64,000 nucleotides of DNA from a virus (IMGVR_UViG_3300046694_000315:42047-106046), one strand, 5' to 3'; positions 1 through 64,000 are shown, numbered from the stretch's first letter. A program made the numbers and translations. The notes: generated by a model not told the origin, from the sequence alone.

Positions 1-128
1 TGCAACAGCGTGCGGCCGACCTTCACGACGGTCACCTCCTCGGGCGTCTGCTCCTTCTCGCGGGCGCCTCCCATCCGCGTCAGCAGCAGCAGCGTGTCCC
101 CGACCTTCACACCCTCAAGACCCGGCAT
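1..128 (-). CDS. hypothetical protein, N-terminal part (runs off window)
   Basis: ATG at 128 preceded by GGGGAG SD; reads MPGLEGVKVGDTLLLL...; promoter directly upstream. Confidence 0.6.
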   Translation of the reverse strand, partial: MPGLEGVKVGDTLLLLTRMGGAREKEQTPEEVTVVKVGRTLL

Positions 129-164
129 CTCAACTCCCCTTCCGTCGTTCTCAATTACGGGATA

Positions 165-193
165 AGACTATGCGCTACCCGACCCCATGTCAA
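165..193 (-). promoter_or_regulatory. sigma70/HrdB-type promoter
   Basis: TTGACA(193-188)-17bp-TAGTCT(170-165). Confidence 0.7.
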
Positions 194-215
194 GCACTTT
201 CATACACTCGCTTGC

Positions 216-464
216 GTGGCAGGAACCGCTGGTTCCGCTTACTCTCAAATCATGCCGAACCTGCGCGACGCCCTGATGTGGCGTACTACCCGAGCCGCTG
301 CGCTCGCCGAAGCCAAGAAGCTGAAGGCCTCCGCCCGCCGCATGGGCTACGACGTCGTGGTGCGCAGCACCCTCCGCAGGCTGGGTCCGGACTACACCTT
401 CAAGGGCCCGCCCTACGGCCTGTTCCTCGAACCCCACAGCACCCCGGACTCCTCGGACTCCTGA
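216..464 (+). CDS. possible small hypothetical protein
   Basis: 82-aa ORF (start may be ATG 252) fitting between minus-strand genes; one of few plausible + strand genes. Confidence 0.35.
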   Translation: MAGTAGSAYSQIMPNLRDALMWRTTRAAALAEAKKLKASARRMGYDVVVRSTLRRLGPDYTFKGPPYGLFLEPHSTPDSSDS

Positions 465-468
465 TCCG

Positions 469-609
469 TCAATCCCCGGGGGTCTCGACCGTCCGCTCGA
501 CCAGCGTCTGCTCGTACTCCGGCGGCAGCTCCCCGTGCTCCTCGTAGTACCTCCGCAGCTTCTCGATGCTCTCGTCCGTCACGCCGTTCGGACCGTGCTC
601 AATCTCCAT
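469..609 (-). CDS. small acidic hypothetical protein
   Basis: ATG 609 after GGGAGG; MEIEHGPNGVTDESIEKLRRYYEEH. Confidence 0.55.
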   Translation of the reverse strand: MEIEHGPNGVTDESIEKLRRYYEEHGELPPEYEQTLVERTVETPGD

Positions 610-803
610 GCCGACCTCCCTTGAGTCGGTCAATCCTCCCACTCCCCCCGTGCCCCAATTCCCCAATTCCCCGAATCCCCCGGCCACTGTGACACTGTCC
701 GGTTCCTACATTCGGTGCGCTGCGCGGCTGTCCGGGCCCCCTAGGTCTGGAATTTATGCGTTTAAGGGTAGGGGGGTGCATATTTATTCATTTGCCAGCA
801 CAC

Positions 804-821
804 TTGACAGCCCTTTGTCAA
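804..821. promoter_or_regulatory. inverted repeat TTGACA-N6-TGTCAA (operator or back-to-back -35 elements)
   Basis: TTGACA 804-809, TGTCAA 816-821 in an AT-richer non-coding stretch. Confidence 0.45.
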
Positions 822-1104
822 CTCGGACACATGGGGCACACCCTAGGCATCGCGCTTCTGACCAGTATCTGCACCCTTCACCCCTGGAGTGAGGTACGTC
901 ACAATGGGGCGCAGCGTGGCCCTATGCACACGGCCGGGCATCTGTCAATAGGCAGTTTCTATGCATGCCTATTCAGCGTTATTCATGCGCGGCCACTGCC
1001 CTATTCACCGAATTGCGCCCCTGTTTATATGTCCCGAGATATGGAGAGCGGGGCGCGGCTGTAGCAACTCGACAACCAGGGGGCCGGAGAGTTTCACGGC
1101 ATTG

Positions 1105-1143
1105 GGTGTGCGGTCGCATGGTGTGAGGTCGCATGGTGTGAGG
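1105..1143. repeat. 15-bp tandem repeat GGTGTG(C/A)GGTCGCAT x2.5
   Basis: read directly from sequence. Confidence 0.8.
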
Positions 1144-1527
1144 GGTTGACGTAGCTGTGTCTCATGTGCAGTAGCCAGCAGTGGGGAGCCTTCCCCCGGC
1201 CCCGGATCCCTCGCCTGTTGTCGGCGGCGGGCGCATGCTGGAGGGGTGAGCATCGGCATGTCGTGGGGCGCGCTAGAGCACGGGCAGGCGTGGGGAGAGT
1301 TCCCGGACGTTGAACACTGCGCGCGGGCGCTGAACAGCTCTCTACGGCGCACGCTGGGCAGGATGCCGCCAGGGTGGCGGGGGTGCTACCTCAAACACTC
1401 GGTGCACTCCCTGCGCGTCGCCATGTGCACGGAGGGACTGCACGCGGTGGCGCACGGGCGTGCGTGGCGGGGGGAGGCTGGCGGGGTCTGGGTGCGCCTG
1501 TATCCACGTGGTGGAGGCAAACACGAG

Positions 1528-1564
1528 AAACCCCCCACCGGCCCGGTATTGGGTCGGTGGGGGG
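1528..1564 (-). terminator. intrinsic terminator ending the early-gene region
   Basis: stem CCCCCCACCGGCCC / GGGTCGGTGGGGGG followed on minus strand by TTTCTCGTGTTT. Confidence 0.7.
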
Positions 1565-1590
1565 CTGCGTAGGGCCCTGGTGGGGTTAGC

Positions 1591-2001
1591 TCAGAAGCCG
1601 GAGCCGGGGACGCGCTTACGGGCCAGGTCGACGAACGCGCGCACGGCGTCCCGGTCGGCCACGTCGGGGGTGTCGACGTCCCACACGAGCGCGTACCGCT
1701 TGACCTCCCACGCGAGCGCGGACGTGACGTAGGGGTACGTGGTGCCGGTGGCCTCCCACTCCTCCAGGAGCGCGGAGCGGGCGGTGTGGGGGTTCATGAC
1801 GGGGCAGTCCATGACCGTGTGCGAGTCGGTGACGCTCCGCGCGGAGGGGGCGGGCGTCTCCACCTTGGGGCGGCGGTCGGCGGGCTCACCCTGGGCGACG
1901 GGGAAGGCTGCGCCAGCACGGCCGACGGTGACGCGGGCGGGGTCGGCGAACCGGGCGCGCTGCGTGCGGTAGGCCTTGACGGAGTGGCGGGCGGTGCTCA
2001 T
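1591..2001 (-). CDS. hypothetical protein
   Basis: 136-aa ORF with AGGAGG SD. Confidence 0.7.
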   Translation of the reverse strand: MSTARHSVKAYRTQRARFADPARVTVGRAGAAFPVAQGEPADRRPKVETPAPSARSVTDSHTVMDCPVMNPHTARSALLEEWEATGTTYPYVTSALAWEVKRYALVWDVDTPDVADRDAVRAFVDLARKRVPGSGF

Positions 2002-2040
2002 TCGGGGTGCCTCCTGATGCGGTGCGGCTGGTGTGGTCGG

Positions 2041-2373
2041 TCAGTGCTGCGGGCGGCGGATCATGGTTTCCTGTGTGCCGTAGTCGCGGGTGCGGCCCTT
2101 GTTGGGCGCGAATCCGAACCGGCCGTAGAAGCGGCGCAGGCGGGCCACGCTGCCGCCAAAATCGGCGCTGGGCGTAGTGGCCAGGGGCAGGCCGTGCGCG
2201 TCGGCGTAGGCGGCCAGCGTGGCCATAACGGCGGAGCCGGTGCCGTCGTTGCGCTCACCCTTGGGGACGACCAGCCGGGACAGGATCACGAACCCGGCCG
2301 CGTTGGTCTCCAGGGAGACGCGGACGCCGGGGAAGGTGTCGGCGATGTGCTGGGCGAGGGTGTCGACGCTCAC
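2041..2373 (-). CDS. GNAT-family acetyltransferase
   Basis: GTG 2373 after leader and AGGAGG; LVVPKGERNDGTGSAVM (acetyl-CoA motif A) and LRRFYGRFGF. Confidence 0.75.
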   Translation of the reverse strand: MSVDTLAQHIADTFPGVRVSLETNAAGFVILSRLVVPKGERNDGTGSAVMATLAAYADAHGLPLATTPSADFGGSVARLRRFYGRFGFAPNKGRTRDYGTQETMIRRPQH

Positions 2374-2380
2374 GGGGGTT

Positions 2381-2408
2381 GCCTCCTGGTGTGGGGCGGT
2401 TGGTGTGT
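2381..2408 (-). promoter_or_regulatory. conserved early-gene leader ACACACCAACCGCCCCACACCAGGAGGC
   Basis: identical 28-mer at 3415-3442; variants near 2009, 3763, 6649, 7711, 8693, 11416, 11807, 13017, 13976. Confidence 0.8.
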
Positions 2409-2417
2409 GGTGGGGGG

Positions 2418-2591
2418 TTAGGCGGACGGCGGAATGATCAGCTTCGCGTCGGTGACGGGGATCAGGCACTCGGGGTAGAACGGCTGGTCGTCGCGGGTGA
2501 CGTCGAGCAGGCGCAGGAACGGGCCCTCCACCTTGATTTCGGCCGCGTTCAGCCATCCCCAGTTGCCGGAATTGATCTTGTAAGCGTTCAT
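2418..2591 (-). CDS. small hypothetical protein
   Basis: ATG 2591 after AGGAGG; 57 aa MNAYKINSGNWGW. Confidence 0.65.
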   Translation of the reverse strand: MNAYKINSGNWGWLNAAEIKVEGPFLRLLDVTRDDQPFYPECLIPVTDAKLIIPPSA

Positions 2592-2665
2592 GGTGTTGCC
2601 CTCCTGGGCGGTGTGGTGGAGGGGGCCGGAGCGTTCCCCCGGCCCCCGGGGATGTGGGGCGGGTG

Positions 2666-3409
2666 CTACTCGGCGAGGCCCTGCGCGGCGTGCATGGCGG
2701 CGGCCTGCTTGAGCGTGGCGCGGTACTCGGCGAGCGTGGCCGGGCGGACCGCTTCGAAGTCGCGGGCCCACTTCGGGAGGACTGCAACCTTCTGGTCCTG
2801 GAAGACTCCACCGGCCGCGATCATCGCGTGATTCTGGCCGCGCGTCTCCGTGGCCAGCGCCTTACGGGCGAGGGGGGAGAACATCAGGGAGTGCTTGCGG
2901 TAGGCCGCTTCCTCCCCGTGGCGGTCGACGCCGCGACCGGTGCCCGCGTGGCCGAAGACGTCGTGCACGGCGCGGAACATGTCGTTCACGTCGTCGGAGA
3001 AGAAGAAGTGCGAGCCGGTAACGGCGGTGGACAGGACGCGCATTCGACCGGCGGCGACGTCGTCGAAGAACGCGCGGGTTCCCTGGGCGCTCATGTCGTA
3101 GGGGTCGGCGTCCTCGACGCTCACGGAGATGCCCAGACCGCCGCGCGACGCGGGGGCCGTCATGAACTCGAACTGTCGGGCGACTTCCTGGGCCATGGCA
3201 CGCCACGCGGCCGGGGCGGTGTTGTCGATGAACGGGAGAGCGTTGTACGCCTCCGCGACCTTGGCGACGGCCGACGGGGCGACCACAACGCGGGAGTAGT
3301 CCCAGTGGTCGCGGGTGGTGAGGCCGTGGCGGGCGTTGAAGCGGCGCGCACCTTCGGCGACGGCGACGACGGGGCGGAGGGACAGGGCGGGGATGTTGGC
3401 GGTGCGCAT
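2666..3409 (-). CDS. HDxxGH (zincin-like) domain protein of the type seen in phage polyvalent proteins
   Basis: FRAVHDVFGH...GEEAAYRKH...MFS...ATETRGQN. Confidence 0.6.
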   Translation of the reverse strand: MRTANIPALSLRPVVAVAEGARRFNARHGLTTRDHWDYSRVVVAPSAVAKVAEAYNALPFIDNTAPAAWRAMAQEVARQFEFMTAPASRGGLGISVSVEDADPYDMSAQGTRAFFDDVAAGRMRVLSTAVTGSHFFFSDDVNDMFRAVHDVFGHAGTGRGVDRHGEEAAYRKHSLMFSPLARKALATETRGQNHAMIAAGGVFQDQKVAVLPKWARDFEAVRPATLAEYRATLKQAAAMHAAQGLAE

Positions 3410-3414
3410 TGGGG

Positions 3415-3482
3415 GCCTCCTGGTGTGGGGCGGTTGGTGTGTTGTTGTGTGGCCAACGTACCCCGGGGTTACGGCTTGTAAA
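3415..3482 (-). promoter_or_regulatory. promoter plus conserved leader
   Basis: TTTACA(3482-3477)-16bp-TACGTT(3460-3455), then the 28-nt leader with AGGAGG. Confidence 0.6.
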
Positions 3483-3573
3483 GCCAGTTTCCGGGATTGC
3501 TGGACAAGTCTTTATAAAGATGTGACCTAGGGCCCTCCCCCGGCCCGCGTGGGCCGAGGGGGTGCCAGGCGGG

Positions 3574-3756
3574 CTAGAGGGTGCCGAACGACCGCACGGC
3601 CAGCACGTCCACGCCACGGGCGGCGTAGGCGGCACGTAGGGCCGTCTCGGCGTCGGCCAGGGTGGCGGCCCGCACGTTGCGGACGCTGGCCAGCGGGCGG
3701 GGTGTGGTGCTGCCCGGCCGGAGGGGGAAGAGCACTTGCAGCGCGTACGTGTGCAC
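3574..3756 (-). CDS. small hypothetical protein
   Basis: 60 aa, leader/SD at 3763. Confidence 0.6.
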   Translation of the reverse strand: MHTYALQVLFPLRPGSTTPRPLASVRNVRAATLADAETALRAAYAARGVDVLAVRSFGTL

Positions 3757-3788
3757 GGCGCGGCCTCCTGGTGTGGGGCGGGTGCTGG

Positions 3789-4766
3789 CTAGCGGGCGGT
3801 GGAGACGTTGCGGAAGTGGGGAACGGCGCGGGCGTCGGCCAGGAAGCAGGCGACGCGGGCGGGGTCGCCGTTGGGCACGTGGGCGTAGTTGATGCGCTCC
3901 CCGCTCTCCGTGGTCGCCCAGACGGTGACGGGGGCCGGGGCGGCCTCCTGGGGGGCCTCCTGGGCCTCCTGGGCCTCCTTGGCGAAGCGGCCGACGGCGT
4001 GGACGACGGTGTGAACGTCGGTCCAGTTGCGGCCGACCGTGTCGAAGTGCTCCGGGGTGCGGTCGATGCGGATCACCTCACCGGCCCCGACCGTGTCGAC
4101 GATGCCCCGGCAGTACTGCTCGGCGGAGCCGTTCGTGCGGCGGAACTCCGCATCGGCGTACGGGCCCACGACGTGCCCGGCGTGGTTGCGGTAGCTCCAG
4201 AGAGTGCGGTACTCGGCGGCCCACACGTACCCGGTCACGTACTGACGCACGAACGCGAGAAGGTCGGCGCTGCCTTCAATGCCAGCGGGCATGTCCCCGT
4301 CGTAAATCGTCTCGGTGCCAAGGAAGACGTACAGGTCACGCCCGCCGTTCTCCACGATGGCGGAGACGCGGCGGCCGTCCCGGTACATCGGGTGCGCCGT
4401 GGCCAGCGAGCGTGCGCCTTCCTCGTTCGGGTAGTACGTGGCGTCATCCGGGCGGGCCTGCTCCTCGGCGGCGAGGGCGTCCTCCTCGGCCGCAGCCGCA
4501 ACGATGCTCGCGACGGTGTCCAGTCGGGGCAGGTAGTCCGGCAGGTCGGTGATAGCGCGGACGGTGTACCCGGCGCGGGTGAGCACGTGCTGTCCTTCGA
4601 TCTCCTCGGCCAGGCCCAGGCGGACCAGGGACGCGACGGTGTTCGTGCGGGCGCTGATGACCATGTGACCGCGCAGGGCGTCCGTGGGGCGCAGCAGCTC
4701 TTCCGGCAGCTCTTCCGCGTTGCGGAGGGCGATGGCCTGCGGGCGGGTGATCGTCTTGTTGTTCAT
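3789..4766 (-). CDS. hypothetical protein
   Basis: 325-aa ORF, AAGGAG SD, TTGACA promoter at 4833-4828. Confidence 0.8.
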   Translation of the reverse strand: MNNKTITRPQAIALRNAEELPEELLRPTDALRGHMVISARTNTVASLVRLGLAEEIEGQHVLTRAGYTVRAITDLPDYLPRLDTVASIVAAAAEEDALAAEEQARPDDATYYPNEEGARSLATAHPMYRDGRRVSAIVENGGRDLYVFLGTETIYDGDMPAGIEGSADLLAFVRQYVTGYVWAAEYRTLWSYRNHAGHVVGPYADAEFRRTNGSAEQYCRGIVDTVGAGEVIRIDRTPEHFDTVGRNWTDVHTVVHAVGRFAKEAQEAQEAPQEAAPAPVTVWATTESGERINYAHVPNGDPARVACFLADARAVPHFRNVSTAR

Positions 4767-4913
4767 GTCGTGCGCTCCTTCGTGCGGGTGTGTTGGGAGG
4801 GCTGATCTTTCCGAAGGGGGGAACCCTTGTCAAGCCCTTTCGGCACAACGATTTACAAGACGTTATGAAGCTGTGACCGGCGGCCGGGGCAGGCCGTGTT
4901 CCCATGGATGCCG

Positions 4914-4954
4914 AAGGGCCCCCACCGGCCAGCGGTACGCGGTGGGGGCCTTTT
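4914..4954. terminator. intrinsic terminator (copy 1 of a duplicated element)
   Basis: GGCCCCCACCG...CGGTGGGGGCC-TTTT. Confidence 0.75.
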
Positions 4955-4966
4955 GCATGCCCGAGG

Positions 4967-6643
4967 TCAGACGGTGGGCGCGGGGGCGTCACGGCCGACG
5001 GCCAGCAGCAGACCGCCCCAACGGGCGGCACCGATGCCGTCGTTGTCCAGCCAGTCGGCACCCTCGGCGTAGGCCGTGCCGAGCAGGTCGTAGGAGTCGG
5101 CCAGGGTCATGCGCTCGACATCGTCACCGAGGCGCACCCACGCGTACTTGGAATCCATCACCGCGCGGAACCGGCTTTCCTCCTCGGCGTTCTCCGCCAT
5201 GAGCCGGACGATTCCGACCGCTCCACCGTCGAAGTACTCCAGCGGATTCCGGCCGTCGTTGCGGCTGTTGTCCGCCGCAGAATCCGACTCGCTGTTCTGC
5301 GGGGCCTCCTCGGCGATTTCCGGGGCAATCTCCTCGACGACGGGCGCGGGGGCCGGGGTCTCCTCGACGGGGGCCGGGGCGGGCGTCTCCGCCTTCTTGC
5401 GGGGGGTGCGCGGCTTCTTGGCCGGGTCGATCTCGTAGGCCTTGGGCTCCGGCACGGCGGTCTCAACCAGGGTGCAGCGGGTGAGGACGGTGGCCTTGAT
5501 GCCCTTGTACTCGTCGTGCTCCTTGACCGTGCCACGGAAGGTGACGCGCACGCCCGTGTTCTCGCCGAGGGCGTTGTTGGACGCGAACCACTTCACGATG
5601 ACGCCGGACAGTTCGTCGCGGACCTGGTAGATGGTGGTCGCGCCGTACAGGCCGTCGGTGTAGCGGATGGACTCGATCATGCCGGTGAAGGTGATCCGGG
5701 AGCCCTTGATGCCCTTGGCCTTGTCGGGCACGGTGCCGATCCACTCGGAGGGCTTCTCGTTGCGCGCCTTACGGATCAGGGTCTGCTCGTTGAAGCGGGC
5801 CCAGGCCTGCGGAGCGCTCACGAGGATGCCGAAGTTGCGCGAGGAGACGCGCTTGCCGCCAGCGATGGCCTTCAGGTTGAGGACGTACTCAGACGTGCCG
5901 CTGAAGTCGTCGGAGAGGATGAACGCGCGGATCTCGGCGGCCTTGCCCTTGGCCTCGGCAGCGAGCGGGCGCATGGCGTCGGCGAACTCCTTGTCGCGGC
6001 GGGCCTTGCCGGGGTTGATGGCGTTGCGCACGAGCGTCACGGTGGGGGTGGCGTGGTAGTCCTGGGAGCGGACGAAGCCGAAGGCCTTGACGCACGCCCA
6101 GGCGTAGGCGAGGACGGTCTCGGTGGACACGTCGCGGTCGCCTCCGCCGAAGCCGAAGAACTCCTTCTCCTCGTCGTCGTCGGCGGGGGTGGAGGGCCAC
6201 GAGATGCCGGTATCCCAGCCGAGGAAGTCCTTGATGCACTGGCGGCCGATCTGCTTCTCCTCGCCGGTCTCCTCGTTCTTGACGAGGAAGGTCTCGCGGC
6301 GCATGCGCTTCTTCTGGCAGTGGTCGCACCAGCCCTCGCGCAGGCCGTCGCGGTCGACGGAGTGGACGCCGGGCGCGGTGCGTACGATCAGGCCCGCGTT
6401 CTCGTCCCAGTCCAGGGTGGCGAGGAAGGTCCAGCCGTTGTGCTTGGGGGCCTCGCCCGTGAACTCGACGTCGTACATGATCTCGACGACCTCGAAGCCC
6501 ATGTCGTCCTTGCTCTTGACCTCGACCTCGGTGACCTTCAGGTCCAGGCGGCCGGTCAGTCCCTTCTTCGACGCGCGGGCGTTGATCTTCTCGATCTTCT
6601 CCAGCGTGTTGGTGAGCTGGAAGTGGTCGATGCGAGCAGTCAC
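4967..6643 (-). CDS. phage protein with CxxC motif and probable OB-fold-like region
   Basis: 558 aa; CDHC...IGRQC; beta-rich segment VKWFAS...FRGTVKEHDEYKGIKATVLTR. Confidence 0.75.
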   Translation of the reverse strand: MTARIDHFQLTNTLEKIEKINARASKKGLTGRLDLKVTEVEVKSKDDMGFEVVEIMYDVEFTGEAPKHNGWTFLATLDWDENAGLIVRTAPGVHSVDRDGLREGWCDHCQKKRMRRETFLVKNEETGEEKQIGRQCIKDFLGWDTGISWPSTPADDDEEKEFFGFGGGDRDVSTETVLAYAWACVKAFGFVRSQDYHATPTVTLVRNAINPGKARRDKEFADAMRPLAAEAKGKAAEIRAFILSDDFSGTSEYVLNLKAIAGGKRVSSRNFGILVSAPQAWARFNEQTLIRKARNEKPSEWIGTVPDKAKGIKGSRITFTGMIESIRYTDGLYGATTIYQVRDELSGVIVKWFASNNALGENTGVRVTFRGTVKEHDEYKGIKATVLTRCTLVETAVPEPKAYEIDPAKKPRTPRKKAETPAPAPVEETPAPAPVVEEIAPEIAEEAPQNSESDSAADNSRNDGRNPLEYFDGGAVGIVRLMAENAEEESRFRAVMDSKYAWVRLGDDVERMTLADSYDLLGTAYAEGADWLDNDGIGAARWGGLLLAVGRDAPAPTV

Positions 6644-6682
6644 GGGGGGCCTCCTGTTGCGGGGCGGTTGTTGACGGGCACG

Positions 6683-6711
6683 ACGTTACGGGTACGCATA
6701 CCGCTTGTCAA
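6683..6711 (-). promoter_or_regulatory. sigma70/HrdB-type promoter
   Basis: TTGACA-17bp-TAACGT. Confidence 0.75.
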
Positions 6712-6755
6712 CCGCTTCCGCTCAACGGCTTTCCATGCTTCTATTTGCGGACACG

Positions 6756-6796
6756 AAAGGCCCCCACCGGCCAGCTCGACACGGTGGGGGCCTTTT
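6756..6796. terminator. intrinsic terminator (copy 2)
   Basis: AAAGGCCCCCACCG / CGGTGGGGGCCTTT. Confidence 0.8.
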
Positions 6797-6809
6797 GCAT
6801 GCCCGGGGA

Positions 6810-7301
6810 CTACTCGACCCGATACAGCGACCCGCTGATGTTGCGGCGCACGAGGCGTTGCAGGTGACGCCAGCCGGTGATCCTGTCCTGCGGGGCAGGG
6901 ACGGCGTGGGCGGCCTCCCACACCGTCTGAGTGCGCCGGGCCAGCGCGGACCACTGGTTTGCGTCGATCAGCGGAGCGCAGTCCGGGCAGGCGGCCCAGT
7001 CATCCTTGTAGGCCTGCATCCGACCGGTCCTCGGGTCGATCCCGGCGAGAAATTCCGACACGGGCAGGAACCAGATTTCCGTCTCCAGATCCGTGTTGCA
7101 GAAGTCGCAGCGGCCCAGCAGTTTTCCGGTTTTCGCGTTGACCGGAACCGCCTTATGGCCCACCAGCGAATCCTGCGCGAAGTGCTCCCAGGATTCCGAT
7201 CCGTCCTTGGCCTTGATGAACGCCAGCGCCCGGTGGCAGATCTTGCAGACCATGCTCTCGTCGGGCGCGGTGTCCAGCATCCGCCGCTCTTCCTCGGTCA
7301 C
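6810..7301 (-). CDS. Cys-rich hypothetical protein
   Basis: GTG 7301 overlapping upstream stop; three CxxC motifs. Confidence 0.7.
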   Translation of the reverse strand: MTEEERRMLDTAPDESMVCKICHRALAFIKAKDGSESWEHFAQDSLVGHKAVPVNAKTGKLLGRCDFCNTDLETEIWFLPVSEFLAGIDPRTGRMQAYKDDWAACPDCAPLIDANQWSALARRTQTVWEAAHAVPAPQDRITGWRHLQRLVRRNISGSLYRVE

Positions 7302-7705
7302 CGGGTGATCTCCTGGCCCGGCTTGAGGATGCGGAACTGGGTGCCGTCCTCGGCCATCAGCTCCTCGCCGTTCTCCATGTCGGTGATGTGCGCGGCCAGC
7401 TCGCCGTAGCGGAAGTCCCGGCGCTGCATCTCGTTGGTGAGGGCGCCCCAGGCGGCGTCGTGGCCGCTCTTCTCCGAGGTGCCCACCGTGCGCCATCCGG
7501 CGCCCTCGTGGTTGTCCTTGATCTGGGCCCAGTGCACCGGGGCGGTGCTCGGCGCGTTGTCGAGGTACCAGCTCCTGGCGTCCTGGAACAGCTTGGTCGT
7601 GAAGTCGGAGCTGTCCAGCGTCGGGAACTTCTCGCGGTGGCCGTCGATCAGCAGGGCGGAGACCTGCGCGAGGGTGAGGCTGATGTCGAACGTCGGCTCG
7701 CTCAT
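7298..7705 (-). CDS. hypothetical protein
   Basis: 135 aa, AAGGAG SD. Confidence 0.75.
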   Translation of the reverse strand: MSEPTFDISLTLAQVSALLIDGHREKFPTLDSSDFTTKLFQDARSWYLDNAPSTAPVHWAQIKDNHEGAGWRTVGTSEKSGHDAAWGALTNEMQRRDFRYGELAAHITDMENGEELMAEDGTQFRILKPGQEITR

Positions 7706-7747
7706 CGTTCGCTCCTTGTTAGGGCGGGGTGGTTGGTGACGAGGACG

Positions 7748-7776
7748 AACCTAGTCACTGCAATACGCATTGTCAA
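7748..7776 (-). promoter_or_regulatory. sigma70/HrdB-type promoter
   Basis: TTGACA-17bp-TAGGTT. Confidence 0.8.
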
Positions 7777-7790
7777 GCGATCTCGTAAAA

Positions 7791-8009
7791 CTACTTGTCA
7801 GCGGTGTACTTCCGGCGCACGATTCGGACCGGGGGCTTCTGCACGACCATGACGTCCTGGCCGGGCTTGACGGCGACGGTCTCGACGTCCGTGGCACCGT
7901 CGGCCCGGAGCTGGTCGACGCGGTGCTGGGCGCTGGCCTTGTCGTAGCCGCATACGGACACATGCCGTACGCCCGTGGTGTCGGTCCACAGGACCTTGAT
8001 GTTGATCAC
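7791..8009 (-). CDS. small hypothetical protein
   Basis: 72 aa, AGGAG SD. Confidence 0.65.
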   Translation of the reverse strand: MINIKVLWTDTTGVRHVSVCGYDKASAQHRVDQLRADGATDVETVAVKPGQDVMVVQKPPVRIVRRKYTADK

Positions 8010-8024
8010 GGAGTGCTCTCCTGC

Positions 8025-8429
8025 TCAAGTGGTCTTGGACCAGCGGGTGTTCGAGTAGCGCTGGTACTCCTCGGGGGTCAGCCGCTCCTCGATGCGGTTG
8101 TATCCCTTGGTGCCCACCTGGGTGAAGTCGATGACCCACTCCAGGCCCTCGCGGATCAATTTCTCGCGGGTGGACACACCTCTGATGATCAGGCTGTTGG
8201 CCGTCCGGTGCCCGAGCGCGTCGTGGCCGAGGAGGTCGTGCAGCTCGGTGCCAGCGCACGAGGAACAACCGGCGTCGGACACGTACTGCTGCTCGGCCAT
8301 CTGCTCGCGGATGCGCGGGGCGAGGAAGTCGAACCACATGTGGGCTTGCGCTTTGGCCTTGGGCCTGCTCCAGCCGTGCGCAACCATGTACGCGCGCAGC
8401 TCCTCGACGATCTCAGCGTCGGTGGCCAT
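8025..8429 (-). CDS. protein with RNA polymerase alpha-CTD-like domain
   Basis: LGHRTANSLIIRGVSTREKL...FTQVGTKGYNRIEERL parallels the alphaCTD pattern LSVRxxNxLxxxGIxT...NxGxKSxxEI. Confidence 0.55.
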   Translation of the reverse strand: MATDAEIVEELRAYMVAHGWSRPKAKAQAHMWFDFLAPRIREQMAEQQYVSDAGCSSCAGTELHDLLGHDALGHRTANSLIIRGVSTREKLIREGLEWVIDFTQVGTKGYNRIEERLTPEEYQRYSNTRWSKTT

Positions 8430-8442
8430 GATGTGCTCCTGC

Positions 8443-8685
8443 TCAGACAAGGGTGGTGGCGTTGGCGACGTGCGGGCAGCCCTGCGCAATGTAGTCCTGC
8501 CAACTGACAATGTTGTTCCGCGTGGCCTGGATGCGGGTCATGAACAGCCGCTGCTTGCGGGCGGTCTTCTCTCCGCGCCAGCGGCGCTCCAGGGCGGCCA
8601 GTTCGCATGTGCGCTGGGAGATCAGCTTGTCCGCTGCCTTCTGCCGGTCGGCGAGGCGGTGGGAACGGAACGGGCTGGTGGCCAT
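8443..8685 (-). CDS. small basic hypothetical protein
   Basis: 80 aa, leader/SD at 8693. Confidence 0.65.
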   Translation of the reverse strand: MATSPFRSHRLADRQKAADKLISQRTCELAALERRWRGEKTARKQRLFMTRIQATRNNIVSWQDYIAQGCPHVANATTLV

Positions 8686-8724
8686 CTGCGGCGCCTCCTG
8701 GTGTGGGGTGCTCTTGCAGGAGAA

Positions 8725-8753
8725 ACGCTAAGGGGACCGCTTGAGGTTGTCAA
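8725..8753 (-). promoter_or_regulatory. sigma70/HrdB-type promoter
   Basis: TTGACA-17bp-TAGCGT. Confidence 0.75.
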
Positions 8754-8776
8754 GCGATCCCCTGATATTGCTTGCG

Positions 8777-9100
8777 TCAGTTGCCGACCAGCCTTGCGCG
8801 TGCCTCCAGCGCTCGCTGGAGCAGTGCCTGCTCGCCTTCGTCGACCATCTGCTGTTCCGCGATGAGTTGCTCAAGGGGCGGAAGCGCCAGCCGGATGCCG
8901 TCCGGCAGGCCGTCGGTCAGCTCCTTGAGCGGGGCGCCTTCGAGCGGGATCCGAACGTTGAGCCCCACGTCGGCGACGGTGATATCGAAGGACAGCACGT
9001 CGGTCAAGTAGACCGAGACGGTGCCCCCTGTGGACAGCAATTCGGTCAGCTCGTCCGTGGTGAGTTCGACCTGATCGAACTCTTCGTCGTCCGGCATCAC
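8777..9100 (-). CDS. acidic hypothetical protein
   Basis: 107 aa, 4-nt overlap with upstream gene. Confidence 0.65.
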   Translation of the reverse strand: MMPDDEEFDQVELTTDELTELLSTGGTVSVYLTDVLSFDITVADVGLNVRIPLEGAPLKELTDGLPDGIRLALPPLEQLIAEQQMVDEGEQALLQRALEARARLVGN

Positions 9101-9435
9101 TCGCTCATCAGTTGTTCGGTCTCGTCGACCGTCTCGCTGACGGCGTCGAAGGCGGCCGTCCAGGCGGCGTTGACGGCCTCGTAGGGCAGCGGGTGGTCCG
9201 CGAGGTCGACGCCGGGGGGAACGGGGCCGTCAAGGGCGAACGTGCCGTCCAGCGGGTCCCACTTCAGCCCGGCCGCCGCCAGCTCCGCGTTGAACCGTGC
9301 GGAGTGCTGTCGGGCCAGCTCAGCGACCAGGGCGGCCGGAGGGCTGTCGTACCCCGCCTGGGTCTCCAGGAAGCCCGTCCACTCCTGCTGGAGGGTGGGG
9401 AGGTCGAAGCCGGGGAGTTGGTGGTTGATGCTCAT
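9097..9435 (-). CDS. hypothetical protein
   Basis: 112 aa in a tight operon. Confidence 0.65.
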   Translation of the reverse strand: MSINHQLPGFDLPTLQQEWTGFLETQAGYDSPPAALVAELARQHSARFNAELAAAGLKWDPLDGTFALDGPVPPGVDLADHPLPYEAVNAAWTAAFDAVSETVDETEQLMSE

Positions 9436-9437
9436 GG

Positions 9438-9680
9438 TCAGTAGTCCTCATCCCATCGCTCCCCCGCGTACGTGGGGTCGAAGCCTGCCGGGGGCACGTC
9501 GGAGAAGGGGGCGTACTTGCGTACGATCTCCTCCTGCTTCTTCAGCCGCGCCGTCCAGTGGGTGGCGCAGCGCGGGAAGGACTGGCCGGTGCCGGACAGC
9601 GGGTCGCGGTACTCCACGGGGCCGCTGCACTCGCCCGTGTGGTCCTCCAGGCACTTCGGCTCTTCGTGCTGCTCGCTCAC
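9438..9680 (-). CDS. small Cys/His-containing hypothetical protein
   Basis: GTG 9680; CLEDH...C...RCATH...PAGFDPTYAGERW. Confidence 0.7.
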   Translation of the reverse strand: MSEQHEEPKCLEDHTGECSGPVEYRDPLSGTGQSFPRCATHWTARLKKQEEIVRKYAPFSDVPPAGFDPTYAGERWDEDY

Positions 9681-9919
9681 TTCGGCTCCGTCTCGCGCAG
9701 GTGCTGCTCTCCGGCCGCGACGTCGCCCCACTGGGCACCGTTCTCGGCGTGGGCCAGGATCTCCTCGGCGGGGGCGTAGCCGGTCTGCTCGTCCACGCTC
9801 TTGAAGACGCCCGCGTTGTCCAACGTCTCCAGTGCGGTGATGGCGCGCTCGCTGTTGTCGCCGTCCCAGCCCTTGCGCAGCCAGGCCAGCGCCTCGATGA
9901 CGTCGTTGCTGTATGTCAT
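9677..9919 (-). CDS. hypothetical protein
   Basis: 80 aa, GAGGAG SD. Confidence 0.65.
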   Translation of the reverse strand: MTYSNDVIEALAWLRKGWDGDNSERAITALETLDNAGVFKSVDEQTGYAPAEEILAHAENGAQWGDVAAGEQHLRETEPK

Positions 9920-9921
9920 GG

Positions 9922-10326
9922 TCAGTTCTCCTCGTCGATGATCTCGATGACGTCCGTGCGGGACAGCATCTTCGTCGCCGCGTTGTGTCGGGCGTTCGCC
10001 TGTACCTGCACGATGCCGCCGTTCTCGACGCGGGACGTACGCAGCCAGGAGAAGGTGTCTCCGCGTACCTTGCGAACGGCCGCGAGGAACGCGTCGAAGC
10101 CGACCTGCTCCAGGGTGCCTCCGGCGGCGTCGCGGATCTCCAGGAACGCCACTGCGGTCGCTTCGGCGTTGGTGACGGCGTCCAGCACGTGCGGGGAGGT
10201 CATGCGGCTGCCGATGTTGAGCGGCGCGCGCAGCAGCTCAGCGAAGTCGTTGCGGGCCTTCTCGGCCTCCTTGACGGCGTCGCTGATGGTCCGCTCGATG
10301 TACCCGGCGGTGGCCTTGGCGTCCAT
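9922..10326 (-). CDS. hypothetical protein
   Basis: 134 aa, AGGAG SD. Confidence 0.7.
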   Translation of the reverse strand: MDAKATAGYIERTISDAVKEAEKARNDFAELLRAPLNIGSRMTSPHVLDAVTNAEATAVAFLEIRDAAGGTLEQVGFDAFLAAVRKVRGDTFSWLRTSRVENGGIVQVQANARHNAATKMLSRTDVIEIIDEEN

Positions 10327-10329
10327 GGG

Positions 10330-10473
10330 TTACTCCTGGTCTCGTATCGCTGCGTGCTTGGCAGTCTTGCGGGTGCGCTGCTTGCGGGGGCGGGAATCGT
10401 GTCCTCCGGCCGCTCCGCTGCGCCGACGTTCCTGCACGGCGCGGATGTGCTCGGGGTCCTGCTGGGCGTGCAT
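10330..10473 (-). CDS. small Arg-rich protein
   Basis: ATG 10473 after AGGAGG; ERRRSGAAGGHDSRPRKQR. Confidence 0.6.
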   Translation of the reverse strand: MHAQQDPEHIRAVQERRRSGAAGGHDSRPRKQRTRKTAKHAAIRDQE

Positions 10474-10542
10474 GGGTGCCTCCTGGGGCTGGTACGGGAG
10501 ATACCAGGTTATTGGTCCTCCCGTACCGCTTCCCAACTACGG

Positions 10543-11409
10543 CTACCTGCGGTCGGCGCGCTTCTTGGCCTCGGCGAGGACGGTCTCGGTGTCCTTGCCC
10601 TCCTTGTGGGCGACGGCCTTGGCGACGTCGTCCAGGGACTCCTTGCGGTAGGAGGGGTGCGCGCCGCCCTTGTTCCAGAAGTAGTAGTCCGTGAGCCAGC
10701 CACGGGCCGCGTGCAGGGTCTCCAGGGTGTCGTACGCGTCGTGGGCCGGGTGGACCTTGACGACCACGCCGTTGCGGACGACCTGGCGCTCGGGGTAGTG
10801 GCCCTTGAAGACCTTCAGCGGGGTGCCGTCGGGGTTGGCGATGGCCTTGGCGGCCTTCTTCGCCTCGCGCTCGGCCTTCTTGGCTTCGCGCTCCAGGCGG
10901 GCAGCCTTCTTGTCGACGGACTCCAGCCGGGTCTTGCGCTTGAGGGTGTCGGTGGGGGCCCAGGGGAAGCAGCGGGTGCATGCCTTCTCCCCGGCCAGCT
11001 CGACGAGGTCCTCGGCCGTCATGCCGGACTGCTCGACCAGCCACGCGTACTGGGTGGTGGGGAAGCAGGTGTCGCAGTACTGGTCCTTGTGGACGTGGCC
11101 GTTGGTGTTGTCGACGAGGTAGTACCGGGTCCAGCGGCGCGAGTGGTACCTGGCCTCGCGGGGGTAGATCTCGCCCTGGAGGATCTCCTGGATGCGCTCC
11201 TGGAGGGTCTCGATCTCGGCGACCAGCTCGGCGCGGCGCTCCGGCGAGCGGCTCGGCAGGAGGGAGTCGTAGGAGCCGGGCTCGGTGTCGTCGATGATGT
11301 TGATGAACTGCTGGGCGCGGTGCTGCTGGGCGGTCAGGTCGGCGGTCTTGACGTAGGCCGCGTACAGCGCGGTGTCGATCTCGGCCGGGGTGGCGTTGGT
11401 GAGGTCCAT
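10543..11409 (-). CDS. hypothetical protein with Zn-binding motifs
   Basis: ATG 11409 after leader; GHVH...CDTC...CTRCFP. Confidence 0.8.
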   Translation of the reverse strand: MDLTNATPAEIDTALYAAYVKTADLTAQQHRAQQFINIIDDTEPGSYDSLLPSRSPERRAELVAEIETLQERIQEILQGEIYPREARYHSRRWTRYYLVDNTNGHVHKDQYCDTCFPTTQYAWLVEQSGMTAEDLVELAGEKACTRCFPWAPTDTLKRKTRLESVDKKAARLEREAKKAEREAKKAAKAIANPDGTPLKVFKGHYPERQVVRNGVVVKVHPAHDAYDTLETLHAARGWLTDYYFWNKGGAHPSYRKESLDDVAKAVAHKEGKDTETVLAEAKKRADRR

Positions 11410-11449
11410 CGTGTTGCCTCCTGGTGTGGAGCGGTTGGTGACAGGTACG

Positions 11450-11478
11450 ACCTTACGGGGGCGCCTACTGCTTGTCAA
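11450..11478 (-). promoter_or_regulatory. sigma70/HrdB-type promoter
   Basis: TTGACA-17bp-TAAGGT. Confidence 0.75.
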
Positions 11479-11800
11479 GCGAAATGGGGTTACCGCTTGC
11501 GTCGATGTACTGCTCGATGTCGTAGCCCATGTTCAGGCTGTTCAGCCGCTTCGCGCCGATCGACTTCACGCGCAGTTCCAGGCGCTTGGTCCAGTCGGCG
11601 ACGTCGGCCGGGGAGACCGGACCGATCTCGCACTGGCGCAGCCAGAGGATGGGGTCGAAGCGGTCGCTGGTGCCGGTGAGGGCGTCGGCGATGTTGTAGG
11701 CGATGTTGCGGCGGGCGTTGAAGTCCTGGTCGTCGGAGTCGGCGATGGCTGCGGACAGGGTCTCGTAGTCGCTGCGGCTCATGTTGCGGGGCGCGGGCAT
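11465..11800 (-). CDS. hypothetical protein
   Basis: 111 aa, AGGAGGAG SD. Confidence 0.7.
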   Translation of the reverse strand: MPAPRNMSRSDYETLSAAIADSDDQDFNARRNIAYNIADALTGTSDRFDPILWLRQCEIGPVSPADVADWTKRLELRVKSIGAKRLNSLNMGYDIEQYIDASGNPISLDKQ

Positions 11801-11903
11801 GGCGGGCTCCTCCTGGTGCGGGGATTGATGTTCGCGGGAACAGTACGGGCCGCCCGGCTCAGGTGTCGAGTCGGACGGCCCGTACGCAGGGGGTGCGTAT
11901 GGA

Positions 11904-12137
11904 TCACGTGGTGGGGCGGGTCAGGTGGTAGAACTTGCTGCCGTGGACGCGGATGGTGTACCGGGTCGCGTCGGAGGACTCCACGAGCCGCGCCCTGTCG
12001 TAGATGGCGAGGTCCTTCCATGCCTGCTCGGCATCGGCCGGGACCATCTGGGCCGAGCTGGGGTCGTAGCCCAGGATCTCGGTGAACTCTGCCTTGATCT
12101 GGAGCATCTTCTTCGAGCCCCGGGGGATGGTGCGCAT
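11904..12137 (-). CDS. small hypothetical protein
   Basis: ATG 12137 after AGGAG. Confidence 0.6.
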   Translation of the reverse strand: MRTIPRGSKKMLQIKAEFTEILGYDPSSAQMVPADAEQAWKDLAIYDRARLVESSDATRYTIRVHGSKFYHLTRPTT

Positions 12138-12154
12138 GGGTGTCTCCTGTCTGT

Positions 12155-13009
12155 TCAGGCGGCGATGCGGGTGCGGCTGCCACCGATGGCGTGCTGGCTG
12201 CTGAGGCGGGCGGACTGCGCGGCGCTGTCTCCGGCGCGGCGGGCGGAGGTGCTGTAGGTGGTGCTGTTGGCGCCCTTCCAGGAGCCACGGGCCCTGGAGG
12301 TCTTCGAGTAGTAGTCGTGGACCTCCTTCTGCTTGTCCGCGAGGACGAGGGCGGCGGAGACCTCGATCTCGTACTCGACGCCGTTGTCCTTGCCGATGCT
12401 GGGGACGGTGTAGGTGTTCTTCTTGGCCTCCTCCAGGGCCTCCTGGCGGGCCGACCACAGGCGGGAGGAGATGCGGCGGGTGAAGGCGTCGTAGAAGTTG
12501 GCGCGGGCGGTGCGGCCGTCCATGGGCTTGGTGACGGTCTGGTAGTCCCACTCGCCCCAGTACGCGTCCCAGACCTTCTTCTTGCCGGTCACCTGCTCCT
12601 TCTTGTACTCGCCGGTCTTCAGCCAGGCGTTGGCGGACTCGGTCATCTGCACGAGCAGGGAGGCGTAGAGGGCCTCGACGACCTCGATGTCGCTGGGCAT
12701 CCCGAAGGCGATGACGTAGGTGGAGTTCATCGCGATGTTCAACTGGACGTCGTTGTTGTCGGCGACGGCCATGAACAGTTCGACCAGGCGGGCGTTGTTG
12801 TTCTTGCGGGGCTGGCCGATGGTGATGCGCTTGTGGGTGGGCTGCTCGCGCTGCTCCCGCTTGGCGGTGTGCTGGCGGGCTACGGCCAGGTCGATGCTGG
12901 TGAGGGTGGCCATGGCCTGCGCCTTGCGCATGTAGGCCTCGGCCTCTTCGGGGGTGGAGGCGTTCTCGGCCTTGTTGAGGATCTTGGCCAGCTTGTCGAG
13001 GGTGCTCAT
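12155..13009 (-). CDS. DUF2786-domain protein (Rv0184-like)
   Basis: N-terminal LDKLAKILNKAE...TPEEAEAYMRKAQAM. Confidence 0.75.
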   Translation of the reverse strand: MSTLDKLAKILNKAENASTPEEAEAYMRKAQAMATLTSIDLAVARQHTAKREQREQPTHKRITIGQPRKNNNARLVELFMAVADNNDVQLNIAMNSTYVIAFGMPSDIEVVEALYASLLVQMTESANAWLKTGEYKKEQVTGKKKVWDAYWGEWDYQTVTKPMDGRTARANFYDAFTRRISSRLWSARQEALEEAKKNTYTVPSIGKDNGVEYEIEVSAALVLADKQKEVHDYYSKTSRARGSWKGANSTTYSTSARRAGDSAAQSARLSSQHAIGGSRTRIAA

Positions 13010-13049
13010 GTGGTGCTCCTCCTGGTGTGAGGCGGTTGGTGTGTGGTGA

Positions 13050-13078
13050 ACGCTACGGGCTCGGGGAACCCTTGTCAA
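13050..13078 (-). promoter_or_regulatory. sigma70/HrdB-type promoter
   Basis: TTGACA-17bp-TAGCGT. Confidence 0.75.
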
Positions 13079-13097
13079 GCGATTCCCCGAAGTCGTT

Positions 13098-13613
13098 TTA
13101 CACGCTGGCGAGGCTGCCGAAGCGGACGCCGTGCTGGGCGTACGAGTCGGTGAGCAGGAGGCCGACCTCGGGGCCCATGACCTCGCGCACCATGTGCAGG
13201 AAGGTGCTGGCGAACGCGGGGCCGTGGGCCTCGCCGTGGTTGGCCAGGTGGTGGCTCAGTTCGTGCAGGATGACGATCTCCCGCAGGGCCCAGCCGCTGC
13301 TGTTCGTGCGGTCGGGGATGGCCAGGGTGCGGGTCAGGGGCTCGTAGTGGGCGAAGCGCCGTCCCGCCCGGCGTCGCACGTGGACCGGCAGGACGGTGCG
13401 CTCGGGCCACATGTCCTTGACCCAGTTGAGGCCGAGGACGGCGTCGATGTAGCGCTGGATGGACTCCAGGTCGCCGAACTTGCGCTCCAGGGGCACCAGC
13501 AGGCTGGAGCCGTAGAAGTCGAAGGTGGGCACGTCGGCCTTGGCGAGGGATTCGAGGATGTCGCGGACGAAGTACTCGGCGTCGTAGACGCGCTGGCGCT
13601 GGTTGTCTCGCAT
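13098..13613 (-). CDS. HEXXH metallohydrolase (TIGR04338/Rv0185-like)
   Basis: MRDNQRQRVYDAE...WALREIVILHELSHH...HGPAF. Confidence 0.8.
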   Translation of the reverse strand: MRDNQRQRVYDAEYFVRDILESLAKADVPTFDFYGSSLLVPLERKFGDLESIQRYIDAVLGLNWVKDMWPERTVLPVHVRRRAGRRFAHYEPLTRTLAIPDRTNSSGWALREIVILHELSHHLANHGEAHGPAFASTFLHMVREVMGPEVGLLLTDSYAQHGVRFGSLASV

Positions 13614-13615
13614 GG

Positions 13616-13969
13616 TCAGACCTCCTTGCCGGTGAGGGCGGCGAGGACCCGGCGCTTGGCCTCGGCGAGGCCGTGCTGGAATCCCTCGGCGCGGATCACG
13701 GCACCGATGCGCGCGGCTTCGCGGCGGGCGCTGCGCTCGGGCATGCCTCCGTCCTCCAGCCGGACGGCGAGGTCGTTGATCTCCAACTGGGCGGTGCGGC
13801 CGTTGAGGCCGACGACGGGGCGGCCCTTGTCGCGGCCCGCGTTGTAGACGTCGTCGAGGGCGCGGCGCAGGTCGTCCATGTTGAGGTCGTCGCCCTGGCC
13901 CACGAGGTTGAAGACCTCGGTGTACTTGGCTTCGAGGGCGAGGTAGTCGCGGACGCTGCTGTCGGCCAT
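13616..13969 (-). CDS. hypothetical protein
   Basis: 117 aa after leader; promoter TTGACG-16bp-TATTGT at 14042-14015. Confidence 0.7.
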   Translation of the reverse strand: MADSSVRDYLALEAKYTEVFNLVGQGDDLNMDDLRRALDDVYNAGRDKGRPVVGLNGRTAQLEINDLAVRLEDGGMPERSARREAARIGAVIRAEGFQHGLAEAKRRVLAALTGKEV

Positions 13970-14119
13970 GTCGTGCTCCTCCTGTTGGGGGCGGTTGGTG
14001 TTTCGACATGGGAAACAATACTCAGGAAGCGATACTCGTCAAGCCGTATCCGGGAAGCAGTAAGCCGTGAGCTGCGTCACACGCGGCCCACGGCTTAACC
14101 TGGTTGACTTGCTCTGGAA

Positions 14120-14518
14120 TTACTTGCTAGATGTTGGCGTTTCCGTGACCGTTTCCTTCGGGCACGGAATCTTGACCTGCACGGAATGCGTGTGCGCCAG
14201 CCCGTATACGGGGGCGTACGGCGTGGCCGAGGACGTAGGTGCGGGCACTGCGGGCGAAGGCCCGACCACGAGCGATACCTTGCACGTGCCCGGGGATTCC
14301 GGCTTCGTTGCTTCCGGTGTCGGCTCGGGCAGATACCTGGTCACCGTTGACACGGGCTGCGGCGAGGAATCCCCTTCGTATTCCGGAGAATCCGACTGGG
14401 AATTCTCGGTATGAAGCCCGGGGAAATCCGACTGGGCAACCGCTGAGATCCCGAATGCCGGTACGGCGAGAATTCCGATTGCCGCAAGGGCGACTTTGAT
14501 GCGCTGGATTCCGTTCAT
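14120..14518 (-). CDS. secreted or membrane Pro/Thr-rich protein
   Basis: N-terminal hydrophobic signal-like segment; contains an in-frame CTTCATACC motif. Confidence 0.6.
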   Translation of the reverse strand: MNGIQRIKVALAAIGILAVPAFGISAVAQSDFPGLHTENSQSDSPEYEGDSSPQPVSTVTRYLPEPTPEATKPESPGTCKVSLVVGPSPAVPAPTSSATPYAPVYGLAHTHSVQVKIPCPKETVTETPTSSK

Positions 14519-14664
14519 ACCAGCACCGTACCGAAGCCCTCGCAGTGGACACAGTCGGCGCCGTCGCGGTCTTCACCGGACCCGTAGCACCTCTTGCAGT
14601 CGATCTCCTCTGCCGCGCCCTCGCCGGTTTCGGCGGGAGACACTGCATGCACGTGTGCGCTCAT
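14515..14664 (-). CDS. small DnaJ-type zinc-finger protein (not in ORF track)
   Basis: 49 aa translated by hand: CKRCYGSG...CVHCEGFG. Confidence 0.65.
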   Translation of the reverse strand: MSAHVHAVSPAETGEGAAEEIDCKRCYGSGEDRDGADCVHCEGFGTVLV

Positions 14665-14676
14665 GAGAAGTACTAA

Positions 14677-16215
14677 CTAACCTTCCTGGTTGATGTAAGT
14701 TGGTACGTCGACGATTTCGGCGTCGATGAAACCGGTAGAGGCTTCGATCATCCGGTCCGCCGAGAGAGGCCTGTCGAGCGCTGTCATCTGTTCCCCGGCG
14801 TCCCGGCCGAAGATACGGCTGATCATACCGGCCCCGCCGCCATTCCCCTTAGCCTCCAGTTTCACGGAGAAGGAGTCCTGCTCCAGTTCCGTCTTCACCT
14901 TCACGAGTTTCTGGAGCCGGTCGATCTCGCCGGAGAGGTTCGGATCCGCGTAGCCACCGGTCATATCCTCGACCATCTTCATGAAGAGGACCCGCTGCGC
15001 CTGCATCTCGATGAGCGAGTTCTGGAGCGACTGCATCTGCTGCTTGCTCTTCACTTCGACCGGGATGTCGTACGCGCAGTTGGCATTCTGGTCGAAGGCC
15101 GGGCACTTCGAGGACAGGAAGCAGGACGAGCAGGCGCGCATGGACTGGCTGCGCACGGTCAGGAGGGGGATGTCCCGCTCCTTGTTCACGCCGTCCTCGG
15201 GGTCGGTGTAGACCTCCTTCTCCTGCACCAGGCCGATGACCGGCAAGTTGGTACGCGGGCGGTCTCTGCGGACGGCCGGAGTTGTCACCGGGTTGAGCGT
15301 TTTTCCGTCCTCCGTACCAACTTCGGTGCCCTGCATTTGAGAGAAACTCGAAAGTACCCCTCCGGCAGAAGTAGTAACTGCTTGGGCTTCCTGCGGCCGG
15401 TGCTGGTCGATCGAGGCCGCCAACTGCTGCCACGACCAGATGGTGAACCGCAGGACCTCGTCGTTCTCTCCGGCCTCGATACGGTCGGCGTCGAAGCCCG
15501 CTTCGGTGAACAGAGTGCGGTGCCTTTTCCGCGCCTGGTCCTTGTACTTCTTCGGGTAGCGCTTCAATTCCCGGCCGGTCCACACAATGGTGTCACCGTA
15601 CTGGGAAGGGGAAAGCCAGGACGTCGAGGCGACGCTGTCCCAGTTCACGGCAGCCATTTCCGCAGGCTTAGTCATGGCCACTCCGTGGAGTAGCGTGCCG
15701 TATTTCCGGGTGATCTCGTTGAGAACCGGGGTGAGATTCCGGCCGTCGAGATCCGTCTGCGTCACACCGACCCGCTTATACCTCTGGGCGAGTTTATCGA
15801 GTTCGTCGACTCCCCATTCCGAATGCCATATCGGAAGGAACTTGTCTTCCGGCAGGTCCTCGTAGAAGTCCTCTCGCCGGGCCTCGATCCATTCCCGTCC
15901 GAGAACGACAGCGTCGAACTCGGACACCATATGAAGGGAATCGATATTCTGCTGGACGAACGCTTCGTAATGCGCGGCGATGTCCTTCAGTTCGCCGATC
16001 GAGTACTTGTCGTCGTCGGCCTTGTTGACCGTGTAGGCGCCGGAGTCCAGGAACACCTTCTGGTTTTCGAGGTAGTTGTCCTCGATCAGCCAGGGGCGGG
16101 TGAACTTGGTCCGGCGCCGCAGGCCCATGTACGAGAGGGAGACGGTTTCGACGCCTTCCTCGGCCAGCATCTTGCGCCAGCCGGGAATCTCGGATCCGCC
16201 GAGGAAGAGGTGCAC
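14677..16215 (-). CDS. tRNA-guanine transglycosylase (TGT/DpdA)-like protein with C-terminal Cys4 domain
   Basis: VFLDSGAYT, LHGVAMT, DSVASTSW; later CSSCFLSSKC...C and coiled-coil. Confidence 0.6.
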   Translation of the reverse strand: MHLFLGGSEIPGWRKMLAEEGVETVSLSYMGLRRRTKFTRPWLIEDNYLENQKVFLDSGAYTVNKADDDKYSIGELKDIAAHYEAFVQQNIDSLHMVSEFDAVVLGREWIEARREDFYEDLPEDKFLPIWHSEWGVDELDKLAQRYKRVGVTQTDLDGRNLTPVLNEITRKYGTLLHGVAMTKPAEMAAVNWDSVASTSWLSPSQYGDTIVWTGRELKRYPKKYKDQARKRHRTLFTEAGFDADRIEAGENDEVLRFTIWSWQQLAASIDQHRPQEAQAVTTSAGGVLSSFSQMQGTEVGTEDGKTLNPVTTPAVRRDRPRTNLPVIGLVQEKEVYTDPEDGVNKERDIPLLTVRSQSMRACSSCFLSSKCPAFDQNANCAYDIPVEVKSKQQMQSLQNSLIEMQAQRVLFMKMVEDMTGGYADPNLSGEIDRLQKLVKVKTELEQDSFSVKLEAKGNGGGAGMISRIFGRDAGEQMTALDRPLSADRMIEASTGFIDAEIVDVPTYINQEG

Positions 16216-16241
16216 GGTTTGGTTCTCCGAATCTGCTTGGG

Positions 16242-16925
16242 TTACTTCGGGGGCTGGACGGCGCTCTTGGGGAAGAGGCCGGGCTGGGTGACGCGGGGCT
16301 TCTTGGCGGCCGGAGCGCCTGCGGCGGGCTTCTGCCGGGGGCCCGGCGACGCGGCCATCCCGAACTGCTGCGGGGAGCGGACCTGGCTCGGGCCGAACAG
16401 TCCGGCCTGGACCACGCGCTGCGGCTTGGCGGCCGGTGGCGGCGTCTGCGGGGCCGACTGGACGGGGGTGCCAGAGGTGCTGGCGTGGGTGCCGAACGCG
16501 GAGTGGAAGTCGTCCCAGGCCCCGCCGGAGGGCTTGCTCTGCGCCTGGATGCCGTTCATCCGGGCGTTGAAGGTATGAAGGAGGTCGGAGGCCGCGCCGG
16601 AGTGCTGGGCATGCCAGGCGTCGAGGCTGGAGGAGTGGTCCTCGCGCACCCGCTGGATGTCGGCCTGGTTCTTGATGCCGTTGGCGATTCCCTCGCGGCT
16701 CATCACGCGAGCGTGCATGCTGCTGTCCTGGGCCGGGGCGCTCTGCTGGCCCTGTCCCTTGACGCGGATCTTGATGCGGGAGTTGGCGGGCTGCTGGCCG
16801 TTCTTGGCGTTCTCCAGGTCGCTGACGCGCTGCTCGACGCTGCGGCGCGAGCCGGGGAACTGGAGGGGCTGGAGGTAGCGGTCGCGGATCTGGGTCGCGA
16901 TGGAATGGAAGACGGAGCCACTCAT
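16242..16925 (-). CDS. low-complexity hypothetical protein
   Basis: ATG 16925 overlapping upstream stop; Gln/Pro/Ala-rich. Confidence 0.6.
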   Translation of the reverse strand: MSGSVFHSIATQIRDRYLQPLQFPGSRRSVEQRVSDLENAKNGQQPANSRIKIRVKGQGQQSAPAQDSSMHARVMSREGIANGIKNQADIQRVREDHSSSLDAWHAQHSGAASDLLHTFNARMNGIQAQSKPSGGAWDDFHSAFGTHASTSGTPVQSAPQTPPPAAKPQRVVQAGLFGPSQVRSPQQFGMAASPGPRQKPAAGAPAAKKPRVTQPGLFPKSAVQPPK

Positions 16926-17221
16926 GGCCGTATGTCCCTTCTCAGGAAGTAGAGGTAGCGGTGTCCGGCCACGAAGGAGGCCAGGAAGCCGACGCTGATC
17001 AGCGACCGCGCGGACGTGCTCGACGCCAGGAACACGGCGGTGAAGACGGTCACGTTGGTGCTGTAGACGAAGAGGGTGGCGGCGAGCCATCGCTCTGCGG
17101 CGCCGAGCTGGCGCCAGGCGGGGATCGTCGCGCGCAGAAGCAGGGCCGCGAACGCTGCTCCGGTGAGGACGGAGAGGATGCGGGCGATGCCGATGAACAG
17201 GACATAGCCGTTGCTGGTCAC
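16922..17221 (-). CDS. membrane protein (about 3 TM)
   Basis: GTG 17221; three hydrophobic stretches. Confidence 0.65.
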   Translation of the reverse strand: MTSNGYVLFIGIARILSVLTGAAFAALLLRATIPAWRQLGAAERWLAATLFVYSTNVTVFTAVFLASSTSARSLISVGFLASFVAGHRYLYFLRRDIRP

Positions 17222-17712
17222 AGGATCTCCATGTGTGGGCGCTGATCTTCTTCGCGTAGTGCTCGCTGCCTCTCCACTTCGTCCACCAGGGCCGACCAGG
17301 GGGTGACGCTCTCCTGGTAGTCGGGGCGGAAGCGTGGGGAGGAGTAGTTGGGGTGTAGGTAGTTGAGGACCCCGACCCCGTGGGCCATGACGTGGGCGGC
17401 GATCTCCGGGTCGGGCTCGATCAGCAGCTCGACGTGGCATCCGGCCTGCCGTAGCCGGGAGATCTGGCGCATCCTTCGTTCGGCCGGGTCCTCGGGATCC
17501 CGCAGGTGCGCGGGGATGAGGTAGGGGTGCTTGTTGAAGCCGTTGACGCGCAGCCAGTGCTTGACCGGCTCGACGTCGGTGTTGTCGGTGATGAGGGCGA
17601 CCCGGTAGGTCTCCATCAGGCCCCAGTACAGGCGCTGGCCCTGGTGGATGACGGCTTCGCCGACCTCCTTGGACAGCACGCCCTCAACGACGATGGCGAC
17701 GGTTGCAGTCAT
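17218..17712 (-). CDS. degenerate HAD-fold protein
   Basis: VAIVVEGVL in place of DxDGVL; ALITD; WLRVNGF. Confidence 0.55.
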   Translation of the reverse strand: MTATVAIVVEGVLSKEVGEAVIHQGQRLYWGLMETYRVALITDNTDVEPVKHWLRVNGFNKHPYLIPAHLRDPEDPAERRMRQISRLRQAGCHVELLIEPDPEIAAHVMAHGVGVLNYLHPNYSSPRFRPDYQESVTPWSALVDEVERQRALREEDQRPHMEIL

Positions 17713-17718
17713 CGTCGA

Positions 17719-18582
17719 TCACCCGTGCCGGTGTTCGATCAGGCCCTCACGGTGGGCCTTCTCATGGGCGCGGACGGCCTTGCGCTGGTCGTGCTCCAGG
17801 AAGCGGGGACTCATCCCGTGGGCCTGGATCAGGTGCTCGTGCACGGCGTCGAGGTTGGTGTGGGTCTTGATCTTGGGTTCGACGGGGGCGGTCTTCTCGA
17901 ACTGGTCGAGGTTGAGGACGTGGGCCCCGACATGGGTGTCTCCCCGGCCGCGCGCTTCGGCGAGCCGGTGGTGCGCGTCGGCGACGTACGGTGTGCCGCC
18001 CTGGATGACCACCTTCACGTGCGGGTGGTCGGGGGCCAGCGGGCCGGTGATGTAGGAGTGTGAGCCGGTCTCGTACGAGGTCTGGCCGGTGTGCAGGACG
18101 GCGCTGGTGCTGATGCTCTGGAACTTGGCGTGCTTGTTCCAGAAGGCCTCGTTGCCGTGGCTCATCTGCGGGCCGTGCTTCTCGTACCACTTGTCGTCGA
18201 TCTTGGTGTCGACGACGTTGCCGTGCCCGTCGAGGTGCCCGAACTGCTGCGGGGAGTGCGGCGGGCCCATGACCATCTGCCCCTCGGACTGGGGGTAGTT
18301 GGTGCGCTCCTCGTCATGGATGAGCGTCTCGTCACGGGCGGCGCCGAGCGAGGTGACCTTGGTGAACATCCCGCCGCTGTGAGGCGTGGGATGCCCGATA
18401 TGAAGTGCGCCGGGCTTGGCCTGGAGATGCAGCGGCGTGTCCTTGGTCAGGTGGTAGGCCGCGCGGAGCGCGGTCTGCTTCTGGCCTTGGGCGGAGACCC
18501 TGCTGCCCAGGGGGACCGGGAGGGCGGTCTGCTCGAACTGTGGACCGGCGGTGTCCGGCTTACTGCGGGAAGGTGCCATCAC
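17719..18582 (-). CDS. ParB/Srx-like domain protein
   Basis: HVKVVIQGGTPYVADAHHRLAEARGRG (DGHHR-type motif). Confidence 0.6.
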   Translation of the reverse strand: MMAPSRSKPDTAGPQFEQTALPVPLGSRVSAQGQKQTALRAAYHLTKDTPLHLQAKPGALHIGHPTPHSGGMFTKVTSLGAARDETLIHDEERTNYPQSEGQMVMGPPHSPQQFGHLDGHGNVVDTKIDDKWYEKHGPQMSHGNEAFWNKHAKFQSISTSAVLHTGQTSYETGSHSYITGPLAPDHPHVKVVIQGGTPYVADAHHRLAEARGRGDTHVGAHVLNLDQFEKTAPVEPKIKTHTNLDAVHEHLIQAHGMSPRFLEHDQRKAVRAHEKAHREGLIEHRHG

Positions 18583-19571
18583 GCTCTCCTGTAGGGGGTG
18601 TTCCAGAGGGCCGCCTTGGCCAGGGCCACGGCAGCGTCATCGAGGGGAGCCCCGTACAGATCCGTTTCTTGTGCTTTGCGGGCCTCGGTCTCCGCCGTGG
18701 CGAGGGCGCTCAGGGCCTGGACGGTCCCGGCTTCCTTGTGTGCCTGCCAGCGGAAGTTGTAGTAGTCGCCGTAGCCCTCGCCGGTCCCGGAGAAGGCCAT
18801 GCGGCGGCTGAGGTGGATGTCGTCGAAGAGGGCCTTGGCCTGCTCGGTGACGATGCGCTGGGAGTCCATGGCGTTCTTCCAGGCCGGGCTGTTCTCCACG
18901 GACTGGGCGGCCTGGGAGCGCAGCAGGCCGTAGCGCTTGACGAGCAGCTCGGCCTGCTTCTGCTCGGCTTCGACGGCGGTCTTCCACTCGGCCGGGTAGA
19001 GGCTGCGCGGGTCGTCCGGCAGCTCGGGCGGGGTGATGTCCCAGCGGTCGGCGGTGAGGTTGTAGGCCGCGTAGGGGTGAATTGCGGCGATGCTGTGCGA
19101 GGTCGTACCCGGGTTCAGGTAGTAGGTGACCTCGTACGTCTGGCCGTGGAAGTTCGTGTTCGCGGTGGACGGCCACAGGTTCCGCTTGAGGTCTGTGTTC
19201 AGGAGGTCCGCGAATTCCGTTTCGCTGATTCCCTGGAAGGTGGGATTGGCCTCGTAGAACTTCGGGAAGTCGACGCCGAAGAGGACGTCGAGGTCGCCGT
19301 TTCCTCGGTCTCCGGCCCACTGGTAGGAGATGCCGGAGCCTGCGAGCCAGGCCGCTGACCAGGTGCGGGCGCCCTTGTAGCGGGCGTCGAGGAAGTTGTT
19401 CAGGATGCCGAGGATGTGGTCGCGAACGTCGGGCTTGATGTGCTTGCCGTCGAAGATGTGCGGGTCCAGTCCGCGCTGCGGCGTGCTGAAATAGCCGGAT
19501 GCCCCCGCGTGAATGTCGGGCTGTGCTCCCTGGCTTACTGCTCGATTGAGGTAGAACTCGTATCCGGCCAT
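18579..19571 (-). CDS. pol-beta superfamily nucleotidyltransferase
   Basis: LAGSGISYQW...GDLDVL (GS...DxD). Confidence 0.75.
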   Translation of the reverse strand: MAGYEFYLNRAVSQGAQPDIHAGASGYFSTPQRGLDPHIFDGKHIKPDVRDHILGILNNFLDARYKGARTWSAAWLAGSGISYQWAGDRGNGDLDVLFGVDFPKFYEANPTFQGISETEFADLLNTDLKRNLWPSTANTNFHGQTYEVTYYLNPGTTSHSIAAIHPYAAYNLTADRWDITPPELPDDPRSLYPAEWKTAVEAEQKQAELLVKRYGLLRSQAAQSVENSPAWKNAMDSQRIVTEQAKALFDDIHLSRRMAFSGTGEGYGDYYNFRWQAHKEAGTVQALSALATAETEARKAQETDLYGAPLDDAAVALAKAALWNTPYRRA

Positions 19572-19596
19572 GGTTTCGATTCTAGCTGGAATAGGG

Positions 19597-19631
19597 AAAG
19601 CCCCCGATTCTGCAATTGAATCGGGGGCTTT
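19597..19631. terminator. bidirectional intrinsic terminator
   Basis: perfect 14-bp IR AAAGCCCCCGATTC / GAATCGGGGGCTTT. Confidence 0.8.
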
Positions 19632-19648
19632 AGTAGTTGCTATTTCTC

Positions 19649-20038
19649 TCAGAGTTTGAGAGAAGCGCGGAGTTGGGCCTCCTGGGCCTGCCGCTGCATC
19701 GCCTGTCCGACCATCATCATCTGCTGCTGGGTGCGCTGGGCCGTCTCCATGACGGTGAGGTCCTTCTGGACCACGGCGACGGCGCCGTAGATGTCGTCGG
19801 GGGTGGCTCCTCGCCGGGGGACGAACTTCTGGGTCAGGTCGCTGGTGGCGACGACTGCGCCGTCCAGGCCGACCGCGACGAGGAACGCCGTGGTGACCGG
19901 GGTGCCGATCTCGTCTTCGGCGGGCGGGTGCTCGTCCGCCATCTTGGCCAGGGCCTCACGCTGCTCGGGCGTGAGGTCGTCAGTATGAAGCGCGCTGCTG
20001 TCGCTGCTGGGGGTCTGGCCGAGGATCGGGATGCTCAT
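19649..20038 (-). CDS. hypothetical protein
   Basis: 129 aa, GGAG SD. Confidence 0.7.
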   Translation of the reverse strand: MSIPILGQTPSSDSSALHTDDLTPEQREALAKMADEHPPAEDEIGTPVTTAFLVAVGLDGAVVATSDLTQKFVPRRGATPDDIYGAVAVVQKDLTVMETAQRTQQQMMMVGQAMQRQAQEAQLRASLKL

Positions 20039-20066
20039 GTGTGCTCCAGGTATGTGTCGGGTGGGG

Positions 20067-20552
20067 TTACTTGTAGAGTCCGGCCTTCTCGCGGGCGCTC
20101 TGCACGACGAGGGAGTGGACCGGGCAGAACTCGCAGAGGTAGCGGTCCTGGGCGGACTTGTACTTCGGCAGGCCTGCCGCCTTGCGCTCGGCTGCGGTGT
20201 CCGGCGTGAGGCGCTTGGAGCCGGTCTTGTAGTCGCCGCAGCCGGGGTTGCGGGCGTGGGCCTTCCAGCAGGCGTGGGCGTCTTCCTGGAAGGTGTTCTT
20301 CGCCTCGTAGAAGGTGGTGTCGAAGCCGGTGTGGCCGGTCTTGTCCCTGATCTGGGCGATGATCGCGTCGCGGGTGCTGGGGCTGTCCCAGTGCTTCTTC
20401 TCCACGCGAAGCATCGGGTGCGCGACGTGGTTGGGGTGCTTCTGCACGAGTGCTTCCAGGAGGAAGTCGGCGCGGGGGTCGCCCTCGTAGTCGGGCAGTT
20501 CCTCCATCGTGCCGCAGGTCTTGCAGAGAAGAAGCCGTATGTGCTCGGCCAT
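20067..20552 (-). CDS. Zn-binding hypothetical protein
   Basis: CKTC...CWKAH...C...LCEFCPVH. Confidence 0.75.
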   Translation of the reverse strand: MAEHIRLLLCKTCGTMEELPDYEGDPRADFLLEALVQKHPNHVAHPMLRVEKKHWDSPSTRDAIIAQIRDKTGHTGFDTTFYEAKNTFQEDAHACWKAHARNPGCGDYKTGSKRLTPDTAAERKAAGLPKYKSAQDRYLCEFCPVHSLVVQSAREKAGLYK

Positions 20553-20566
20553 GGTGTCCCTTCGAA

Positions 20567-21184
20567 TCAGTACCAGTTAGTGGCCTGGGAGTGTGCCCAG
20601 GCGGTGCAGGGTGTCCCGTATACCGCCTCGATGTATCCGAGTCCCCATCGTATCTGGGTTATTGCATTGGTTTGCCAATCCGAACCGGCGGAAGCCATCT
20701 TCGAGGCCGGTAGTGCCTGGGGTATTCCGTAGGCGCCGGAGGAGGGGTTGGTGGCGGTGACGCGCCAGTTGGACTCCTTCTCCCACAGCAGGTCCAGGCA
20801 GGCGAACTGGGTGGCTCCGACCTTGGCGAGGGCGTAGGCCTTCGGGGAGGTCGTGGCGACGACGGTGTGCGTCGGCGTTGGGGACGCGCGGGGCGTCTTC
20901 GTCGGTTTTGGCTGGTGGGAGTGGGTGGCGCTGGCGGTCGGCTTGGGGGTCTTGGTGACCTTGGGGGTGGGCGCCGGAGCCGCCGAGGTATGAAGCGAGG
21001 GACGCGTCAGGGACCGGTTGGCGGTGTCCGGAGCTGCTCGGGTGACGGTCGGCGCTGCGGCGATGCCGCTGTAGTCGACGGGCTGGCCCTGGCCGGTGAT
21101 GGAGATGGCCGATACGACGGAAGCCGTAACGAGGATGGCGGACGCTGCTGCTGCTGCGACGCGGTAGCGCATGCGGTGCCTCAC
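20567..21184 (-). CDS. secreted lytic transglycosylase-like protein
   Basis: signal peptide, Pro/Thr linker, WEKESNW...NPSSGAYGIPQALP...QIRWGLGYI...YG. Confidence 0.85.
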   Translation of the reverse strand: MRHRMRYRVAAAAASAILVTASVVSAISITGQGQPVDYSGIAAAPTVTRAAPDTANRSLTRPSLHTSAAPAPTPKVTKTPKPTASATHSHQPKPTKTPRASPTPTHTVVATTSPKAYALAKVGATQFACLDLLWEKESNWRVTATNPSSGAYGIPQALPASKMASAGSDWQTNAITQIRWGLGYIEAVYGTPCTAWAHSQATNWY

Positions 21185-21264
21185 TTTCGGGGACGTTCTT
21201 GCTCTTAGAACGTAACATCCCCACTACGGCATTGGAAGCCGTAATGGGGATGACGTTGTTCAGA

Positions 21265-22131
21265 TCACGCCTTGACGGTGAACAGACCGCTGGCCTTGGC
21301 CAACTTCGTCAGCGATGCCAGGCCCGGAGCACCCTTGGCGTCGTCGCCCGTGTAGCCGCTCTTCCGGCGGAAGAGGTCGTAGCCGTCCTGCGTCTTGGTG
21401 CCCCAGGAGCCGTCCACCCACCGCGCGTCGAGGTAGCCCAGCGCCGACAGCGCCTTCTCGACGAGCAGCACGTCCGCCTTGTGGGTCGTGTGGCCGGTGG
21501 CCGCCGGGAGGTCCGCCTTGCGGGCCGCGACGACGTTGGAGACGTCCACGACCGGCTTCGCAGCGGGCTTCGGAGCCGGAGCCGGGGCGGCCGGAGCCGC
21601 CGGGGTATGAAGCGAAGGGTTCTGCGACTTCCACGCCGGGTCGGCCGACTCGATGCCGTCCGGGTATTCCGGGTAGCCATATCCGTAGACATGCGCGTCG
21701 GTCCGGACGTGGGTCTTGGCGTAAACGCCATCCCCCTCTGCCGAACCGTTTATGTTCGTATTGCCTTCTACGCTGAAGACGTGAGTCGCGTCGAATCCGA
21801 TAACGACCCCGGTGTGCTCACCTCCGCCCGGCCCGTAGAAGATTTGACTGCCGATCGCGGGGTACGCACTGAATCGCTTCCGGGCCTTGTACCAGGAAAC
21901 GCCGGTCGCGCACGAGGCGGTAACCGGGTAGGAGCCCTTCGGCAGGCCCGCCGTCTGGAAGGCCCACGCAGCGAATACCGCGCACCAGGCGCCTTCCGCG
22001 TCGTCGACCCACTCCAGGCCCGGGACCTTGTCGGCGTACTTCTCGTGGTTGTTCCAGTGGCCGTTGGAATAGCCCTCGTGGTATCCCACCTCGGCATTTA
22101 CGACCTTGGTGAGATTGTCGGTCAGAGACAT
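21265..22131 (-). CDS. endolysin (CHAP domain plus peptidoglycan-binding domain)
   Basis: AWCAVF, HTGVV, VEGNT; C-terminal LSALGY...VDGSWGTKT. Confidence 0.85.
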   Translation of the reverse strand: MSLTDNLTKVVNAEVGYHEGYSNGHWNNHEKYADKVPGLEWVDDAEGAWCAVFAAWAFQTAGLPKGSYPVTASCATGVSWYKARKRFSAYPAIGSQIFYGPGGGEHTGVVIGFDATHVFSVEGNTNINGSAEGDGVYAKTHVRTDAHVYGYGYPEYPDGIESADPAWKSQNPSLHTPAAPAAPAPAPKPAAKPVVDVSNVVAARKADLPAATGHTTHKADVLLVEKALSALGYLDARWVDGSWGTKTQDGYDLFRRKSGYTGDDAKGAPGLASLTKLAKASGLFTVKA

Positions 22132-22133
22132 AT

Positions 22134-22382
22134 TCAGAATCCTGCCTGCGATGGTGGGGTCTGCACGTAGTTCGGGGTGTGGACCGGCTGGCCGTCGGGA
22201 CGGATCTTGACCTCGTCCTCGTGGCGGCCGTACCACACGTCGCTGAGGTCCAGGCGGGCCCGCGTCGTTGCGGACGTCGTCACGCCGATACCGCCACGGT
22301 CGACGATGATCTTCTTGTACTTGCCGTCGGTCGCGCCCTCGTTGAGTTCTGCGTTCATGGACCGGGACTGGGCGTAAGCCAT
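22134..22382 (-). CDS. hypothetical protein
   Basis: 82 aa in a tight operon. Confidence 0.65.
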   Translation of the reverse strand: MAYAQSRSMNAELNEGATDGKYKKIIVDRGGIGVTTSATTRARLDLSDVWYGRHEDEVKIRPDGQPVHTPNYVQTPPSQAGF

Positions 22383-22546
22383 TACTTCGCTCGCTTTCCG
22401 TTACCGTTCGCGCCCCGGCGATCGTTGAAGATGGCCAGTGGCTTAGCGGCACCGGTCGAACCCTCTTGTACCGTGCGCTTGCTGTTGTCAGACATTCCAG
22501 GGCGCCGCTTGTCGTCTGCGCGGTGCGGCTTTCTGTGCTTGGCCAT
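22382..22546 (-). CDS. small basic protein (not in ORF track)
   Basis: 54 aa MAKHRKPHRADDKRR..., start and stop coupled to neighbours. Confidence 0.5.
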   Translation of the reverse strand: MAKHRKPHRADDKRRPGMSDNSKRTVQEGSTGAAKPLAIFNDRRGANGNGKRAK

Positions 22547-22836
22547 CAAAAGCCCCCAAGGGTCGGCCTTGAACTTCCAGAATAGCCACCTATACTGCCC
22601 ACTCCGTTAGTCGGAGCTGCGAAGAGGCTATTCACGTCGAGCACGTCCTCAATTCCGAGGGCCGTGGTCCGGTATCCGTACTTCGGAGGAAACAAAGGAC
22701 GGACGACAGGGGCGGGTGCTGCCTGCATGGCGAGCACGTCACCCGGGATATCGGCGACGCCGAGCGCGTCCGTGAGAATCCGCTCAGGAAGAGAGGCCCA
22801 CGGACGCGTACGGTCGTATATGGAATCCGCTTGCAT
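22546..22836 (-). CDS. hypothetical protein
   Basis: ATG 22836 coupled to upstream TGA. Confidence 0.6.
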   Translation of the reverse strand: MQADSIYDRTRPWASLPERILTDALGVADIPGDVLAMQAAPAPVVRPLFPPKYGYRTTALGIEDVLDVNSLFAAPTNGVGSIGGYSGSSRPTLGGF

Positions 22837-24095
22837 CAGAACAACTTCTGCTGGCCCGGGTGGACCTCGGTATGAAGTCCGTTGCCCTTGCCGTAGGTGT
22901 TCAGCGAGGAGTCGTGGTTGTCGCCTCGGCGGCGCTTCTCCTCCGACCACTGCGCGGACTGCATGTTGGTCAGGGAGTTGAGGCCACGCTCCTGCATCAC
23001 GTTGCGGGCGACGTGGTCGTGGAAGGCGTGGATGCCCTTGATGCCCATGTAGGCCTGCTGGCTGCCGGAACCCTTCTTGTCCTCCAGGTGCGGGGCGAAC
23101 GCGCCGCCACCGGAGTGGGTGTCGGACACCCAGAACTGCGAGGAGCCGTGGGGGTCGACCCACGAGTTGTGGTAGGCGCCGACCTTCTCACCGGCCGTCG
23201 GCTTCCACGCGTTCGACAACTGCTTGCCGTTGAGGACCTGGTTCGTCACGTCGATGGCGAGGGCGTGGTTACGCGGGTAGCCGTTGACCGGGTAGGCGCG
23301 GGTGTCGCCTTCCTTCTTCACCAGTTGCGTGAACTGCTTGCCCGACTTCGAGGTGACGGTCTTCTCGACCTTGTCCTCGCGCGGGACGTAGTAGTCCGGG
23401 TGGTAGTGGTAGTCGGCGCCGGTCTTCCCGGACTTCGCCCACTTGATCGCGTGGCTGGCCGCCTCGTCGTTGGGGTAGACCGCCTTGCCCGTCTCCTTGT
23501 CCGGCCGCACGAAGACGTTCTGCGGGGACGTGATGGCGTTCGCAGCGGCCTGGACGCCGAAGGGCACCCCGTTCTCCTTCGCGGACGTCTTCAGGCGCGC
23601 ACGAGGGGACAGGGAGCCGTCACGGGTGTGGTCCTGGGCCGGGCTGTAGAACGAGTCGTGGTGCCCACCCTCGTGGGCGTAGGCACGGTCGACCTGCGCG
23701 GCCAGCGCGCGGTGCGCGGACTCGGGGGTGACACCGAACTTGGCGGCCGACCGCAGCACGCGGGACTGCTCGGCGGGCGTGTGGTCCTCCCACCGACGGT
23801 TGACCGGCATCATGTCCTTGACCGGGTTCATGGTGTGCTGGCCGTGCCAGACATCAGATCCCTCCGGGCCCGCCAACTCCATCTGGCCGTGGAGGTTCGG
23901 AGCCTTGTCGGTGTTGCCCATCAGCCGGTACGACTGGCGGGGACTGGCACCGGCACCGGGCTTGTCCTGGATGGTCTGGAACCGCTCGGGGTTGGCGGCC
24001 TCGTAGGACTGCCGCTTGGCCGACGCGTCCTTGACGGTCTTGTTGTAGGTGCGGGTATCCGCAGCCTTCTGTGCGGGGGTCTTGCTCGCAGCCAT
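22836..24095 (-). CDS. DNA glycosylase-like (HhH-related) phage protein
   Basis: AAANAITSPQN...GEKVGAY...VSDTH...MQSAQW, matching the AALSPQ/GPKV/IDxH/QAxxW phage family pattern. Confidence 0.5.
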   Translation of the reverse strand: MAASKTPAQKAADTRTYNKTVKDASAKRQSYEAANPERFQTIQDKPGAGASPRQSYRLMGNTDKAPNLHGQMELAGPEGSDVWHGQHTMNPVKDMMPVNRRWEDHTPAEQSRVLRSAAKFGVTPESAHRALAAQVDRAYAHEGGHHDSFYSPAQDHTRDGSLSPRARLKTSAKENGVPFGVQAAANAITSPQNVFVRPDKETGKAVYPNDEAASHAIKWAKSGKTGADYHYHPDYYVPREDKVEKTVTSKSGKQFTQLVKKEGDTRAYPVNGYPRNHALAIDVTNQVLNGKQLSNAWKPTAGEKVGAYHNSWVDPHGSSQFWVSDTHSGGGAFAPHLEDKKGSGSQQAYMGIKGIHAFHDHVARNVMQERGLNSLTNMQSAQWSEEKRRRGDNHDSSLNTYGKGNGLHTEVHPGQQKLF

Positions 24096-24099
24096 CGGG

Positions 24100-24654
24100 C
24101 TACCTCCACTGGTCTGGGGAGTTGTGGGGGGACGCCGACGGCAGCAACTTCCGCAGCCGTTCGGAGCGCACAGGGTCGATGTCGGCCATGACCTCGGCGA
24201 CGCCGTACTTCTGCTGGAGAGCGGCCATCTCTGCCGGGGACAGGGCGTTGACCTTGCCGCCGTGGGCGAGGCGCTCGGTGATGTCGCCCTTCTGCGTCCA
24301 CTTCAGGCCCCGGGCCTGGTAGACCAGACCGGCCTGCGGGTTGACGGATCCGACGTCGGGCCACACGTAGTCGCCGGGGTCGATCTTGTCGCCCTTGTGC
24401 ACGCCCCTTTGATAGGAGCGGTCGGTGAGGCGCTTCTGGACGCCCTGGAGCACTCTGTCCTGGCGCCGGTCGTTGATGGTGCCGAGATATCCGTCGGGAT
24501 ACTCGGCGGAAGGGACGCGGGCACCCATGGCAGCACGCCGGGCGTCCAGCGGATCGCGGAAGGAAAGAGCATCTGTACCTGCTCCGCCATTCGCACGAAC
24601 CGGGGCGCCCGGCTGACCTATGCCCATAGGTGGCAGGTATTGCCAGTTAGACAT
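24100..24654 (-). CDS. hypothetical protein
   Basis: 184 aa ORF with GC-rich third positions. Confidence 0.7.
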   Translation of the reverse strand: MSNWQYLPPMGIGQPGAPVRANGGAGTDALSFRDPLDARRAAMGARVPSAEYPDGYLGTINDRRQDRVLQGVQKRLTDRSYQRGVHKGDKIDPGDYVWPDVGSVNPQAGLVYQARGLKWTQKGDITERLAHGGKVNALSPAEMAALQQKYGVAEVMADIDPVRSERLRKLLPSASPHNSPDQWR

Positions 24655-24667
24655 GGCTGCCTACGAC

Positions 24668-25009
24668 TCACATTCCCTGTCGGTACTGACGCCGGAGGTA
24701 GAAGTCGCGGTTACCGATGGCGGAAGGGACCGTCACGGTGTTGCGCTGGACGAGGCCAGCCTCGGCGGCATTCGCCTGGTAAAGGACAGCGGTCGGCCGC
24801 AGGGAGGCGCCGTTCCGCTCCAGGATGTTGGGGCGGTGGGAAGCGGTAGCCGCCTCCAGGAATCCACCCTTGGACTGGTTCTTCTTCGGGACGGACCGGC
24901 CCTTGATGGGCTTGGCCACATTCCCGACCCGGGACGCTGCGGTACCCATGGTCGGACGCAACGACGGGTCATTCGTCGTCACGAGGTTGTCGCTCTTCTT
25001 CTTCGCCAC
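24668..25009 (-). CDS. basic hypothetical protein
   Basis: GTG 25009 after AAGGAG. Confidence 0.6.
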   Translation of the reverse strand: MAKKKSDNLVTTNDPSLRPTMGTAASRVGNVAKPIKGRSVPKKNQSKGGFLEAATASHRPNILERNGASLRPTAVLYQANAAEAGLVQRNTVTVPSAIGNRDFYLRRQYRQGM

Positions 25010-25019
25010 TTCTGGCTCC

Positions 25020-25298
25020 TTAGCCGCCGAGGGTTCGGTACGGGTTCTTGTCGATCCACAGCCGCTTGTCGTACGTCTGGGAGGACGCGCCATTTGCAGA
25101 CGGCGCGAATCCTCCGCCGATACGCTTTCGGTCGTAGTCCTGGGAGCCCAGACCGTTGGCGGAACCGCGTACCTGGGTCTCGTCGAAGACTGAGGTCGGC
25201 GTGAATCGCTGGGTATGGACCGGCTGGGCCGACGGGTACTTCGTTTCCATGGCACCGGTCGAAAAGGACCCATTTCGTCCGTCCGATACACCATTCAT
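25020..25298 (-). CDS. hypothetical protein
   Basis: 92 aa, GGAGG SD. Confidence 0.6.
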   Translation of the reverse strand: MNGVSDGRNGSFSTGAMETKYPSAQPVHTQRFTPTSVFDETQVRGSANGLGSQDYDRKRIGGGFAPSANGASSQTYDKRLWIDKNPYRTLGG

Positions 25299-25356
25299 TT
25301 CGCCTCCGTGGGATCCTTCCCAGTGTAAAGACGGAATGGCGGCGGTTTAGAACTCG

Positions 25357-25659
25357 TCAGTGGACGAGGATCCGCAGGAGGATCGCGCTGATTTCTCCGG
25401 CATCGGGGGTGTTCACCGTGGTGAATCCGGGTCGGGTATCGAGGACGATTCCCCGGGGGGCGACGAAACTGTTGGCGATGGCGATTGCCTTGACGCCCTG
25501 GTTCACTGCTCCGGCTCCGATGGCCCGCAGGGTGACGCGCTTGCCGTCGTAGACGGCGTGAGAGATGGCGCTGGCCACGCTGGCGGCGGACGACGAACTC
25601 TTGACCCGGAGGATGACCTCGTTACCGGCCCCCTCGTCGGCGTCGAACTGAACTCCCAT
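25357..25659 (-). CDS. spoVS: stage V sporulation protein S family (Alba-like fold)
   Basis: LRVKSSSSAASVASAI...LRAIGAGAVNQGVKAIAIA...PGF. Confidence 0.9.
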   Translation of the reverse strand: MGVQFDADEGAGNEVILRVKSSSSAASVASAISHAVYDGKRVTLRAIGAGAVNQGVKAIAIANSFVAPRGIVLDTRPGFTTVNTPDAGEISAILLRILVH

Positions 25660-25730
25660 TTGTTTCTCCTGTTGCTCCGATTTGCATCACATTTTGAGAA
25701 TACGGAGCGGCGGGAATCTTGTGTTAATGA

Positions 25731-25770
25731 CAACAGGCCCCGGGGCGTCGTCTCCACCCGGGGCCTGTTG
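25731..25770. terminator. hairpin, probable terminator
   Basis: CAACAGGCCCCGGG / CCCGGGGCCTGTTG. Confidence 0.65.
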
Positions 25771-25782
25771 CGAATCGAGTTG

Positions 25783-26190
25783 CTACTTCTCTGCGTACCA
25801 GGAACCTATTGCCTGTGCGGGTGGGGTTTCGAGGTACGACTTGGCCCGCTCGAAGAATGCGGGATCATCGCGGGCGTGGCCTAGGAGGTTGTTGCAGGGG
25901 CGGCATAGCAGTCCCCGGACAAGCAGGGTTTTGTGGTCGTGGTCGACCGAAAGGCGCCGGGTGGCTCCGGTGGCCCGTCGGCAGATCGCGCACTTCCCGC
26001 CCTGCGCCGCGTAAAGGGTGTCGTAGGTCCCGTCTCCGAGTCCGTACGTGGCCTGTACGCGCTTCTGGTGGGCGGCCGTGCTGCGGCGCTGCTTCTCTTC
26101 GCGCCAGTGCGTGGCGCACCGTGGGCCGGGGTTGGGCGCTGGGCGCTTGCTCCCCGGCTCGCAGTCCTTGCAGACCTTGGGGGTGGTCAC
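25783..26190 (-). CDS. endonuclease VII family protein
   Basis: YGL...QGGKCAIC...LSVDHDH...VRGLLCRPCN..LG. Confidence 0.9.
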   Translation of the reverse strand: MTTPKVCKDCEPGSKRPAPNPGPRCATHWREEKQRRSTAAHQKRVQATYGLGDGTYDTLYAAQGGKCAICRRATGATRRLSVDHDHKTLLVRGLLCRPCNNLLGHARDDPAFFERAKSYLETPPAQAIGSWYAEK

Positions 26191-26789
26191 GCGAAGGCCA
26201 GGATGTCCCTGACCTTGGTATGAAGGTCTTCGAGGGTGCCGTCGTTGATCAGGCGGACGTCGAACCACTTGTCGGGCAGGGGCTTCTCGGACTTGTGGTC
26301 GTTGACCGCACCGACGCCGGGCCGCTCGATCTTGACGAGCATGCCGAGGCGGGAGTCGATGGCGTGGTGCTCGTTCTCGAACCGCAGGTCGGTGAAGACG
26401 TACTTCTTGTCCTTGTCCAGGCCCTTGAAGGCGGCGTCGACCCACACGTTCTGGTCGATCATCTCGCGGCCGACTTCGGTGCCGATGACCTGGAGCATCC
26501 GGCGGATCTCGGGGTAGGCGCGCTTGGCCTCGTCCCACCCGATGGTGTCCACGATGTCCTTCACGCGGATGTCCTGGCCGTCGGTGCCGAAGAGCACGAC
26601 GGGGTTGAGGACGTACAGGGCCTCGCGGAGTTTGTCGGCGAAGGCGACGCGGGTGTAGCCGTAGTCGGCGAGGATCTTGGCGACGGCGTCCTTGCCCGCG
26701 CCGGGGAAGCCGTGGAGGCCGATGAACTGCGGGAGCCAGGACTCGACGATGTCGTGGCCGTCGGTGGTGTTGGTGGTGGCGGTGCTCAC
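26187..26789 (-). CDS. deoxynucleoside monophosphate kinase
   Basis: GLHGFPGAGKD, FADKLR, LQVIGTE, TDLRFENE, HKSE. Confidence 0.9.
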   Translation of the reverse strand: MSTATTNTTDGHDIVESWLPQFIGLHGFPGAGKDAVAKILADYGYTRVAFADKLREALYVLNPVVLFGTDGQDIRVKDIVDTIGWDEAKRAYPEIRRMLQVIGTEVGREMIDQNVWVDAAFKGLDKDKKYVFTDLRFENEHHAIDSRLGMLVKIERPGVGAVNDHKSEKPLPDKWFDVRLINDGTLEDLHTKVRDILAFA

Positions 26790-27157
26790 TGGTTTTCTCC
26801 GTTGTTCGTGCGGGGGTCGGTGATGCTGCGCTCGATGTGGTCGCGGACGATGGGGATCTCCCAGATCGCCCGGCGGGCGGTGTCGACCTTGGCGTTGCGC
26901 TTGTTCTCCAGGTGGACGAGGGTGCTGAACTGGCCCTGCCAGCGGCCGGTCATCCAGTCGGTCTTCTCGATCAGCGGGGTGACCTTGTCGACGAGGGCGA
27001 GGGCCTGCTCCTCGGTCTCTTTGAGGCGCCTGCGCTGCATGACCAGTTCGTCTAGGCGCTTGTCGAGTTCGGCCCGCGTGGTGACCAGGCCCCAGGCGGC
27101 GACCAGGACGACCGCGCTGTAGACAGTGACGACGAAGACGAGCACGTAGTTGTTCAT
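26786..27157 (-). CDS. membrane-anchored coiled-coil protein
   Basis: ATG 27157; N-terminal TM. Confidence 0.65.
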   Translation of the reverse strand: MNNYVLVFVVTVYSAVVLVAAWGLVTTRAELDKRLDELVMQRRRLKETEEQALALVDKVTPLIEKTDWMTGRWQGQFSTLVHLENKRNAKVDTARRAIWEIPIVRDHIERSITDPRTNNGENQ

Positions 27158-27315
27158 CGGTGCATCACGCACCGGGCGGGCACGTCCTTGACGGAAAAGG
27201 GCCCGAACCACGAGCACGGGGCCGAGGCGTGGAACCAGATGCTTCCCAGGACGAAGACGGCGAGGACGGTCCCTACGAGGATCCCGCTCAGGGCGTCGTC
27301 GGATCTCCTGCTCAC
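27154..27315 (-). CDS. small membrane protein
   Basis: GTG 27315; one TM, two Cys. Confidence 0.55.
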   Translation of the reverse strand: MSRRSDDALSGILVGTVLAVFVLGSIWFHASAPCSWFGPFSVKDVPARCVMHR

Positions 27316-28016
27316 GGGCAGACCCTTCCGTTGTTGGTGTACGCGATGTAGGTGAGGGGGAAGTGCTCGGCGAACGCCTCCTCCATGTCCTGCGCGACCT
27401 TCTCGATCTCCTGCTGGGGGAAGGAGGGGAAGGTGGCGGAGGGGACGCGCGTCCGCAGGCTGAGGAAGTGCATCAGGCTGCGGGGGTTGCAGGTGGCGTA
27501 GAAGGAGGTGAACAGGCCGACCGGGAGGACGTCGCGGGCGATCTCCTTGGCGACTCCGGCCTTGAGCATCCGCTGGTACGCGGACCATGCGGTGCGGTAG
27601 GCCTGCTCGTGCTCCCAGCGGGTGATGCCGTACTGCTCGTAGGTGCCGTCCACGAAGGTGTAGGCGCCGGGCTTGCCCTCCTGCACGAGCGGGCGCTTGC
27701 GGTCGGGGATGTAGAAGACCGGCGCCAACTCCCTGTATCTGCCTGAAGTTTCGTTGTAACTCCAACCAGCGCGGTGACGCATGAACTCGCGGGCCACGAA
27801 GATCGGGGCCTCGACGAGGAAGGACAGTTGTCCGTGCTCGAAGGGGCTGCCGTGCCGGTCCCGCATCAGGTAGTTGATCAGGCCGGAGGCCTCCCCCGAC
27901 TCCGCCGCAGCAGAGCCGAGGGTGGACACGCGGGCCGCCTGGCAGATCTTCGCGTCGGACCCGGCCAGGTTGTCCAGGTCGAGCGTCGCGGTGATCTCGG
28001 AGCGCTGGGCGATCAC
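27312..28016 (-). CDS. thyX: flavin-dependent thymidylate synthase
   Basis: HGSPFEH, RHRAGWSYNETSGRY signature. Confidence 0.95.
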   Translation of the reverse strand: MIAQRSEITATLDLDNLAGSDAKICQAARVSTLGSAAAESGEASGLINYLMRDRHGSPFEHGQLSFLVEAPIFVAREFMRHRAGWSYNETSGRYRELAPVFYIPDRKRPLVQEGKPGAYTFVDGTYEQYGITRWEHEQAYRTAWSAYQRMLKAGVAKEIARDVLPVGLFTSFYATCNPRSLMHFLSLRTRVPSATFPSFPQQEIEKVAQDMEEAFAEHFPLTYIAYTNNGRVCP

Positions 28017-28696
28017 TTGGCGGACACCTTGCTCTTGGGCGCTTCGTCGTTCTTGATCGTGGCCTTGAAGAAGGCTCCGGCTGCGTCGTGCCATACGACG
28101 ACACCCTCGGGGTCCTTGAAGCCGGGAGCGATGAAGGAGCCGTCCGACTCCAAGGTATGAAGCGCGATGTTCACGGCGTAGTTCAGGTCGTTGCCGTTGG
28201 CGACCAGGATGACCGGTACGACGGTGACCTCCGGCGGGGCGGGGACGGCCTTGGGGAAGGTCTCCAGGTACTTGTCGGTGACCTCGGCGTCGCGGATGTC
28301 GTACCAGCGGTTGACGTTGAAGAGGGCGAAGCGCCTGTCGTCGAGGCCGTAGCCGGACTGGATGCCCTTGCCGAACCACTCGCCGTAGTGCTTGCCCTCG
28401 CCGAGCGCGGTGAGTGCGTCGGCGTTGTCGTAGACCCACTTGGCGAAGCCGAAGTTGTCGGCTTCCAGGGTCAGCCAGCGGTTCCGGCTTCCGGCCCGGA
28501 CGAGGTAGGTGTTGCCGTCGCTGCCTCCGGCGAGGATGCCGGTGGGGTCGGTGGCCTGGAACAGGTCGGGCTCGTCGACCTTGGTGACCTCGATCAGGCC
28601 GTTGGTGCCGTTGATCTTCTCAGTGAGCACGACCTTGCGGTGCAGTCGCGGGATGGGCCGGAACTTCGGGTAGTCGCTGGACTTGAGGATGGTCAT
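28013..28696 (-). CDS. RNA ligase (Rnl2-like nucleotidyltransferase domain)
   Basis: TEKINGTN (KxNG), GSR, YGEW, EGVVV, FK. Confidence 0.85.
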   Translation of the reverse strand: MTILKSSDYPKFRPIPRLHRKVVLTEKINGTNGLIEVTKVDEPDLFQATDPTGILAGGSDGNTYLVRAGSRNRWLTLEADNFGFAKWVYDNADALTALGEGKHYGEWFGKGIQSGYGLDDRRFALFNVNRWYDIRDAEVTDKYLETFPKAVPAPPEVTVVPVILVANGNDLNYAVNIALHTLESDGSFIAPGFKDPEGVVVWHDAAGAFFKATIKNDEAPKSKVSAK

Positions 28697-28703
28697 GTGG
28701 TGG

Positions 28704-29129
28704 TCAGTCCCCTTCGTGGGCCGTGTAGAGGTCGAGAGGTACTCCGAAGCGGGGGCCTTCCGGGGTGTCGATCTCCCGTCCGGCGCTTACCGCTTCCTTC
28801 TTACGGATACGAAACACTACTTCCCGACGGTTGTCAACGTACTCGATCCAATCGATTGACGAGCGGATCATCGGGAGTTCCACGTCCAGGTCGTACAGCA
28901 CGTAGCCCTCCCACAGGACGGACGAGTCGGTGATGCCGACGTGCTGGTACAGCCGCAGCAGCCAGTCCTGCTGACCGACCTTGTAGACGTGCCCGCCGTA
29001 GCGGAGGTGGACCGGGTCGCGGTGGCTGGACAGGCAGGTACGCGGCGCTCCCGTACGGAACTGGGGGCGCCACGTCCACGGCGGCCGGGGCTGCTCGATC
29101 CGGCTGATGGTCCTCTGCACGCGCCTCAT
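28704..29129 (-). CDS. hypothetical protein
   Basis: 141 aa, coupled to upstream gene. Confidence 0.6.
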   Translation of the reverse strand: MRRVQRTISRIEQPRPPWTWRPQFRTGAPRTCLSSHRDPVHLRYGGHVYKVGQQDWLLRLYQHVGITDSSVLWEGYVLYDLDVELPMIRSSIDWIEYVDNRREVVFRIRKKEAVSAGREIDTPEGPRFGVPLDLYTAHEGD

Positions 29130-29635
29130 GCGTTCATCCGCCCGGCGCGGTTCTCCCGGTCGCCACGGCCGACCCGGCGGGTCAGTTCACGGCTCAGGAG
29201 GGTGTTCTTGCGGTCGGCGCTGTCGTAGACGGCCTGGAGCATCTTCCGGTACGCGTAGGCGGCCGTCTTGGCGTCCTGGGCGGCCACGTACTCCGGGTCC
29301 TCGTAGGCCATGGCCTTGGCGGCCGTCACTGTCTTCTGGTTGGAGTTGCGGACGGCGGATAGGGCCTTATGTGCTTCGAGTGTGTCGACGGACGACTTTT
29401 CGTCCACCTCCGCCGCTGCCAGCCGTGCTCCCGTGTACTCCACCCACGCGGTCGTCCTGGTGAACAGGCTCATCAGTTCGCTGTCGCTTAGTGCGGTGGG
29501 ATCCTCCGGCAGTTCGGGCGCGTCGCCGTCCGGCTTCGGGGGCAGGTACAGGTCCTCGCGCTCCAGTTTCCTGGTCGCCTTCTGGCTGGGCGACTGCACC
29601 GCTTCCCAGCCCTTCCTCGCTACCGCTCGTGTCAT
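29126..29635 (-). CDS. helical protein, possibly UvsY-like recombination mediator
   Basis: DPEY...RK..LLSRELTRR; lies near recA and exonuclease. Confidence 0.5.
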   Translation of the reverse strand: MTRAVARKGWEAVQSPSQKATRKLEREDLYLPPKPDGDAPELPEDPTALSDSELMSLFTRTTAWVEYTGARLAAAEVDEKSSVDTLEAHKALSAVRNSNQKTVTAAKAMAYEDPEYVAAQDAKTAAYAYRKMLQAVYDSADRKNTLLSRELTRRVGRGDRENRAGRMNA

Positions 29636-30584
29636 CGGTGGTGGTCTCCCAGCAGGTGTTGAAGAACGGACAGTCCTTGCAGACCTTGGTGTCCTGGCCG
29701 GTGAACTCCGGCCGTGGTGGTGGCTTGCCCTTCTTCAGGGCGTATTTGATGTCCAGGGCCGTCTCGAACAGAGGCTCTGCGATCTCCGGGTTGTACTTGA
29801 CGACGAATTCCTTGTGGGCCTGCGTCGCCTTGTACTCGTAGAGGAAGATCACCTTGTCGAACGGCAGGCCCATCTCCTTGCACAGCCGGAGATAGATCTG
29901 CGTCTGGCGTATGTGGCTGCCGAAGGGGCGCCGGAGCGCCTTCCACAGGCCGTCCGTGTCGATGACGGTCTTGCCGTCCTCGGTCTTCACGGTGAACTGC
30001 CGCAGCAGCTCGGGATTGTCGAACCGGACGGTGCCGTTACCGATGGACTTGACCTCCACGAGGGCGTTCAGGTCCTCGATGGCCCCGTCCTCGTGCCCGG
30101 CGATCAGGAACTCGCTCTCCGCCTGAAGCGGCACCTCGCGGTACTCCAGGAAGACCGGGAGGGTCGCGAGGTCGGTGCGGTCGCGGCAGGACGGGCAGGC
30201 GATGCGTCCGGCGGTGCCCATCTCCCAGTAGTCGCAGACGGGGCACTTCCACTTCCCCCACAGGCGGCCCATCTGCTGGAGCCACGTCTGCCACTTCGCG
30301 TGGATGGCGTGGCCCTCCATGAAGACCGTCTCCAGTTGCGCGGAGAAGTTCCGGCTCTTCTCGGGGGAAGCCCCCGCCAGCCTGTAATAGGTCTGACGGG
30401 GGCACCAGTCGCTCTTCGCCATCTCGGAGGGGTGGATGATGTCCTGCCGCCGGTCGGTCGGCTTGTCGTGCTCCTCCAGGAGGTGCTTGTGGATGTCGCC
30501 GAGGAGGACGGAATTACTCTTCTTCGTCTCCGCCAGCGACGCGATCCGGCCAGATGGCTTCAAGGGTTTCCTTGCTCGGGGCAC
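29367..30584 (-). CDS. Cas4-like PD-(D/E)XK exonuclease
   Basis: HPSE...CPR; GHEDG; VEVKS; QTQIY; CKDCPF..C. Confidence 0.85.
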   Translation of the reverse strand: MPRARKPLKPSGRIASLAETKKSNSVLLGDIHKHLLEEHDKPTDRRQDIIHPSEMAKSDWCPRQTYYRLAGASPEKSRNFSAQLETVFMEGHAIHAKWQTWLQQMGRLWGKWKCPVCDYWEMGTAGRIACPSCRDRTDLATLPVFLEYREVPLQAESEFLIAGHEDGAIEDLNALVEVKSIGNGTVRFDNPELLRQFTVKTEDGKTVIDTDGLWKALRRPFGSHIRQTQIYLRLCKEMGLPFDKVIFLYEYKATQAHKEFVVKYNPEIAEPLFETALDIKYALKKGKPPPRPEFTGQDTKVCKDCPFFNTCWETTTDDTSGSEEGLGSGAVAQPEGDQETGARGPVPAPEAGRRRARTAGGSHRTKRQRTDEPVHQDDRVGGVHGSTAGSGGGGRKVVRRHTRST

Positions 30585-30894
30585 GGTCGAAACTCCACTC
30601 GTTCTTGGGCACGAACCTCCTGATGTAGGCCCGCTCCAGGACGGTGAGGCCGCCCCAGATTCCGTAGTGCTCGTTGTTGACGAGCGCGAATTCCAGACAC
30701 TGTTCCCGGAGGGGGCAGACCCTTTCGGTATAGGTGCCGTTGCAGATGTGCTTGGCCTGGGTCTCGCTCCCGTTACCGTCCCCGAAGAAGTCGTCGTGCT
30801 CCCGCGTCGGCCGGAACTTGCGGCACGAGGCTTCCTTTTCAGGATTACCCCCACCATCCCACTCAGGGGCATTCAGTCGGAGGTGCATTACCAC
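30514..30894 (-). CDS. whiB: WhiB family transcription factor
   Basis: C...FF...AKHIC...CPLREQCLEFAL...GIWGG. Confidence 0.9.
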   Translation of the reverse strand: MVMHLRLNAPEWDGGGNPEKEASCRKFRPTREHDDFFGDGNGSETQAKHICNGTYTERVCPLREQCLEFALVNNEHYGIWGGLTVLERAYIRRFVPKNEWSFDRAPSKETLEAIWPDRVAGGDEEE

Positions 30895-31232
30895 GGCAGT
30901 ATCTCCTCGGCGTCCATTTCCGGATGCGCCAAGGTATGAAGCGCCAGGAAAGTCTCTTCGGACATCGTGATCCAGTTTCTTCCACCGGACATCTGAGTCC
31001 CGAAGAGCATTTCCCTGCCGTCGACCAGGGCTTGCTTCTCTGCGGTGATCAGTTCCTTTTCCTTGAGCGAGTACGATCCCTTACTGGTGACCTTGTACTC
31101 GATCGAATAATCCGGGGTGCGGACGTCGTTCTTTCGCACCCAGCCGTTGCCGCTACCTGCGTTCACCGTCCCGCCGAGGAGTTGCGCTCCCCGCCGCTCC
31201 TGCCTCTGGCTCTTCTTCAACATGTCCGCCAT
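30888..31232 (-). CDS. Holliday junction resolvase-like PD-(D/E)XK nuclease
   Basis: QERR.A...GSG...KNDV...IEYK. Confidence 0.75.
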   Translation of the reverse strand: MADMLKKSQRQERRGAQLLGGTVNAGSGNGWVRKNDVRTPDYSIEYKVTSKGSYSLKEKELITAEKQALVDGREMLFGTQMSGGRNWITMSEETFLALHTLAHPEMDAEEILPW

Positions 31233-31365
31233 AAGAGGCCTCCAGGAGTGTGGCGAGAAGCGTGAACTTCTCGTGGGACCGGTCCTGGCGCCGGGAGTAC
31301 CGGACGCCGAGGACCAGGATGTAAACGGCTGCTACGACCAGCAGCGAGGAGAGCACGGCCACCAT
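31153..31365 (-). CDS. small membrane protein
   Basis: N-terminal TM; coupled to recA stop. Confidence 0.45.
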   Translation of the reverse strand: MVAVLSSLLVVAAVYILVLGVRYSRRQDRSHEKFTLLATLLEASYGGHVEEEPEAGAAGSATPRRDGERR

Positions 31366-32549
31366 CAGGCGGCCTGGGTATGAAGCCCGTCGGCCTCTTC
31401 CGGCTTCGGCCGTCGGCTGACCTTCTTGGTCCCGGAATTCTCGGCGGCCTCCAGGTCCTCCTCGGAAATGGAGCGCTCGTCGGCGTGGAGAGAAGCGGCG
31501 AGCACCTTCTCGTACAGGAATTCCTGGAGGTCCAGGTCCTCGCGAATGGCGGCGAGGGTGTTTTCCTTGCTGTGCCAGCGAAGGACGGGCTTTCCCTTGT
31601 CGTCGTATTCGCCGTTGTCGATCTCGTAGTAAGCGCCCTTGCGCTTGATGACGTCGAAGAGGATCCCCATGATCATGATTTCCTTCGTGGTGTCGAAGTC
31701 ACCACGGACGAAATTCAGGTACGGGGCGGAACGGAAGTAGGCGTCGATCGTGGCGATCTGCTGGGGGGCCGCCGACTTGTTCTTGATGGTCTTTACCTTG
31801 ATGACCTGGCCGACGTTGACCTTGCCCTTTCCGGGCCGGGCTTCCTGAATCCATTCGTCGCGCCGGACTTCCACCCGGGTGTAGAACGCGTAGTTCTTGG
31901 CGTTTCCGCCGGGGGTCGTGGTCGGCGTGCCGTGCGGGGAGAACTTGCCGATGGCGTCGCGGTACTGGTTGATGACGATGCCGAGCAGCGGGCGGTCGTC
32001 GGGGTCGGTCATGCTGCGCTTCGTCGCCGCGCCGGACTTGCGGAAGAACTTGCCGGTGAGGCGTGCGCCGAGGGCCATGGTGGCCTCGTCCATGTCCTTC
32101 TCGGACTCCTCGTCCGGGATGAGCGCCGGGTAGGAGTCGAGGACGATCATGTCGACGGAGCGGGACGTCGCGAAGTCGAGCATGGTCTGGTAGGCGAACT
32201 CCATGGCCTGGGTGGGGACGACGATCACGCGGTCGTTGTCGACGCCGAGGGCCTCGGCCTGGTCGGTGTCGTAGTGCTCGGCGGCGATCCACAGGCAGGT
32301 GAAGTTGGGGTCCTTCTTCTGGTTGGCGGCCAGCGTCTTGTAGACGATGAAGGTCTTGCCGTGGGACTCGCGGCCGATGACCTCGACCCACTGGTTGCCC
32401 GGCCAGCCTCCGCCGAGGGCGATGTCCAGGGAGAGGGAGCCGGAGGTGAAGCGCTTGGCGACGCGCATCTCGGAGGCGAAGCAGACGGCGCCCGGGTGGG
32501 TCTTGTTGATCTTTGCGAGGAGGGCGAGGGCTTCCTTGTTCACGCTCAA
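31365..32549 (-). CDS. recA: RecA-like recombinase
   Basis: SGSLSLDIALGGG, GRESHGKT, VLDS, INQYR, TTPGGNA, KNK. Confidence 0.92.
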   Translation of the reverse strand: MSVNKEALALLAKINKTHPGAVCFASEMRVAKRFTSGSLSLDIALGGGWPGNQWVEVIGRESHGKTFIVYKTLAANQKKDPNFTCLWIAAEHYDTDQAEALGVDNDRVIVVPTQAMEFAYQTMLDFATSRSVDMIVLDSYPALIPDEESEKDMDEATMALGARLTGKFFRKSGAATKRSMTDPDDRPLLGIVINQYRDAIGKFSPHGTPTTTPGGNAKNYAFYTRVEVRRDEWIQEARPGKGKVNVGQVIKVKTIKNKSAAPQQIATIDAYFRSAPYLNFVRGDFDTTKEIMIMGILFDVIKRKGAYYEIDNGEYDDKGKPVLRWHSKENTLAAIREDLDLQEFLYEKVLAASLHADERSISEEDLEAAENSGTKKVSRRPKPEEADGLHTQAA

Positions 32550-32622
32550 CAGGGGCCCCCGTAGGTATGAAGTCGCATGTGGTGTTACTCCTGATCCGAT
32601 AACCGCGAAGCGGTAACGAAGA

Positions 32623-32663
32623 ACCGGTAGTTCCAATACCATATCGGTGAAGGAACTACCGGT
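32623..32663. promoter_or_regulatory. 12-bp inverted repeat upstream of recA
   Basis: ACCGGTAGTTCC-N17-GGAACTACCGGT. Confidence 0.55.
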
Positions 32664-32696
32664 CCACTCATGTATCAACTAGTCAGACGAAGATCT

Positions 32697-33080
32697 TCAG
32701 GGAATTTGCCGAGGCCACGGCGGCAGAGGCTTCGGCCCGTTGCCGTCCCACGGAGCCAGCCACTGCTGCTCGATGAGGTGGGAGACCGCGTCCCGACCGT
32801 CCCGCAGGGTGATGGTCGCGAGGTACCGGCCGCCGAACTTGTCCGGGTCGACGTCACGGCCCACCTTGTGCGAGCGGACAACCACCTGACTGCCCACCGG
32901 CAGGAGAGCGGACAGGTTCGCCCGCGCCTCCTTGCCTCCCGGCTCCTTCAACTCCCGGGCGTTGCCGCCGTGCAGCCGTATGTGGAAGTCGTGCTTCCAG
33001 GTATCGACGCCGAGGTCCAGGTTCACCGTCACCGTGTCGCCGTCGTGCACGTCGGTGACGACCGCGTTGTACTCGTACAT
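32697..33080 (-). CDS. thermonuclease (SNase) family protein
   Basis: VHDGDTV..IRLHGGNARE...DKFGGRYLA. Confidence 0.85.
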   Translation of the reverse strand: MYEYNAVVTDVHDGDTVTVNLDLGVDTWKHDFHIRLHGGNARELKEPGGKEARANLSALLPVGSQVVVRSHKVGRDVDPDKFGGRYLATITLRDGRDAVSHLIEQQWLAPWDGNGPKPLPPWPRQIP

Positions 33081-35044
33081 CAGTTACTCACCAGGTCGAC
33101 GACCTCACAGCCACCGGCCGCCGAGCACGCCAGTTCCTGGGAGCCCACGGTCTGGTCGTAGGTCTCGTAGAAGGCCAGGTCCGACCACTCGACGCGGTAC
33201 TCCTGGGCGGCCAGCGCCTCGTACTCCTCCTGCGTGATCTCCTCGTACGGAGCCTGCACGTAGGTGTGGTCGCTGAAGGGGAGGAAGGAGACGCCGGAGA
33301 TCTCGTCCAGGTGCTTCCAGACCCACTCGCCGACCTCGTCCCACTCATGCTCGCGCACCGAGATCGTCACCGACGGCTTGTGCTCGCACCAGTACCGCTG
33401 GTACGCCAGCCAGATCTCCAGGTGCTCGATCGCCGAGACGTCCTCACGCACCAGAGCGTCTTCCCCGGCCCGCTGGACGAAGGTGAACACCCACGCGGCG
33501 CTGTTGTAGGCGTCCTCCTCGTGCGGGATCCCGGCGTCGATCAGGACGAACGCGATGGGGTCCTTCTTGTCCACCCGCACGCGCCGCTTGTAGAAGCGGG
33601 CGTGCTTGGTATGAAGCCCGCTCTCACAGTCGACCAACTGCGAGACGGTGCCGGAGGGCTTCACACAGGTGATCGCGTCCGAGGACGGGATGCCGATGCG
33701 CCGGGCCTCCTTCTCGTTGGCGATGCGGGCCGTCAGGCGCAGGTCGGTCAGCGCGAGCGCGGTGAGCCCATCGCCCTTGCTGCCGTTGGTGAACTGGTTG
33801 CCGAAGACGCCGGTGAGGGAGACGCCCAGCAGCCGCTCCTCCTCTGCGTTCTTGCGCCACTCATCGCGCAGGTACGGGTAGTCCGTGAGCGTGCTCTGCC
33901 AGGTGCCCAGGATGGCCGCGAGAGCGACCTTGCGCTCCAGGTCCTCCACGGTGTCCTGCGGCCGTACGACGACCTCGGAGAGGTTGCAGAAGGAGAATGG
34001 CCGGAGAATGATCTCCGAGCACGGGTTGGTCCCGTAGTCGGTGTCGGCCGAGCGGTGCCCGTACTTCGCGGCCTGCCGCTGGGCTGCACCACGGTGGAAG
34101 ATGCCGCGCTCGCCGGAGCCGGACGCCACCAGCGACGCCCACTCCTTGTTGAAGTCCTCGTAGCGCAGGCCGTCGTCGTAGACGGCGGAGTTGTTGGCGA
34201 GGGCGCGGTAGCCGTGGTCCTTCCACCACTCGCCCGACTTGGCCTGCGCCATCTCCTGGTCGTCCAGGTCGGACAGGGAGATCATCGCGGACCGGCGGAC
34301 GCCGCCGACCACCACGACGGAGGCTATCTTGCAGGCGATGTCGTGGACCTCGATCGGGCGGAACTGTCGGCCCTTGGCGCCCTCGAACATGTCGACGGTG
34401 AACTGGAAGAGGTCCTCCAGCGGACCCGGGCCGGAGGCTCGCCCTCCGAAGGTATGAAGTCGGGCCCCGGCCGGGCGCACCTTGGACAGGTCCCAGGCGA
34501 CGCGCTTGCCGCTCCAGAGGTTGGTCAGCAGCGCCCGGAAGGCCAGCGCCCAGCCCTCCTTGGAGTCCTCGACGGGGATGTACTCGCGCTCCTCGAACTC
34601 GATGACGTCGGGGACGGCGGGCAGTTGGTCGGTGTAGCGGCGCTCGACGGAGTAACCCACGCCCGTGCCGTTCATGAGGATGTAGAGGAGTTCGTCCAGG
34701 GCGCGCGGGTCCTGGAGCGGGAGGTAGGAACAGTTGAAGCCCGCGATGTTCGAGCGGTCCAGGGCGGCACCGGCCGTCATCACCGCGCGCATGGACGGCA
34801 TGACCTCGTGGTCGAGGACGGCCTGGCGGACGGCTTCGACGACCCCCTGCTCGGGGGTGTAGTCGTGCTTGTTCTTCAACTGTCCGAGCATGAAGCCGAA
34901 GTAGCGGTCGACGGTCTCGGTCCAGGTCTCGCGGCGGTTGCGCTCCTCGTCCCAGCGGGCGTACCGGGACTTGGCGATGAAGGAGCGGTAGGGGTCGGCG
35001 ATGTCGCCGGTCGGAGTGAGCAGGGAGGTCACCAGGAAGTCCAT
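33080..35044 (-). CDS. nrdJ: class II (B12-dependent) ribonucleotide reductase
   Basis: FNCS, VVVGGVRRSA, TNPCSE, TCVKPSGT, C-terminal CxxxxxC; no nrdB in window. Confidence 0.92.
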   Translation of the reverse strand: MDFLVTSLLTPTGDIADPYRSFIAKSRYARWDEERNRRETWTETVDRYFGFMLGQLKNKHDYTPEQGVVEAVRQAVLDHEVMPSMRAVMTAGAALDRSNIAGFNCSYLPLQDPRALDELLYILMNGTGVGYSVERRYTDQLPAVPDVIEFEEREYIPVEDSKEGWALAFRALLTNLWSGKRVAWDLSKVRPAGARLHTFGGRASGPGPLEDLFQFTVDMFEGAKGRQFRPIEVHDIACKIASVVVVGGVRRSAMISLSDLDDQEMAQAKSGEWWKDHGYRALANNSAVYDDGLRYEDFNKEWASLVASGSGERGIFHRGAAQRQAAKYGHRSADTDYGTNPCSEIILRPFSFCNLSEVVVRPQDTVEDLERKVALAAILGTWQSTLTDYPYLRDEWRKNAEEERLLGVSLTGVFGNQFTNGSKGDGLTALALTDLRLTARIANEKEARRIGIPSSDAITCVKPSGTVSQLVDCESGLHTKHARFYKRRVRVDKKDPIAFVLIDAGIPHEEDAYNSAAWVFTFVQRAGEDALVREDVSAIEHLEIWLAYQRYWCEHKPSVTISVREHEWDEVGEWVWKHLDEISGVSFLPFSDHTYVQAPYEEITQEEYEALAAQEYRVEWSDLAFYETYDQTVGSQELACSAAGGCEVVDLVSN

Positions 35045-35064
35045 TCAGTAGGTAAGGGGGGCGC

Positions 35065-35526
35065 TCAGACGGATCCGTCAGCCCGGATGAACGCGCCAGG
35101 GTTGTAGTTGCTCTGTCCGCCTCGGCCGCCAGCGGCGGTCTGCTTGGCGGGGGTGGCCGGGCCGTCTCCGGTGCTGCCGGACGGAAGGCCTGCGGTGCTC
35201 TGGGTGAAGCGCGGGTTGTAGCCGCACGTGTAGCACTGGGCCATGGCGTTGGGCTGGCCGATGGGCTTGAAGTACTCGCCGCCCTGGCAGTCGGGGCAGC
35301 GGGTGTCCTGCTTGGTGACCATCGCTCGGGCCGGAGCCTTGCCCTGGGGCTGCTCTGGCACTGTCTGCGGGGCTTGTGCCGGGGTGGGGTAGGGCTGCTG
35401 TCCAGAGGCCCACCAGGGGGCGCCAGACGGCTGCTGTGGTTGCTGCTGCGGCACCGGGGCCGGGGCCGGGGCCGGGGCGGCCGGTCGAGCAGCCGCCCCC
35501 AACTTGTTAGCCCAGAAGTTGCTCAC
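35065..35526 (-). CDS. zinc-ribbon protein
   Basis: CPDC...CYTC. Confidence 0.7.
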   Translation of the reverse strand: MSNFWANKLGAAARPAAPAPAPAPVPQQQPQQPSGAPWWASGQQPYPTPAQAPQTVPEQPQGKAPARAMVTKQDTRCPDCQGGEYFKPIGQPNAMAQCYTCGYNPRFTQSTAGLPSGSTGDGPATPAKQTAAGGRGGQSNYNPGAFIRADGSV

Positions 35527-35971
35527 CGAACTGCACTCCTTCTGCGTACGTGATGATTCCCATGTCGAAGAGGTTGGCGAGAATTGCCACCACCCCGGCG
35601 CGCAGAACAGAGGAGTGATGCCGCTGGAGAGCGACGGCCGTTTCCTCGTCCGCTGAAATACCGGAGTTAACCAGCATAGCCGAGGCAGTAATGCCGGAAA
35701 CCAATGGGACGAGGAGGTCCAGCATTTCCTTGACCGGCCGGACCTCGTTGAGCCTTTCGTGACTGGCCCGGTGCTCCATTTCGGAGACGTCGGGACTGTC
35801 CGGGGTCAGTTTCATGAGGGGGATCATGCCCGGGACGTCGGGGCACGGGACGATGTCCCAGAGCAGACGCTTGACGAGCATCTGCGGGGTGAAGATGTCG
35901 ACCTGGGGCTCCTCCTCCTCCCCGAATTCACCCTCGTCGTCCTTGCCCTTGTTTCGGTTGAAGAATCCCAT
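35507..35971 (-). CDS. hypothetical protein
   Basis: 154 aa directly after the polymerase. Confidence 0.7.
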   Translation of the reverse strand: MGFFNRNKGKDDEGEFGEEEEPQVDIFTPQMLVKRLLWDIVPCPDVPGMIPLMKLTPDSPDVSEMEHRASHERLNEVRPVKEMLDLLVPLVSGITASAMLVNSGISADEETAVALQRHHSSVLRAGVVAILANLFDMGIITYAEGVQFGEQLLG

Positions 35972-37951
35972 TTACTTTGCCTCCGACCAGCGGTCCACGA
36001 TCTTCACGTCGGAAGACAGCGGCACCTTGAGCAGTTTCTGGATGTCCTCGCCGAGCATGGCTTCCTTCACCAGAGCGGCGGCTTCCTCGGCGCGGTCCTC
36101 CGGAGCGAGCACCACGAGTTCGTCGTGCACGGAGAGGATCAGCCGGATCTCGTCCGGCAGGATGTTGTTCAGCCGGATCATGGCCAACTTGATCAGGTCG
36201 GCCGCACTGCCCTGGATCAGCGAGTTCACTGCCTGGCGCTCGGCTCCCATTCGCAGGCCGTTGTTCTGCGAGAGGATGAGCGGAAGGCGGCGCTTGCGGC
36301 CGAGCAGCGTGCGGATGTACGGAGGGCGCCGCGACCGGCAGACCCGTACGACTTCCTCCTTGAAGCGGTAGATCTCGGGGAACAACTTCCGGTGCATCTC
36401 CATGAAGCGCTTGGCGTCCTTGAGGGAGATCTTCGCCATGCTGGCGACCTTGTCCGGACCGGCGCCGTAGACGACAGCGAAGTTGATTCCCTTGGCGACC
36501 TGACGGAAGTCGATGCACTCCCGGTCGCCTGCCTTCACCCGCCGGACGAATTCCTGCGGGTCGATTCCCATCAGCGCGGCAGCGGTGGCCGAGTGAGGGT
36601 CGACGCCGTTGTGGAATCCCTTGTACAGATCGCCTCGGCCGATGAAGTGCGCGAGCACCACGAGTTCGATCTGTCCGTAGTCCGCGACGACCAGTTTGTA
36701 TCCGGCCGGTGCCACGAACAGTCCACGGATTCGCTTACCGAGTTCCGTGTCCGGACGGGGGATGTTCTGGAGGTTGGGTTCCCGGCAGGAGAATCGGCCC
36801 GTCACCGTTCCGTACTGGACGAAGTCGGCGTGGATCCGGCCGTCGAATATCCGGCACGGCTTCTTCGGGTCGTCCTCGATACCGAGGTAGGACAGCGGGT
36901 AGTCGAGCAGCTTGCTGACTTCGGCGTACTCCAGCAGCTTCTTGACGACCGCGTTGTTCTCGTGCTTTTCCAGGCTGTCGGCGTCGGTGGAGTAGTCCTT
37001 CCACTCCAGCTCCTGCCCGGCGTCCCGCTTCTTCTTGCCGCCGTCGGTCGGCTTGGTGGGGCGCAGGCCCTGGCCGCCGTCCTTCTTGGGCGCGTACAGC
37101 ACCTCGGCCTTCTGGGCCGGGGCGTTGAGGTTGAACTGCTTGCCCGCTGCGCGGTAGATGTCCGCTTCGATGTCCACCAGGCGCTCGGACATGTCGCGGA
37201 CCAGCTCGCGCATGGCCTGCTCGTCGACCGGTGCTCCGGTGATGCCCATGTCGAGCAGCACGCCGAGGACGTCCTCTTCCAGGCGCCGGACGTTGACCAG
37301 GGACTGGTCGTTGATCCGCTTCTGGAACTTCTTCCACAGCAGGTAGGTGTACTTCGCGTCCATGTACGCGTAGTGGGCGACCTTGGAGAAGGGGTGGGCC
37401 TCGACGCACTTGCCGACGTTCTCGGTGTCGTAGTCGACCTTGTAGTAGCGCTTGACGAGTTCCTTGAGGCCCTTCTGTTTCATATTTTCGTCCAACAACC
37501 ACTGCAAAACGATGGTGTCGGAGTACTTCGGGGGTGCGATCTCGCCCCAGTACTTCGCCGTGGAGATGAGGTCGAAGGTCGCGTTGTGCGCGATCTTGAT
37601 CTTGTCCTCGGCGAAGAACAGCGGCTTGAGGATGGAGAACACCTCGGAGGGGAGCATCTGCTCCGGCGGGGCGTCGTAGACGGCCGGGATGGCGTCGAAC
37701 TTCCCGGTGATCTTGTTCTTCTTCTTCGTGGCCTTGCTCAGCAGGACGTCGCCGTTGGGGTGGCCGAACGGGATGGCGTAGGCCTCGCCGTCGGTGGCCA
37801 GGCTCAGCCAGTTGGCGACGTTCTGGGTCGGGACACCTCGGTTGGCGCCGAAGGTCTCGATGTCGAAGGAGAAGGCCGACGCGCTCATGAAGCGGTCGAC
37901 CACGGTATGAAGTCGGTCGGGGGTGAGGATGACGCTGTTGCGGATGGCCAC
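35972..37951 (-). CDS. polA: family A DNA polymerase with 3'-5' exonuclease
   Basis: FDIET, HNATFD, YAYMD; TGRFS, ADYGQIEL, RQVAKGINF.VVYG, VHDE. Confidence 0.95.
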   Translation of the reverse strand: MAIRNSVILTPDRLHTVVDRFMSASAFSFDIETFGANRGVPTQNVANWLSLATDGEAYAIPFGHPNGDVLLSKATKKKNKITGKFDAIPAVYDAPPEQMLPSEVFSILKPLFFAEDKIKIAHNATFDLISTAKYWGEIAPPKYSDTIVLQWLLDENMKQKGLKELVKRYYKVDYDTENVGKCVEAHPFSKVAHYAYMDAKYTYLLWKKFQKRINDQSLVNVRRLEEDVLGVLLDMGITGAPVDEQAMRELVRDMSERLVDIEADIYRAAGKQFNLNAPAQKAEVLYAPKKDGGQGLRPTKPTDGGKKKRDAGQELEWKDYSTDADSLEKHENNAVVKKLLEYAEVSKLLDYPLSYLGIEDDPKKPCRIFDGRIHADFVQYGTVTGRFSCREPNLQNIPRPDTELGKRIRGLFVAPAGYKLVVADYGQIELVVLAHFIGRGDLYKGFHNGVDPHSATAAALMGIDPQEFVRRVKAGDRECIDFRQVAKGINFAVVYGAGPDKVASMAKISLKDAKRFMEMHRKLFPEIYRFKEEVVRVCRSRRPPYIRTLLGRKRRLPLILSQNNGLRMGAERQAVNSLIQGSAADLIKLAMIRLNNILPDEIRLILSVHDELVVLAPEDRAEEAAALVKEAMLGEDIQKLLKVPLSSDVKIVDRWSEAK

Positions 37952-38031
37952 GGGCGGTACCTCCTGGCGGTGTGGTGGGGAAGCTGAGGGGGAGGCCCCG
38001 GCGTGGTGCCAGAACCTCCCCCGGAGGCCGA

Positions 38032-38844
38032 TCAGTCGTTCAGGATCTCGCGGGCGATCGTCTTGAGTTCGTTGCGCGTGTTCACCTGGAGGACGTCCTC
38101 GTCGTAGGCCTTGTCGTCGAACTCCTCCAGGTCGTCCTCGGTGAGGGGCTCGATGTCCCAGTCGTCGGCGAGGTCGCGCTCCTTCACGGGGGTGATGTAG
38201 TAGGTGGTCTTGTTGTTCTTGCTCTGCTTGGAGACGGAGAAGTAGAGGTCGTCCCGGTTGATCGGGGCGGTCTTCTTGTCCTTGGAGTAGTTCTTGAGGA
38301 TGTCCGCGACCATCGGGCCGAACTGCCAGATCTTGATCTGCGGGTCGTCGGGGTCGGTGAAGTCCACGACGTTGAAGCAGACCTGCTGGGAGGGCTTGTC
38401 ACCCGCGTCGTCGCACAGCGGGCAGCGGGACTCCAGGCACGTCCAGGACCGCTTGCCCTTGCGCTCGATCCAGTGCTGGAGGAAGACCAGGAACGGCTCC
38501 TCGTCAAGGATCTTCACGACCACGGCCTCGCCGGTCACCTTGAAGTTCTCGGGGAAGGAGGACGTGGCGCTCTTGGTCTTCTCGTACGAGCCCCAGCCCT
38601 TGCCGCCGACCTTCGGGGCGGGCTCGTCGTCCTCGTCGTCGTCCTCCTCCTGGGAGCGGCGCGAGCGGCGGGAGGCGGGGGCCTCCTCGGTATGAAGCGA
38701 GTCGCGGCGCGAGCCCCGGCGGGAGCCGCGACGCGGCTGGTCGTCCTCGTCGTCGTCCGGGAGGTTGCTGTCCTCCGGCTCGTCGGCGGGGGTGTACGCC
38801 TCGGTGGACGCAGCGGTGCGGCGGCGGGTGAGGGTGCGGGGCAT
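38032..38844 (-). CDS. single-stranded DNA-binding protein-like
   Basis: QHW...C...CPLC Zn site, acidic termini, next to polymerase. Confidence 0.65.
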   Translation of the reverse strand: MPRTLTRRRTAASTEAYTPADEPEDSNLPDDDEDDQPRRGSRRGSRRDSLHTEEAPASRRSRRSQEEDDDEDDEPAPKVGGKGWGSYEKTKSATSSFPENFKVTGEAVVVKILDEEPFLVFLQHWIERKGKRSWTCLESRCPLCDDAGDKPSQQVCFNVVDFTDPDDPQIKIWQFGPMVADILKNYSKDKKTAPINRDDLYFSVSKQSKNNKTTYYITPVKERDLADDWDIEPLTEDDLEEFDDKAYDEDVLQVNTRNELKTIAREILND

Positions 38845-39083
38845 CAGGTGTTCTCCTGCTGGTAGAGATGGATGTACGACTTGTCCTCGGCTGTGTTCAG
38901 CCGGGCCTCTTCGACGTCGGCGGCCAGCGCGGTGGCCAGGTACTCGGAGGCGAAGTTTTCGAGGGTGTCGGCGCTCTGCGGTCCGGGGAGGTCATCGGAG
39001 TCGACCTCGATCTCGGCGCCGAACTCGACCCACTCGAAGTTGCCCATGCTGACGTGGTGCTTGGCGCTGCGGGTGATCTTCAC
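38844..39083 (-). CDS. hypothetical protein
   Basis: GTG 39083; VSMGNFEWVEF. Confidence 0.65.
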   Translation of the reverse strand: MKITRSAKHHVSMGNFEWVEFGAEIEVDSDDLPGPQSADTLENFASEYLATALAADVEEARLNTAEDKSYIHLYQQENT

Positions 39084-39541
39084 TGCTCGGCCAGCCTCTT
39101 GAAGAGGTCGATGACGCGGGCGGTGAAGTTGGTGCCCTTGATCGGCTTCTGGTGGGAGACCAGGACGCCTTCCTCGTGCGCGATGCGGACGATGCCCTCG
39201 ACCTGTTCGCGGGTGTAGAGGCGGCGACGGCCGCGCACGTCGTCGTCCCGTCCGGGTGACTGGAAGGTGGACTTGGGGATGATCCCCTCGCGCTCCCACT
39301 TGCGGATGGTCACCGGCTGGCGGCCCAGGGCCCGGCCGAGTTGGCCGACGGTGAAGAACTCGGTCTCGACGCCGCCCACGTTGTACCTGCGGGGCTTGGC
39401 GTCCCAGTCGGCCGCCGACGGGGCGGCCTTGGTATGAAGTCCGTTGCGGTTCTGGTGGCGGACGATCGGCTTGGTGGAGCCGGGGTAGAACTGCTCCCCG
39501 ATCTCGGCGAAGTCCTGCTCGATGCTGGCGAGGCTGCTCAT
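39080..39541 (-). CDS. MerR-like HTH DNA-binding protein
   Basis: FTVGQLGRALGRQPVTIRKWEREGIIP...RRLYTREQV. Confidence 0.85.
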   Translation of the reverse strand: MSSLASIEQDFAEIGEQFYPGSTKPIVRHQNRNGLHTKAAPSAADWDAKPRRYNVGGVETEFFTVGQLGRALGRQPVTIRKWEREGIIPKSTFQSPGRDDDVRGRRRLYTREQVEGIVRIAHEEGVLVSHQKPIKGTNFTARVIDLFKRLAEQ

Positions 39542-39554
39542 GTGGTGGTTCTCC

Positions 39555-40031
39555 TCAGCCCTGGAGCGGCTTGAAGGCGTACGAGACGTTCTCGGTGAAC
39601 AGGGCGTCGAGTTCCTCGTCGGAGATGACGCCCTCCTGGTTGAGGACGTACAACTCGTCCTGGTCCAGGACCGTGGTGGTGACTTCCTTGTAGACGCGGT
39701 CGCGGATGCCCTTCTCGTTGACCAGGGTCTCGACGGCGTCCTCGTCCAGGCCGACGGAGGTGCGCTTCTCGCGCTTGACCTCGGTGAAGCGCTGGCCGTT
39801 GACCTCGATGGGCGCCGGGAGTTTCCAGAACTTGGAGCCCTTCTCGTCGGTCTCCCCGGTGGCGTCCACGAAGGCGCTGATCTCGTCGCGCAGGTGGTTC
39901 TTGCGGGTGACGACCTGGGTCTCCTGGAACTTCAGGACCAGGAACTGCCGGACCTTCTCGATGGGGTTCTCGGGGTCGAGGTTGATGGGCTTCTCGACTC
40001 GGCGGGTGGTACGTCTCTGGACGGTAGCCAT
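39555..40031 (-). CDS. hypothetical protein
   Basis: 158 aa; promoter TCGACA-17bp-TAGAGT at 40108-40080. Confidence 0.75.
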   Translation of the reverse strand: MATVQRRTTRRVEKPINLDPENPIEKVRQFLVLKFQETQVVTRKNHLRDEISAFVDATGETDEKGSKFWKLPAPIEVNGQRFTEVKREKRTSVGLDEDAVETLVNEKGIRDRVYKEVTTTVLDQDELYVLNQEGVISDEELDALFTENVSYAFKPLQG

Positions 40032-40125
40032 AGAGCGGGTGCTCTCTTTCTTCCGGAGTAGTTGGTCGATCGAGTAGTGACTCTACACTACGGAATCACT
40101 GTTGTCGATTCATGATTACGGCTTC

Positions 40126-40503
40126 TTAGTACGTAACCTCGTCGACTCGCGAGGGGACCGACTGGCCCAACCGGGTGGTGCGGCGGTCGGCGTACCGGCG
40201 GGCGTCGGCGTCCGTCTGGTCGCGGCGCACGTCCGTCTCTGCAACGTCCTGGTAGACGGTGACGACGCGCTTCTCGGCCGGGTCCACGATGGCCACGAGG
40301 TCCCCCCGAACGTGCCGAACCTGTCCAGGAACGCGGCCCGAGGGGTAGGTATGAAGCGGCTCGTTGGCCGCGAGAAGAACGTCCGCGCTGGTCCAGCCCT
40401 TGGCTGCGGCCTGCTGCTGCGCGTGGTGGGTCAGCCGGTAGGTCGGCGCGTCGGTGACTGGCGCGGACCAGGTGATGCCGAGGCATTCTGCGATGGTGGC
40501 CAT
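40126..40503 (-). CDS. DUF4258/RelE-like putative ribonuclease
   Basis: LTHHAQQQ...GW....V...P...LVAIVD...VVTVY. Confidence 0.55.
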   Translation of the reverse strand: MATIAECLGITWSAPVTDAPTYRLTHHAQQQAAAKGWTSADVLLAANEPLHTYPSGRVPGQVRHVRGDLVAIVDPAEKRVVTVYQDVAETDVRRDQTDADARRYADRRTTRLGQSVPSRVDEVTY

Positions 40504-40548
40504 CTCGGTCTCCTCTGTTCGATTTGCTGTTCGAACCTTGTGAGGAAG

Positions 40549-40577
40549 ACACTACGTAGCACTCCGGCATATGTCAA
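40549..40577 (-). promoter_or_regulatory. sigma70/HrdB-type promoter
   Basis: TTGACA-17bp-TAGTGT. Confidence 0.75.
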
Positions 40578-40804
40578 CGACTTTGCGTCATCCATTTGAC
40601 AAGTTCACCAGAGGTCGGCGACAGCACCACGCCGAGCCAGGCGGACGGGGGTCAGATCCCAGTCCTCCTGCTCCTCGGGAGGGCGTATGACATCCTCCAG
40701 CCCCTCACGGAGCAGGACGTCGAGCGGTTCTTCTCGCATAGCTTGATATTGACATGCCGCTACGGCTTTAGAACCACTCGACGTCCGCCATGAGATCCTG
40801 AAAG

Positions 40805-42448
40805 TTACGCCGCTTCCAGGCACTGCGTCAGGGTCACCAGGTCGTTCTCGATGCGCCCCTTGTCGTCCGCACCACGACCGTCGGTAATGGCCGAACCCAC
40901 CCGCCTCTTGTGCGCGAGCATGGCGTACTTCCTGGGCTCCGTGGTGCCCTGCGTGATCGCGTTCAGCACGTAGATGTTCTTGAACAGGCTGCTGGCGCGG
41001 TCGTGCCTCTTGTTGATCTGGTCCTGCTTGCCGGACGACCAGGCCAGGTCGTAGTTGATCAGGTAGTTCGCCATCCACAGGTCGGTGCCGAAGGCTCCGG
41101 CGTGGCTGGAGAGGAACACCCGGCAGCCCTCCTCCGTCTCGAACCGGCTCGCCGCGTAGGCCTTGGCCCCGGCGCTCATCCGGCCCGTGTACGTGACGGC
41201 CACACCCTCCGGCAGACGCTCGGCGATCAGGTCGAGCATGTCCGGGTTGACCGAGAAGACGATCACCTTGTTCTTCGGCGTGGCCAGGATGTCCGTCACT
41301 GTCTCTACCACCGCGTCCAGTTTGGGGGTAGCGGTGACATCGTCGAGCACGCCGTCCTGCCACACCTCATAGGCGTACTTCGAGCCGGGCCAGGTCTTCT
41401 TCACGGCACCGCCCTGCCTCGCCTGCTCGCTCTCCTCGTACCGTTGCCCGGACATCACGATGAGGTCCGGGTGGTTCAGCAGCATGTCGAGCGCCTGCAT
41501 GCGGGACATGATCTTGCCCTGCTGGCTGTTCTCGTTCGGGGTGTCCCCGCCGTGGTAGTGGGCGAACAGGTCGAAGTCCGTCGTGTTGGGTCCGAGCGCG
41601 TGCAGCTCGGCCAGCAGGTCGGCGGAGATCCGCTTGTAGGCCTTCTTCGTCTTGGGGTCCAGCGTCACCGGGATGGTGCTCTCCTGGACCTGCGGAAGGT
41701 ACGGCTTGACGTCGTCGTCCATGCGGGTCTTGCGCACCATAGCGTCGGCCAGTTTGGCGTGCAGGACGGGCAGATTCTTGTAGTGCTGCACGCCTCCGAA
41801 CTTGTTGCGGACGATGTAGGTCTTGTCGTACAGGTCGAACCGGCCCAGCACGGTGTCGTCGACCCACTGCATGATGCTGAACAACTCCTCCGGCCGCCCG
41901 TTCTCCACCGGGGTGCCGGTGAGCGCGTAGCGGTACGGCGCGGTGAGCCGCTTGATCTTCCGTGTGCGCTGGGCCTTGAACGTCTTGATGGCAGTCGCCT
42001 CGTCCAGCACGATGCACTCGGGCTTGATCCGGCGGACGTAGTTCCAGTCGTTGACGACGTTCTCGTAGCCCATGATCACGAAGTCCGGCCGGTACGTCTT
42101 CACCTTGACGTACTGACCGGCCCGCTTCTTGGTGTCGCCGTCGATGAGGATGCAGTAGTCCTCCGTCGGCACGGTGATCTCCTGGGTCTGGCCGTCCTCG
42201 CGCACCTTGATGACCCGGGTGGGAACGTCGGTGAGTTTGGCGATCTGCTTGGCCCACTGGTACTTCAGCGAGGCCGGGACCACGATGACGGCGGTCTCGA
42301 CCTCGCCCTCGGCCAGCAGCTCCTCGATGGCGGCCAGGGCGATGGGCGTCTTGCCCAGGCCCATCTCGTAGGCGATGAGGAGCGACCCGCGCTCGACGGC
42401 GCGGGCCACAGCATCCTCCTGGTACGGGTGCAGGTCGATGTTCAGCAC
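40805..42448 (-). CDS. SNF2-family helicase
   Basis: GTG 42448; EMGLGKT, LDEA, LTGTP, GTDL, Q...R..R. Confidence 0.9.
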   Translation of the reverse strand: MLNIDLHPYQEDAVARAVERGSLLIAYEMGLGKTPIALAAIEELLAEGEVETAVIVVPASLKYQWAKQIAKLTDVPTRVIKVREDGQTQEITVPTEDYCILIDGDTKKRAGQYVKVKTYRPDFVIMGYENVVNDWNYVRRIKPECIVLDEATAIKTFKAQRTRKIKRLTAPYRYALTGTPVENGRPEELFSIMQWVDDTVLGRFDLYDKTYIVRNKFGGVQHYKNLPVLHAKLADAMVRKTRMDDDVKPYLPQVQESTIPVTLDPKTKKAYKRISADLLAELHALGPNTTDFDLFAHYHGGDTPNENSQQGKIMSRMQALDMLLNHPDLIVMSGQRYEESEQARQGGAVKKTWPGSKYAYEVWQDGVLDDVTATPKLDAVVETVTDILATPKNKVIVFSVNPDMLDLIAERLPEGVAVTYTGRMSAGAKAYAASRFETEEGCRVFLSSHAGAFGTDLWMANYLINYDLAWSSGKQDQINKRHDRASSLFKNIYVLNAITQGTTEPRKYAMLAHKRRVGSAITDGRGADDKGRIENDLVTLTQCLEAA

Positions 42449-42735
42449 TGGGAGTACTGCCGATCGAACTGCCCCCGTGTGCGCGGTCGGCGGGCGAAGG
42501 GGACGCCCGGGGTGTAGTGCCCCTCCTGGATGTGGTCGGGGTTGGCGCACATCCGCCGGGTACACGCGCGGTGCTTCTGCCCGGCGCCTCCGGTGATGAA
42601 CGACAGCAGGCTCTGGCCCCGGTAGGTAGGCCGCGTCGCGGTCGACTGGAAGATCAGGCATGCGGAGTCCGGGTCGGGCTCGACGCGGTCCCAGAAGGCC
42701 TGTCCCAGGTGCTCGTAGCCTTCAGGCGCCAGCAT
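42442..42735 (-). CDS. degenerate HNH-like small protein
   Basis: FWDRV...CLIF...HRAC...CANPDHI. Confidence 0.55.
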   Translation of the reverse strand: MLAPEGYEHLGQAFWDRVEPDPDSACLIFQSTATRPTYRGQSLLSFITGGAGQKHRACTRRMCANPDHIQEGHYTPGVPFARRPRTRGQFDRQYSQC

Positions 42736-42919
42736 TCGCGGCCTCCTGGTGGGTCATGTGGAAGCCACGGCACCTGGGGCACTCGTAGACGCGCACCGGC
42801 AGGAACTCGCGGGTGCTGTCCTTCTTGCGCTGGATCCGCTGCATGTCGAGCAGCGCGGAGACGCGGTCGGGGAAGCGGCGCTTGCCGCAGGTATGAAGTC
42901 GGCGCTTGTTGTAGGGCAT
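42722..42919 (-). CDS. small zinc-finger protein
   Basis: CGKRRF...VYECPRCRGFHMT. Confidence 0.7.
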   Translation of the reverse strand: MPYNKRRLHTCGKRRFPDRVSALLDMQRIQRKKDSTREFLPVRVYECPRCRGFHMTHQEAANAGA

Positions 42920-42929
42920 GACGGGCTCC

Positions 42930-43886
42930 TTAGAACCGTGCGAGGACGGATGAGTAGGCGTTGTCGACGGCGTAGGTGATCTCGCTGTCGGTCATGTCTC
43001 CGGGGTCCTTGGCGGACGTGTGGGAGTAGTCGAGGAAGCGCAGGGTCAGGCCTCGTCCGACCCACTCCTTGCGCAGCCGGGCGCAGGCCTCGACTCCGGC
43101 CTTGTCGTTGTCCAGGGCGATGACGACGGTGTCGAAGTGGTCGCGGATCAGGGACATCTGGGCGTCGGAGACTCCGGCGCCGAAGGCGGCCAGCCCGGCC
43201 TTGTATCCCGCCGCGCGCAGCCGGGCCACGTCGAGGGGCGACTCGACCAGGATGGCCAGGTCGTCCTCGTAGGTATGAAGCCCGAAGAGGGTCTTGGACT
43301 TCGTCATGGAGTTGGGCCGGTTGCGGAAGTAGCGGGAGTTCTTCTCCTGCCAGCCCCAGAGCATGCCGGTGTCGGGGCAGCGCACCGGGACGATCCACAT
43401 GTCGCGCTTGGGATCCCAGAGCACTCCGGCGGCCTCGGCGTCCTGGGGGAAGAACATGCGCTCTGCGCAAGCGGCCAGCGGCGGGGTCACGTACAGGGCC
43501 AGCGAGGCCTCATTGATGTGCTTGGTCGTGTCGACCTGGCTCGGCTGCTTCTTCGCCAGGAACTTCTTCACCCGCTCGATGCCGCCGCGCCCGCGCACCC
43601 ACACCGCCGCGTCGCTGTACGGGATGTCGAGCACGTCCTTGACCAGGACGACGAACGGGCCCCGGTAGCCGCAGGAGAAGCAGTTGAAATAGCCAGCGTC
43701 GGAGTTGATAGAGAAGGATGGGTGCTTGTCTTTCTTTCCCGTCCGCGCCTCGTGCATGGGGCACGGCATATGAATCTCGTCGCCGTTCACCTTGTAGTCG
43801 AGACCGATCTCGTCCAAGCAGGCGGTGACGTTTCCCGGAATGGGGGTGCCTACTGCGTCCCAGCCCTTGGCTTTCGCTCGGACCAT
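42930..43886 (-). CDS. dnaG: DNA primase (CHC2 Zn finger plus TOPRIM)
   Basis: CPMH...PSFSIN...CFSC; VESPLD; LDNDKAG. Confidence 0.9.
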   Translation of the reverse strand: MVRAKAKGWDAVGTPIPGNVTACLDEIGLDYKVNGDEIHMPCPMHEARTGKKDKHPSFSINSDAGYFNCFSCGYRGPFVVLVKDVLDIPYSDAAVWVRGRGGIERVKKFLAKKQPSQVDTTKHINEASLALYVTPPLAACAERMFFPQDAEAAGVLWDPKRDMWIVPVRCPDTGMLWGWQEKNSRYFRNRPNSMTKSKTLFGLHTYEDDLAILVESPLDVARLRAAGYKAGLAAFGAGVSDAQMSLIRDHFDTVVIALDNDKAGVEACARLRKEWVGRGLTLRFLDYSHTSAKDPGDMTDSEITYAVDNAYSSVLARF

Positions 43887-44134
43887 TACTGATACCTCTT
43901 TTCCACATGCTTCAGGTAGTCGTACATTTCCCACGCCTGCGGCCCCCGGTCAGCCCAGGTTCCGTAGGTGAGGACCCTGATATGCCCGAGGCCCCTGATC
44001 CGGTGCATTTCGCTGGCGTATATCAGATTCTGGTCACGGGGATTACGGTTGTTCTCCCGGCACCAGAACAGGAACTCCCGGTAGTTCCCGGCGAGGACCA
44101 CCAGGCGGGGCTCAGAAGGCGCCGACGTATCCAT
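43886..44134 (-). CDS. hypothetical protein
   Basis: ATG 44134; stop coupled to primase start. Confidence 0.55.
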   Translation of the reverse strand: MDTSAPSEPRLVVLAGNYREFLFWCRENNRNPRDQNLIYASEMHRIRGLGHIRVLTYGTWADRGPQAWEMYDYLKHVEKRYQ

Positions 44135-45377
44135 CGGTGTTCTCCTCGTCCATGGCGAAGGGGTCCTCGTTGAGTTCCTCGAACTTGCCGGTCTCCCAGT
44201 CCCACTGGCAGTAGGTCTCCAGGGGCGGGCAGTTACGGGCCAGGACGACCTTGATCTTGTTGATGTTCGCGTCCTCCGTGGACTCGACACCGAGGATCAC
44301 GTCGGAGTCCTGGGCGAAGGAGGACGAATATCCGATGGAGTCAGACGTGATGCCCTTCTTCTTGTTCATCTTCCATTCCAGGACCTGCGTGGAAATGACG
44401 ATCGGGAGTTGCAGGTTCTTCGCCATGCGCTTGAATCCTCGGGTGAGGTTGGTAAGCGCCTGGCTGGATCCCTGAGCCTCGCCGAGTTCGTCCTGCATCA
44501 TGTAGATGCCGTCCACGAATACGATCGTCGGCTTGATGTGGTCGATCTTCGACTGCACACCGGTAAGCGTCGTCGCATTCATGGAGTCCGAGGAAAGGAA
44601 GAACGAAGGCATAGCCTCCAGTTCCCGCAAGGCCCTTTCGAGTTTGTCCCACTCGGCCTTCTTGAGCGTTCCATTCCTCAGCCGGGCGTGGGAAATCCCC
44701 GCGCGAATGGCGTCGAAGCGTTCCTCCTGCTCCTCGTTGCTCATCTCGAAGCCGATGAACAGCGGGCGCTCGCCGTGCAGGTGGGCGGCCATGGCGGCCA
44801 GCAGGAGCAGCGTCGACTTACCGGCCTTCGGCGGGCCGACGAAGGTGACCAACTGCTCCTTCTGGAGGCCCTGGGTGGCCCTGTCGATCGTCGTAAAGCC
44901 GGTGGGGATCCCCCGGAGCCCGTCGGGCAGGTCCTTGAGCGTGAGGTACCGCGCGAGGCGCTGCTGGCCGGTCTCCGTCAGGTCAGTGTCGCGGGCGTTG
45001 GGTACGGCCGAGGCGATGTCCGCCAGGGTCTTGTGCAGGGCCGCCATCGCGGCCAGCGCGTCGCCCTCTTCGTGTGCGTCGACCGAGTCGGCCAGGCCCT
45101 GCTCCAGCAGGGCCAAAGTATGAAGTTCCCGCAGCCGGTCGGTCAGCACGTTCATGCTGTCCTCGACCTTGACGAACTTGTAGGTGGGGAAGTCCGTCTT
45201 GATCGTGGCCAGGGACGGCACCTCACCGTAGGTGCCCTTGTGCCGCAGGATCGCCTTGAAGACGGCCCGGTTGTCCGGGTCGCCGAAGAAGTCGGGGGTG
45301 ATGCCCGCGTCCGCGACGTCAGTCAGGTCCTTGTCCTGGATGACGCGGGAGACGAGCAGCCGCTCGAAGTCCGCCAC
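44112..45377 (-). CDS. dnaB: DnaB-like replicative helicase
   Basis: GPPKAGKS, FEMS, VFVDGIYMM, STQ, QDSD. Confidence 0.92.
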   Translation of the reverse strand: MADFERLLVSRVIQDKDLTDVADAGITPDFFGDPDNRAVFKAILRHKGTYGEVPSLATIKTDFPTYKFVKVEDSMNVLTDRLRELHTLALLEQGLADSVDAHEEGDALAAMAALHKTLADIASAVPNARDTDLTETGQQRLARYLTLKDLPDGLRGIPTGFTTIDRATQGLQKEQLVTFVGPPKAGKSTLLLLAAMAAHLHGERPLFIGFEMSNEEQEERFDAIRAGISHARLRNGTLKKAEWDKLERALRELEAMPSFFLSSDSMNATTLTGVQSKIDHIKPTIVFVDGIYMMQDELGEAQGSSQALTNLTRGFKRMAKNLQLPIVISTQVLEWKMNKKKGITSDSIGYSSSFAQDSDVILGVESTEDANINKIKVVLARNCPPLETYCQWDWETGKFEELNEDPFAMDEENTDGYVGAF

Positions 45378-45820
45378 TACATGGCTCCGATCAGGGTGGT
45401 GGGTACGGCCGGGAGCATGCGCCCCTTGCTGCCGTAGATCAGGTGGTGTTCGTTGTCGAAGATCGCTGCGACGTCCGGCATGTGTGCCAGGCGGCGGGCC
45501 AGCTTCTTCGGCTCGTCGGCCCAGATGCGGCCGATGGGCAGGCCCTCGATGTCCAGGCGCCATTCCAGGGCCTCGGCGAACTCGTCGCCCAGGTAGGTGA
45601 TGACGTCGACCGAGTACCGGTGGCGCCAGACCGTGTCCCAGATGACGTGGGCCAGCGGCTCGTTGATCTCGTAGGCCTTCACCGCGCGCTTCCACTGGTG
45701 AGCGCGGCGGGCCACGGCTTCGCCAGCTCGGGTACGTGCGGTGGGCAGGTTGCCCAGGAGGCCTTCGAAGACGACGACCAGGCGCGGGGAGACCTCGTTG
45801 CTTATGTCCCCGCCCTGCAT
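45377..45820 (-). CDS. degenerate HAD-like protein
   Basis: LVVVFEGLL; VDVITY. Confidence 0.55.
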   Translation of the reverse strand: MQGGDISNEVSPRLVVVFEGLLGNLPTARTRAGEAVARRAHQWKRAVKAYEINEPLAHVIWDTVWRHRYSVDVITYLGDEFAEALEWRLDIEGLPIGRIWADEPKKLARRLAHMPDVAAIFDNEHHLIYGSKGRMLPAVPTTLIGAM

Positions 45821-46065
45821 CAGGTTCGCTCCGCGTCCGCGCGGAGCCAGATATGAAGCCGGTTGCCCCGGACCTCGCGCCGGTCGCTGTAGCGGAAGGG
45901 CCGGAAGCCGAGACTCTTGGCGCGGGCCCAGGCCAGGCGCTTCAGCATGCTGACGGTGTGCTGCTGCTCGGGGAACCTGCCGGTGATCGTCGACAGGATC
46001 TCGTCTTTGTAGACAACTGACAAAATCTCGTCCTCGAAGGGGAGGACCATCTGCTCATGCTGCAC
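45820..46065 (-). CDS. hypothetical protein
   Basis: 81 aa, internal EDEILS/KDEILS duplication. Confidence 0.5.
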   Translation of the reverse strand: MQHEQMVLPFEDEILSVVYKDEILSTITGRFPEQQHTVSMLKRLAWARAKSLGFRPFRYSDRREVRGNRLHIWLRADAERT

Positions 46066-46714
46066 GGCGGTCTCCTCCGACGATCGTGAGGTGGGTGAAG
46101 GCCTCCTGGATGAAGGAGCCCATCGTGGGGTTGTAGACGGCGCCCCACTCCCGGGGCGGGAGGTTCGAGGTGACCAGGGTGGGCAGGGCCTCGCGGTGAC
46201 GCTGGCGCAGGAGGGTGTCGAGCAGGCCTTCGGCGTAGCCGGTCTTGGTGCGGTGCTCCTTGCCGACGTCGTCCAGGAGGAGGACGGGGGCCTTCTCGGC
46301 CGCCACGATCTTGTCCTGGATCTCCCACCAGCGGGCGACGGCTTCGGGCTCGTGCCGGTCCTGGAGGCCCATCTTCTCGATGGAGTCCTTCACGAAGTCG
46401 GCGTAGGCCAGCCAGTGGACCGGCAGGCGCTTCTCGAAGTAGACCTCCAGCAGGGTGGCCGTGGCCAGGGAGGTCTTGCCGGTGCCGGGAGGGCCGACGA
46501 ACAGCAGGCCCTTGCCGATCTGGGACCAGTCCTCGGGGTACTGGTCGAGCGGGCGCTTGTCGGTGACGTAGTGGTCGCGCAGGTTGTCGAGCCAGGTCTG
46601 GCAGGCGGCGCGCGGCGCGGCGTCCGCCACGGTATGAAGCCGCAGGTGGCGGTAGTGCGCCGGGATGCCGTACTCCTTCAGGCGCAGGGCGTGGACCCGG
46701 GGGTCTGTCGCCAT
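46055..46714 (-). CDS. DnaC/IstB-like helicase loader ATPase
   Basis: GPPGTGKT, LLLDDVGKE, TLVTSN, GGDRR. Confidence 0.9.
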   Translation of the reverse strand: MATDPRVHALRLKEYGIPAHYRHLRLHTVADAAPRAACQTWLDNLRDHYVTDKRPLDQYPEDWSQIGKGLLFVGPPGTGKTSLATATLLEVYFEKRLPVHWLAYADFVKDSIEKMGLQDRHEPEAVARWWEIQDKIVAAEKAPVLLLDDVGKEHRTKTGYAEGLLDTLLRQRHREALPTLVTSNLPPREWGAVYNPTMGSFIQEAFTHLTIVGGDRRAA

Positions 46715-46836
46715 GGTCGGTACCTCCTGTGGTGGTGGGTCAACGCTCAGCAGGCTACCACAGTTATTGCTTCTCGGATACGCCTTTGGAATGCGTAAGG
46801 GGCGGACCGCCGCAGCAGCCCGCCCCTTCGGGTCGG

Positions 46837-47820
46837 TCAGGACCAGTAGTCCTCGTTGAACCGGTTGTCCTCCATCGCACTGACGGCCTTGCCCAGTCGC
46901 TGGGTCAGCAGCCCACGGGCGGCCAGGAAGTCCTTCCAGGCGACCACGTTGTCCGAGCGCTGCCAGGACGACGACCAGTAGGTGATGATCATCTGGCGGA
47001 TCTCGTCCCGCTCCGTGCCCTGTGCCATCCACCGGCCGAAGTTGCCGGTGAGGGCGGAGAGGTTGGTCGTGCCGGGTACCGGGTGGCCCACCTCCTGGGC
47101 CCTCTTGTCGAAGAACAGGGCCAGTTCCTCTGACGGCCGCGTGGAGCGCTTCCTGGGAGGTCGCTGGACCGGAGGGGCCGGGATGTCCTGCGAGGCCGGG
47201 AGATCGCCGTAGAGACTGAACGACGGGGCGCTCTCCTCCAGGGACTGGGAGACCACGAACGCCGGGTCGAGTTCCCTCTCCGCCTGAGCCTGCTCTTCGG
47301 CCACCTGCTTCCGGGACTTCTTCCGGCCGCCACGCTTGGGTGCCGCGACGGCCCCCCAGCCCTTGGCTCCTGGCCTGGTCACAGGTTCGTCTTGCAGGGC
47401 GTCGCCCTGGAGATACGAAGTATCTCTATTACTTCTAGTAGGGATATTGGGGTTGGGTGAAAACTTCGACACAGGGGGTGCAGATTCTGCACTGCTCAGG
47501 GGTGCAGAATCTGCACTCGGGGAGGTCACCGACCACTCCGCCACCGGCTTGATACGCCGGACCACGGACTTGTAGCGCAGGGCTTCCACGGGCACCTCGT
47601 CGTCCGGCACGTGCTCGACGACCCCCTGCTCCTCCAGGGTCGCCAGCGAGGCGTACGCCTGCCGCTTGGAGACGCGCGCCTTGCCCGCGATGGTGTCGGC
47701 GGACTCCCAGCACATGCGGTGGGTGTCGTTGGCGGCGTCGGCCAGCGCGAGCAGCACCAGGCGGGTGGCCAGGCGCGTGTCGGAGTACGAGAACACCTCG
47801 GACATGATCAGGATGCTCAC
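46837..47820 (-). CDS. replication initiator (N-terminal winged HTH)
   Basis: RLVLLALADAAND...CWESADTIA...LATLEEQG; upstream of loader, helicase and primase. Confidence 0.8.
   Translation of the reverse strand: MSILIMSEVFSYSDTRLATRLVLLALADAANDTHRMCWESADTIAGKARVSKRQAYASLATLEEQGVVEHVPDDEVPVEALRYKSVVRRIKPVAEWSVTSPSADSAPLSSAESAPPVSKFSPNPNIPTRSNRDTSYLQGDALQDEPVTRPGAKGWGAVAAPKRGGRKKSRKQVAEEQAQAERELDPAFVVSQSLEESAPSFSLYGDLPASQDIPAPPVQRPPRKRSTRPSEELALFFDKRAQEVGHPVPGTTNLSALTGNFGRWMAQGTERDEIRQMIITYWSSSWQRSDNVVAWKDFLAARGLLTQRLGKAVSAMEDNRFNEDYWS
47473..47517. repeat. two palindromic iteron-like repeats inside the initiator gene
   Basis: GTGCAGATTCTGCAC (47478-47492) and GTGCAGAATCTGCAC (47502-47516), 24-bp period, next to AT-rich 47410-47465. 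Confidence 0.75.
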
Positions 47821-47915
47821 TCGGCGACTCCGAGGAAGCGATAAGTATGAAGCGATATCCCCATGCTAGGGTCTCTCTCATCTCGGGGTTTGTGGTGGGC
47901 CTCGGGGTGTGGTGG

Positions 47916-47975
47916 GCAAAGGCCCCCGGCAGTGGCTTGTAGGTCTTGAACCTCGCCAGCGCCGGGGGCCTTTGC
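47916..47975. terminator. long hairpin (terminator or attenuator)
   Basis: GCAAAGGCCCCCGGC / GCCGGGGGCCTTTGC with nested pairing. Confidence 0.65.
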
Positions 47976-47980
47976 GTTAC

Positions 47981-49219
47981 TCACTCCGAGTCGAAGTCGA
48001 GGCCCTTCTCCTCGATCTCCGCCCGCGTCAACTGGACGACCTTCTGTCCGGCCGGGATCCGGCCACGGCCGCGACGGCTGTAGTTGCCCTCGTCGTCGAC
48101 CAGGTAGGCGAACGTCTTGGTCTCGTCACGCGGACGGCCACGGCGACGGCGCGGGGTCGACTCCTCTTCCTCCTGCTCCTCGGCGGCCGGAGCCTCCGAG
48201 GCCTTCTCCTGCTGGGCGGCGTCGCCCAGGGTATGAAGCGCCTTTCGGAGCAGTTCGGTCAGCGGGCGCTCGCGCACGTCGGCCTGGTTGATGACCGCGT
48301 TGCGCTCGTCCTCCAGTCGGAAGGCGTTGTAGGCACCCTCCAAAGCGGCGCGCACGAGGAGCAGGTCGATCTCCGTGTCCGGGACCGCCTTGGCGGCCTC
48401 CTGCTGCGCCTTGTGCTGCGCTCGGGCGACCTCCTGCTCCAGGCTCTCCTGGTTCTGGATGTCCTCCTCGACCGGGTCTGCCTCCGGCTCGGGCTCCGGC
48501 TGGGCCTTGCGGCGACCGCGACGCTTCGGCGCCTCCGGCTCGGGCTCCGGCTGCGGCTCCGGCTGCGCTTCCGGCTCGTCCTCCGTCAGCGGCTCCTCTT
48601 CCACCTCGACCGGCTCCGGCTCGGCACGGCGACCGCGACGGCGGCCACGCTTCGGCGCCTCCGGCTCGGGCTCCGGCTCGGGCTCGGGAGCGGCCTCGGC
48701 CTCGGGCTCGGGCTCGGGCTCGGGCTCGCTGGCGAAGGAGATGTCGTCGAGTCCGGCCGTGAGGTCCTTCGCCTTGATCCCGGCGGCCTCGGCCGCGTCC
48801 AGAAGGAGTTCGGCTTCCTCGCTGCCCTCGTCGCCCCACAGGAGGATGACGTGGGCGTCGCCGACGCTGTCGGCCTTCTTCAGCAGGTCGACGATCCCGG
48901 CGGTGACGTTGGCCGTGCGCACGACCTCCTCGGCGTCCTTGAGGATGGAGTCCACGGCCCGGCTCTTCTCGCCGTCGGTGACCGCGATGAACGGGATGTC
49001 CGCGTACTCCGACCACTCCAGCACGGCCTCCAGGCCGTCGGACAGGTGCTTCTTGGTGATCGGCAGGATGAGGGTGACTTCCCGCTCGGTGGGCTCGGGG
49101 AAGCCGTCGGCGTCGTCCTCGCCCAGGCCGACGAAGTCGTTCAGCAGAGCCTTGACGTTGTCGATGTCGGTGTCGGCGGAGCCAGCGAAGGCGAGGGCGA
49201 TGGGGTCGGTGCTGCTCAA
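47981..49219 (-). CDS. acidic Pro/Glu-rich protein with AT-hook/Lsr2-like basic motifs
   Basis: probable TTG start 49219 after GGAG; EPEPE tracts; RRRGRPR and RGRIP. Confidence 0.75.
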
Positions 49220-49290
49220 GTCTGCTCCAGGTGTGGTGTGTTTGCCGCCTTGATCGGCGACGAGGAAGACGTTACCGGTTACGGCTTCTA

Positions 49291-49326
49291 AAAGCAAGAA
49301 ATCCCCGCTTGTCTAGCGGAGATTTC
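49291..49326 (-). terminator. terminator after the structural operon
   Basis: GAAATCTCCGCT / AGCGGGGATTTC followed by TTGCTTTT. Confidence 0.65.
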
Positions 49327-49340
49327 AAGTGGCTTGACAA

Positions 49341-49625
49341 TCAGGGCAGGTCGGGGACCCTCCGGCCGGTGGACGGATGCCTGCGGGGAAGTCTCAGCGG
49401 CGGTGCCTCCGTCCCCCCGCGCACCTGGAGATGCAGCAGCGCCACCGCGCCCGCAGCCGCCACGGCGGCCAGCCACGGGACAGGCAGCCGCTGGGCCTCA
49501 TAGGCCAGGCCGACCACAGCGAGCGGCTGGAGCCCGGCCGGAAGGGAGAAGGGCAGGACGACGAGCAGCCACTCCCACGCCGTGAACGTGGCGAGGGCGA
49601 TCAGCGCGAAACGCAACCAGTCCAT
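49341..49625 (-). CDS. membrane protein
   Basis: multiple hydrophobic segments. Confidence 0.65.
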   Translation of the reverse strand: MDWLRFALIALATFTAWEWLLVVLPFSLPAGLQPLAVVGLAYEAQRLPVPWLAAVAAAGAVALLHLQVRGGTEAPPLRLPRRHPSTGRRVPDLP

Positions 49626-49628
49626 GGC

Positions 49629-50156
49629 TCAGACCGCCGACGCGGTGAGGTCGATGGACTTCGACAAGGCGGCAGCCGGGCCCGGGACCTCGGCCACGTC
49701 CGCGACTGCCTGTGGCAGGGTGCGCCGCAGGACGGACTCCAGGGCCGTGACGATCTGCTGGACGGCCTCTGCGCTCAAGGCGTTGCTGCTGGCCGGGACG
49801 ACGGCGCTCTCCTCGACGTACTCCTCGACGGTCCCGGACGGGATATGAAGCCGGATCTCCGCCTCCGCGATCAGCGTGTTCTGGAGCCGGGCGAACCAGG
49901 AGTACTTCTTCAGCAGCGAGTGGTAGAAGGTCGTGCCGGACACCCACGCCAGGAACGCGGCGACGACGGCGGGCGCCCAGTAGAAGTGCTGGGGGTGCGC
50001 CTGGTAGACGGCCCAGAATCCGGTGGCAACCGCTAGGACGGCATGCGCCGCTCCCTTGACTGTGCTGTTGGTGGACGGCTTGGAGAACAGAGCGACCACG
50101 GCCGGTAGGCCCAGGCCGACGACGAGGGAGGACACGTCGGCGTAGTTGGTGAACAT
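49629..50156 (-). CDS. holin-like membrane protein
   Basis: three N-terminal TM segments, soluble tail; follows tail genes. Confidence 0.55.
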   Translation of the reverse strand: MFTNYADVSSLVVGLGLPAVVALFSKPSTNSTVKGAAHAVLAVATGFWAVYQAHPQHFYWAPAVVAAFLAWVSGTTFYHSLLKKYSWFARLQNTLIAEAEIRLHIPSGTVEEYVEESAVVPASSNALSAEAVQQIVTALESVLRRTLPQAVADVAEVPGPAAALSKSIDLTASAV

Positions 50157-50179
50157 GCTTGTCCTTTACGGGTTGGTGG

Positions 50180-51400
50180 TTACTGGGTGGGGAGTACGGC
50201 ATATTGCGGAATCGCGGCACTGATTCCCAAAGGCGTATTCTCGTCGAGCAGTGTGCGGATGAGGTAACTCCGCTCGACCCGGTTCTCGTAGTAGTAGGAG
50301 CGGGTCAGGTTCGTCGTACCGCCGGTCTCCCACAGATAGTCCGCGCCCATGGAGCCGTCGAAGTAGTCCCGTACGGCCGCGCCCTCTTCGATCAGCACAC
50401 CGTCGACCCAGAAGATGCTCGCCAGGCCCGGCGTCATCGTGCCGTGCAGAACGTTCATACCGAGGTACAGCGTGGACGTAGTCGGGGTGAAGGTGACCAT
50501 CATCGTGCGCCAGCGCTTGTTGCCCGGGTCGATGGCGTTGGCTGCCTGCGCCCACGTCTTGGAGGCGTGCTGAGTCGACCCGGCTCCTGCCCACGGTGCG
50601 ATGGCCCCGCAGCCCTGCGCGATGGCCACCTTCGCCGAGAACGTGTACGTGCGGCCCGGGATCAGTCCGGACACCGGGAAGGCGATCCCCGAGTCAGCAG
50701 GAGCCCCCGCTGGGACCGTCACCTTGAGGGCCTGCGTGCCCTTCCAGCAGAAGGCGTCCGCCGCGAGGGTCGCCGTCCCGGTGGACCCGTACCCAGTGAT
50801 GCCGGACTCGAAGTTGGGGTTGCTCGCGTAGTTGAGCCGGGTCGGCTTGATGACGACCTGGATCGTGCGGGCGTTCTGGTAAGCGCTCGGACCGGTCGCG
50901 CCCAGGGGAAGCGGCTCGAACTGCACCGCGTCGAGGATCTGGTGCTTGTTCGCCGACATGCTGGTGAACTTGAACCCGACGGCCGCGTACGCCGCCCTCT
51001 TCCAGGCGTAGCCGCCACCGGATACGGGGTAGTCGGCCGGGCCGGTGAATGCGGCGTACTGGCGCGTGTAGGAGCCCGCAGCACCCGAGGTGAGTGCACC
51101 GCTGGTGATGCCGACGCGTGCCATGGCCGGGTCGACGCCGAGGTAGGGGTAGTGGGCGAAGTCCTTGAACGCTGCGGCCGGTGACTTGACGCCCGCCTTG
51201 AGATGACCCTGCACCACCACCTGCCCGGCCATCGGCCTGAGCGGCTTGGGGCGCGGGATCTTGATGGCGAGGCGGCCGTCGATCTTGACGTCGCCGTCCA
51301 GCCGGGGACCGTACGTCTTGAACTGCTTGATGACGATGCCACCGGAGACCCCGAAGACCGGCGCGAAGTCGTCGTCGTTGACGAAGGTGATGTTCGGCAT
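50180..51400 (-). CDS. minor tail protein with carbohydrate-binding-like domain
   Basis: NYASNPNFE...YTFSA...DGVLIEEG...YFDG. Confidence 0.7.
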   Translation of the reverse strand: MPNITFVNDDDFAPVFGVSGGIVIKQFKTYGPRLDGDVKIDGRLAIKIPRPKPLRPMAGQVVVQGHLKAGVKSPAAAFKDFAHYPYLGVDPAMARVGITSGALTSGAAGSYTRQYAAFTGPADYPVSGGGYAWKRAAYAAVGFKFTSMSANKHQILDAVQFEPLPLGATGPSAYQNARTIQVVIKPTRLNYASNPNFESGITGYGSTGTATLAADAFCWKGTQALKVTVPAGAPADSGIAFPVSGLIPGRTYTFSAKVAIAQGCGAIAPWAGAGSTQHASKTWAQAANAIDPGNKRWRTMMVTFTPTTSTLYLGMNVLHGTMTPGLASIFWVDGVLIEEGAAVRDYFDGSMGADYLWETGGTTNLTRSYYYENRVERSYLIRTLLDENTPLGISAAIPQYAVLPTQ

Positions 51401-53382
51401 CAGGTGACCGCCATTCCGACCTTGGTGGCAGTACTGAGAGTCGCGTCAGTGATCGAGAGCACCTGTGTTCCGTTCCTTTTCACGATGATGTTCGAGCCGG
51501 AGTAGGAGACCGTGACGCGGTCGCCGTCGGTGAAGGTCTGCGAGTACGGGAAGGTGGCTGCGACCGCACCGGAGGCGATGCGATACAGGGCGGTGCGCCC
51601 GGCTCGCCAGTAGTTGGTTGCGTCCTGGAGCCGGAAGACGACGCCCTGCTTGAGGGTGTTGCCGGGGTTGGTCAGGAACGTCGCCGACACCGTGCCGTCC
51701 GCGTGGCCGGGGATCGTGGCGATCGAGGCCGTGGCGCCGACCGGGTAGGCCGAGCCGCCCCCGTACCCACCGGAGGTCCACTGGCCCAGCGTCTCGGTCC
51801 AGGAGGCCGCACCGAGGTCCGTGGTGCGTGCGGTCCAGTCGGCCCAGCCCTGGGTGAAGGAGTCGAAGACGTTGTAGGCCGGGACCGCATCGGAGTACAG
51901 CGCGGTGATCAGGGCACCGTGGTCGTCGTAGTACTCGACGAACGGGTACACCGCGACCCGCTCGCCGGAGTAGGCCTGCGTGTAGCCGGACAGGCACATC
52001 TGGACACGCTCGTCGTACCCGAGCGGCTGCCACTGCGCGTTCGCGGTCGGGGTGTCCGGCGGGGTGACGTTGATGCTCGCCGTGAGGGCCTGGTACACGC
52101 GGCCGTGGAACACCACGAGGTCGCCGGGCTGGTAGTAGACGTCGTTGTCCCAGTCCTGGGAGGCGTACGGCAGCGGAATGCCGAACAGCACCGGCTGCTG
52201 CGGGTCCATCGTGGACTGCCCGGAGATGCGGCCTACCGAGCGCACGCCCATCGTGGCGACCGCGCTGCCGGAGTTGGTGTTGCGCACCCACAGGGCGTTC
52301 CCAGCGTTGTCGTCGGGGTTGGTCGGGTTCTGCACACCGATGCCCACCAGGACGCCGTTGGTTCCCGGGGTGACGCCTGCGGTGAAGGAGATCTCCTCCC
52401 ACCCCGCCACGTGCCCGTTGCTGTCCACCAGCGTGGTGTCGGTGCCGTAGGTGACCGAGTTCCAGTAGGTGTTGTTCGCGGCCGTGCCGGAGGGCTTCTG
52501 CGCCGTGCCATAGGCGCCGCTGCTGTTGGCCTTGTAGAGGTAGGTGCCGAACGCGACGATCTCCCCCGAGGCGTAGTTCACCCCGGAGTCCCACTGCGGG
52601 AAGGTGGGGTGGTCGAAGTCGGCCTGGTCGTCGGAGAGCATGAGGTTGCCGCCCAGACGCAGGTCGGCGTCGTAGCCGGTGGTCTCGGAGATGATCGAGC
52701 GGATCTGCTCCAGGGTGCCCTTCTGCCGCCCGAGGGTGGCTGCGTCCCGCACGCGCTGGCGGAAGAGGTAGGCCGGGGTGGACGCCTCGTACTGGATCCC
52801 GAACTGCTCGGCGATCTGCGCGACGCTCTCGTAGCGCGTGCGCATGGCGTCGTTGGTGTACCGGTTGGAGTCGTAGTAGCTCTTCACCATGTCGAAGCCG
52901 AAGCCGAAGATGGCGAGGAACGGGGCCAGGTAGGGGTTGAGCGTGTTGGAGTCGTCGGTGACGTTGTTGCCGGGGGCGACGTCGACCTTGTAGTAGTCCG
53001 GGACCAGCGAGTACAGCAGGTCGGCGTAGCCGTTGTCCTTCGGCATGAGGGTCGAGACGGTACCTGCGCGGCTCCACCGGCCGGAGGCCTTGATGAAGAC
53101 GGTGTAGTACAGCCAGTGTCCACCGACAACTCCCTTGTCGATGAAGGAAGTTGCGGTGTGCGTCTGGTCGAGGAGGATCTCGCCGTCGTTCTCGTTGACC
53201 GCCCAGCCGTAGCGGTTGCGGATCAGCCGCAGGGTGTCCCACGTTCCGGCCGGGGCCTTCCAGTCCAGGAGCACGGTGGAGTAGTCCACGGGCGTGGCTG
53301 TGAACGGGCTGACGTCGAACTCGGGATGGATGTCCGTCCCGTACTTCGAGAGCCCGTAGAAGGAGATGCCGTAGGTTCCCAC
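51400..53382 (-). CDS. baseplate wedge / tail protein (P2 gpI-like N-terminus, chitin-binding-like repeats)
   Basis: FLAIFGFGFD...RQKGTLEQIR; W.....Y..G..V.F.G..Y.A repeats. Confidence 0.75.
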   Translation of the reverse strand: MGTYGISFYGLSKYGTDIHPEFDVSPFTATPVDYSTVLLDWKAPAGTWDTLRLIRNRYGWAVNENDGEILLDQTHTATSFIDKGVVGGHWLYYTVFIKASGRWSRAGTVSTLMPKDNGYADLLYSLVPDYYKVDVAPGNNVTDDSNTLNPYLAPFLAIFGFGFDMVKSYYDSNRYTNDAMRTRYESVAQIAEQFGIQYEASTPAYLFRQRVRDAATLGRQKGTLEQIRSIISETTGYDADLRLGGNLMLSDDQADFDHPTFPQWDSGVNYASGEIVAFGTYLYKANSSGAYGTAQKPSGTAANNTYWNSVTYGTDTTLVDSNGHVAGWEEISFTAGVTPGTNGVLVGIGVQNPTNPDDNAGNALWVRNTNSGSAVATMGVRSVGRISGQSTMDPQQPVLFGIPLPYASQDWDNDVYYQPGDLVVFHGRVYQALTASINVTPPDTPTANAQWQPLGYDERVQMCLSGYTQAYSGERVAVYPFVEYYDDHGALITALYSDAVPAYNVFDSFTQGWADWTARTTDLGAASWTETLGQWTSGGYGGGSAYPVGATASIATIPGHADGTVSATFLTNPGNTLKQGVVFRLQDATNYWRAGRTALYRIASGAVAATFPYSQTFTDGDRVTVSYSGSNIIVKRNGTQVLSITDATLSTATKVGMAVT

Positions 53383-53385
53383 TGC

Positions 53386-54021
53386 TTACGCCTCCCGCAG
53401 CATCGCGGCGCTCAGTTGCAGGCTCTGAAGCGACAGCGTCTTGCCCGTGAGGGGGTGGTAGACGGACAGGTCGATGGCCTTGCCTGCGGTGACCCAGCCC
53501 TGCCAGCCGATGTGCATGTGGCTGTTGCCGTCGGAGATCGGCGGGAGGTCCTGAGACATGACCGTCGAGCCGCCGACGGCGATGTTGATCTGCCGGTCGG
53601 CGCCGGTCGCGAGGGAGCCCTTGGCGTTGTACCAGAGCACGCGGCCGAAGACGATCCACCAGCCGGAGCGGTTGGCGGTGATCGAGTGCCCGTTGAACAG
53701 TCCCTCCGGGTCGAAGGACGCGGCTGGTCTGGCGAAGGAGATCACCTTGGTGGCGTCGCCCTTGACGGTGTCGGCGGACTTGGAGAGGTAACAGGCCGGT
53801 ATGCCCTTGCCACGCTGCACCGCGTCGAGGCGGGTGGCGACGGAGGCCCAGGTGTTGGTCTTCATCTTCAGCGCGGTGTCCTGGTGCGGGTTGATGCCCA
53901 GGGTCTGCTGAATCGCCACGACCTCGTCCTGGAGGTTGTTCACGTGGCTGGCGTCGATGTCCTCGACGAGGTTCTTGTGGACGGTGAACGACTTGTACTG
54001 GTGCGGGTAGACGGCGGCCAT
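53386..54021 (-). CDS. minor tail protein
   Basis: ATG 54021; DASHVNNLQDEVVAIQQTLG. Confidence 0.7.
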   Translation of the reverse strand: MAAVYPHQYKSFTVHKNLVEDIDASHVNNLQDEVVAIQQTLGINPHQDTALKMKTNTWASVATRLDAVQRGKGIPACYLSKSADTVKGDATKVISFARPAASFDPEGLFNGHSITANRSGWWIVFGRVLWYNAKGSLATGADRQINIAVGGSTVMSQDLPPISDGNSHMHIGWQGWVTAGKAIDLSVYHPLTGKTLSLQSLQLSAAMLREA

Positions 54022-55493
54022 CAGCCGATCCCTCCGGTCATGGTGATGTTGGAGATGTCTCCGACCTTGGGGATTTCCCAGGCGCGGAAGACAACGTCGG
54101 CGGTGCCGGTCTGTGCGGCGTCGGCTCGGGCGATCATCGGGATGCTGGCGTAGCGCACGCCGTCGACCGCGAGCAGGGCCTTGTAGAAGTCGGAGAGGGT
54201 CAGGCGCATACCGAAGTCGACGTTGGCGAACGACAGCATGTTCTTGAGTGCCTGCTGCACGTCGTAGAGGACCGAGGCTCGGGAGTAGCGGGGCCAGCAC
54301 TCGACGACGATGGGGTTGGCGGCGGTGCCGATGTTCACGCCGACCACGGAAGGGCCCGCGACGGTGACGGTGGCTCCGGCCAGCGCCTTGGACTGGAGGG
54401 TGCTCTGGACGTTCTGGAGGTTGGTCGCGCTGGGCTGGCCTCCGTCGGAGCCGATGACGTACACCGAGACGCTGGTGTACGTCGAGGCGACCGCGTTGGC
54501 ACGGACGATGCCCGGGATGGTCAGCGCGAGGTCGGAGAAGTCCTGGAGGGTGACGCAGCGGTCCTGGGTGCGGAAGATGCGCGGGGCGTTGGCGCGGATC
54601 TGGTCGTTGGTCTCGGGGTCGGCCCCGCCGGTCATGGCCGAGGAGATCGCACCGCCGTCCGCGTTCTGAGCGATGGTGACGCCCGGCAGGTTGGAGGCGG
54701 ACAGCGCGTTCACGACGCCCGCGTTGACGTTGCCGATCGCTCCTCCACCCACGCGGTAGGTCGCGTAGATGGTCAACTGGTTCGTCGGGATAGCACCGTT
54801 CAGGTTGTCGCCGAAGCGGATCCACGTGGCGCCGGAGTCGTCGAGGAACGTCGTGAAGACGCGGTCGGAGGGGTCGGCGTCGACCAAGTACGTGATGTAC
54901 GTCCACTCGGTCAGGGTGTCGACGTCGTCCACGAAGACCTGCACGGTGCCGTTGATGACGGGCACGTCGGGCAGCCGGAACTCCTGCACGGGCAGACCCG
55001 AGCTGGTGCCGACGTTGACCTGGGTGCGAGTGACTCCCTGGGTGACGGGGACCGTGGCCTTGCCGCCGTTGACGGGCACGAGGATGTCCGAGTCGGTCTC
55101 GTACGTGATCGGAGCGTCGATGGCCTCGATGTAGTCGGTGACGACCTGGGTGCCCGCAGGCACGAGGACGGCCGGGCCCGGGTTGGACGTCTGGAAGGTG
55201 ACCGTGCCGGTGGCCGGGACGCCGTTGCTCGGGGTGTAGCCGAGCAGGTCGGCGATCTGGAGCAGCGACAGGCGCTGCGTCGCGGTCGGCAGGAACGCTT
55301 CCTGCTGGAGCCGGTCGCCGTAGTAGGACAGGCTGTCTCCGAGGTAGGAGAACAGCTCGACCATGAGCACACCGAAGTCGCCCTCGGAGCCGGGCACCCA
55401 CTGCGGGAACTTGCGGGCGGCGTAGTCCATCAGGGAGGCCTTGAAGCCCTCGTAGTCCCTGCTGGTGTAATCGATCGCCGGTACGTCAGCCAC
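54021..55493 (-). CDS. baseplate J-like protein
   Basis: IDYTSRDYE, LGYTP, IRFGD, YRVGGG, GGADPET, RCVTLQDF. Confidence 0.9.
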   Translation of the reverse strand: MADVPAIDYTSRDYEGFKASLMDYAARKFPQWVPGSEGDFGVLMVELFSYLGDSLSYYGDRLQQEAFLPTATQRLSLLQIADLLGYTPSNGVPATGTVTFQTSNPGPAVLVPAGTQVVTDYIEAIDAPITYETDSDILVPVNGGKATVPVTQGVTRTQVNVGTSSGLPVQEFRLPDVPVINGTVQVFVDDVDTLTEWTYITYLVDADPSDRVFTTFLDDSGATWIRFGDNLNGAIPTNQLTIYATYRVGGGAIGNVNAGVVNALSASNLPGVTIAQNADGGAISSAMTGGADPETNDQIRANAPRIFRTQDRCVTLQDFSDLALTIPGIVRANAVASTYTSVSVYVIGSDGGQPSATNLQNVQSTLQSKALAGATVTVAGPSVVGVNIGTAANPIVVECWPRYSRASVLYDVQQALKNMLSFANVDFGMRLTLSDFYKALLAVDGVRYASIPMIARADAAQTGTADVVFRAWEIPKVGDISNITMTGGIG

Positions 55494-55905
55494 TGATGAC
55501 CTCGCTTACGGTGCCGCCCACACGGACCACGGCGGTGTTGGTCTGGAGCGACAGGCTGGAAGGGGACGACCCGGCCTCGCGGCGCATGTAGTCGACCTCG
55601 ATACGAGCGAGGGACAACTGAGAGGCGTCCGGAATCGGGGTCGCCTTCTGGAGAACCACGCCGGGCTCATACGTATTGAACGCAGCCGTCACGGCGCGGC
55701 TGATTTCCTGAGCGACAAAGGACGCATCAGGGTCGAAAAGCAGATCAGCCACGGGAACCCCGTAATCCGGGAGCATGACCCGCTCCCCCGGCTGAGTGCC
55801 GACGAGTGCGTGTACATGCTGGGCGATCTGCCTGTCCGGACTCGTCTCGACGGCGATAGTCCCGTCGGACGCTAGGCGAAATGGAACTGCAATCTCGGTA
55901 GGCAT
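55486..55905 (-). CDS. baseplate wedge gp25/GPW-like protein
   Basis: LVGTQPGERVMLPDYG...LLF...YEP. Confidence 0.9.
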   Translation of the reverse strand: MPTEIAVPFRLASDGTIAVETSPDRQIAQHVHALVGTQPGERVMLPDYGVPVADLLFDPDASFVAQEISRAVTAAFNTYEPGVVLQKATPIPDASQLSLARIEVDYMRREAGSSPSSLSLQTNTAVVRVGGTVSEVISG

Positions 55906-55945
55906 GCTTGCATTCTCCCAGGAATGCCTACCGAGATTGCAGTTC
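55884..55945. promoter_or_regulatory. perfect 22-bp inverted repeat covering the gp25 start codon
   Basis: GAACTGCAATCTCGGTAGGCAT-N18-ATGCCTACCGAGATTGCAGTTC. Confidence 0.85.
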
Positions 55946-55947
55946 GG

Positions 55948-56124
55948 TCAGGATGCCGGAACGATGTCCGTTACGTGGTTGCCGCACTGACTGCACAGAG
56001 CCCGGTATGCCGGTTCTGTTACGTTGGCGTACATATCCACGGTGAAGGAGACGCCTTCCATGGAGCACTCCGCTGTGCGACACGTGACAATCATCGTCAC
56101 CGGTATCGGTTCTTCTTCGTTCAT
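55948..56124 (-). CDS. small Cys-containing protein (not in ORF track)
   Basis: 58 aa MNEEEPIPVTMIVTCRTAEC...CSQC. Confidence 0.6.
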   Translation of the reverse strand: MNEEEPIPVTMIVTCRTAECSMEGVSFTVDMYANVTEPAYRALCSQCGNHVTDIVPAS

Positions 56125-56125
56125 A

Positions 56126-58591
56126 TCAACTTGCCATAACTATGTAGTCGACGCCGGTGGCCGTTGTATTCGTTCTGGTGAGCCAGATCGTAACTGAGTC
56201 CGTTGTCACGCCGGTACATCCGACGCCCGTCACCGACGTTCCGGGAACTGTGGTGGAAGGCGTCGCGATTGCTCTCGGACTACTGCCCGTAAGGCCGAGC
56301 CCCGTTACCGTCACCGACGTCGGAGTATTCGCGGCGCTGGGGGTGATCGTCACGCGGCCGGTAACGATATTCGCAGCGGCCAGGACACCGGATACCTGTA
56401 GCGCGTCAGCGCCAATTTCCGCCCCCGTGTAGGCGCCGTTGTAAGACAGGAGGATGTATGGGGTGTCTGCGGTGTCGTTTACGTTCGGCGGAGCGATAAA
56501 CATCGACCTGGAATCGGCTGAGCCGTCGACCGAGATGAGTCCGGGAGCGTCCGTGGCGGTGGCGCCGTAGAACAGCAACTCGGCGAAGTTCGCAGGGTTG
56601 TTCGAGTTCATCTCGACGCGGGCACCCGACGCGGCGCTTCGGACGGTTGCACCAGTGATGGTGGACGTACCGGTGATCGTGACACCGTTGATCGTCTTGC
56701 CATTGATGGCGTTCGCGTCGAGTTTGTCGGCGGTGATAGACCCGGCCACGACCAGCGCGTTGTCCACGGCCTTGCGCATCTTGGCGTTGGTGACGAGCCA
56801 GTACCCGGCCGCCGTCGTCGGTGTCGTCTGTGACGGGCCTACACCGAACGTCGCCAGGTACTTCCCGGCCGGGATCGTGATCTGGCCGCTGATCTTGATC
56901 CAGGTTGTTGCCGCCGACGGAGCGAGGCTTGCGGTAGCGGGCCAGGTGGTGTTGGCGCCTGCTGCGTCCGACGTCGCCAGGAAGAACCGCAGGCTGCTGT
57001 TGCAGGTGCTGGAGGCGGCCACCCACGCCTCGACGTAGTAGGTCTCCCCCGGCGACACCGGCATGGCGTTCAGCGTTCCGGCGCTGTGCTTCCACGTCAG
57101 GTCGGTGTTGAGGCTGGTCTGCGAGATGAGTTTCGCGACCCACGAGGCTGGGGCCCCTGCCGTCACGCTGGGGTCGGTGGAGGCCGTCCGGACGACGTTG
57201 GTGCCCCAGTTCCAGGCGCTGCTGTTCTGCGTGAACTGGGGGTCCAGGAGGATGTTCGACGTATCTCCGATGACCAGCTTGTCCGTGGTGATGGACCGGG
57301 CCCCGATGACGGATGCGCTGATGGTGCCGGTGGTGATCGAGCCGCCGTTGATCGTCGTGGTGGTCGGGATGGTGCCGTTGTTCAACTGGTTGGCCGGGAT
57401 GCTGACGCCCGAGCCGATGGAGCCGGTGACCGTGGTCGCCGAGGACGCGGAACCTGACGTCGTCGCGGAACCTGCCGTGGCTGCGGAGGAGACCTGCCCG
57501 GAGACGTTCGTGCCGGAGATGACGAGGTTGGTCGCGTCGATCTGTGACGCTGTCAGCCTGCCGACGGTGATCTTGGAGGCATCGATGGACGCGATGACGC
57601 CGGACTCAGCGGTGATCGTCCCGGCCGCCATCTGGTTGGCGGTGACCGAGTTGGCTGCGATGTCCCCGGTGCCTGCCTGGTGCGCCGTGCCGGAGTTCGC
57701 GGCCGACGGCGCGGAAGCGATGGCGACCTTGGAGTAGGCCACCAGCCGGTAGCTGTACGCGGAGGCGTAGTTCTGGACGGAGTCGTAGAGGAAGTCCGCG
57801 CCGGGCAGCGTGCCGACGACGACCGGGTTGGAGAAGGCCGGATCGGTGTCCCGCTGCACCTGCACGTGGGAGAAGATCGCAGGCATCGCGAAGCCGGAGA
57901 CGTCCTTGCCGTCCCAGGTGACGCGCAGGCCGCCGAGCACGCCGGTAACCCCCGGGGCGGAGGGCACCGGAGGTGGGGTCGAGGACGAGGCGCTGGTGAT
58001 GTGCGCGGACGCCCACAGGGAGACGTTGCTGGAGATGTCGACTGCCTGCACGCGGACCATGACGTCCACGCCGGTATGAAGCCCGTCGAGGACGACGAGG
58101 GTGTCCTGGGTGACCAGCCCGCCGGACCAGTTCGTGCCGTCGTAGGAGTACTGGAGGACGTAGTGGGCGAGGTCGGTGAGGTTGGTGCCGTCCTGGTTCT
58201 CCGTCGGCGCGGTCCAGCTCGCCTGCACGCGGGCCAGGGTGGCACCCTCGTTGGTGACGTACTGCACCGTGGTGAGGGTCAGCGCGGTCGGTTCCTTGGG
58301 CGGGAGAACGTCCAGTGTGTCCCCGGTCGGCAGACCGTCGACCGCGTCCTGGACGTCCTTGATGCCCAGCGGGGAGTAGACCGGCTTCGTGATGTCCCCG
58401 CCCGAGAACTGCACCCACAGGGTCTGGCCGACCGGAGGCACCGTGTTCGTCGGGGATGCCGGAACGGCCCACGCACTTTCCGCGCTTCCCAGGACCTGCG
58501 GAATCAGCAGGGTAACCCGCGCCTCATTCAGCGGGTCCTGGTTATTGGAGACACTTCCCCGGTATATGCCCAGCATCGGCTCAGCCGACAT
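56126..58591 (-). CDS. baseplate spike (gp5/VgrG OB fold) fused to FN3 and fibre-like regions
   Basis: YRGSV..NQDP...RV...PQV...WA.P...P.VG..LWVQF.GGD...PVY; FN3 motifs; ITADKL-type repeats. Confidence 0.8.
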   Translation of the reverse strand: MSAEPMLGIYRGSVSNNQDPLNEARVTLLIPQVLGSAESAWAVPASPTNTVPPVGQTLWVQFSGGDITKPVYSPLGIKDVQDAVDGLPTGDTLDVLPPKEPTALTLTTVQYVTNEGATLARVQASWTAPTENQDGTNLTDLAHYVLQYSYDGTNWSGGLVTQDTLVVLDGLHTGVDVMVRVQAVDISSNVSLWASAHITSASSSTPPPVPSAPGVTGVLGGLRVTWDGKDVSGFAMPAIFSHVQVQRDTDPAFSNPVVVGTLPGADFLYDSVQNYASAYSYRLVAYSKVAIASAPSAANSGTAHQAGTGDIAANSVTANQMAAGTITAESGVIASIDASKITVGRLTASQIDATNLVISGTNVSGQVSSAATAGSATTSGSASSATTVTGSIGSGVSIPANQLNNGTIPTTTTINGGSITTGTISASVIGARSITTDKLVIGDTSNILLDPQFTQNSSAWNWGTNVVRTASTDPSVTAGAPASWVAKLISQTSLNTDLTWKHSAGTLNAMPVSPGETYYVEAWVAASSTCNSSLRFFLATSDAAGANTTWPATASLAPSAATTWIKISGQITIPAGKYLATFGVGPSQTTPTTAAGYWLVTNAKMRKAVDNALVVAGSITADKLDANAINGKTINGVTITGTSTITGATVRSAASGARVEMNSNNPANFAELLFYGATATDAPGLISVDGSADSRSMFIAPPNVNDTADTPYILLSYNGAYTGAEIGADALQVSGVLAAANIVTGRVTITPSAANTPTSVTVTGLGLTGSSPRAIATPSTTVPGTSVTGVGCTGVTTDSVTIWLTRTNTTATGVDYIVMAS

Positions 58592-59729
58592 TGATATCCT
58601 CCAAAAGGCTCGACTCCCAGAACTGCTTGTTTCTCAGAACAGCCGGGACGCTGTCGAACTTGAAACGCTTGTTCGCATCGCTTCGGAATGTTACCGCGTA
58701 GGGCTGATCCCTTTCCGCATCCACCGTCGTGGTGAACAGCAGTCCGGAGTTGTCCTTGCTGCGGTTGATGATGTGCTTTGTCGACGTGACCATCCACCGA
58801 CCCTGACGGTCAGAGGAAATCGACGAACCGGAAATACCGATGAGCGTTCCCGGGGAAACCTTCGACGTGCCGTATACCGTCGCCTGAATGGTGATCCATC
58901 CTTGCGAAGCCAGCGTGCGCGCTTCCATGAGTGCCTGGGCGTCCGCGTAGTTGTCGACCGCGCGGGACGTGGTGATCGTGTTCAGGAACGAGGACGCTCC
59001 GGTCTTCGCCGAGGACGACGCCTGAATGACCCGGCCGGTCTTTGCGTCCAGGCCGGAAATGGCGGACGTGCCGGTAGTTCCGTTGGCCCGGGGAATCATC
59101 GTGCCCGCCAGGATCGTCATGTCCTGGAGGGTGTCGTACTTGCCGGGCCGCTGGCTCTTCGTGAACACCGGAATGTCCTGGGCCTTCTGCCCGAGGAGCA
59201 GAATTCGCGGGTCCAGGAAGTACAGCGTCGTGCCTTCCACCCAGAAACGGAAACCCGTCTCGGCCGCAAGGTCGGACACCAACTTGAAATCGGACTGGCC
59301 CGACTGCGCCCAGTAGGTGAGGCGCCGGGCGCTCGGGGAGATAACCGTGCGCAGCCCGTTCTCCCGGCCCACCTGCCGCACGATCGACGTCGGGGAGACG
59401 TTCTTCCACGACCGGGTGCGCTGGGTGTTCATGGGCAGCGATGTCCCGATGCAGACGTACCGGGTGGTGACGGTCTGGTTGGCGGAGGTGGCCATCACGC
59501 TGGAGTGGTGTACGTAGCCGTACCAGCGCGACATGTCGTTCGGGGACCGGCCGTAGTCCAAGACCACGGGGGCCAGCTCGGGGTAGGCGGTCCGGCCGAT
59601 GGGCGTGGACACGTCGATGATGGCCATGGCATGGACGCCATAGCCTTCGCGGACCTCGACCCGGTAGATGTAGTCGGTCACCCGGTCCGAGCCGATGGCC
59701 AGCCGGGTGACAGGCGGCTGCTCAGACAC
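58581..59729 (-). CDS. baseplate hub (gpD/gp27-like)
   Basis: QSGQSDFKLVSDLAAETGFRFWVEGTTLYF; position in module. Confidence 0.8.
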   Translation of the reverse strand: MSEQPPVTRLAIGSDRVTDYIYRVEVREGYGVHAMAIIDVSTPIGRTAYPELAPVVLDYGRSPNDMSRWYGYVHHSSVMATSANQTVTTRYVCIGTSLPMNTQRTRSWKNVSPTSIVRQVGRENGLRTVISPSARRLTYWAQSGQSDFKLVSDLAAETGFRFWVEGTTLYFLDPRILLLGQKAQDIPVFTKSQRPGKYDTLQDMTILAGTMIPRANGTTGTSAISGLDAKTGRVIQASSSAKTGASSFLNTITTSRAVDNYADAQALMEARTLASQGWITIQATVYGTSKVSPGTLIGISGSSISSDRQGRWMVTSTKHIINRSKDNSGLLFTTTVDAERDQPYAVTFRSDANKRFKFDSVPAVLRNKQFWESSLLEDINVG

Positions 59730-59994
59730 TGGGGACCCGCACGATCTGCCCCGGGGTGATCACGGTCCAGTCCATGATCTCCGGGTTCGCGTCGGCGATG
59801 TGCCACCACATACCGGGGTCGCCGTAGTACTGCTGCGCGAGCAGGTCGATACGGTCAGCCGAAGTCAACTGGTGGTAGGTGAAGTTGAACGTCCACTCGC
59901 GCTGCTGGCCGGGCACAACCGTGAGGTTGGTGCCCCGGCTGGAGGCAACGAGGGTGAGCGTGGAGTCTGCGTAGCGGGAGTTGTTGGTGATCAC
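59722..59994 (-). CDS. LysM/tail X-like baseplate protein
   Basis: DRIDLLAQQYYGDPGMWWHIADANP...PGQIVRVP. Confidence 0.85.
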   Translation of the reverse strand: MITNNSRYADSTLTLVASSRGTNLTVVPGQQREWTFNFTYHQLTSADRIDLLAQQYYGDPGMWWHIADANPEIMDWTVITPGQIVRVPSV

Positions 59995-60794
59995 CGTCCG
60001 GCCTTTCCGCTCTTGGCCGCCTGCTCGGAGGCAGACAGCGGGTCGCCCCAGTTGCCTGCGCGAGGGCCGATGAAGCCGGGCTTGGCCTCGTACTTGTTGC
60101 CTCCCTGCGGCGTCGGCAGGAGCGTCACGGTGACCGTGACCTGCGCGCGAGAGGGGATCATCTCCTGGGTCCAGTGGGTGTACTGGAGGTCCAACTGCTG
60201 GATGACGCCGTAGTAGGACAGCGACGTGCCGATCACGACGTACACCGGCACGTAGGTCATGGGACCGGCCGGGCCGTTGGTGTAGGTGCCCTTCGAGAAC
60301 GCCTTCTTGTAGGCGTCCGCGTCGGAGCTGCTGTCGTCGGTGACCGGCATCGGGGTGGCGATACCGGTGATCTTGTAGAGGGCGAGGATGTCGTAGGCCA
60401 CGCCGAAGGAAGGCACCATCGTGGCCGCCTCCCCGTACAACTTCGAGGAGTCCCACAGTTCGTAGGTGCGGTCGAAGAGCAGGCTGAACGACAGCGTCTG
60501 CTGAAGTGGGAGCAGCGTCTGCCCGGCGGTGACGTCGTCCTTGTTCACCGCGTTCGGGTCGGACAGGACGTTGGTGTCGATGCCGTGGGAGATGCTGATC
60601 GTGCTCGGGTTGTAGAGGAAGTTGCAGCGCTGGCGGGCGCCGTTCACTCCCTTCTCCTGGATGATGAATCCCCGGGTCAACTTCTTTCCGCCCGACCCGG
60701 TAACCCAGTCGACTCCGCCCAGGTTCTGGGTGAACGGAATGCTGGTGATTCGCGGGTCGAAGGGACCGTTGTCGGTTATCTTGCTGGCGGCCAT
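59991..60794 (-). CDS. tail tube initiator-like protein
   Basis: FLYNPSTIS...LSFSLLFDRT...P.RA.V.V; position after tape measure. Confidence 0.65.
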   Translation of the reverse strand: MAASKITDNGPFDPRITSIPFTQNLGGVDWVTGSGGKKLTRGFIIQEKGVNGARQRCNFLYNPSTISISHGIDTNVLSDPNAVNKDDVTAGQTLLPLQQTLSFSLLFDRTYELWDSSKLYGEAATMVPSFGVAYDILALYKITGIATPMPVTDDSSSDADAYKKAFSKGTYTNGPAGPMTYVPVYVVIGTSLSYYGVIQQLDLQYTHWTQEMIPSRAQVTVTVTLLPTPQGGNKYEAKPGFIGPRAGNWGDPLSASEQAAKSGKAGR

Positions 60795-60825
60795 TACGCG
60801 ACCGCCCGAGTATGAAGTCGCATTG

Positions 60826-63800
60826 TTAGTTACCTGCCGCGATGAGGTTGATTCGGTTGTCCTCGGCGATGGCCGTCATGATCTGCTGAGCAGCGTCACG
60901 GGCCGACTGGGAGTCCATGGCACCTTGCACCTTCACGGTGATCGCACCGGCATTGAAGTGCAGGGTGGCCGCGCCACCCTTGGCATGAAGCCCGCCGACG
61001 CCGTTGCTCAGTGGCGTGTTGCCGGACAGCGCGGCACGCACAGCCTCAGCCTGGTAGGCCGGGATGATCATCTCGCCCTTGTGGACGCGGGCCGTCTGGT
61101 CGACGTCGATGTTGGTCGAGCCGACCGCGTATCCCTTGTATGCACCGCCGTTGGCCATGGCCTTGATGCCCGGCACATTGTCCAGGCTGTGGTAGCGGGA
61201 TTCCGCGTAGCGCACGCCCGCGATGATGTTGTCGACCGGGTTCCAGATGTCCTTGTGACCCTTGAGCGAATACGCGTTGAACGTCGAGTCGATGGTCTGC
61301 ATGATGCCCTTGGACGGGTGGCCCGCCTTGGCATTGGAGTCGGTGCGGTTGATCGCCCGGGGGTTGCCGCTGGACTCGTGCATGATCATCGTGTTGACGA
61401 TGGACTCGTTGTGCTTGGTGTCCTGCTTGAGGATCCCGAGCGCGGACTTGATCCACTTGGCTACGTTGCCCTTCGGCATCGCCCCCGTGGGGACGTCGCT
61501 GGAGGAGTCGTCCGAGGCGGCGTCCTTGCTGGCCGTGCTGGAGCCGGTGCTGATCTGGGCCGTGGAGATTCCGGCCGCGATGGCATCGACTTCCTCGGTG
61601 GATCCGTACGCGCCGGTATCACCGCCGAAGCCCATGCTGGAAAGCCGGTTGGAGCCGGACCCGGCGGTGTCCTCGGTGTCGCTGCCGACGTCGCTCATGC
61701 TGCCGACGGATCCGAGGATCCGCACGGCGTTGGTGAACTCGCTCGGCTTGAAGGAGCGGACACGCACCACGGCACCCGTGTGCGGCGCCTCGATCAGCCT
61801 GCCGCCACCGATGCACATCACGACGTGGTGCGCGGGGTCACCGTTGAACATCAGGTCACCGGGGCGCACGTCGCTCATCTTGACCTTCTTACCGGCCCGC
61901 TGCTGCTGCGCGGCGGTGCGGGGCAGGGAGACACCGATCTGCCTGAAGGAGTACTGGAGCAAGCCGGAGCAGTCGAAGCCCTTCGGCGTGCTGCCGCCCC
62001 AGACGTACTTCACACCGAGGTACTTCATGGCAACCTTGATGACGGCCGCAGCAGTCTTGCCCGCGCCCGATGTTCCTGTGGCCTTCGCACCGGACGTCTT
62101 GCTGCCGGTTGCCGCAGCCGCGCCGCCAGCCGTGGCACCGCCGAAGAAGTTGCTGACGATGCCCACTCCCGCGCCGATCGTTCCGCCGACAGCGGCACCG
62201 ACAGCGGTACCGATGACGGGGACGACGGAGCCGACCGCAGCACCGGCGAGAGCGCCGGTACCGGCGTCCACCGCGACGTGGCCCCACTTGTTGCCCGTCC
62301 CGCCCTTCTTGCTGACCTTGTCGACGACCTTCGAGCCGAAGTGGTGGGTGAGGTAGGCACCAGCACCGTAGGCGCCAGCAGCCCCCACAGCGCCCGCACT
62401 CAGGTCCAACGCACCCGCAGCGCCTGCGACACCGGGTATACGCCCCATCAGGCCGCCAGCGCCTCCGCCGCTACCCATCAGACCGCTGCCGAGCCGCATG
62501 GCTCCACTGAGACCGCGCGCAGCGCCCCAGGCACCCACACCGGCACCGAGGCTGGAGCCGAGCACCGAACTGGCGCCTCCGACTGCGCCCATCGCCGTGG
62601 ACAGGCCGGTTGCCTTGAGGACGCCCTGGAGCGCGGTGGAGAATTGGTCCAGGTACTTCGTCGCCGTCTGGAGACCTGCGGTGAATCCGTCGTTCTCGTT
62701 GACGTCCTGGTTGCGCAGGGTTCCCGCGCGGGTCATCAGGGTGTTGGCGGTCGACCCACCGATGCCCAGCTTCCCGAGGGCGGACTGAGCGGAGTTCTTC
62801 TCCTCCTGCGTCTTGCCGTTGTCGCGCTTGTTGGCCAGGTTGACGTAGGTCTGTGCGGACGCGCCGGAGACCTGCGCGAGCATCATGCCCTTGAGTTCGC
62901 CCCGGACCAGTTCGAGGGTCTTGGGGTCCAAGGTCCGGGAGAGGGACTGCATGATGCCGGACTGGTCGTTGTCGAGCGTTCCGGCGATCTGCTCCTTGGT
63001 CTTCAGGTTCTTGAGGTTCGGCCACCGGGCGAGTGCCTGTTGGGCGATCTGTCGCGGGGACTGCTTCTGCCCGTTCTTGATCGTCGCGATGCCAATGGCC
63101 TGCATCCCGTAGTACGTGCCAGCCGTCCACGCGGCGGCCGTTCCCTGGGCACGCTGCGTCTCGGACATGCCCGGGTTCATGTAGCCCGAGGTGCCCTTGA
63201 CGTAGTTCCACTGCTGGTTGAAGGAGGATGATCCCGCCGACAGACCCGTACGGGTCATCGTGCCGTAGGCCGTCGCCGCGTCCTGGGTCGACTGGGCGGT
63301 GAAGTTGTTCTTGAAGCCCTGGTCTCGCAGGGTGTGCCAGGACGAGGAGGAGCCCTGTGCCGCCTGGTAGGCGGTCGTCTGCATGACGACCTGGTCGGGC
63401 AGCTTCTTCTGGCCCCACGCGACGACGCTGGACAGCGTGCTCTTGAGGCCGCCGTTGTTCGAGCGTCGGCCGCCGTTGTTGGCTGCACCGCCACCCAGGC
63501 GGGGGGTGTTGCCGCCGCTGTTGCCGCTGTTGTTGCCGCCCTGGCCGCCGTTGTTGGCCGCGCCGCCACCCTGGTTGCCGTTGGTGGAGAAGCGCGCACC
63601 GCCCCCGTTGCCGGTGGGCGAGCCCGTACCGCCCTGACCGCCGTTGGTGCGGCCGTGAGCGTAGTTGCTGGTGCCGTTCCAGACGTCACCCAGCGCAAGG
63701 CCGAGACCCCGGGAGCGGGACATCTGCCCGACTCCGGTGTTTACACCCTTGAGGCCCTTGTTCAAGTCGTTGATGGTGCGCGTAAGGGCAGAGATCGCGT

Positions 63801-63858
63801 CCTGGGCATTGTTCCAGCCCAAGAGCGGTCCCTGCCCCGCCACGTTGTTGCTAGCCAT
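60826..63858 (-). CDS. tape measure protein with NlpC/P60 and lytic transglycosylase domains
   Basis: YVWGG...FDCSGL...HHVVM (NlpC/P60); HESSGNP...KGIMQ (SLT). Confidence 0.88.
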   Translation of the reverse strand: MASNNVAGQGPLLGWNNAQDAISALTRTINDLNKGLKGVNTGVGQMSRSRGLGLALGDVWNGTSNYAHGRTNGGQGGTGSPTGNGGGARFSTNGNQGGGAANNGGQGGNNSGNSGGNTPRLGGGAANNGGRRSNNGGLKSTLSSVVAWGQKKLPDQVVMQTTAYQAAQGSSSSWHTLRDQGFKNNFTAQSTQDAATAYGTMTRTGLSAGSSSFNQQWNYVKGTSGYMNPGMSETQRAQGTAAAWTAGTYYGMQAIGIATIKNGQKQSPRQIAQQALARWPNLKNLKTKEQIAGTLDNDQSGIMQSLSRTLDPKTLELVRGELKGMMLAQVSGASAQTYVNLANKRDNGKTQEEKNSAQSALGKLGIGGSTANTLMTRAGTLRNQDVNENDGFTAGLQTATKYLDQFSTALQGVLKATGLSTAMGAVGGASSVLGSSLGAGVGAWGAARGLSGAMRLGSGLMGSGGGAGGLMGRIPGVAGAAGALDLSAGAVGAAGAYGAGAYLTHHFGSKVVDKVSKKGGTGNKWGHVAVDAGTGALAGAAVGSVVPVIGTAVGAAVGGTIGAGVGIVSNFFGGATAGGAAAATGSKTSGAKATGTSGAGKTAAAVIKVAMKYLGVKYVWGGSTPKGFDCSGLLQYSFRQIGVSLPRTAAQQQRAGKKVKMSDVRPGDLMFNGDPAHHVVMCIGGGRLIEAPHTGAVVRVRSFKPSEFTNAVRILGSVGSMSDVGSDTEDTAGSGSNRLSSMGFGGDTGAYGSTEEVDAIAAGISTAQISTGSSTASKDAASDDSSSDVPTGAMPKGNVAKWIKSALGILKQDTKHNESIVNTMIMHESSGNPRAINRTDSNAKAGHPSKGIMQTIDSTFNAYSLKGHKDIWNPVDNIIAGVRYAESRYHSLDNVPGIKAMANGGAYKGYAVGSTNIDVDQTARVHKGEMIIPAYQAEAVRAALSGNTPLSNGVGGLHAKGGAATLHFNAGAITVKVQGAMDSQSARDAAQQIMTAIAEDNRINLIAAGN

Positions 63859-64000
63859 TTTCCGCCTCAGCACTTCGCCTATGTCGCTGCGCCCTGAACC
63901 ACTTCACCCAGTGAAGACGCTCGCGCACGGTCAACCGGCGAATCTCGCTGAGGCTCCACGCCGGACTTAGTTCGACTAGTTGCTCGTATTCGAAGTACGT
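63851..64000 (-). CDS. C-terminal part of a tail assembly chaperone-like gene
   Basis: ...YEQLVELSPAWSLSEIRRLTVRERLHW...; directly upstream of tape measure. Confidence 0.55.
   Translation of the reverse strand, partial: TYFEYEQLVELSPAWSLSEIRRLTVRERLHWVKWFRAQRHRRSAEAENG

Follow-up and report, generated by a model that had tools for sequence, protein, structure and literature searches.

The question raised by this stretch of phage DNA is what might read a short word that has been written, almost always on the same strand, into unrelated genes. The window, i.e., the whole stretch that was analyzed (64,000 nt, IMGVR_UViG_3300046694_000315:42047-106046), belongs to a phage genome of 106 kb. The phage is temperate, as indicated by the presence of an integrase and by a close relative that resides as a prophage in the sequenced genome of Streptomyces sp. 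NPDC002088. Megablast against phage records gave no match to the phage genome; its nearest cultured kin are BRock, Alone3 and GiJojo (PolA about 52%), and the word is absent from the first 50 kb of BRock, the cultured relative and the part of it that were examined. In the window, GTATGAAG occurs 25 times on the + strand and 0 times on the - strand, exactly at the positions listed in the initial annotation, and the strong enrichment claimed there is borne out, with shuffles giving a mean of 0.28 copies (maximum 2) vs. the 25 observed. A shuffle that preserves amino acids and codon usage left 0.38 copies (maximum 3) vs. 39 observed in called genes. Over the whole genome, GTATGAAG is found 35 times on the + strand and once on the - strand. 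The core of the word is 8-9 nt long and can be written CTTCATA[C/T]: there are 42 sense copies of CTTCATAY in the whole genome, and CTTCATA occurs 43 times on the coding strand vs. once on the opposite strand.

The 22 copies previously assigned to genes are indeed in frame (21 in called genes and one in ORF 14120-14518, which the gene caller had missed), and the remaining three sit in leader mini-ORFs, so that frame 0 is shared by all 25 exact copies of the window. As a whole, the pattern is stronger than initially described. Leu-His-Thr (LHT) is 9-fold over-represented and is encoded by the motif in 32 of 34 cases, while both non-motif LHT tripeptides use ordinary codons (CTG/CTC-CAC-ACC), as had been pointed out for a control tripeptide. 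The variant words reported earlier are real as well (four CTTCATAT, one CTTCATAA and one CTTCATGC). Each of the four CTTCATAT copies (window 15929, 18398, 45851 and 49843) is in frame and reads LHI or LHM; CTTCATAA at 4863 is probably a non-site, and CTTCATGC at 60983 is a decayed site with intact orthologues. The sites inside genes and the decayed site, in window coordinates and with the exact copies on the + strand, are as follows:

14408..14416, codon 35 of the 132-aa ORF (14120-14518) missed by the gene caller, with a hydrophobic N-terminus
15928..15936, CTTCATATG (LHM), codon 94 of a DpdA/TGT-like protein (phrog_887)
16572..16580, codon 116 of a 227-aa protein
18397..18405, CTTCATATC, codon 59 of a 286-aa protein
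19982..19990, CTTCATACT, codon 17 of a 129-aa protein
20987..20995, codon 60 of a 201-aa protein
21604..21612, codon 174 of a 288-aa protein
22869..22877, codon 407 of 419 in a protein without assignment
26217..26225, codon 189 of 200 in a dNMP kinase
28154..28162, codon 179 of an RNA ligase (PF09414)
30933..30941, codon 98 of a 114-aa resolvase-like nuclease (phrog_2002)
31377..31385, codon 387 of 392 in RecA; the hairpin loop contains a UGAUG stop/start junction
33608..33616, codon 477 of ribonucleotide reductase, the only two-site gene in this block
34451..34459, codon 196 of ribonucleotide reductase
37870..37912, site with its hairpin, DNA polymerase A codon 14; the hairpin here has three different sequences among relatives, each from +11
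38689..38697, codon 50 of a 270-aa protein
39431..39439, codon 35 of a MerR-like protein
40348..40356, codon 50 of a 125-aa protein
43272..43280, codon 203 of a DnaG-type primase
45117..45125, codon 85 of DnaB helicase, with an 8-bp hairpin at +11
45850..45858, CTTCATATC, codon 70 of an 81-aa protein, with a UGAUG stop/start junction 36 nt further on
46631..46639, codon 26 of an IstB-like AAA ATPase
48230..48238, codon 328 of a 412-aa protein
49842..49850, CTTCATATC (LHI), codon 103 of a 175-aa protein
58073..58081, codon 171 of an 821-aa baseplate-hub protein (Phage_base_V)
60983..60990, CTTCATGC (LHA), decayed; orthologues have CTTCATACC or CTTAATACC

The reading frame of these sites is nearly invariant. 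When frame statistics were pooled over six related genomes, which comprise two types (C-type and A-type, see below), CTT-MAT-AYN was in frame 0 at 206 of the 207 copies inside genes, with one copy in frame 2 and none in frame 1; codon usage alone would rank the frames 2 > 1 > 0. Third-position A (5.3%) and T (6.1%) are about equally rare. Each genome holds 9-11 [APST]-S-Y tripeptides, plus CTTCATCC words, that are one synonymous step off the motif, and 0 of these are used. Amino acids have been altered to create frame-0 sites, while synonymously reachable options in frames 1 and 2 were never taken. Translational cost could in principle yield the frame lock, since other frames need UCA/AUA and, in the A-type, UAA/UUA.

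Copies that seemed intergenic turned out to be in frame within tiny leader ORFs coupled to the next gene. These leaders have a purine-rich, Shine-Dalgarno-like stretch upstream (of variable strength), an ATG, the motif at codon 3-7, and a stop codon that abuts or overlaps the start of the next gene. The leaders, and one short ORF with a related arrangement in the A-type, are:

32546..32578, recA leader MRLHTYGGPC, site at 32564-32572, stop 2 nt before the recA GTG
42890..42898, site at codon 8 of a 65-aa ORF; the A-type locus is a 14-codon leader ORF
47817-47864, leader MGISLHTYRFLGVAE, site at 47844..47852, stop overlapping the GTG start of an HTH_36 gene (GTGA)
60794-60823, leader MRLHTRAVA, site CTTCATACT at 60809..60817, TAA overlapping the next ATG (TAATG)

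In the C-type, the recA leader forms an ORF of its own, and in the A-type its ATG is joined in frame to RecA; therefore, the motif is translated in both. Untranslated RNA holds 0 of about 70 independent sites, with about 10% of the genome being non-coding.

Comparison with relatives showed how the word is conserved and how it turns over. In a sister clade (A-type), CTTAATAY (Leu-Asn-Thr) stands at matching places, no CTTCATAY is present, and the enriched tripeptide is LNT rather than LHT. This one-base switch (C to A) was made at about 26 orthologous sites with no old-type site kept, and the two types are found in the same metagenomes. The sole reversed copy (five genomes) lies in a reversed gene, in frame, and has switched type along with the others. 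Because this copy follows its gene, and because the frame lock is near-absolute (206/207), a polar DNA motif of the Chi/KOPS type, whose polarity would depend on replication or DNA ends regardless of gene direction and frame, or replication or packaging polarity can be rejected; this had been among the options initially proposed. Of 40 copies sampled in the genome of the Streptomyces lysogen, all of them outside the prophage contig, 0 are in sense frame 0 (5 are in frame 2, 14 antisense and 21 non-coding), and no extra folding was detected at these 40 copies. A selected, oriented nucleic-acid signal with a dedicated reader is strongly supported.

The word also has a partner. A stable hairpin follows it, the 5' arm of which begins sharply at +11 (11 nt after the first C). 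Predicted folds downstream of the motif reach -14.4 vs. -10.2 kcal/mol (P = 3e-15), the hairpins exceed synonymous resamplings in stability (z -1.37 vs. -0.20, P = 4e-4), and at orthologous places without the motif the hairpins are weaker (P = 0.009). The AU-rich word itself stays unpaired, and the hairpin sequences are mutually unrelated; for example, the PolA gene of one relative (L023) has a hairpin of different sequence at the same +11. The effect shows a slight sense-strand bias. An intrinsic terminator was rejected, since no U-tract follows: the 9 nt on the 3' side of the first helix contain 15% T and no T run.

With regard to the distribution along the genome, one block of the window is devoid of sites:

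165..13080, site-free block; its five sigma-70-type promoter-like sequences (GCTTGACA-N15-19-TANNNT) lie without exception on the coding strand

Promoter-like sequences of this form are confined to the motif-free block. The genes for TerL, portal, major head, sheath and tube have no site either, and the motif has no copy in clearly untranslated RNA. There is about one site per gene, and genes with at least two sites are fewer than expected (1 observed vs. 4.5 expected, P = 0.0055). Sites are enriched in the first 16 codons of genes; 18% follow the start codon by no more than 50 nt (e.g., PolA codon 14), and for most the distance to the next start exceeds 200 nt.

Taken together, CTT-CAT-AYC and its hairpin, present about 40 times in unrelated genes and leader ORFs, and the concerted base change in the sister lineage point to an undescribed phage-mRNA signal that is probably read in translation. 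Of the options listed in the initial annotation, the mRNA-level one (CUUCAUAC) fits best, and it is sharpened by the hairpin, the leader mini-ORFs and the lack of untranslated copies. We tentatively propose, at somewhat less than even chances, that motif and hairpin form a type-specific ribosome pause or arrest cassette gating non-early phage genes; the ribosome as the place of reading, the pause as the outcome and the purpose of the pause are what we infer here, on top of the sequence, frame, hairpin, direction, co-switch, distribution and host control, which are observed. On the sense RNA, the unit has two parts, an unpaired in-frame CUU-CAU-AYC (in the sister type, CUU-AAU-AYC) and, after a spacer of two bases, a GC-rich hairpin that is about 9 bp long and free in sequence. 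In a ribosome with CUU as the P-site codon and CAU/AAU as the A-site codon, the base of the hairpin would lie at the mouth of the mRNA channel, 5 nt downstream of the A-site codon, and such spacing is that of recoding and pausing signals. The pause might be set or relieved by a phage-specified factor whose specificity differs by one base between types. The pause would gate translation across the whole class of non-early genes (those for replication and recombination and part of those for the virion), possibly for silencing leaky lytic messages in a lysogen or for timing the lytic programme, and a gene unable to carry the triplet might be given a tiny coupled leader ORF that carries it instead. 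Abundant G34 tRNAs decode the triplet, so that a hungry-codon stall is not an obvious explanation. A more far-reaching version is a phage-wide translational lock, in which ribosomes would stop at nearly every non-early gene or its leader depending on whether a type-specific key is present or absent, with two mutually exclusive types, His-type (CAU) and Asn-type (AAU), in the same soils. We regard this version as a possibility to be taken seriously, although the balance is against it; if true, the lock would be the translational counterpart of stoperator immunity.

Programmed frameshift and pause cassettes are similar to the proposed pause unit in their strict phase, exact 7-8 nt word, 5-nt spacer, free-sequence structure and P-site CUU, the latter being the P-site codon of the prfB and Ty1 +1 frameshift sites. 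Such cassettes combine a fixed-phase heptamer, a spacer of 5-9 nt and a stable structure, and here the hairpin stands 5 nt after CAU/AAU. However, there are about 40 copies per genome here, in unrelated genes, and translation must stay in frame. Inspection shows that re-pairing at -1 is impossible for CUU and CAU, and a +1 slip would give UUC/UUA and then the rare AUA codon (1.1 per 1000). Distances to shifted-frame stops are not shorter than at random in-frame positions but somewhat longer, and the genes continue in frame 0. Therefore, with neither -1 tRNA re-pairing nor a conserved shifted-frame stop or ORF, frameshifting as the output is not supported. Translational bypass was likewise rejected, since the stretch that folds into the hairpin is translated and shows homology to relatives that lack the site.

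The main rival to a ribosome pause is an RNA element that serves a transcription or RNase factor, in which free or nascent RNA is read without the ribosome and the single-stranded 9-mer and hairpin are the docking site of a phage RNA-binding protein. Such a protein could, in a nut-like manner, reload an antiterminator on RNA polymerase along very long operons; it could also turn the hairpin into a factor-dependent terminator in the lysogen, or direct endonucleolytic processing that leaves a protective 5' hairpin. A bipartite layout in which a hairpin comes after a single-stranded word, restricted to the sense strand and tracking gene direction, is what would be expected, as are the co-switched types and the unpaired state of the AU-rich word. 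Further, long transcripts are likely, because the motif-rich 50 kb is without the host-type promoters of the motif-free block. On this account, the frame lock would simply be the cheapest way of writing an AU-rich word into GC-rich genes, given that other frames would require A-ending codons or a stop. However, none of the about 70 independent sites is untranslated, where the cost would be nil, the intergenic copies are wrapped in translated mini-ORFs, and synonymous chances in frames 1 and 2 went unused while amino acids were changed for frame 0. Lambda nut and rrn boxA have a conserved single-stranded 8-12-mer beside a hairpin and thus share with our motif a sense-RNA-only word next to a hairpin, but nut sites are few and untranslated with a conserved loop, and translation through them impairs them, whereas here about 40 sites per genome are all translated, the hairpin sequences are not conserved, unlike boxB, and no U-tract follows. 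T4 RegB/RegA, which bring about class-wide post-transcriptional shut-off of early messages, also rely on a phage protein that recognizes a short RNA word common to many messages of the same temporal class; however, their targets are in translation initiation regions and have no in-ORF frame lock, hairpin partner or type switching. Overall, we consider docking without the ribosome unlikely, yet deserving of the most attention among the rivals.

At the DNA level, the word might be a short stoperator, i.e., the site of a repressor-like phage protein that blocks elongating RNA polymerase one-way, with the types as immunity groups. This would suit a temperate phage with about 40 dispersed asymmetric sites oriented with transcription and with different words in sister types, and the logic matches that of cluster A stoperators (PMC9283540). 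The stoperators of cluster A mycobacteriophages (L5 gp71 / TipsytheTRex repressor sites; PMC9283540, PMC6550527) are likewise dozens of asymmetric words in temperate actinophages, oriented with transcription (here, 42 sense copies and one reversed copy in a reversed gene, five genomes) and differing among related phage types. The reader of cluster A stoperators is a monomeric immunity repressor of the L5 gp71 type. However, these stoperators are 13-mers, read as a 13-bp duplex without a partner hairpin, in promoters and short intergenic spaces (PMC9283540), whereas the sites described here are 8-9 nt, lie inside ORFs or mini-ORFs in a single frame with a hairpin at +11, and are absent from the promoter block. 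A free-sequence, co-evolving hairpin, its synonymous support and its sense-strand bias have no role in DNA binding, and the mini-ORFs would be unexplained. The stoperator option raised earlier thus fails on site position and frame lock and is improbable. Even less credible, to the point of being nearly negligible, is a short promoter for a phage-directed form of RNA polymerase, like the 8-bp T4 late promoter, with the hairpin as a 5' stabiliser of transcripts. Its attractions are a distribution complementary to that of the sigma-70-type promoters, a hairpin beginning at +11, about where the start site would fall, orientation with gene direction and type co-variation. However, most transcripts would start inside genes, with 18% of sites at most 50 nt past a start codon and the majority separated by >200 nt from the start that follows; the C-type word has no A at -11 of any -10-like hexamer; and frame lock and mini-ORFs are again unexplained. 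A sigma-70-type -10 element (TANNNT, A at -11, T at -7) was also rejected by inspection, since no hexamer in CTTCATAC has both bases. The motif resembles CTTGATA, the HUH/Rep nick site of phiX174 and pC194; this reading was dropped because it leaves the frame lock unexplained and the hairpins have no conserved sequence. The suggestion of a modification target is unlikely as well, and a target of phage DpdA (7-deazaguanine) was rejected, because the sense 9-mer has no G and the A-type has lost the central G of the antisense word. Published targets of phage DpdA are short and contain G, namely a strict GA for iggy and two different motifs for CAjan (PMC10484667, PMC7544227).

A full-text literature search for the motif words, plus a broader search, returned nothing relevant, and we found no described counterpart for the concerted one-base switch, the partner hairpin or the avoidance of untranslated RNA, which holds even if the reader is other than the ribosome. 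If the pause reading holds, the phage would possess a genome-wide regulatory code inside coding sequence, read in phase, under selection strong enough for amino-acid changes in polymerase, RecA, helicase, primase and reductase and for about 40 hairpins to be kept folded via synonymous choice. Phage gene control would thereby gain a further class of cis signal, one that might act at the level of elongation with exchangeable specificity, and C-type and A-type might serve as a compact, portable, orthogonal switch pair for Streptomyces engineering. The prophage relative in Streptomyces sp. NPDC002088 makes the idea directly testable.

Guide-RNA, tRNA and type-segregation analyses did not find the reader. 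Of the candidate readers suggested initially, SpoVS, the MerR-like HTH protein and WhiB are present and DUF4258 gave no match, and none gained support; SpoVS was rejected as a type-specific reader, since the A-type copies are nearer to the window's than those of a C-type genome (G003) are. For an antisense guide RNA, no locus with a G·U-tolerant complement co-switches, and only the sites themselves do. Because the A-type is one tight clade, segregation analysis cannot single out a reader protein; its only clear outlier is the 114-aa resolvase-like nuclease (92% identity among C-types, 76-77% in the A-type), which looks like a DNA nuclease and may be taken as a weak lead. No tRNA correlates with phage type, and Rfam revealed no further tRNA. 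tRNA-Asn(GUU) is encoded in every genome in which a tRNA cluster was seen, i.e., five of the six, the incomplete G004 yielding no such cluster. An odd 86-nt long-arm tRNA with anticodon GUG occurs in only three of the four C-type genomes.

The source record (106,046 bp, 65.5% GC, with bases 42047-106046 forming the window) is the genome of a myovirus-type temperate phage. It encodes baseplate proteins J and V, sheath, tube, portal, major head protein, TerL and a serine integrase, together with a replication set that includes PolA, class II RNR, RecA, DnaB, a DnaG-type primase, SNF2, ThyX, a dNMP kinase, endonuclease VII, an RNA ligase, WhiB and a MerR-like protein. Its cultured kin, the Streptomyces phages BRock, Alone3 and GiJojo, are distant (PolA ~52% identity), and 38 closer loci were found in IMG/VR. 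A relative with 93% identical PolA occupies ~86-182 kb of a 203-kb contig of Streptomyces sp. NPDC002088 (NZ_JBEOXO010000018.1), and therefore the host genus is Streptomyces. This prophage also offers a sequenced Streptomyces genome in which to look for a living test system.

The initial annotation had reported 25 copies of GTATGAAG on the + strand of the window and none on the - strand, and every copy was recovered at its position, with 0 copies confirmed on -, against 0.28 from dinucleotide shuffles. Over the whole genome the word occurs 35 times on + and once on -, and it is the most strand-asymmetric 8-mer present. The - strand carries nearly all genes, and so the sense word is CTTCATAC, with the core CTTCATA[C/T] (CTTCATA, 43 sense vs. 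1 antisense). Called genes hold 39 copies, compared with 0.38 (maximum 3) in a shuffle that preserves all protein sequences and codon usage.

In every genome a single copy, and no more, runs the other way; it is part of a small gene on the opposite strand that lies upstream of a conserved 358-aa gene. There it is again in frame, as L-H-T, or as L-N-T in a genome of the A type, the sister clade in which CTT-AAT-AY replaces the CTT-CAT-AY of the C-type phages. Since the reversed copy is in frame within a reversed gene, word orientation follows the gene, not the replicon. This settles the orientation check put forward in the initial annotation, and it removes the Chi/KOPS-like directional motor that had been among the options of the initial annotation, as well as packaging-type or replication polarity.

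The in-frame Leu-His-Thr reading was likewise borne out. Gene calling with a codon model covered six genomes, namely that of the window, three relatives with complete genomes and two that are ~75% complete. Of the 207 intragenic copies of CTT[C/A]ATA[C/T] in them, 206 fall in frame 0 (CTT-MAT-AYN), with one in frame 2 and none in frame 1. Codon frequencies alone predict the opposite ranking (frame 2, then 1, then 0), and A-ending and T-ending codons are near-equally rare (5.3 and 6.1%). The control words CTTCATGC and CTTCATCC occur in frame 2, read as ordinary Phe-Met and Phe-Ile. The LHT tripeptide was observed 34 times against 3.7 expected, 32 of these being coded by the motif, while none of the [APST]-S-Y tripeptides (9-11 per genome), where a synonymous change alone would give a frame-1 word, carries it. 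In the lysogen, the prophage contig has ~47 copies, nearly all on one strand, and the remaining 10.7-Mb genome has ~88 on both strands; 40 control copies outside the prophage contig comprised 0 in sense frame 0, 5 in frame 2, 14 antisense and 21 non-coding, and showed no extra folding.

The copies left "intergenic" by the gene caller are not untranslated, as one lies in a missed ORF and the rest in tiny ORFs, including the following:

Window 14120-14518: real ORF missed by the gene caller, carrying one word copy
Window 32546-32578 (-): mini-ORF MRLHTYGGPC-stop, preceding recA
Window 47817-47864: mini-ORF MGISLHTYRFLGVAE-stop
Window 60794-60823: mini-ORF MRLHTRAVA-stop

The tiny ORFs have an ATG preceded by a purine-rich (Shine-Dalgarno-like) stretch of varying strength, the word in frame at codon 3-7, and a stop directly at the following start codon, either overlapping or adjoining it (TAATG, GTGA, ATGA, TGATG). 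Across 30 loci the recA leader keeps its ATG, word and frame, while the remaining peptide drifts. In A-type phages an 11-nt difference makes this ATG the in-frame start of a fused RecA (MALNTCAGGPDKE...), whereas in C-type phages the same indel leaves a leader ORF of its own, 10 codons long, ahead of a RecA that starts with GTG (equivalents in loci L009 and L011 were compared), and therefore the word is translated either way. Non-coding sequence makes up ~10% of these genomes, yet of ~70 independent sites not one is in RNA that is clearly untranslated.

A hairpin accompanies the word. In the window's genome the 40 nt after it fold at -15.1 kcal/mol, vs. -10.5 kcal/mol at random in-frame positions, and two relatives agree; pooling 71 independent sites gives -14.4 and -10.2 kcal/mol (P 3e-15). 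Base-pair probabilities show that the word stays single-stranded (0.15 at nt 4-6), and the 5' helix arm begins sharply at +11 (first C = 0), the modal hairpin start, with a median of 9 pairs in the first helix. No U-tract follows this helix, which rules out an intrinsic terminator. Real hairpins are stabler than those obtained by resampling synonymous codons for the same peptides (mean z -1.37 vs. -0.20 at control places, P 4e-4), orthologous places without the word fold more weakly (paired P 0.009), and the sense-minus-antisense folding difference leans toward the sense RNA (P 0.016). Three distinct hairpin sequences occur at PolA codon 14; each starts at +11, and the peptide encoded by one differs. 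When a ribosome has CUU in its P site and CAU in its A site, the helix starts 5 nt past the A-site codon, the same spacing as in recoding and pausing signals.

By word, the relatives form two exclusive groups: C-type phages (13 loci, plus five fetched genomes where applicable) have CTTCATAY and essentially no CTTAATAY, and A-type phages (23 loci) have CTTAATAY and no CTTCATAY. Site density is ~0.65/kb in both, all sense, and the same metagenomes hold both types. Conservation in related phages, raised as a check on the initial annotation, takes a concerted form, in which sites are kept at ~26 orthologous positions as LHT or LNT according to type, and the proteome enrichment shifts from LHT to LNT. 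Lineage-specific sites arose either from ordinary CTG-CAC-ACC (C-type) or CTG-AAC-ACC (A-type), or from unrelated codons via amino-acid replacement, and those of both origins are all in frame 0. Mixed sites are rare: an A-type word at the RecA C-terminus of the otherwise C-type locus L025 (L025:16405-16412, +), and one A-type copy in the otherwise C-type prophage (G010:C18:136147-136154), 21 nt before a C-type site. Such single words are probably due to recombination with A-type phages. A divergent relative with only 67% identical PolA carries no more than four copies, each of them sense and reading LHT, and therefore the element predates its expansion.

The type switch demands a specific reader. 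Neither an antisense RNA candidate nor a tRNA tracking type was found, and no type-tracking protein could be singled out because the A-type is a single tight clade. A 114-aa resolvase-like nuclease (window 30888-31232, -; phrog_2002, D...ExK motif) has 92-97% identity among most C-type phages and only 76-77% in all A-type loci, a pattern that its neighbours do not have. An odd tRNA of 86 nt, which has a long variable arm and a GUG anticodon (called His; L068:8973-9058, -; genome + 28973-29058), adjoins tRNA-Asn(GUU) outside the window; it is present in three of four C-type genomes and absent from the C-type G003 and the A-type G005.

The sites are unevenly distributed over the genome:

Window 14.4-50 kb: replication and recombination block, 27 sites in 35 kb
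Window 1-14,408 and ~4 kb beyond: site-free block, 0 sites in 18.5 kb
Virion block (33 kb): ~5 sites
Window 165-13080 (-): five strong sigma-70-type promoter-like sequences with the extended -35 GCTTGACA in common

Within the replication block, sites are spread over genes more evenly than chance (1 gene with at least 2 sites vs. 4.5 expected, P 0.0055), and sites are enriched within the first 16 codons and 15-50 nt ahead of the next start. No site lies in the genes for TerL, portal, major head, sheath or tube. The window has five promoter-like sequences of the form GCTTGACA-N15-19-TANNNT, vs. 0.02 expected, and every one sits in the site-free block. A reading of the word as a -10 box was rejected.

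Taken together, confinement to the sense strand, a near-absolute phase, translation of the leaders, the lack of copies in untranslated RNA and the geometry of the hairpin point to an element that is probably read during translation. We hypothesize that word and hairpin might form a ribosome pause or arrest cassette, the effect of which would depend on a type-specific phage factor and which might gate non-early genes; we infer both steps, from in-phase reading to a pause and from a pause to gating. The element shares its anatomy with frameshift or pause cassettes but lacks some of their defining features. Frameshifting is not supported as the output, since re-pairing is impossible and no shifted-frame product exists, and neither is bypassing, since the part of the gene that holds the hairpin is translated and has homologous sequence in relatives that lack the site.

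The main alternative to reading by the ribosome is an RNA element whose reader would be an RNase or transcription-elongation factor and whose frame would be imposed by translational cost alone. This would account for the hairpin and the polarity, and the other frames do require UCA or AUA, or UAA or UUA in the A-type; however, it leaves unexplained the avoidance of non-coding RNA, the mini-ORFs and the unused synonymous opportunities. A DNA-level stoperator-like site is a weaker alternative, as is a promoter reading. The cluster A stoperators resemble the element in their many oriented sites, type-specific words and temperate actinophage setting (PMC9283540), but it lacks some of their defining features. 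Targeting by DpdA was also rejected. No paper that mentions the word was found in the literature.

The DpdA/TGT-like gene stands at the head of a block of five genes that lack a family match:

Window 14677-16215 (-): 512-aa DpdA/TGT-like protein (phrog_887 'queuine tRNA-ribosyltransferase', E 2e-75)

This protein has no Pfam TGT match, nor does the Streptomyces lysogen genome. The RNA ligase (PF09414; window 28013-28696, -) and the phage's own tRNAs hint at tRNA damage and repair in infection. Between TerL and portal lies a 636-aa collagen-like tail-fibre protein (L067:10905-12815, -). Two close relatives lack it and two others share only ~30% identity with it, and so it is a mosaic insertion. 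In two relatives, a c-di-AMP (ydaO) riboswitch lies within the phage tRNA cluster (L050:1130-1269, -, 62.7 bits; L048:7294-7434, +, 57.1 bits).
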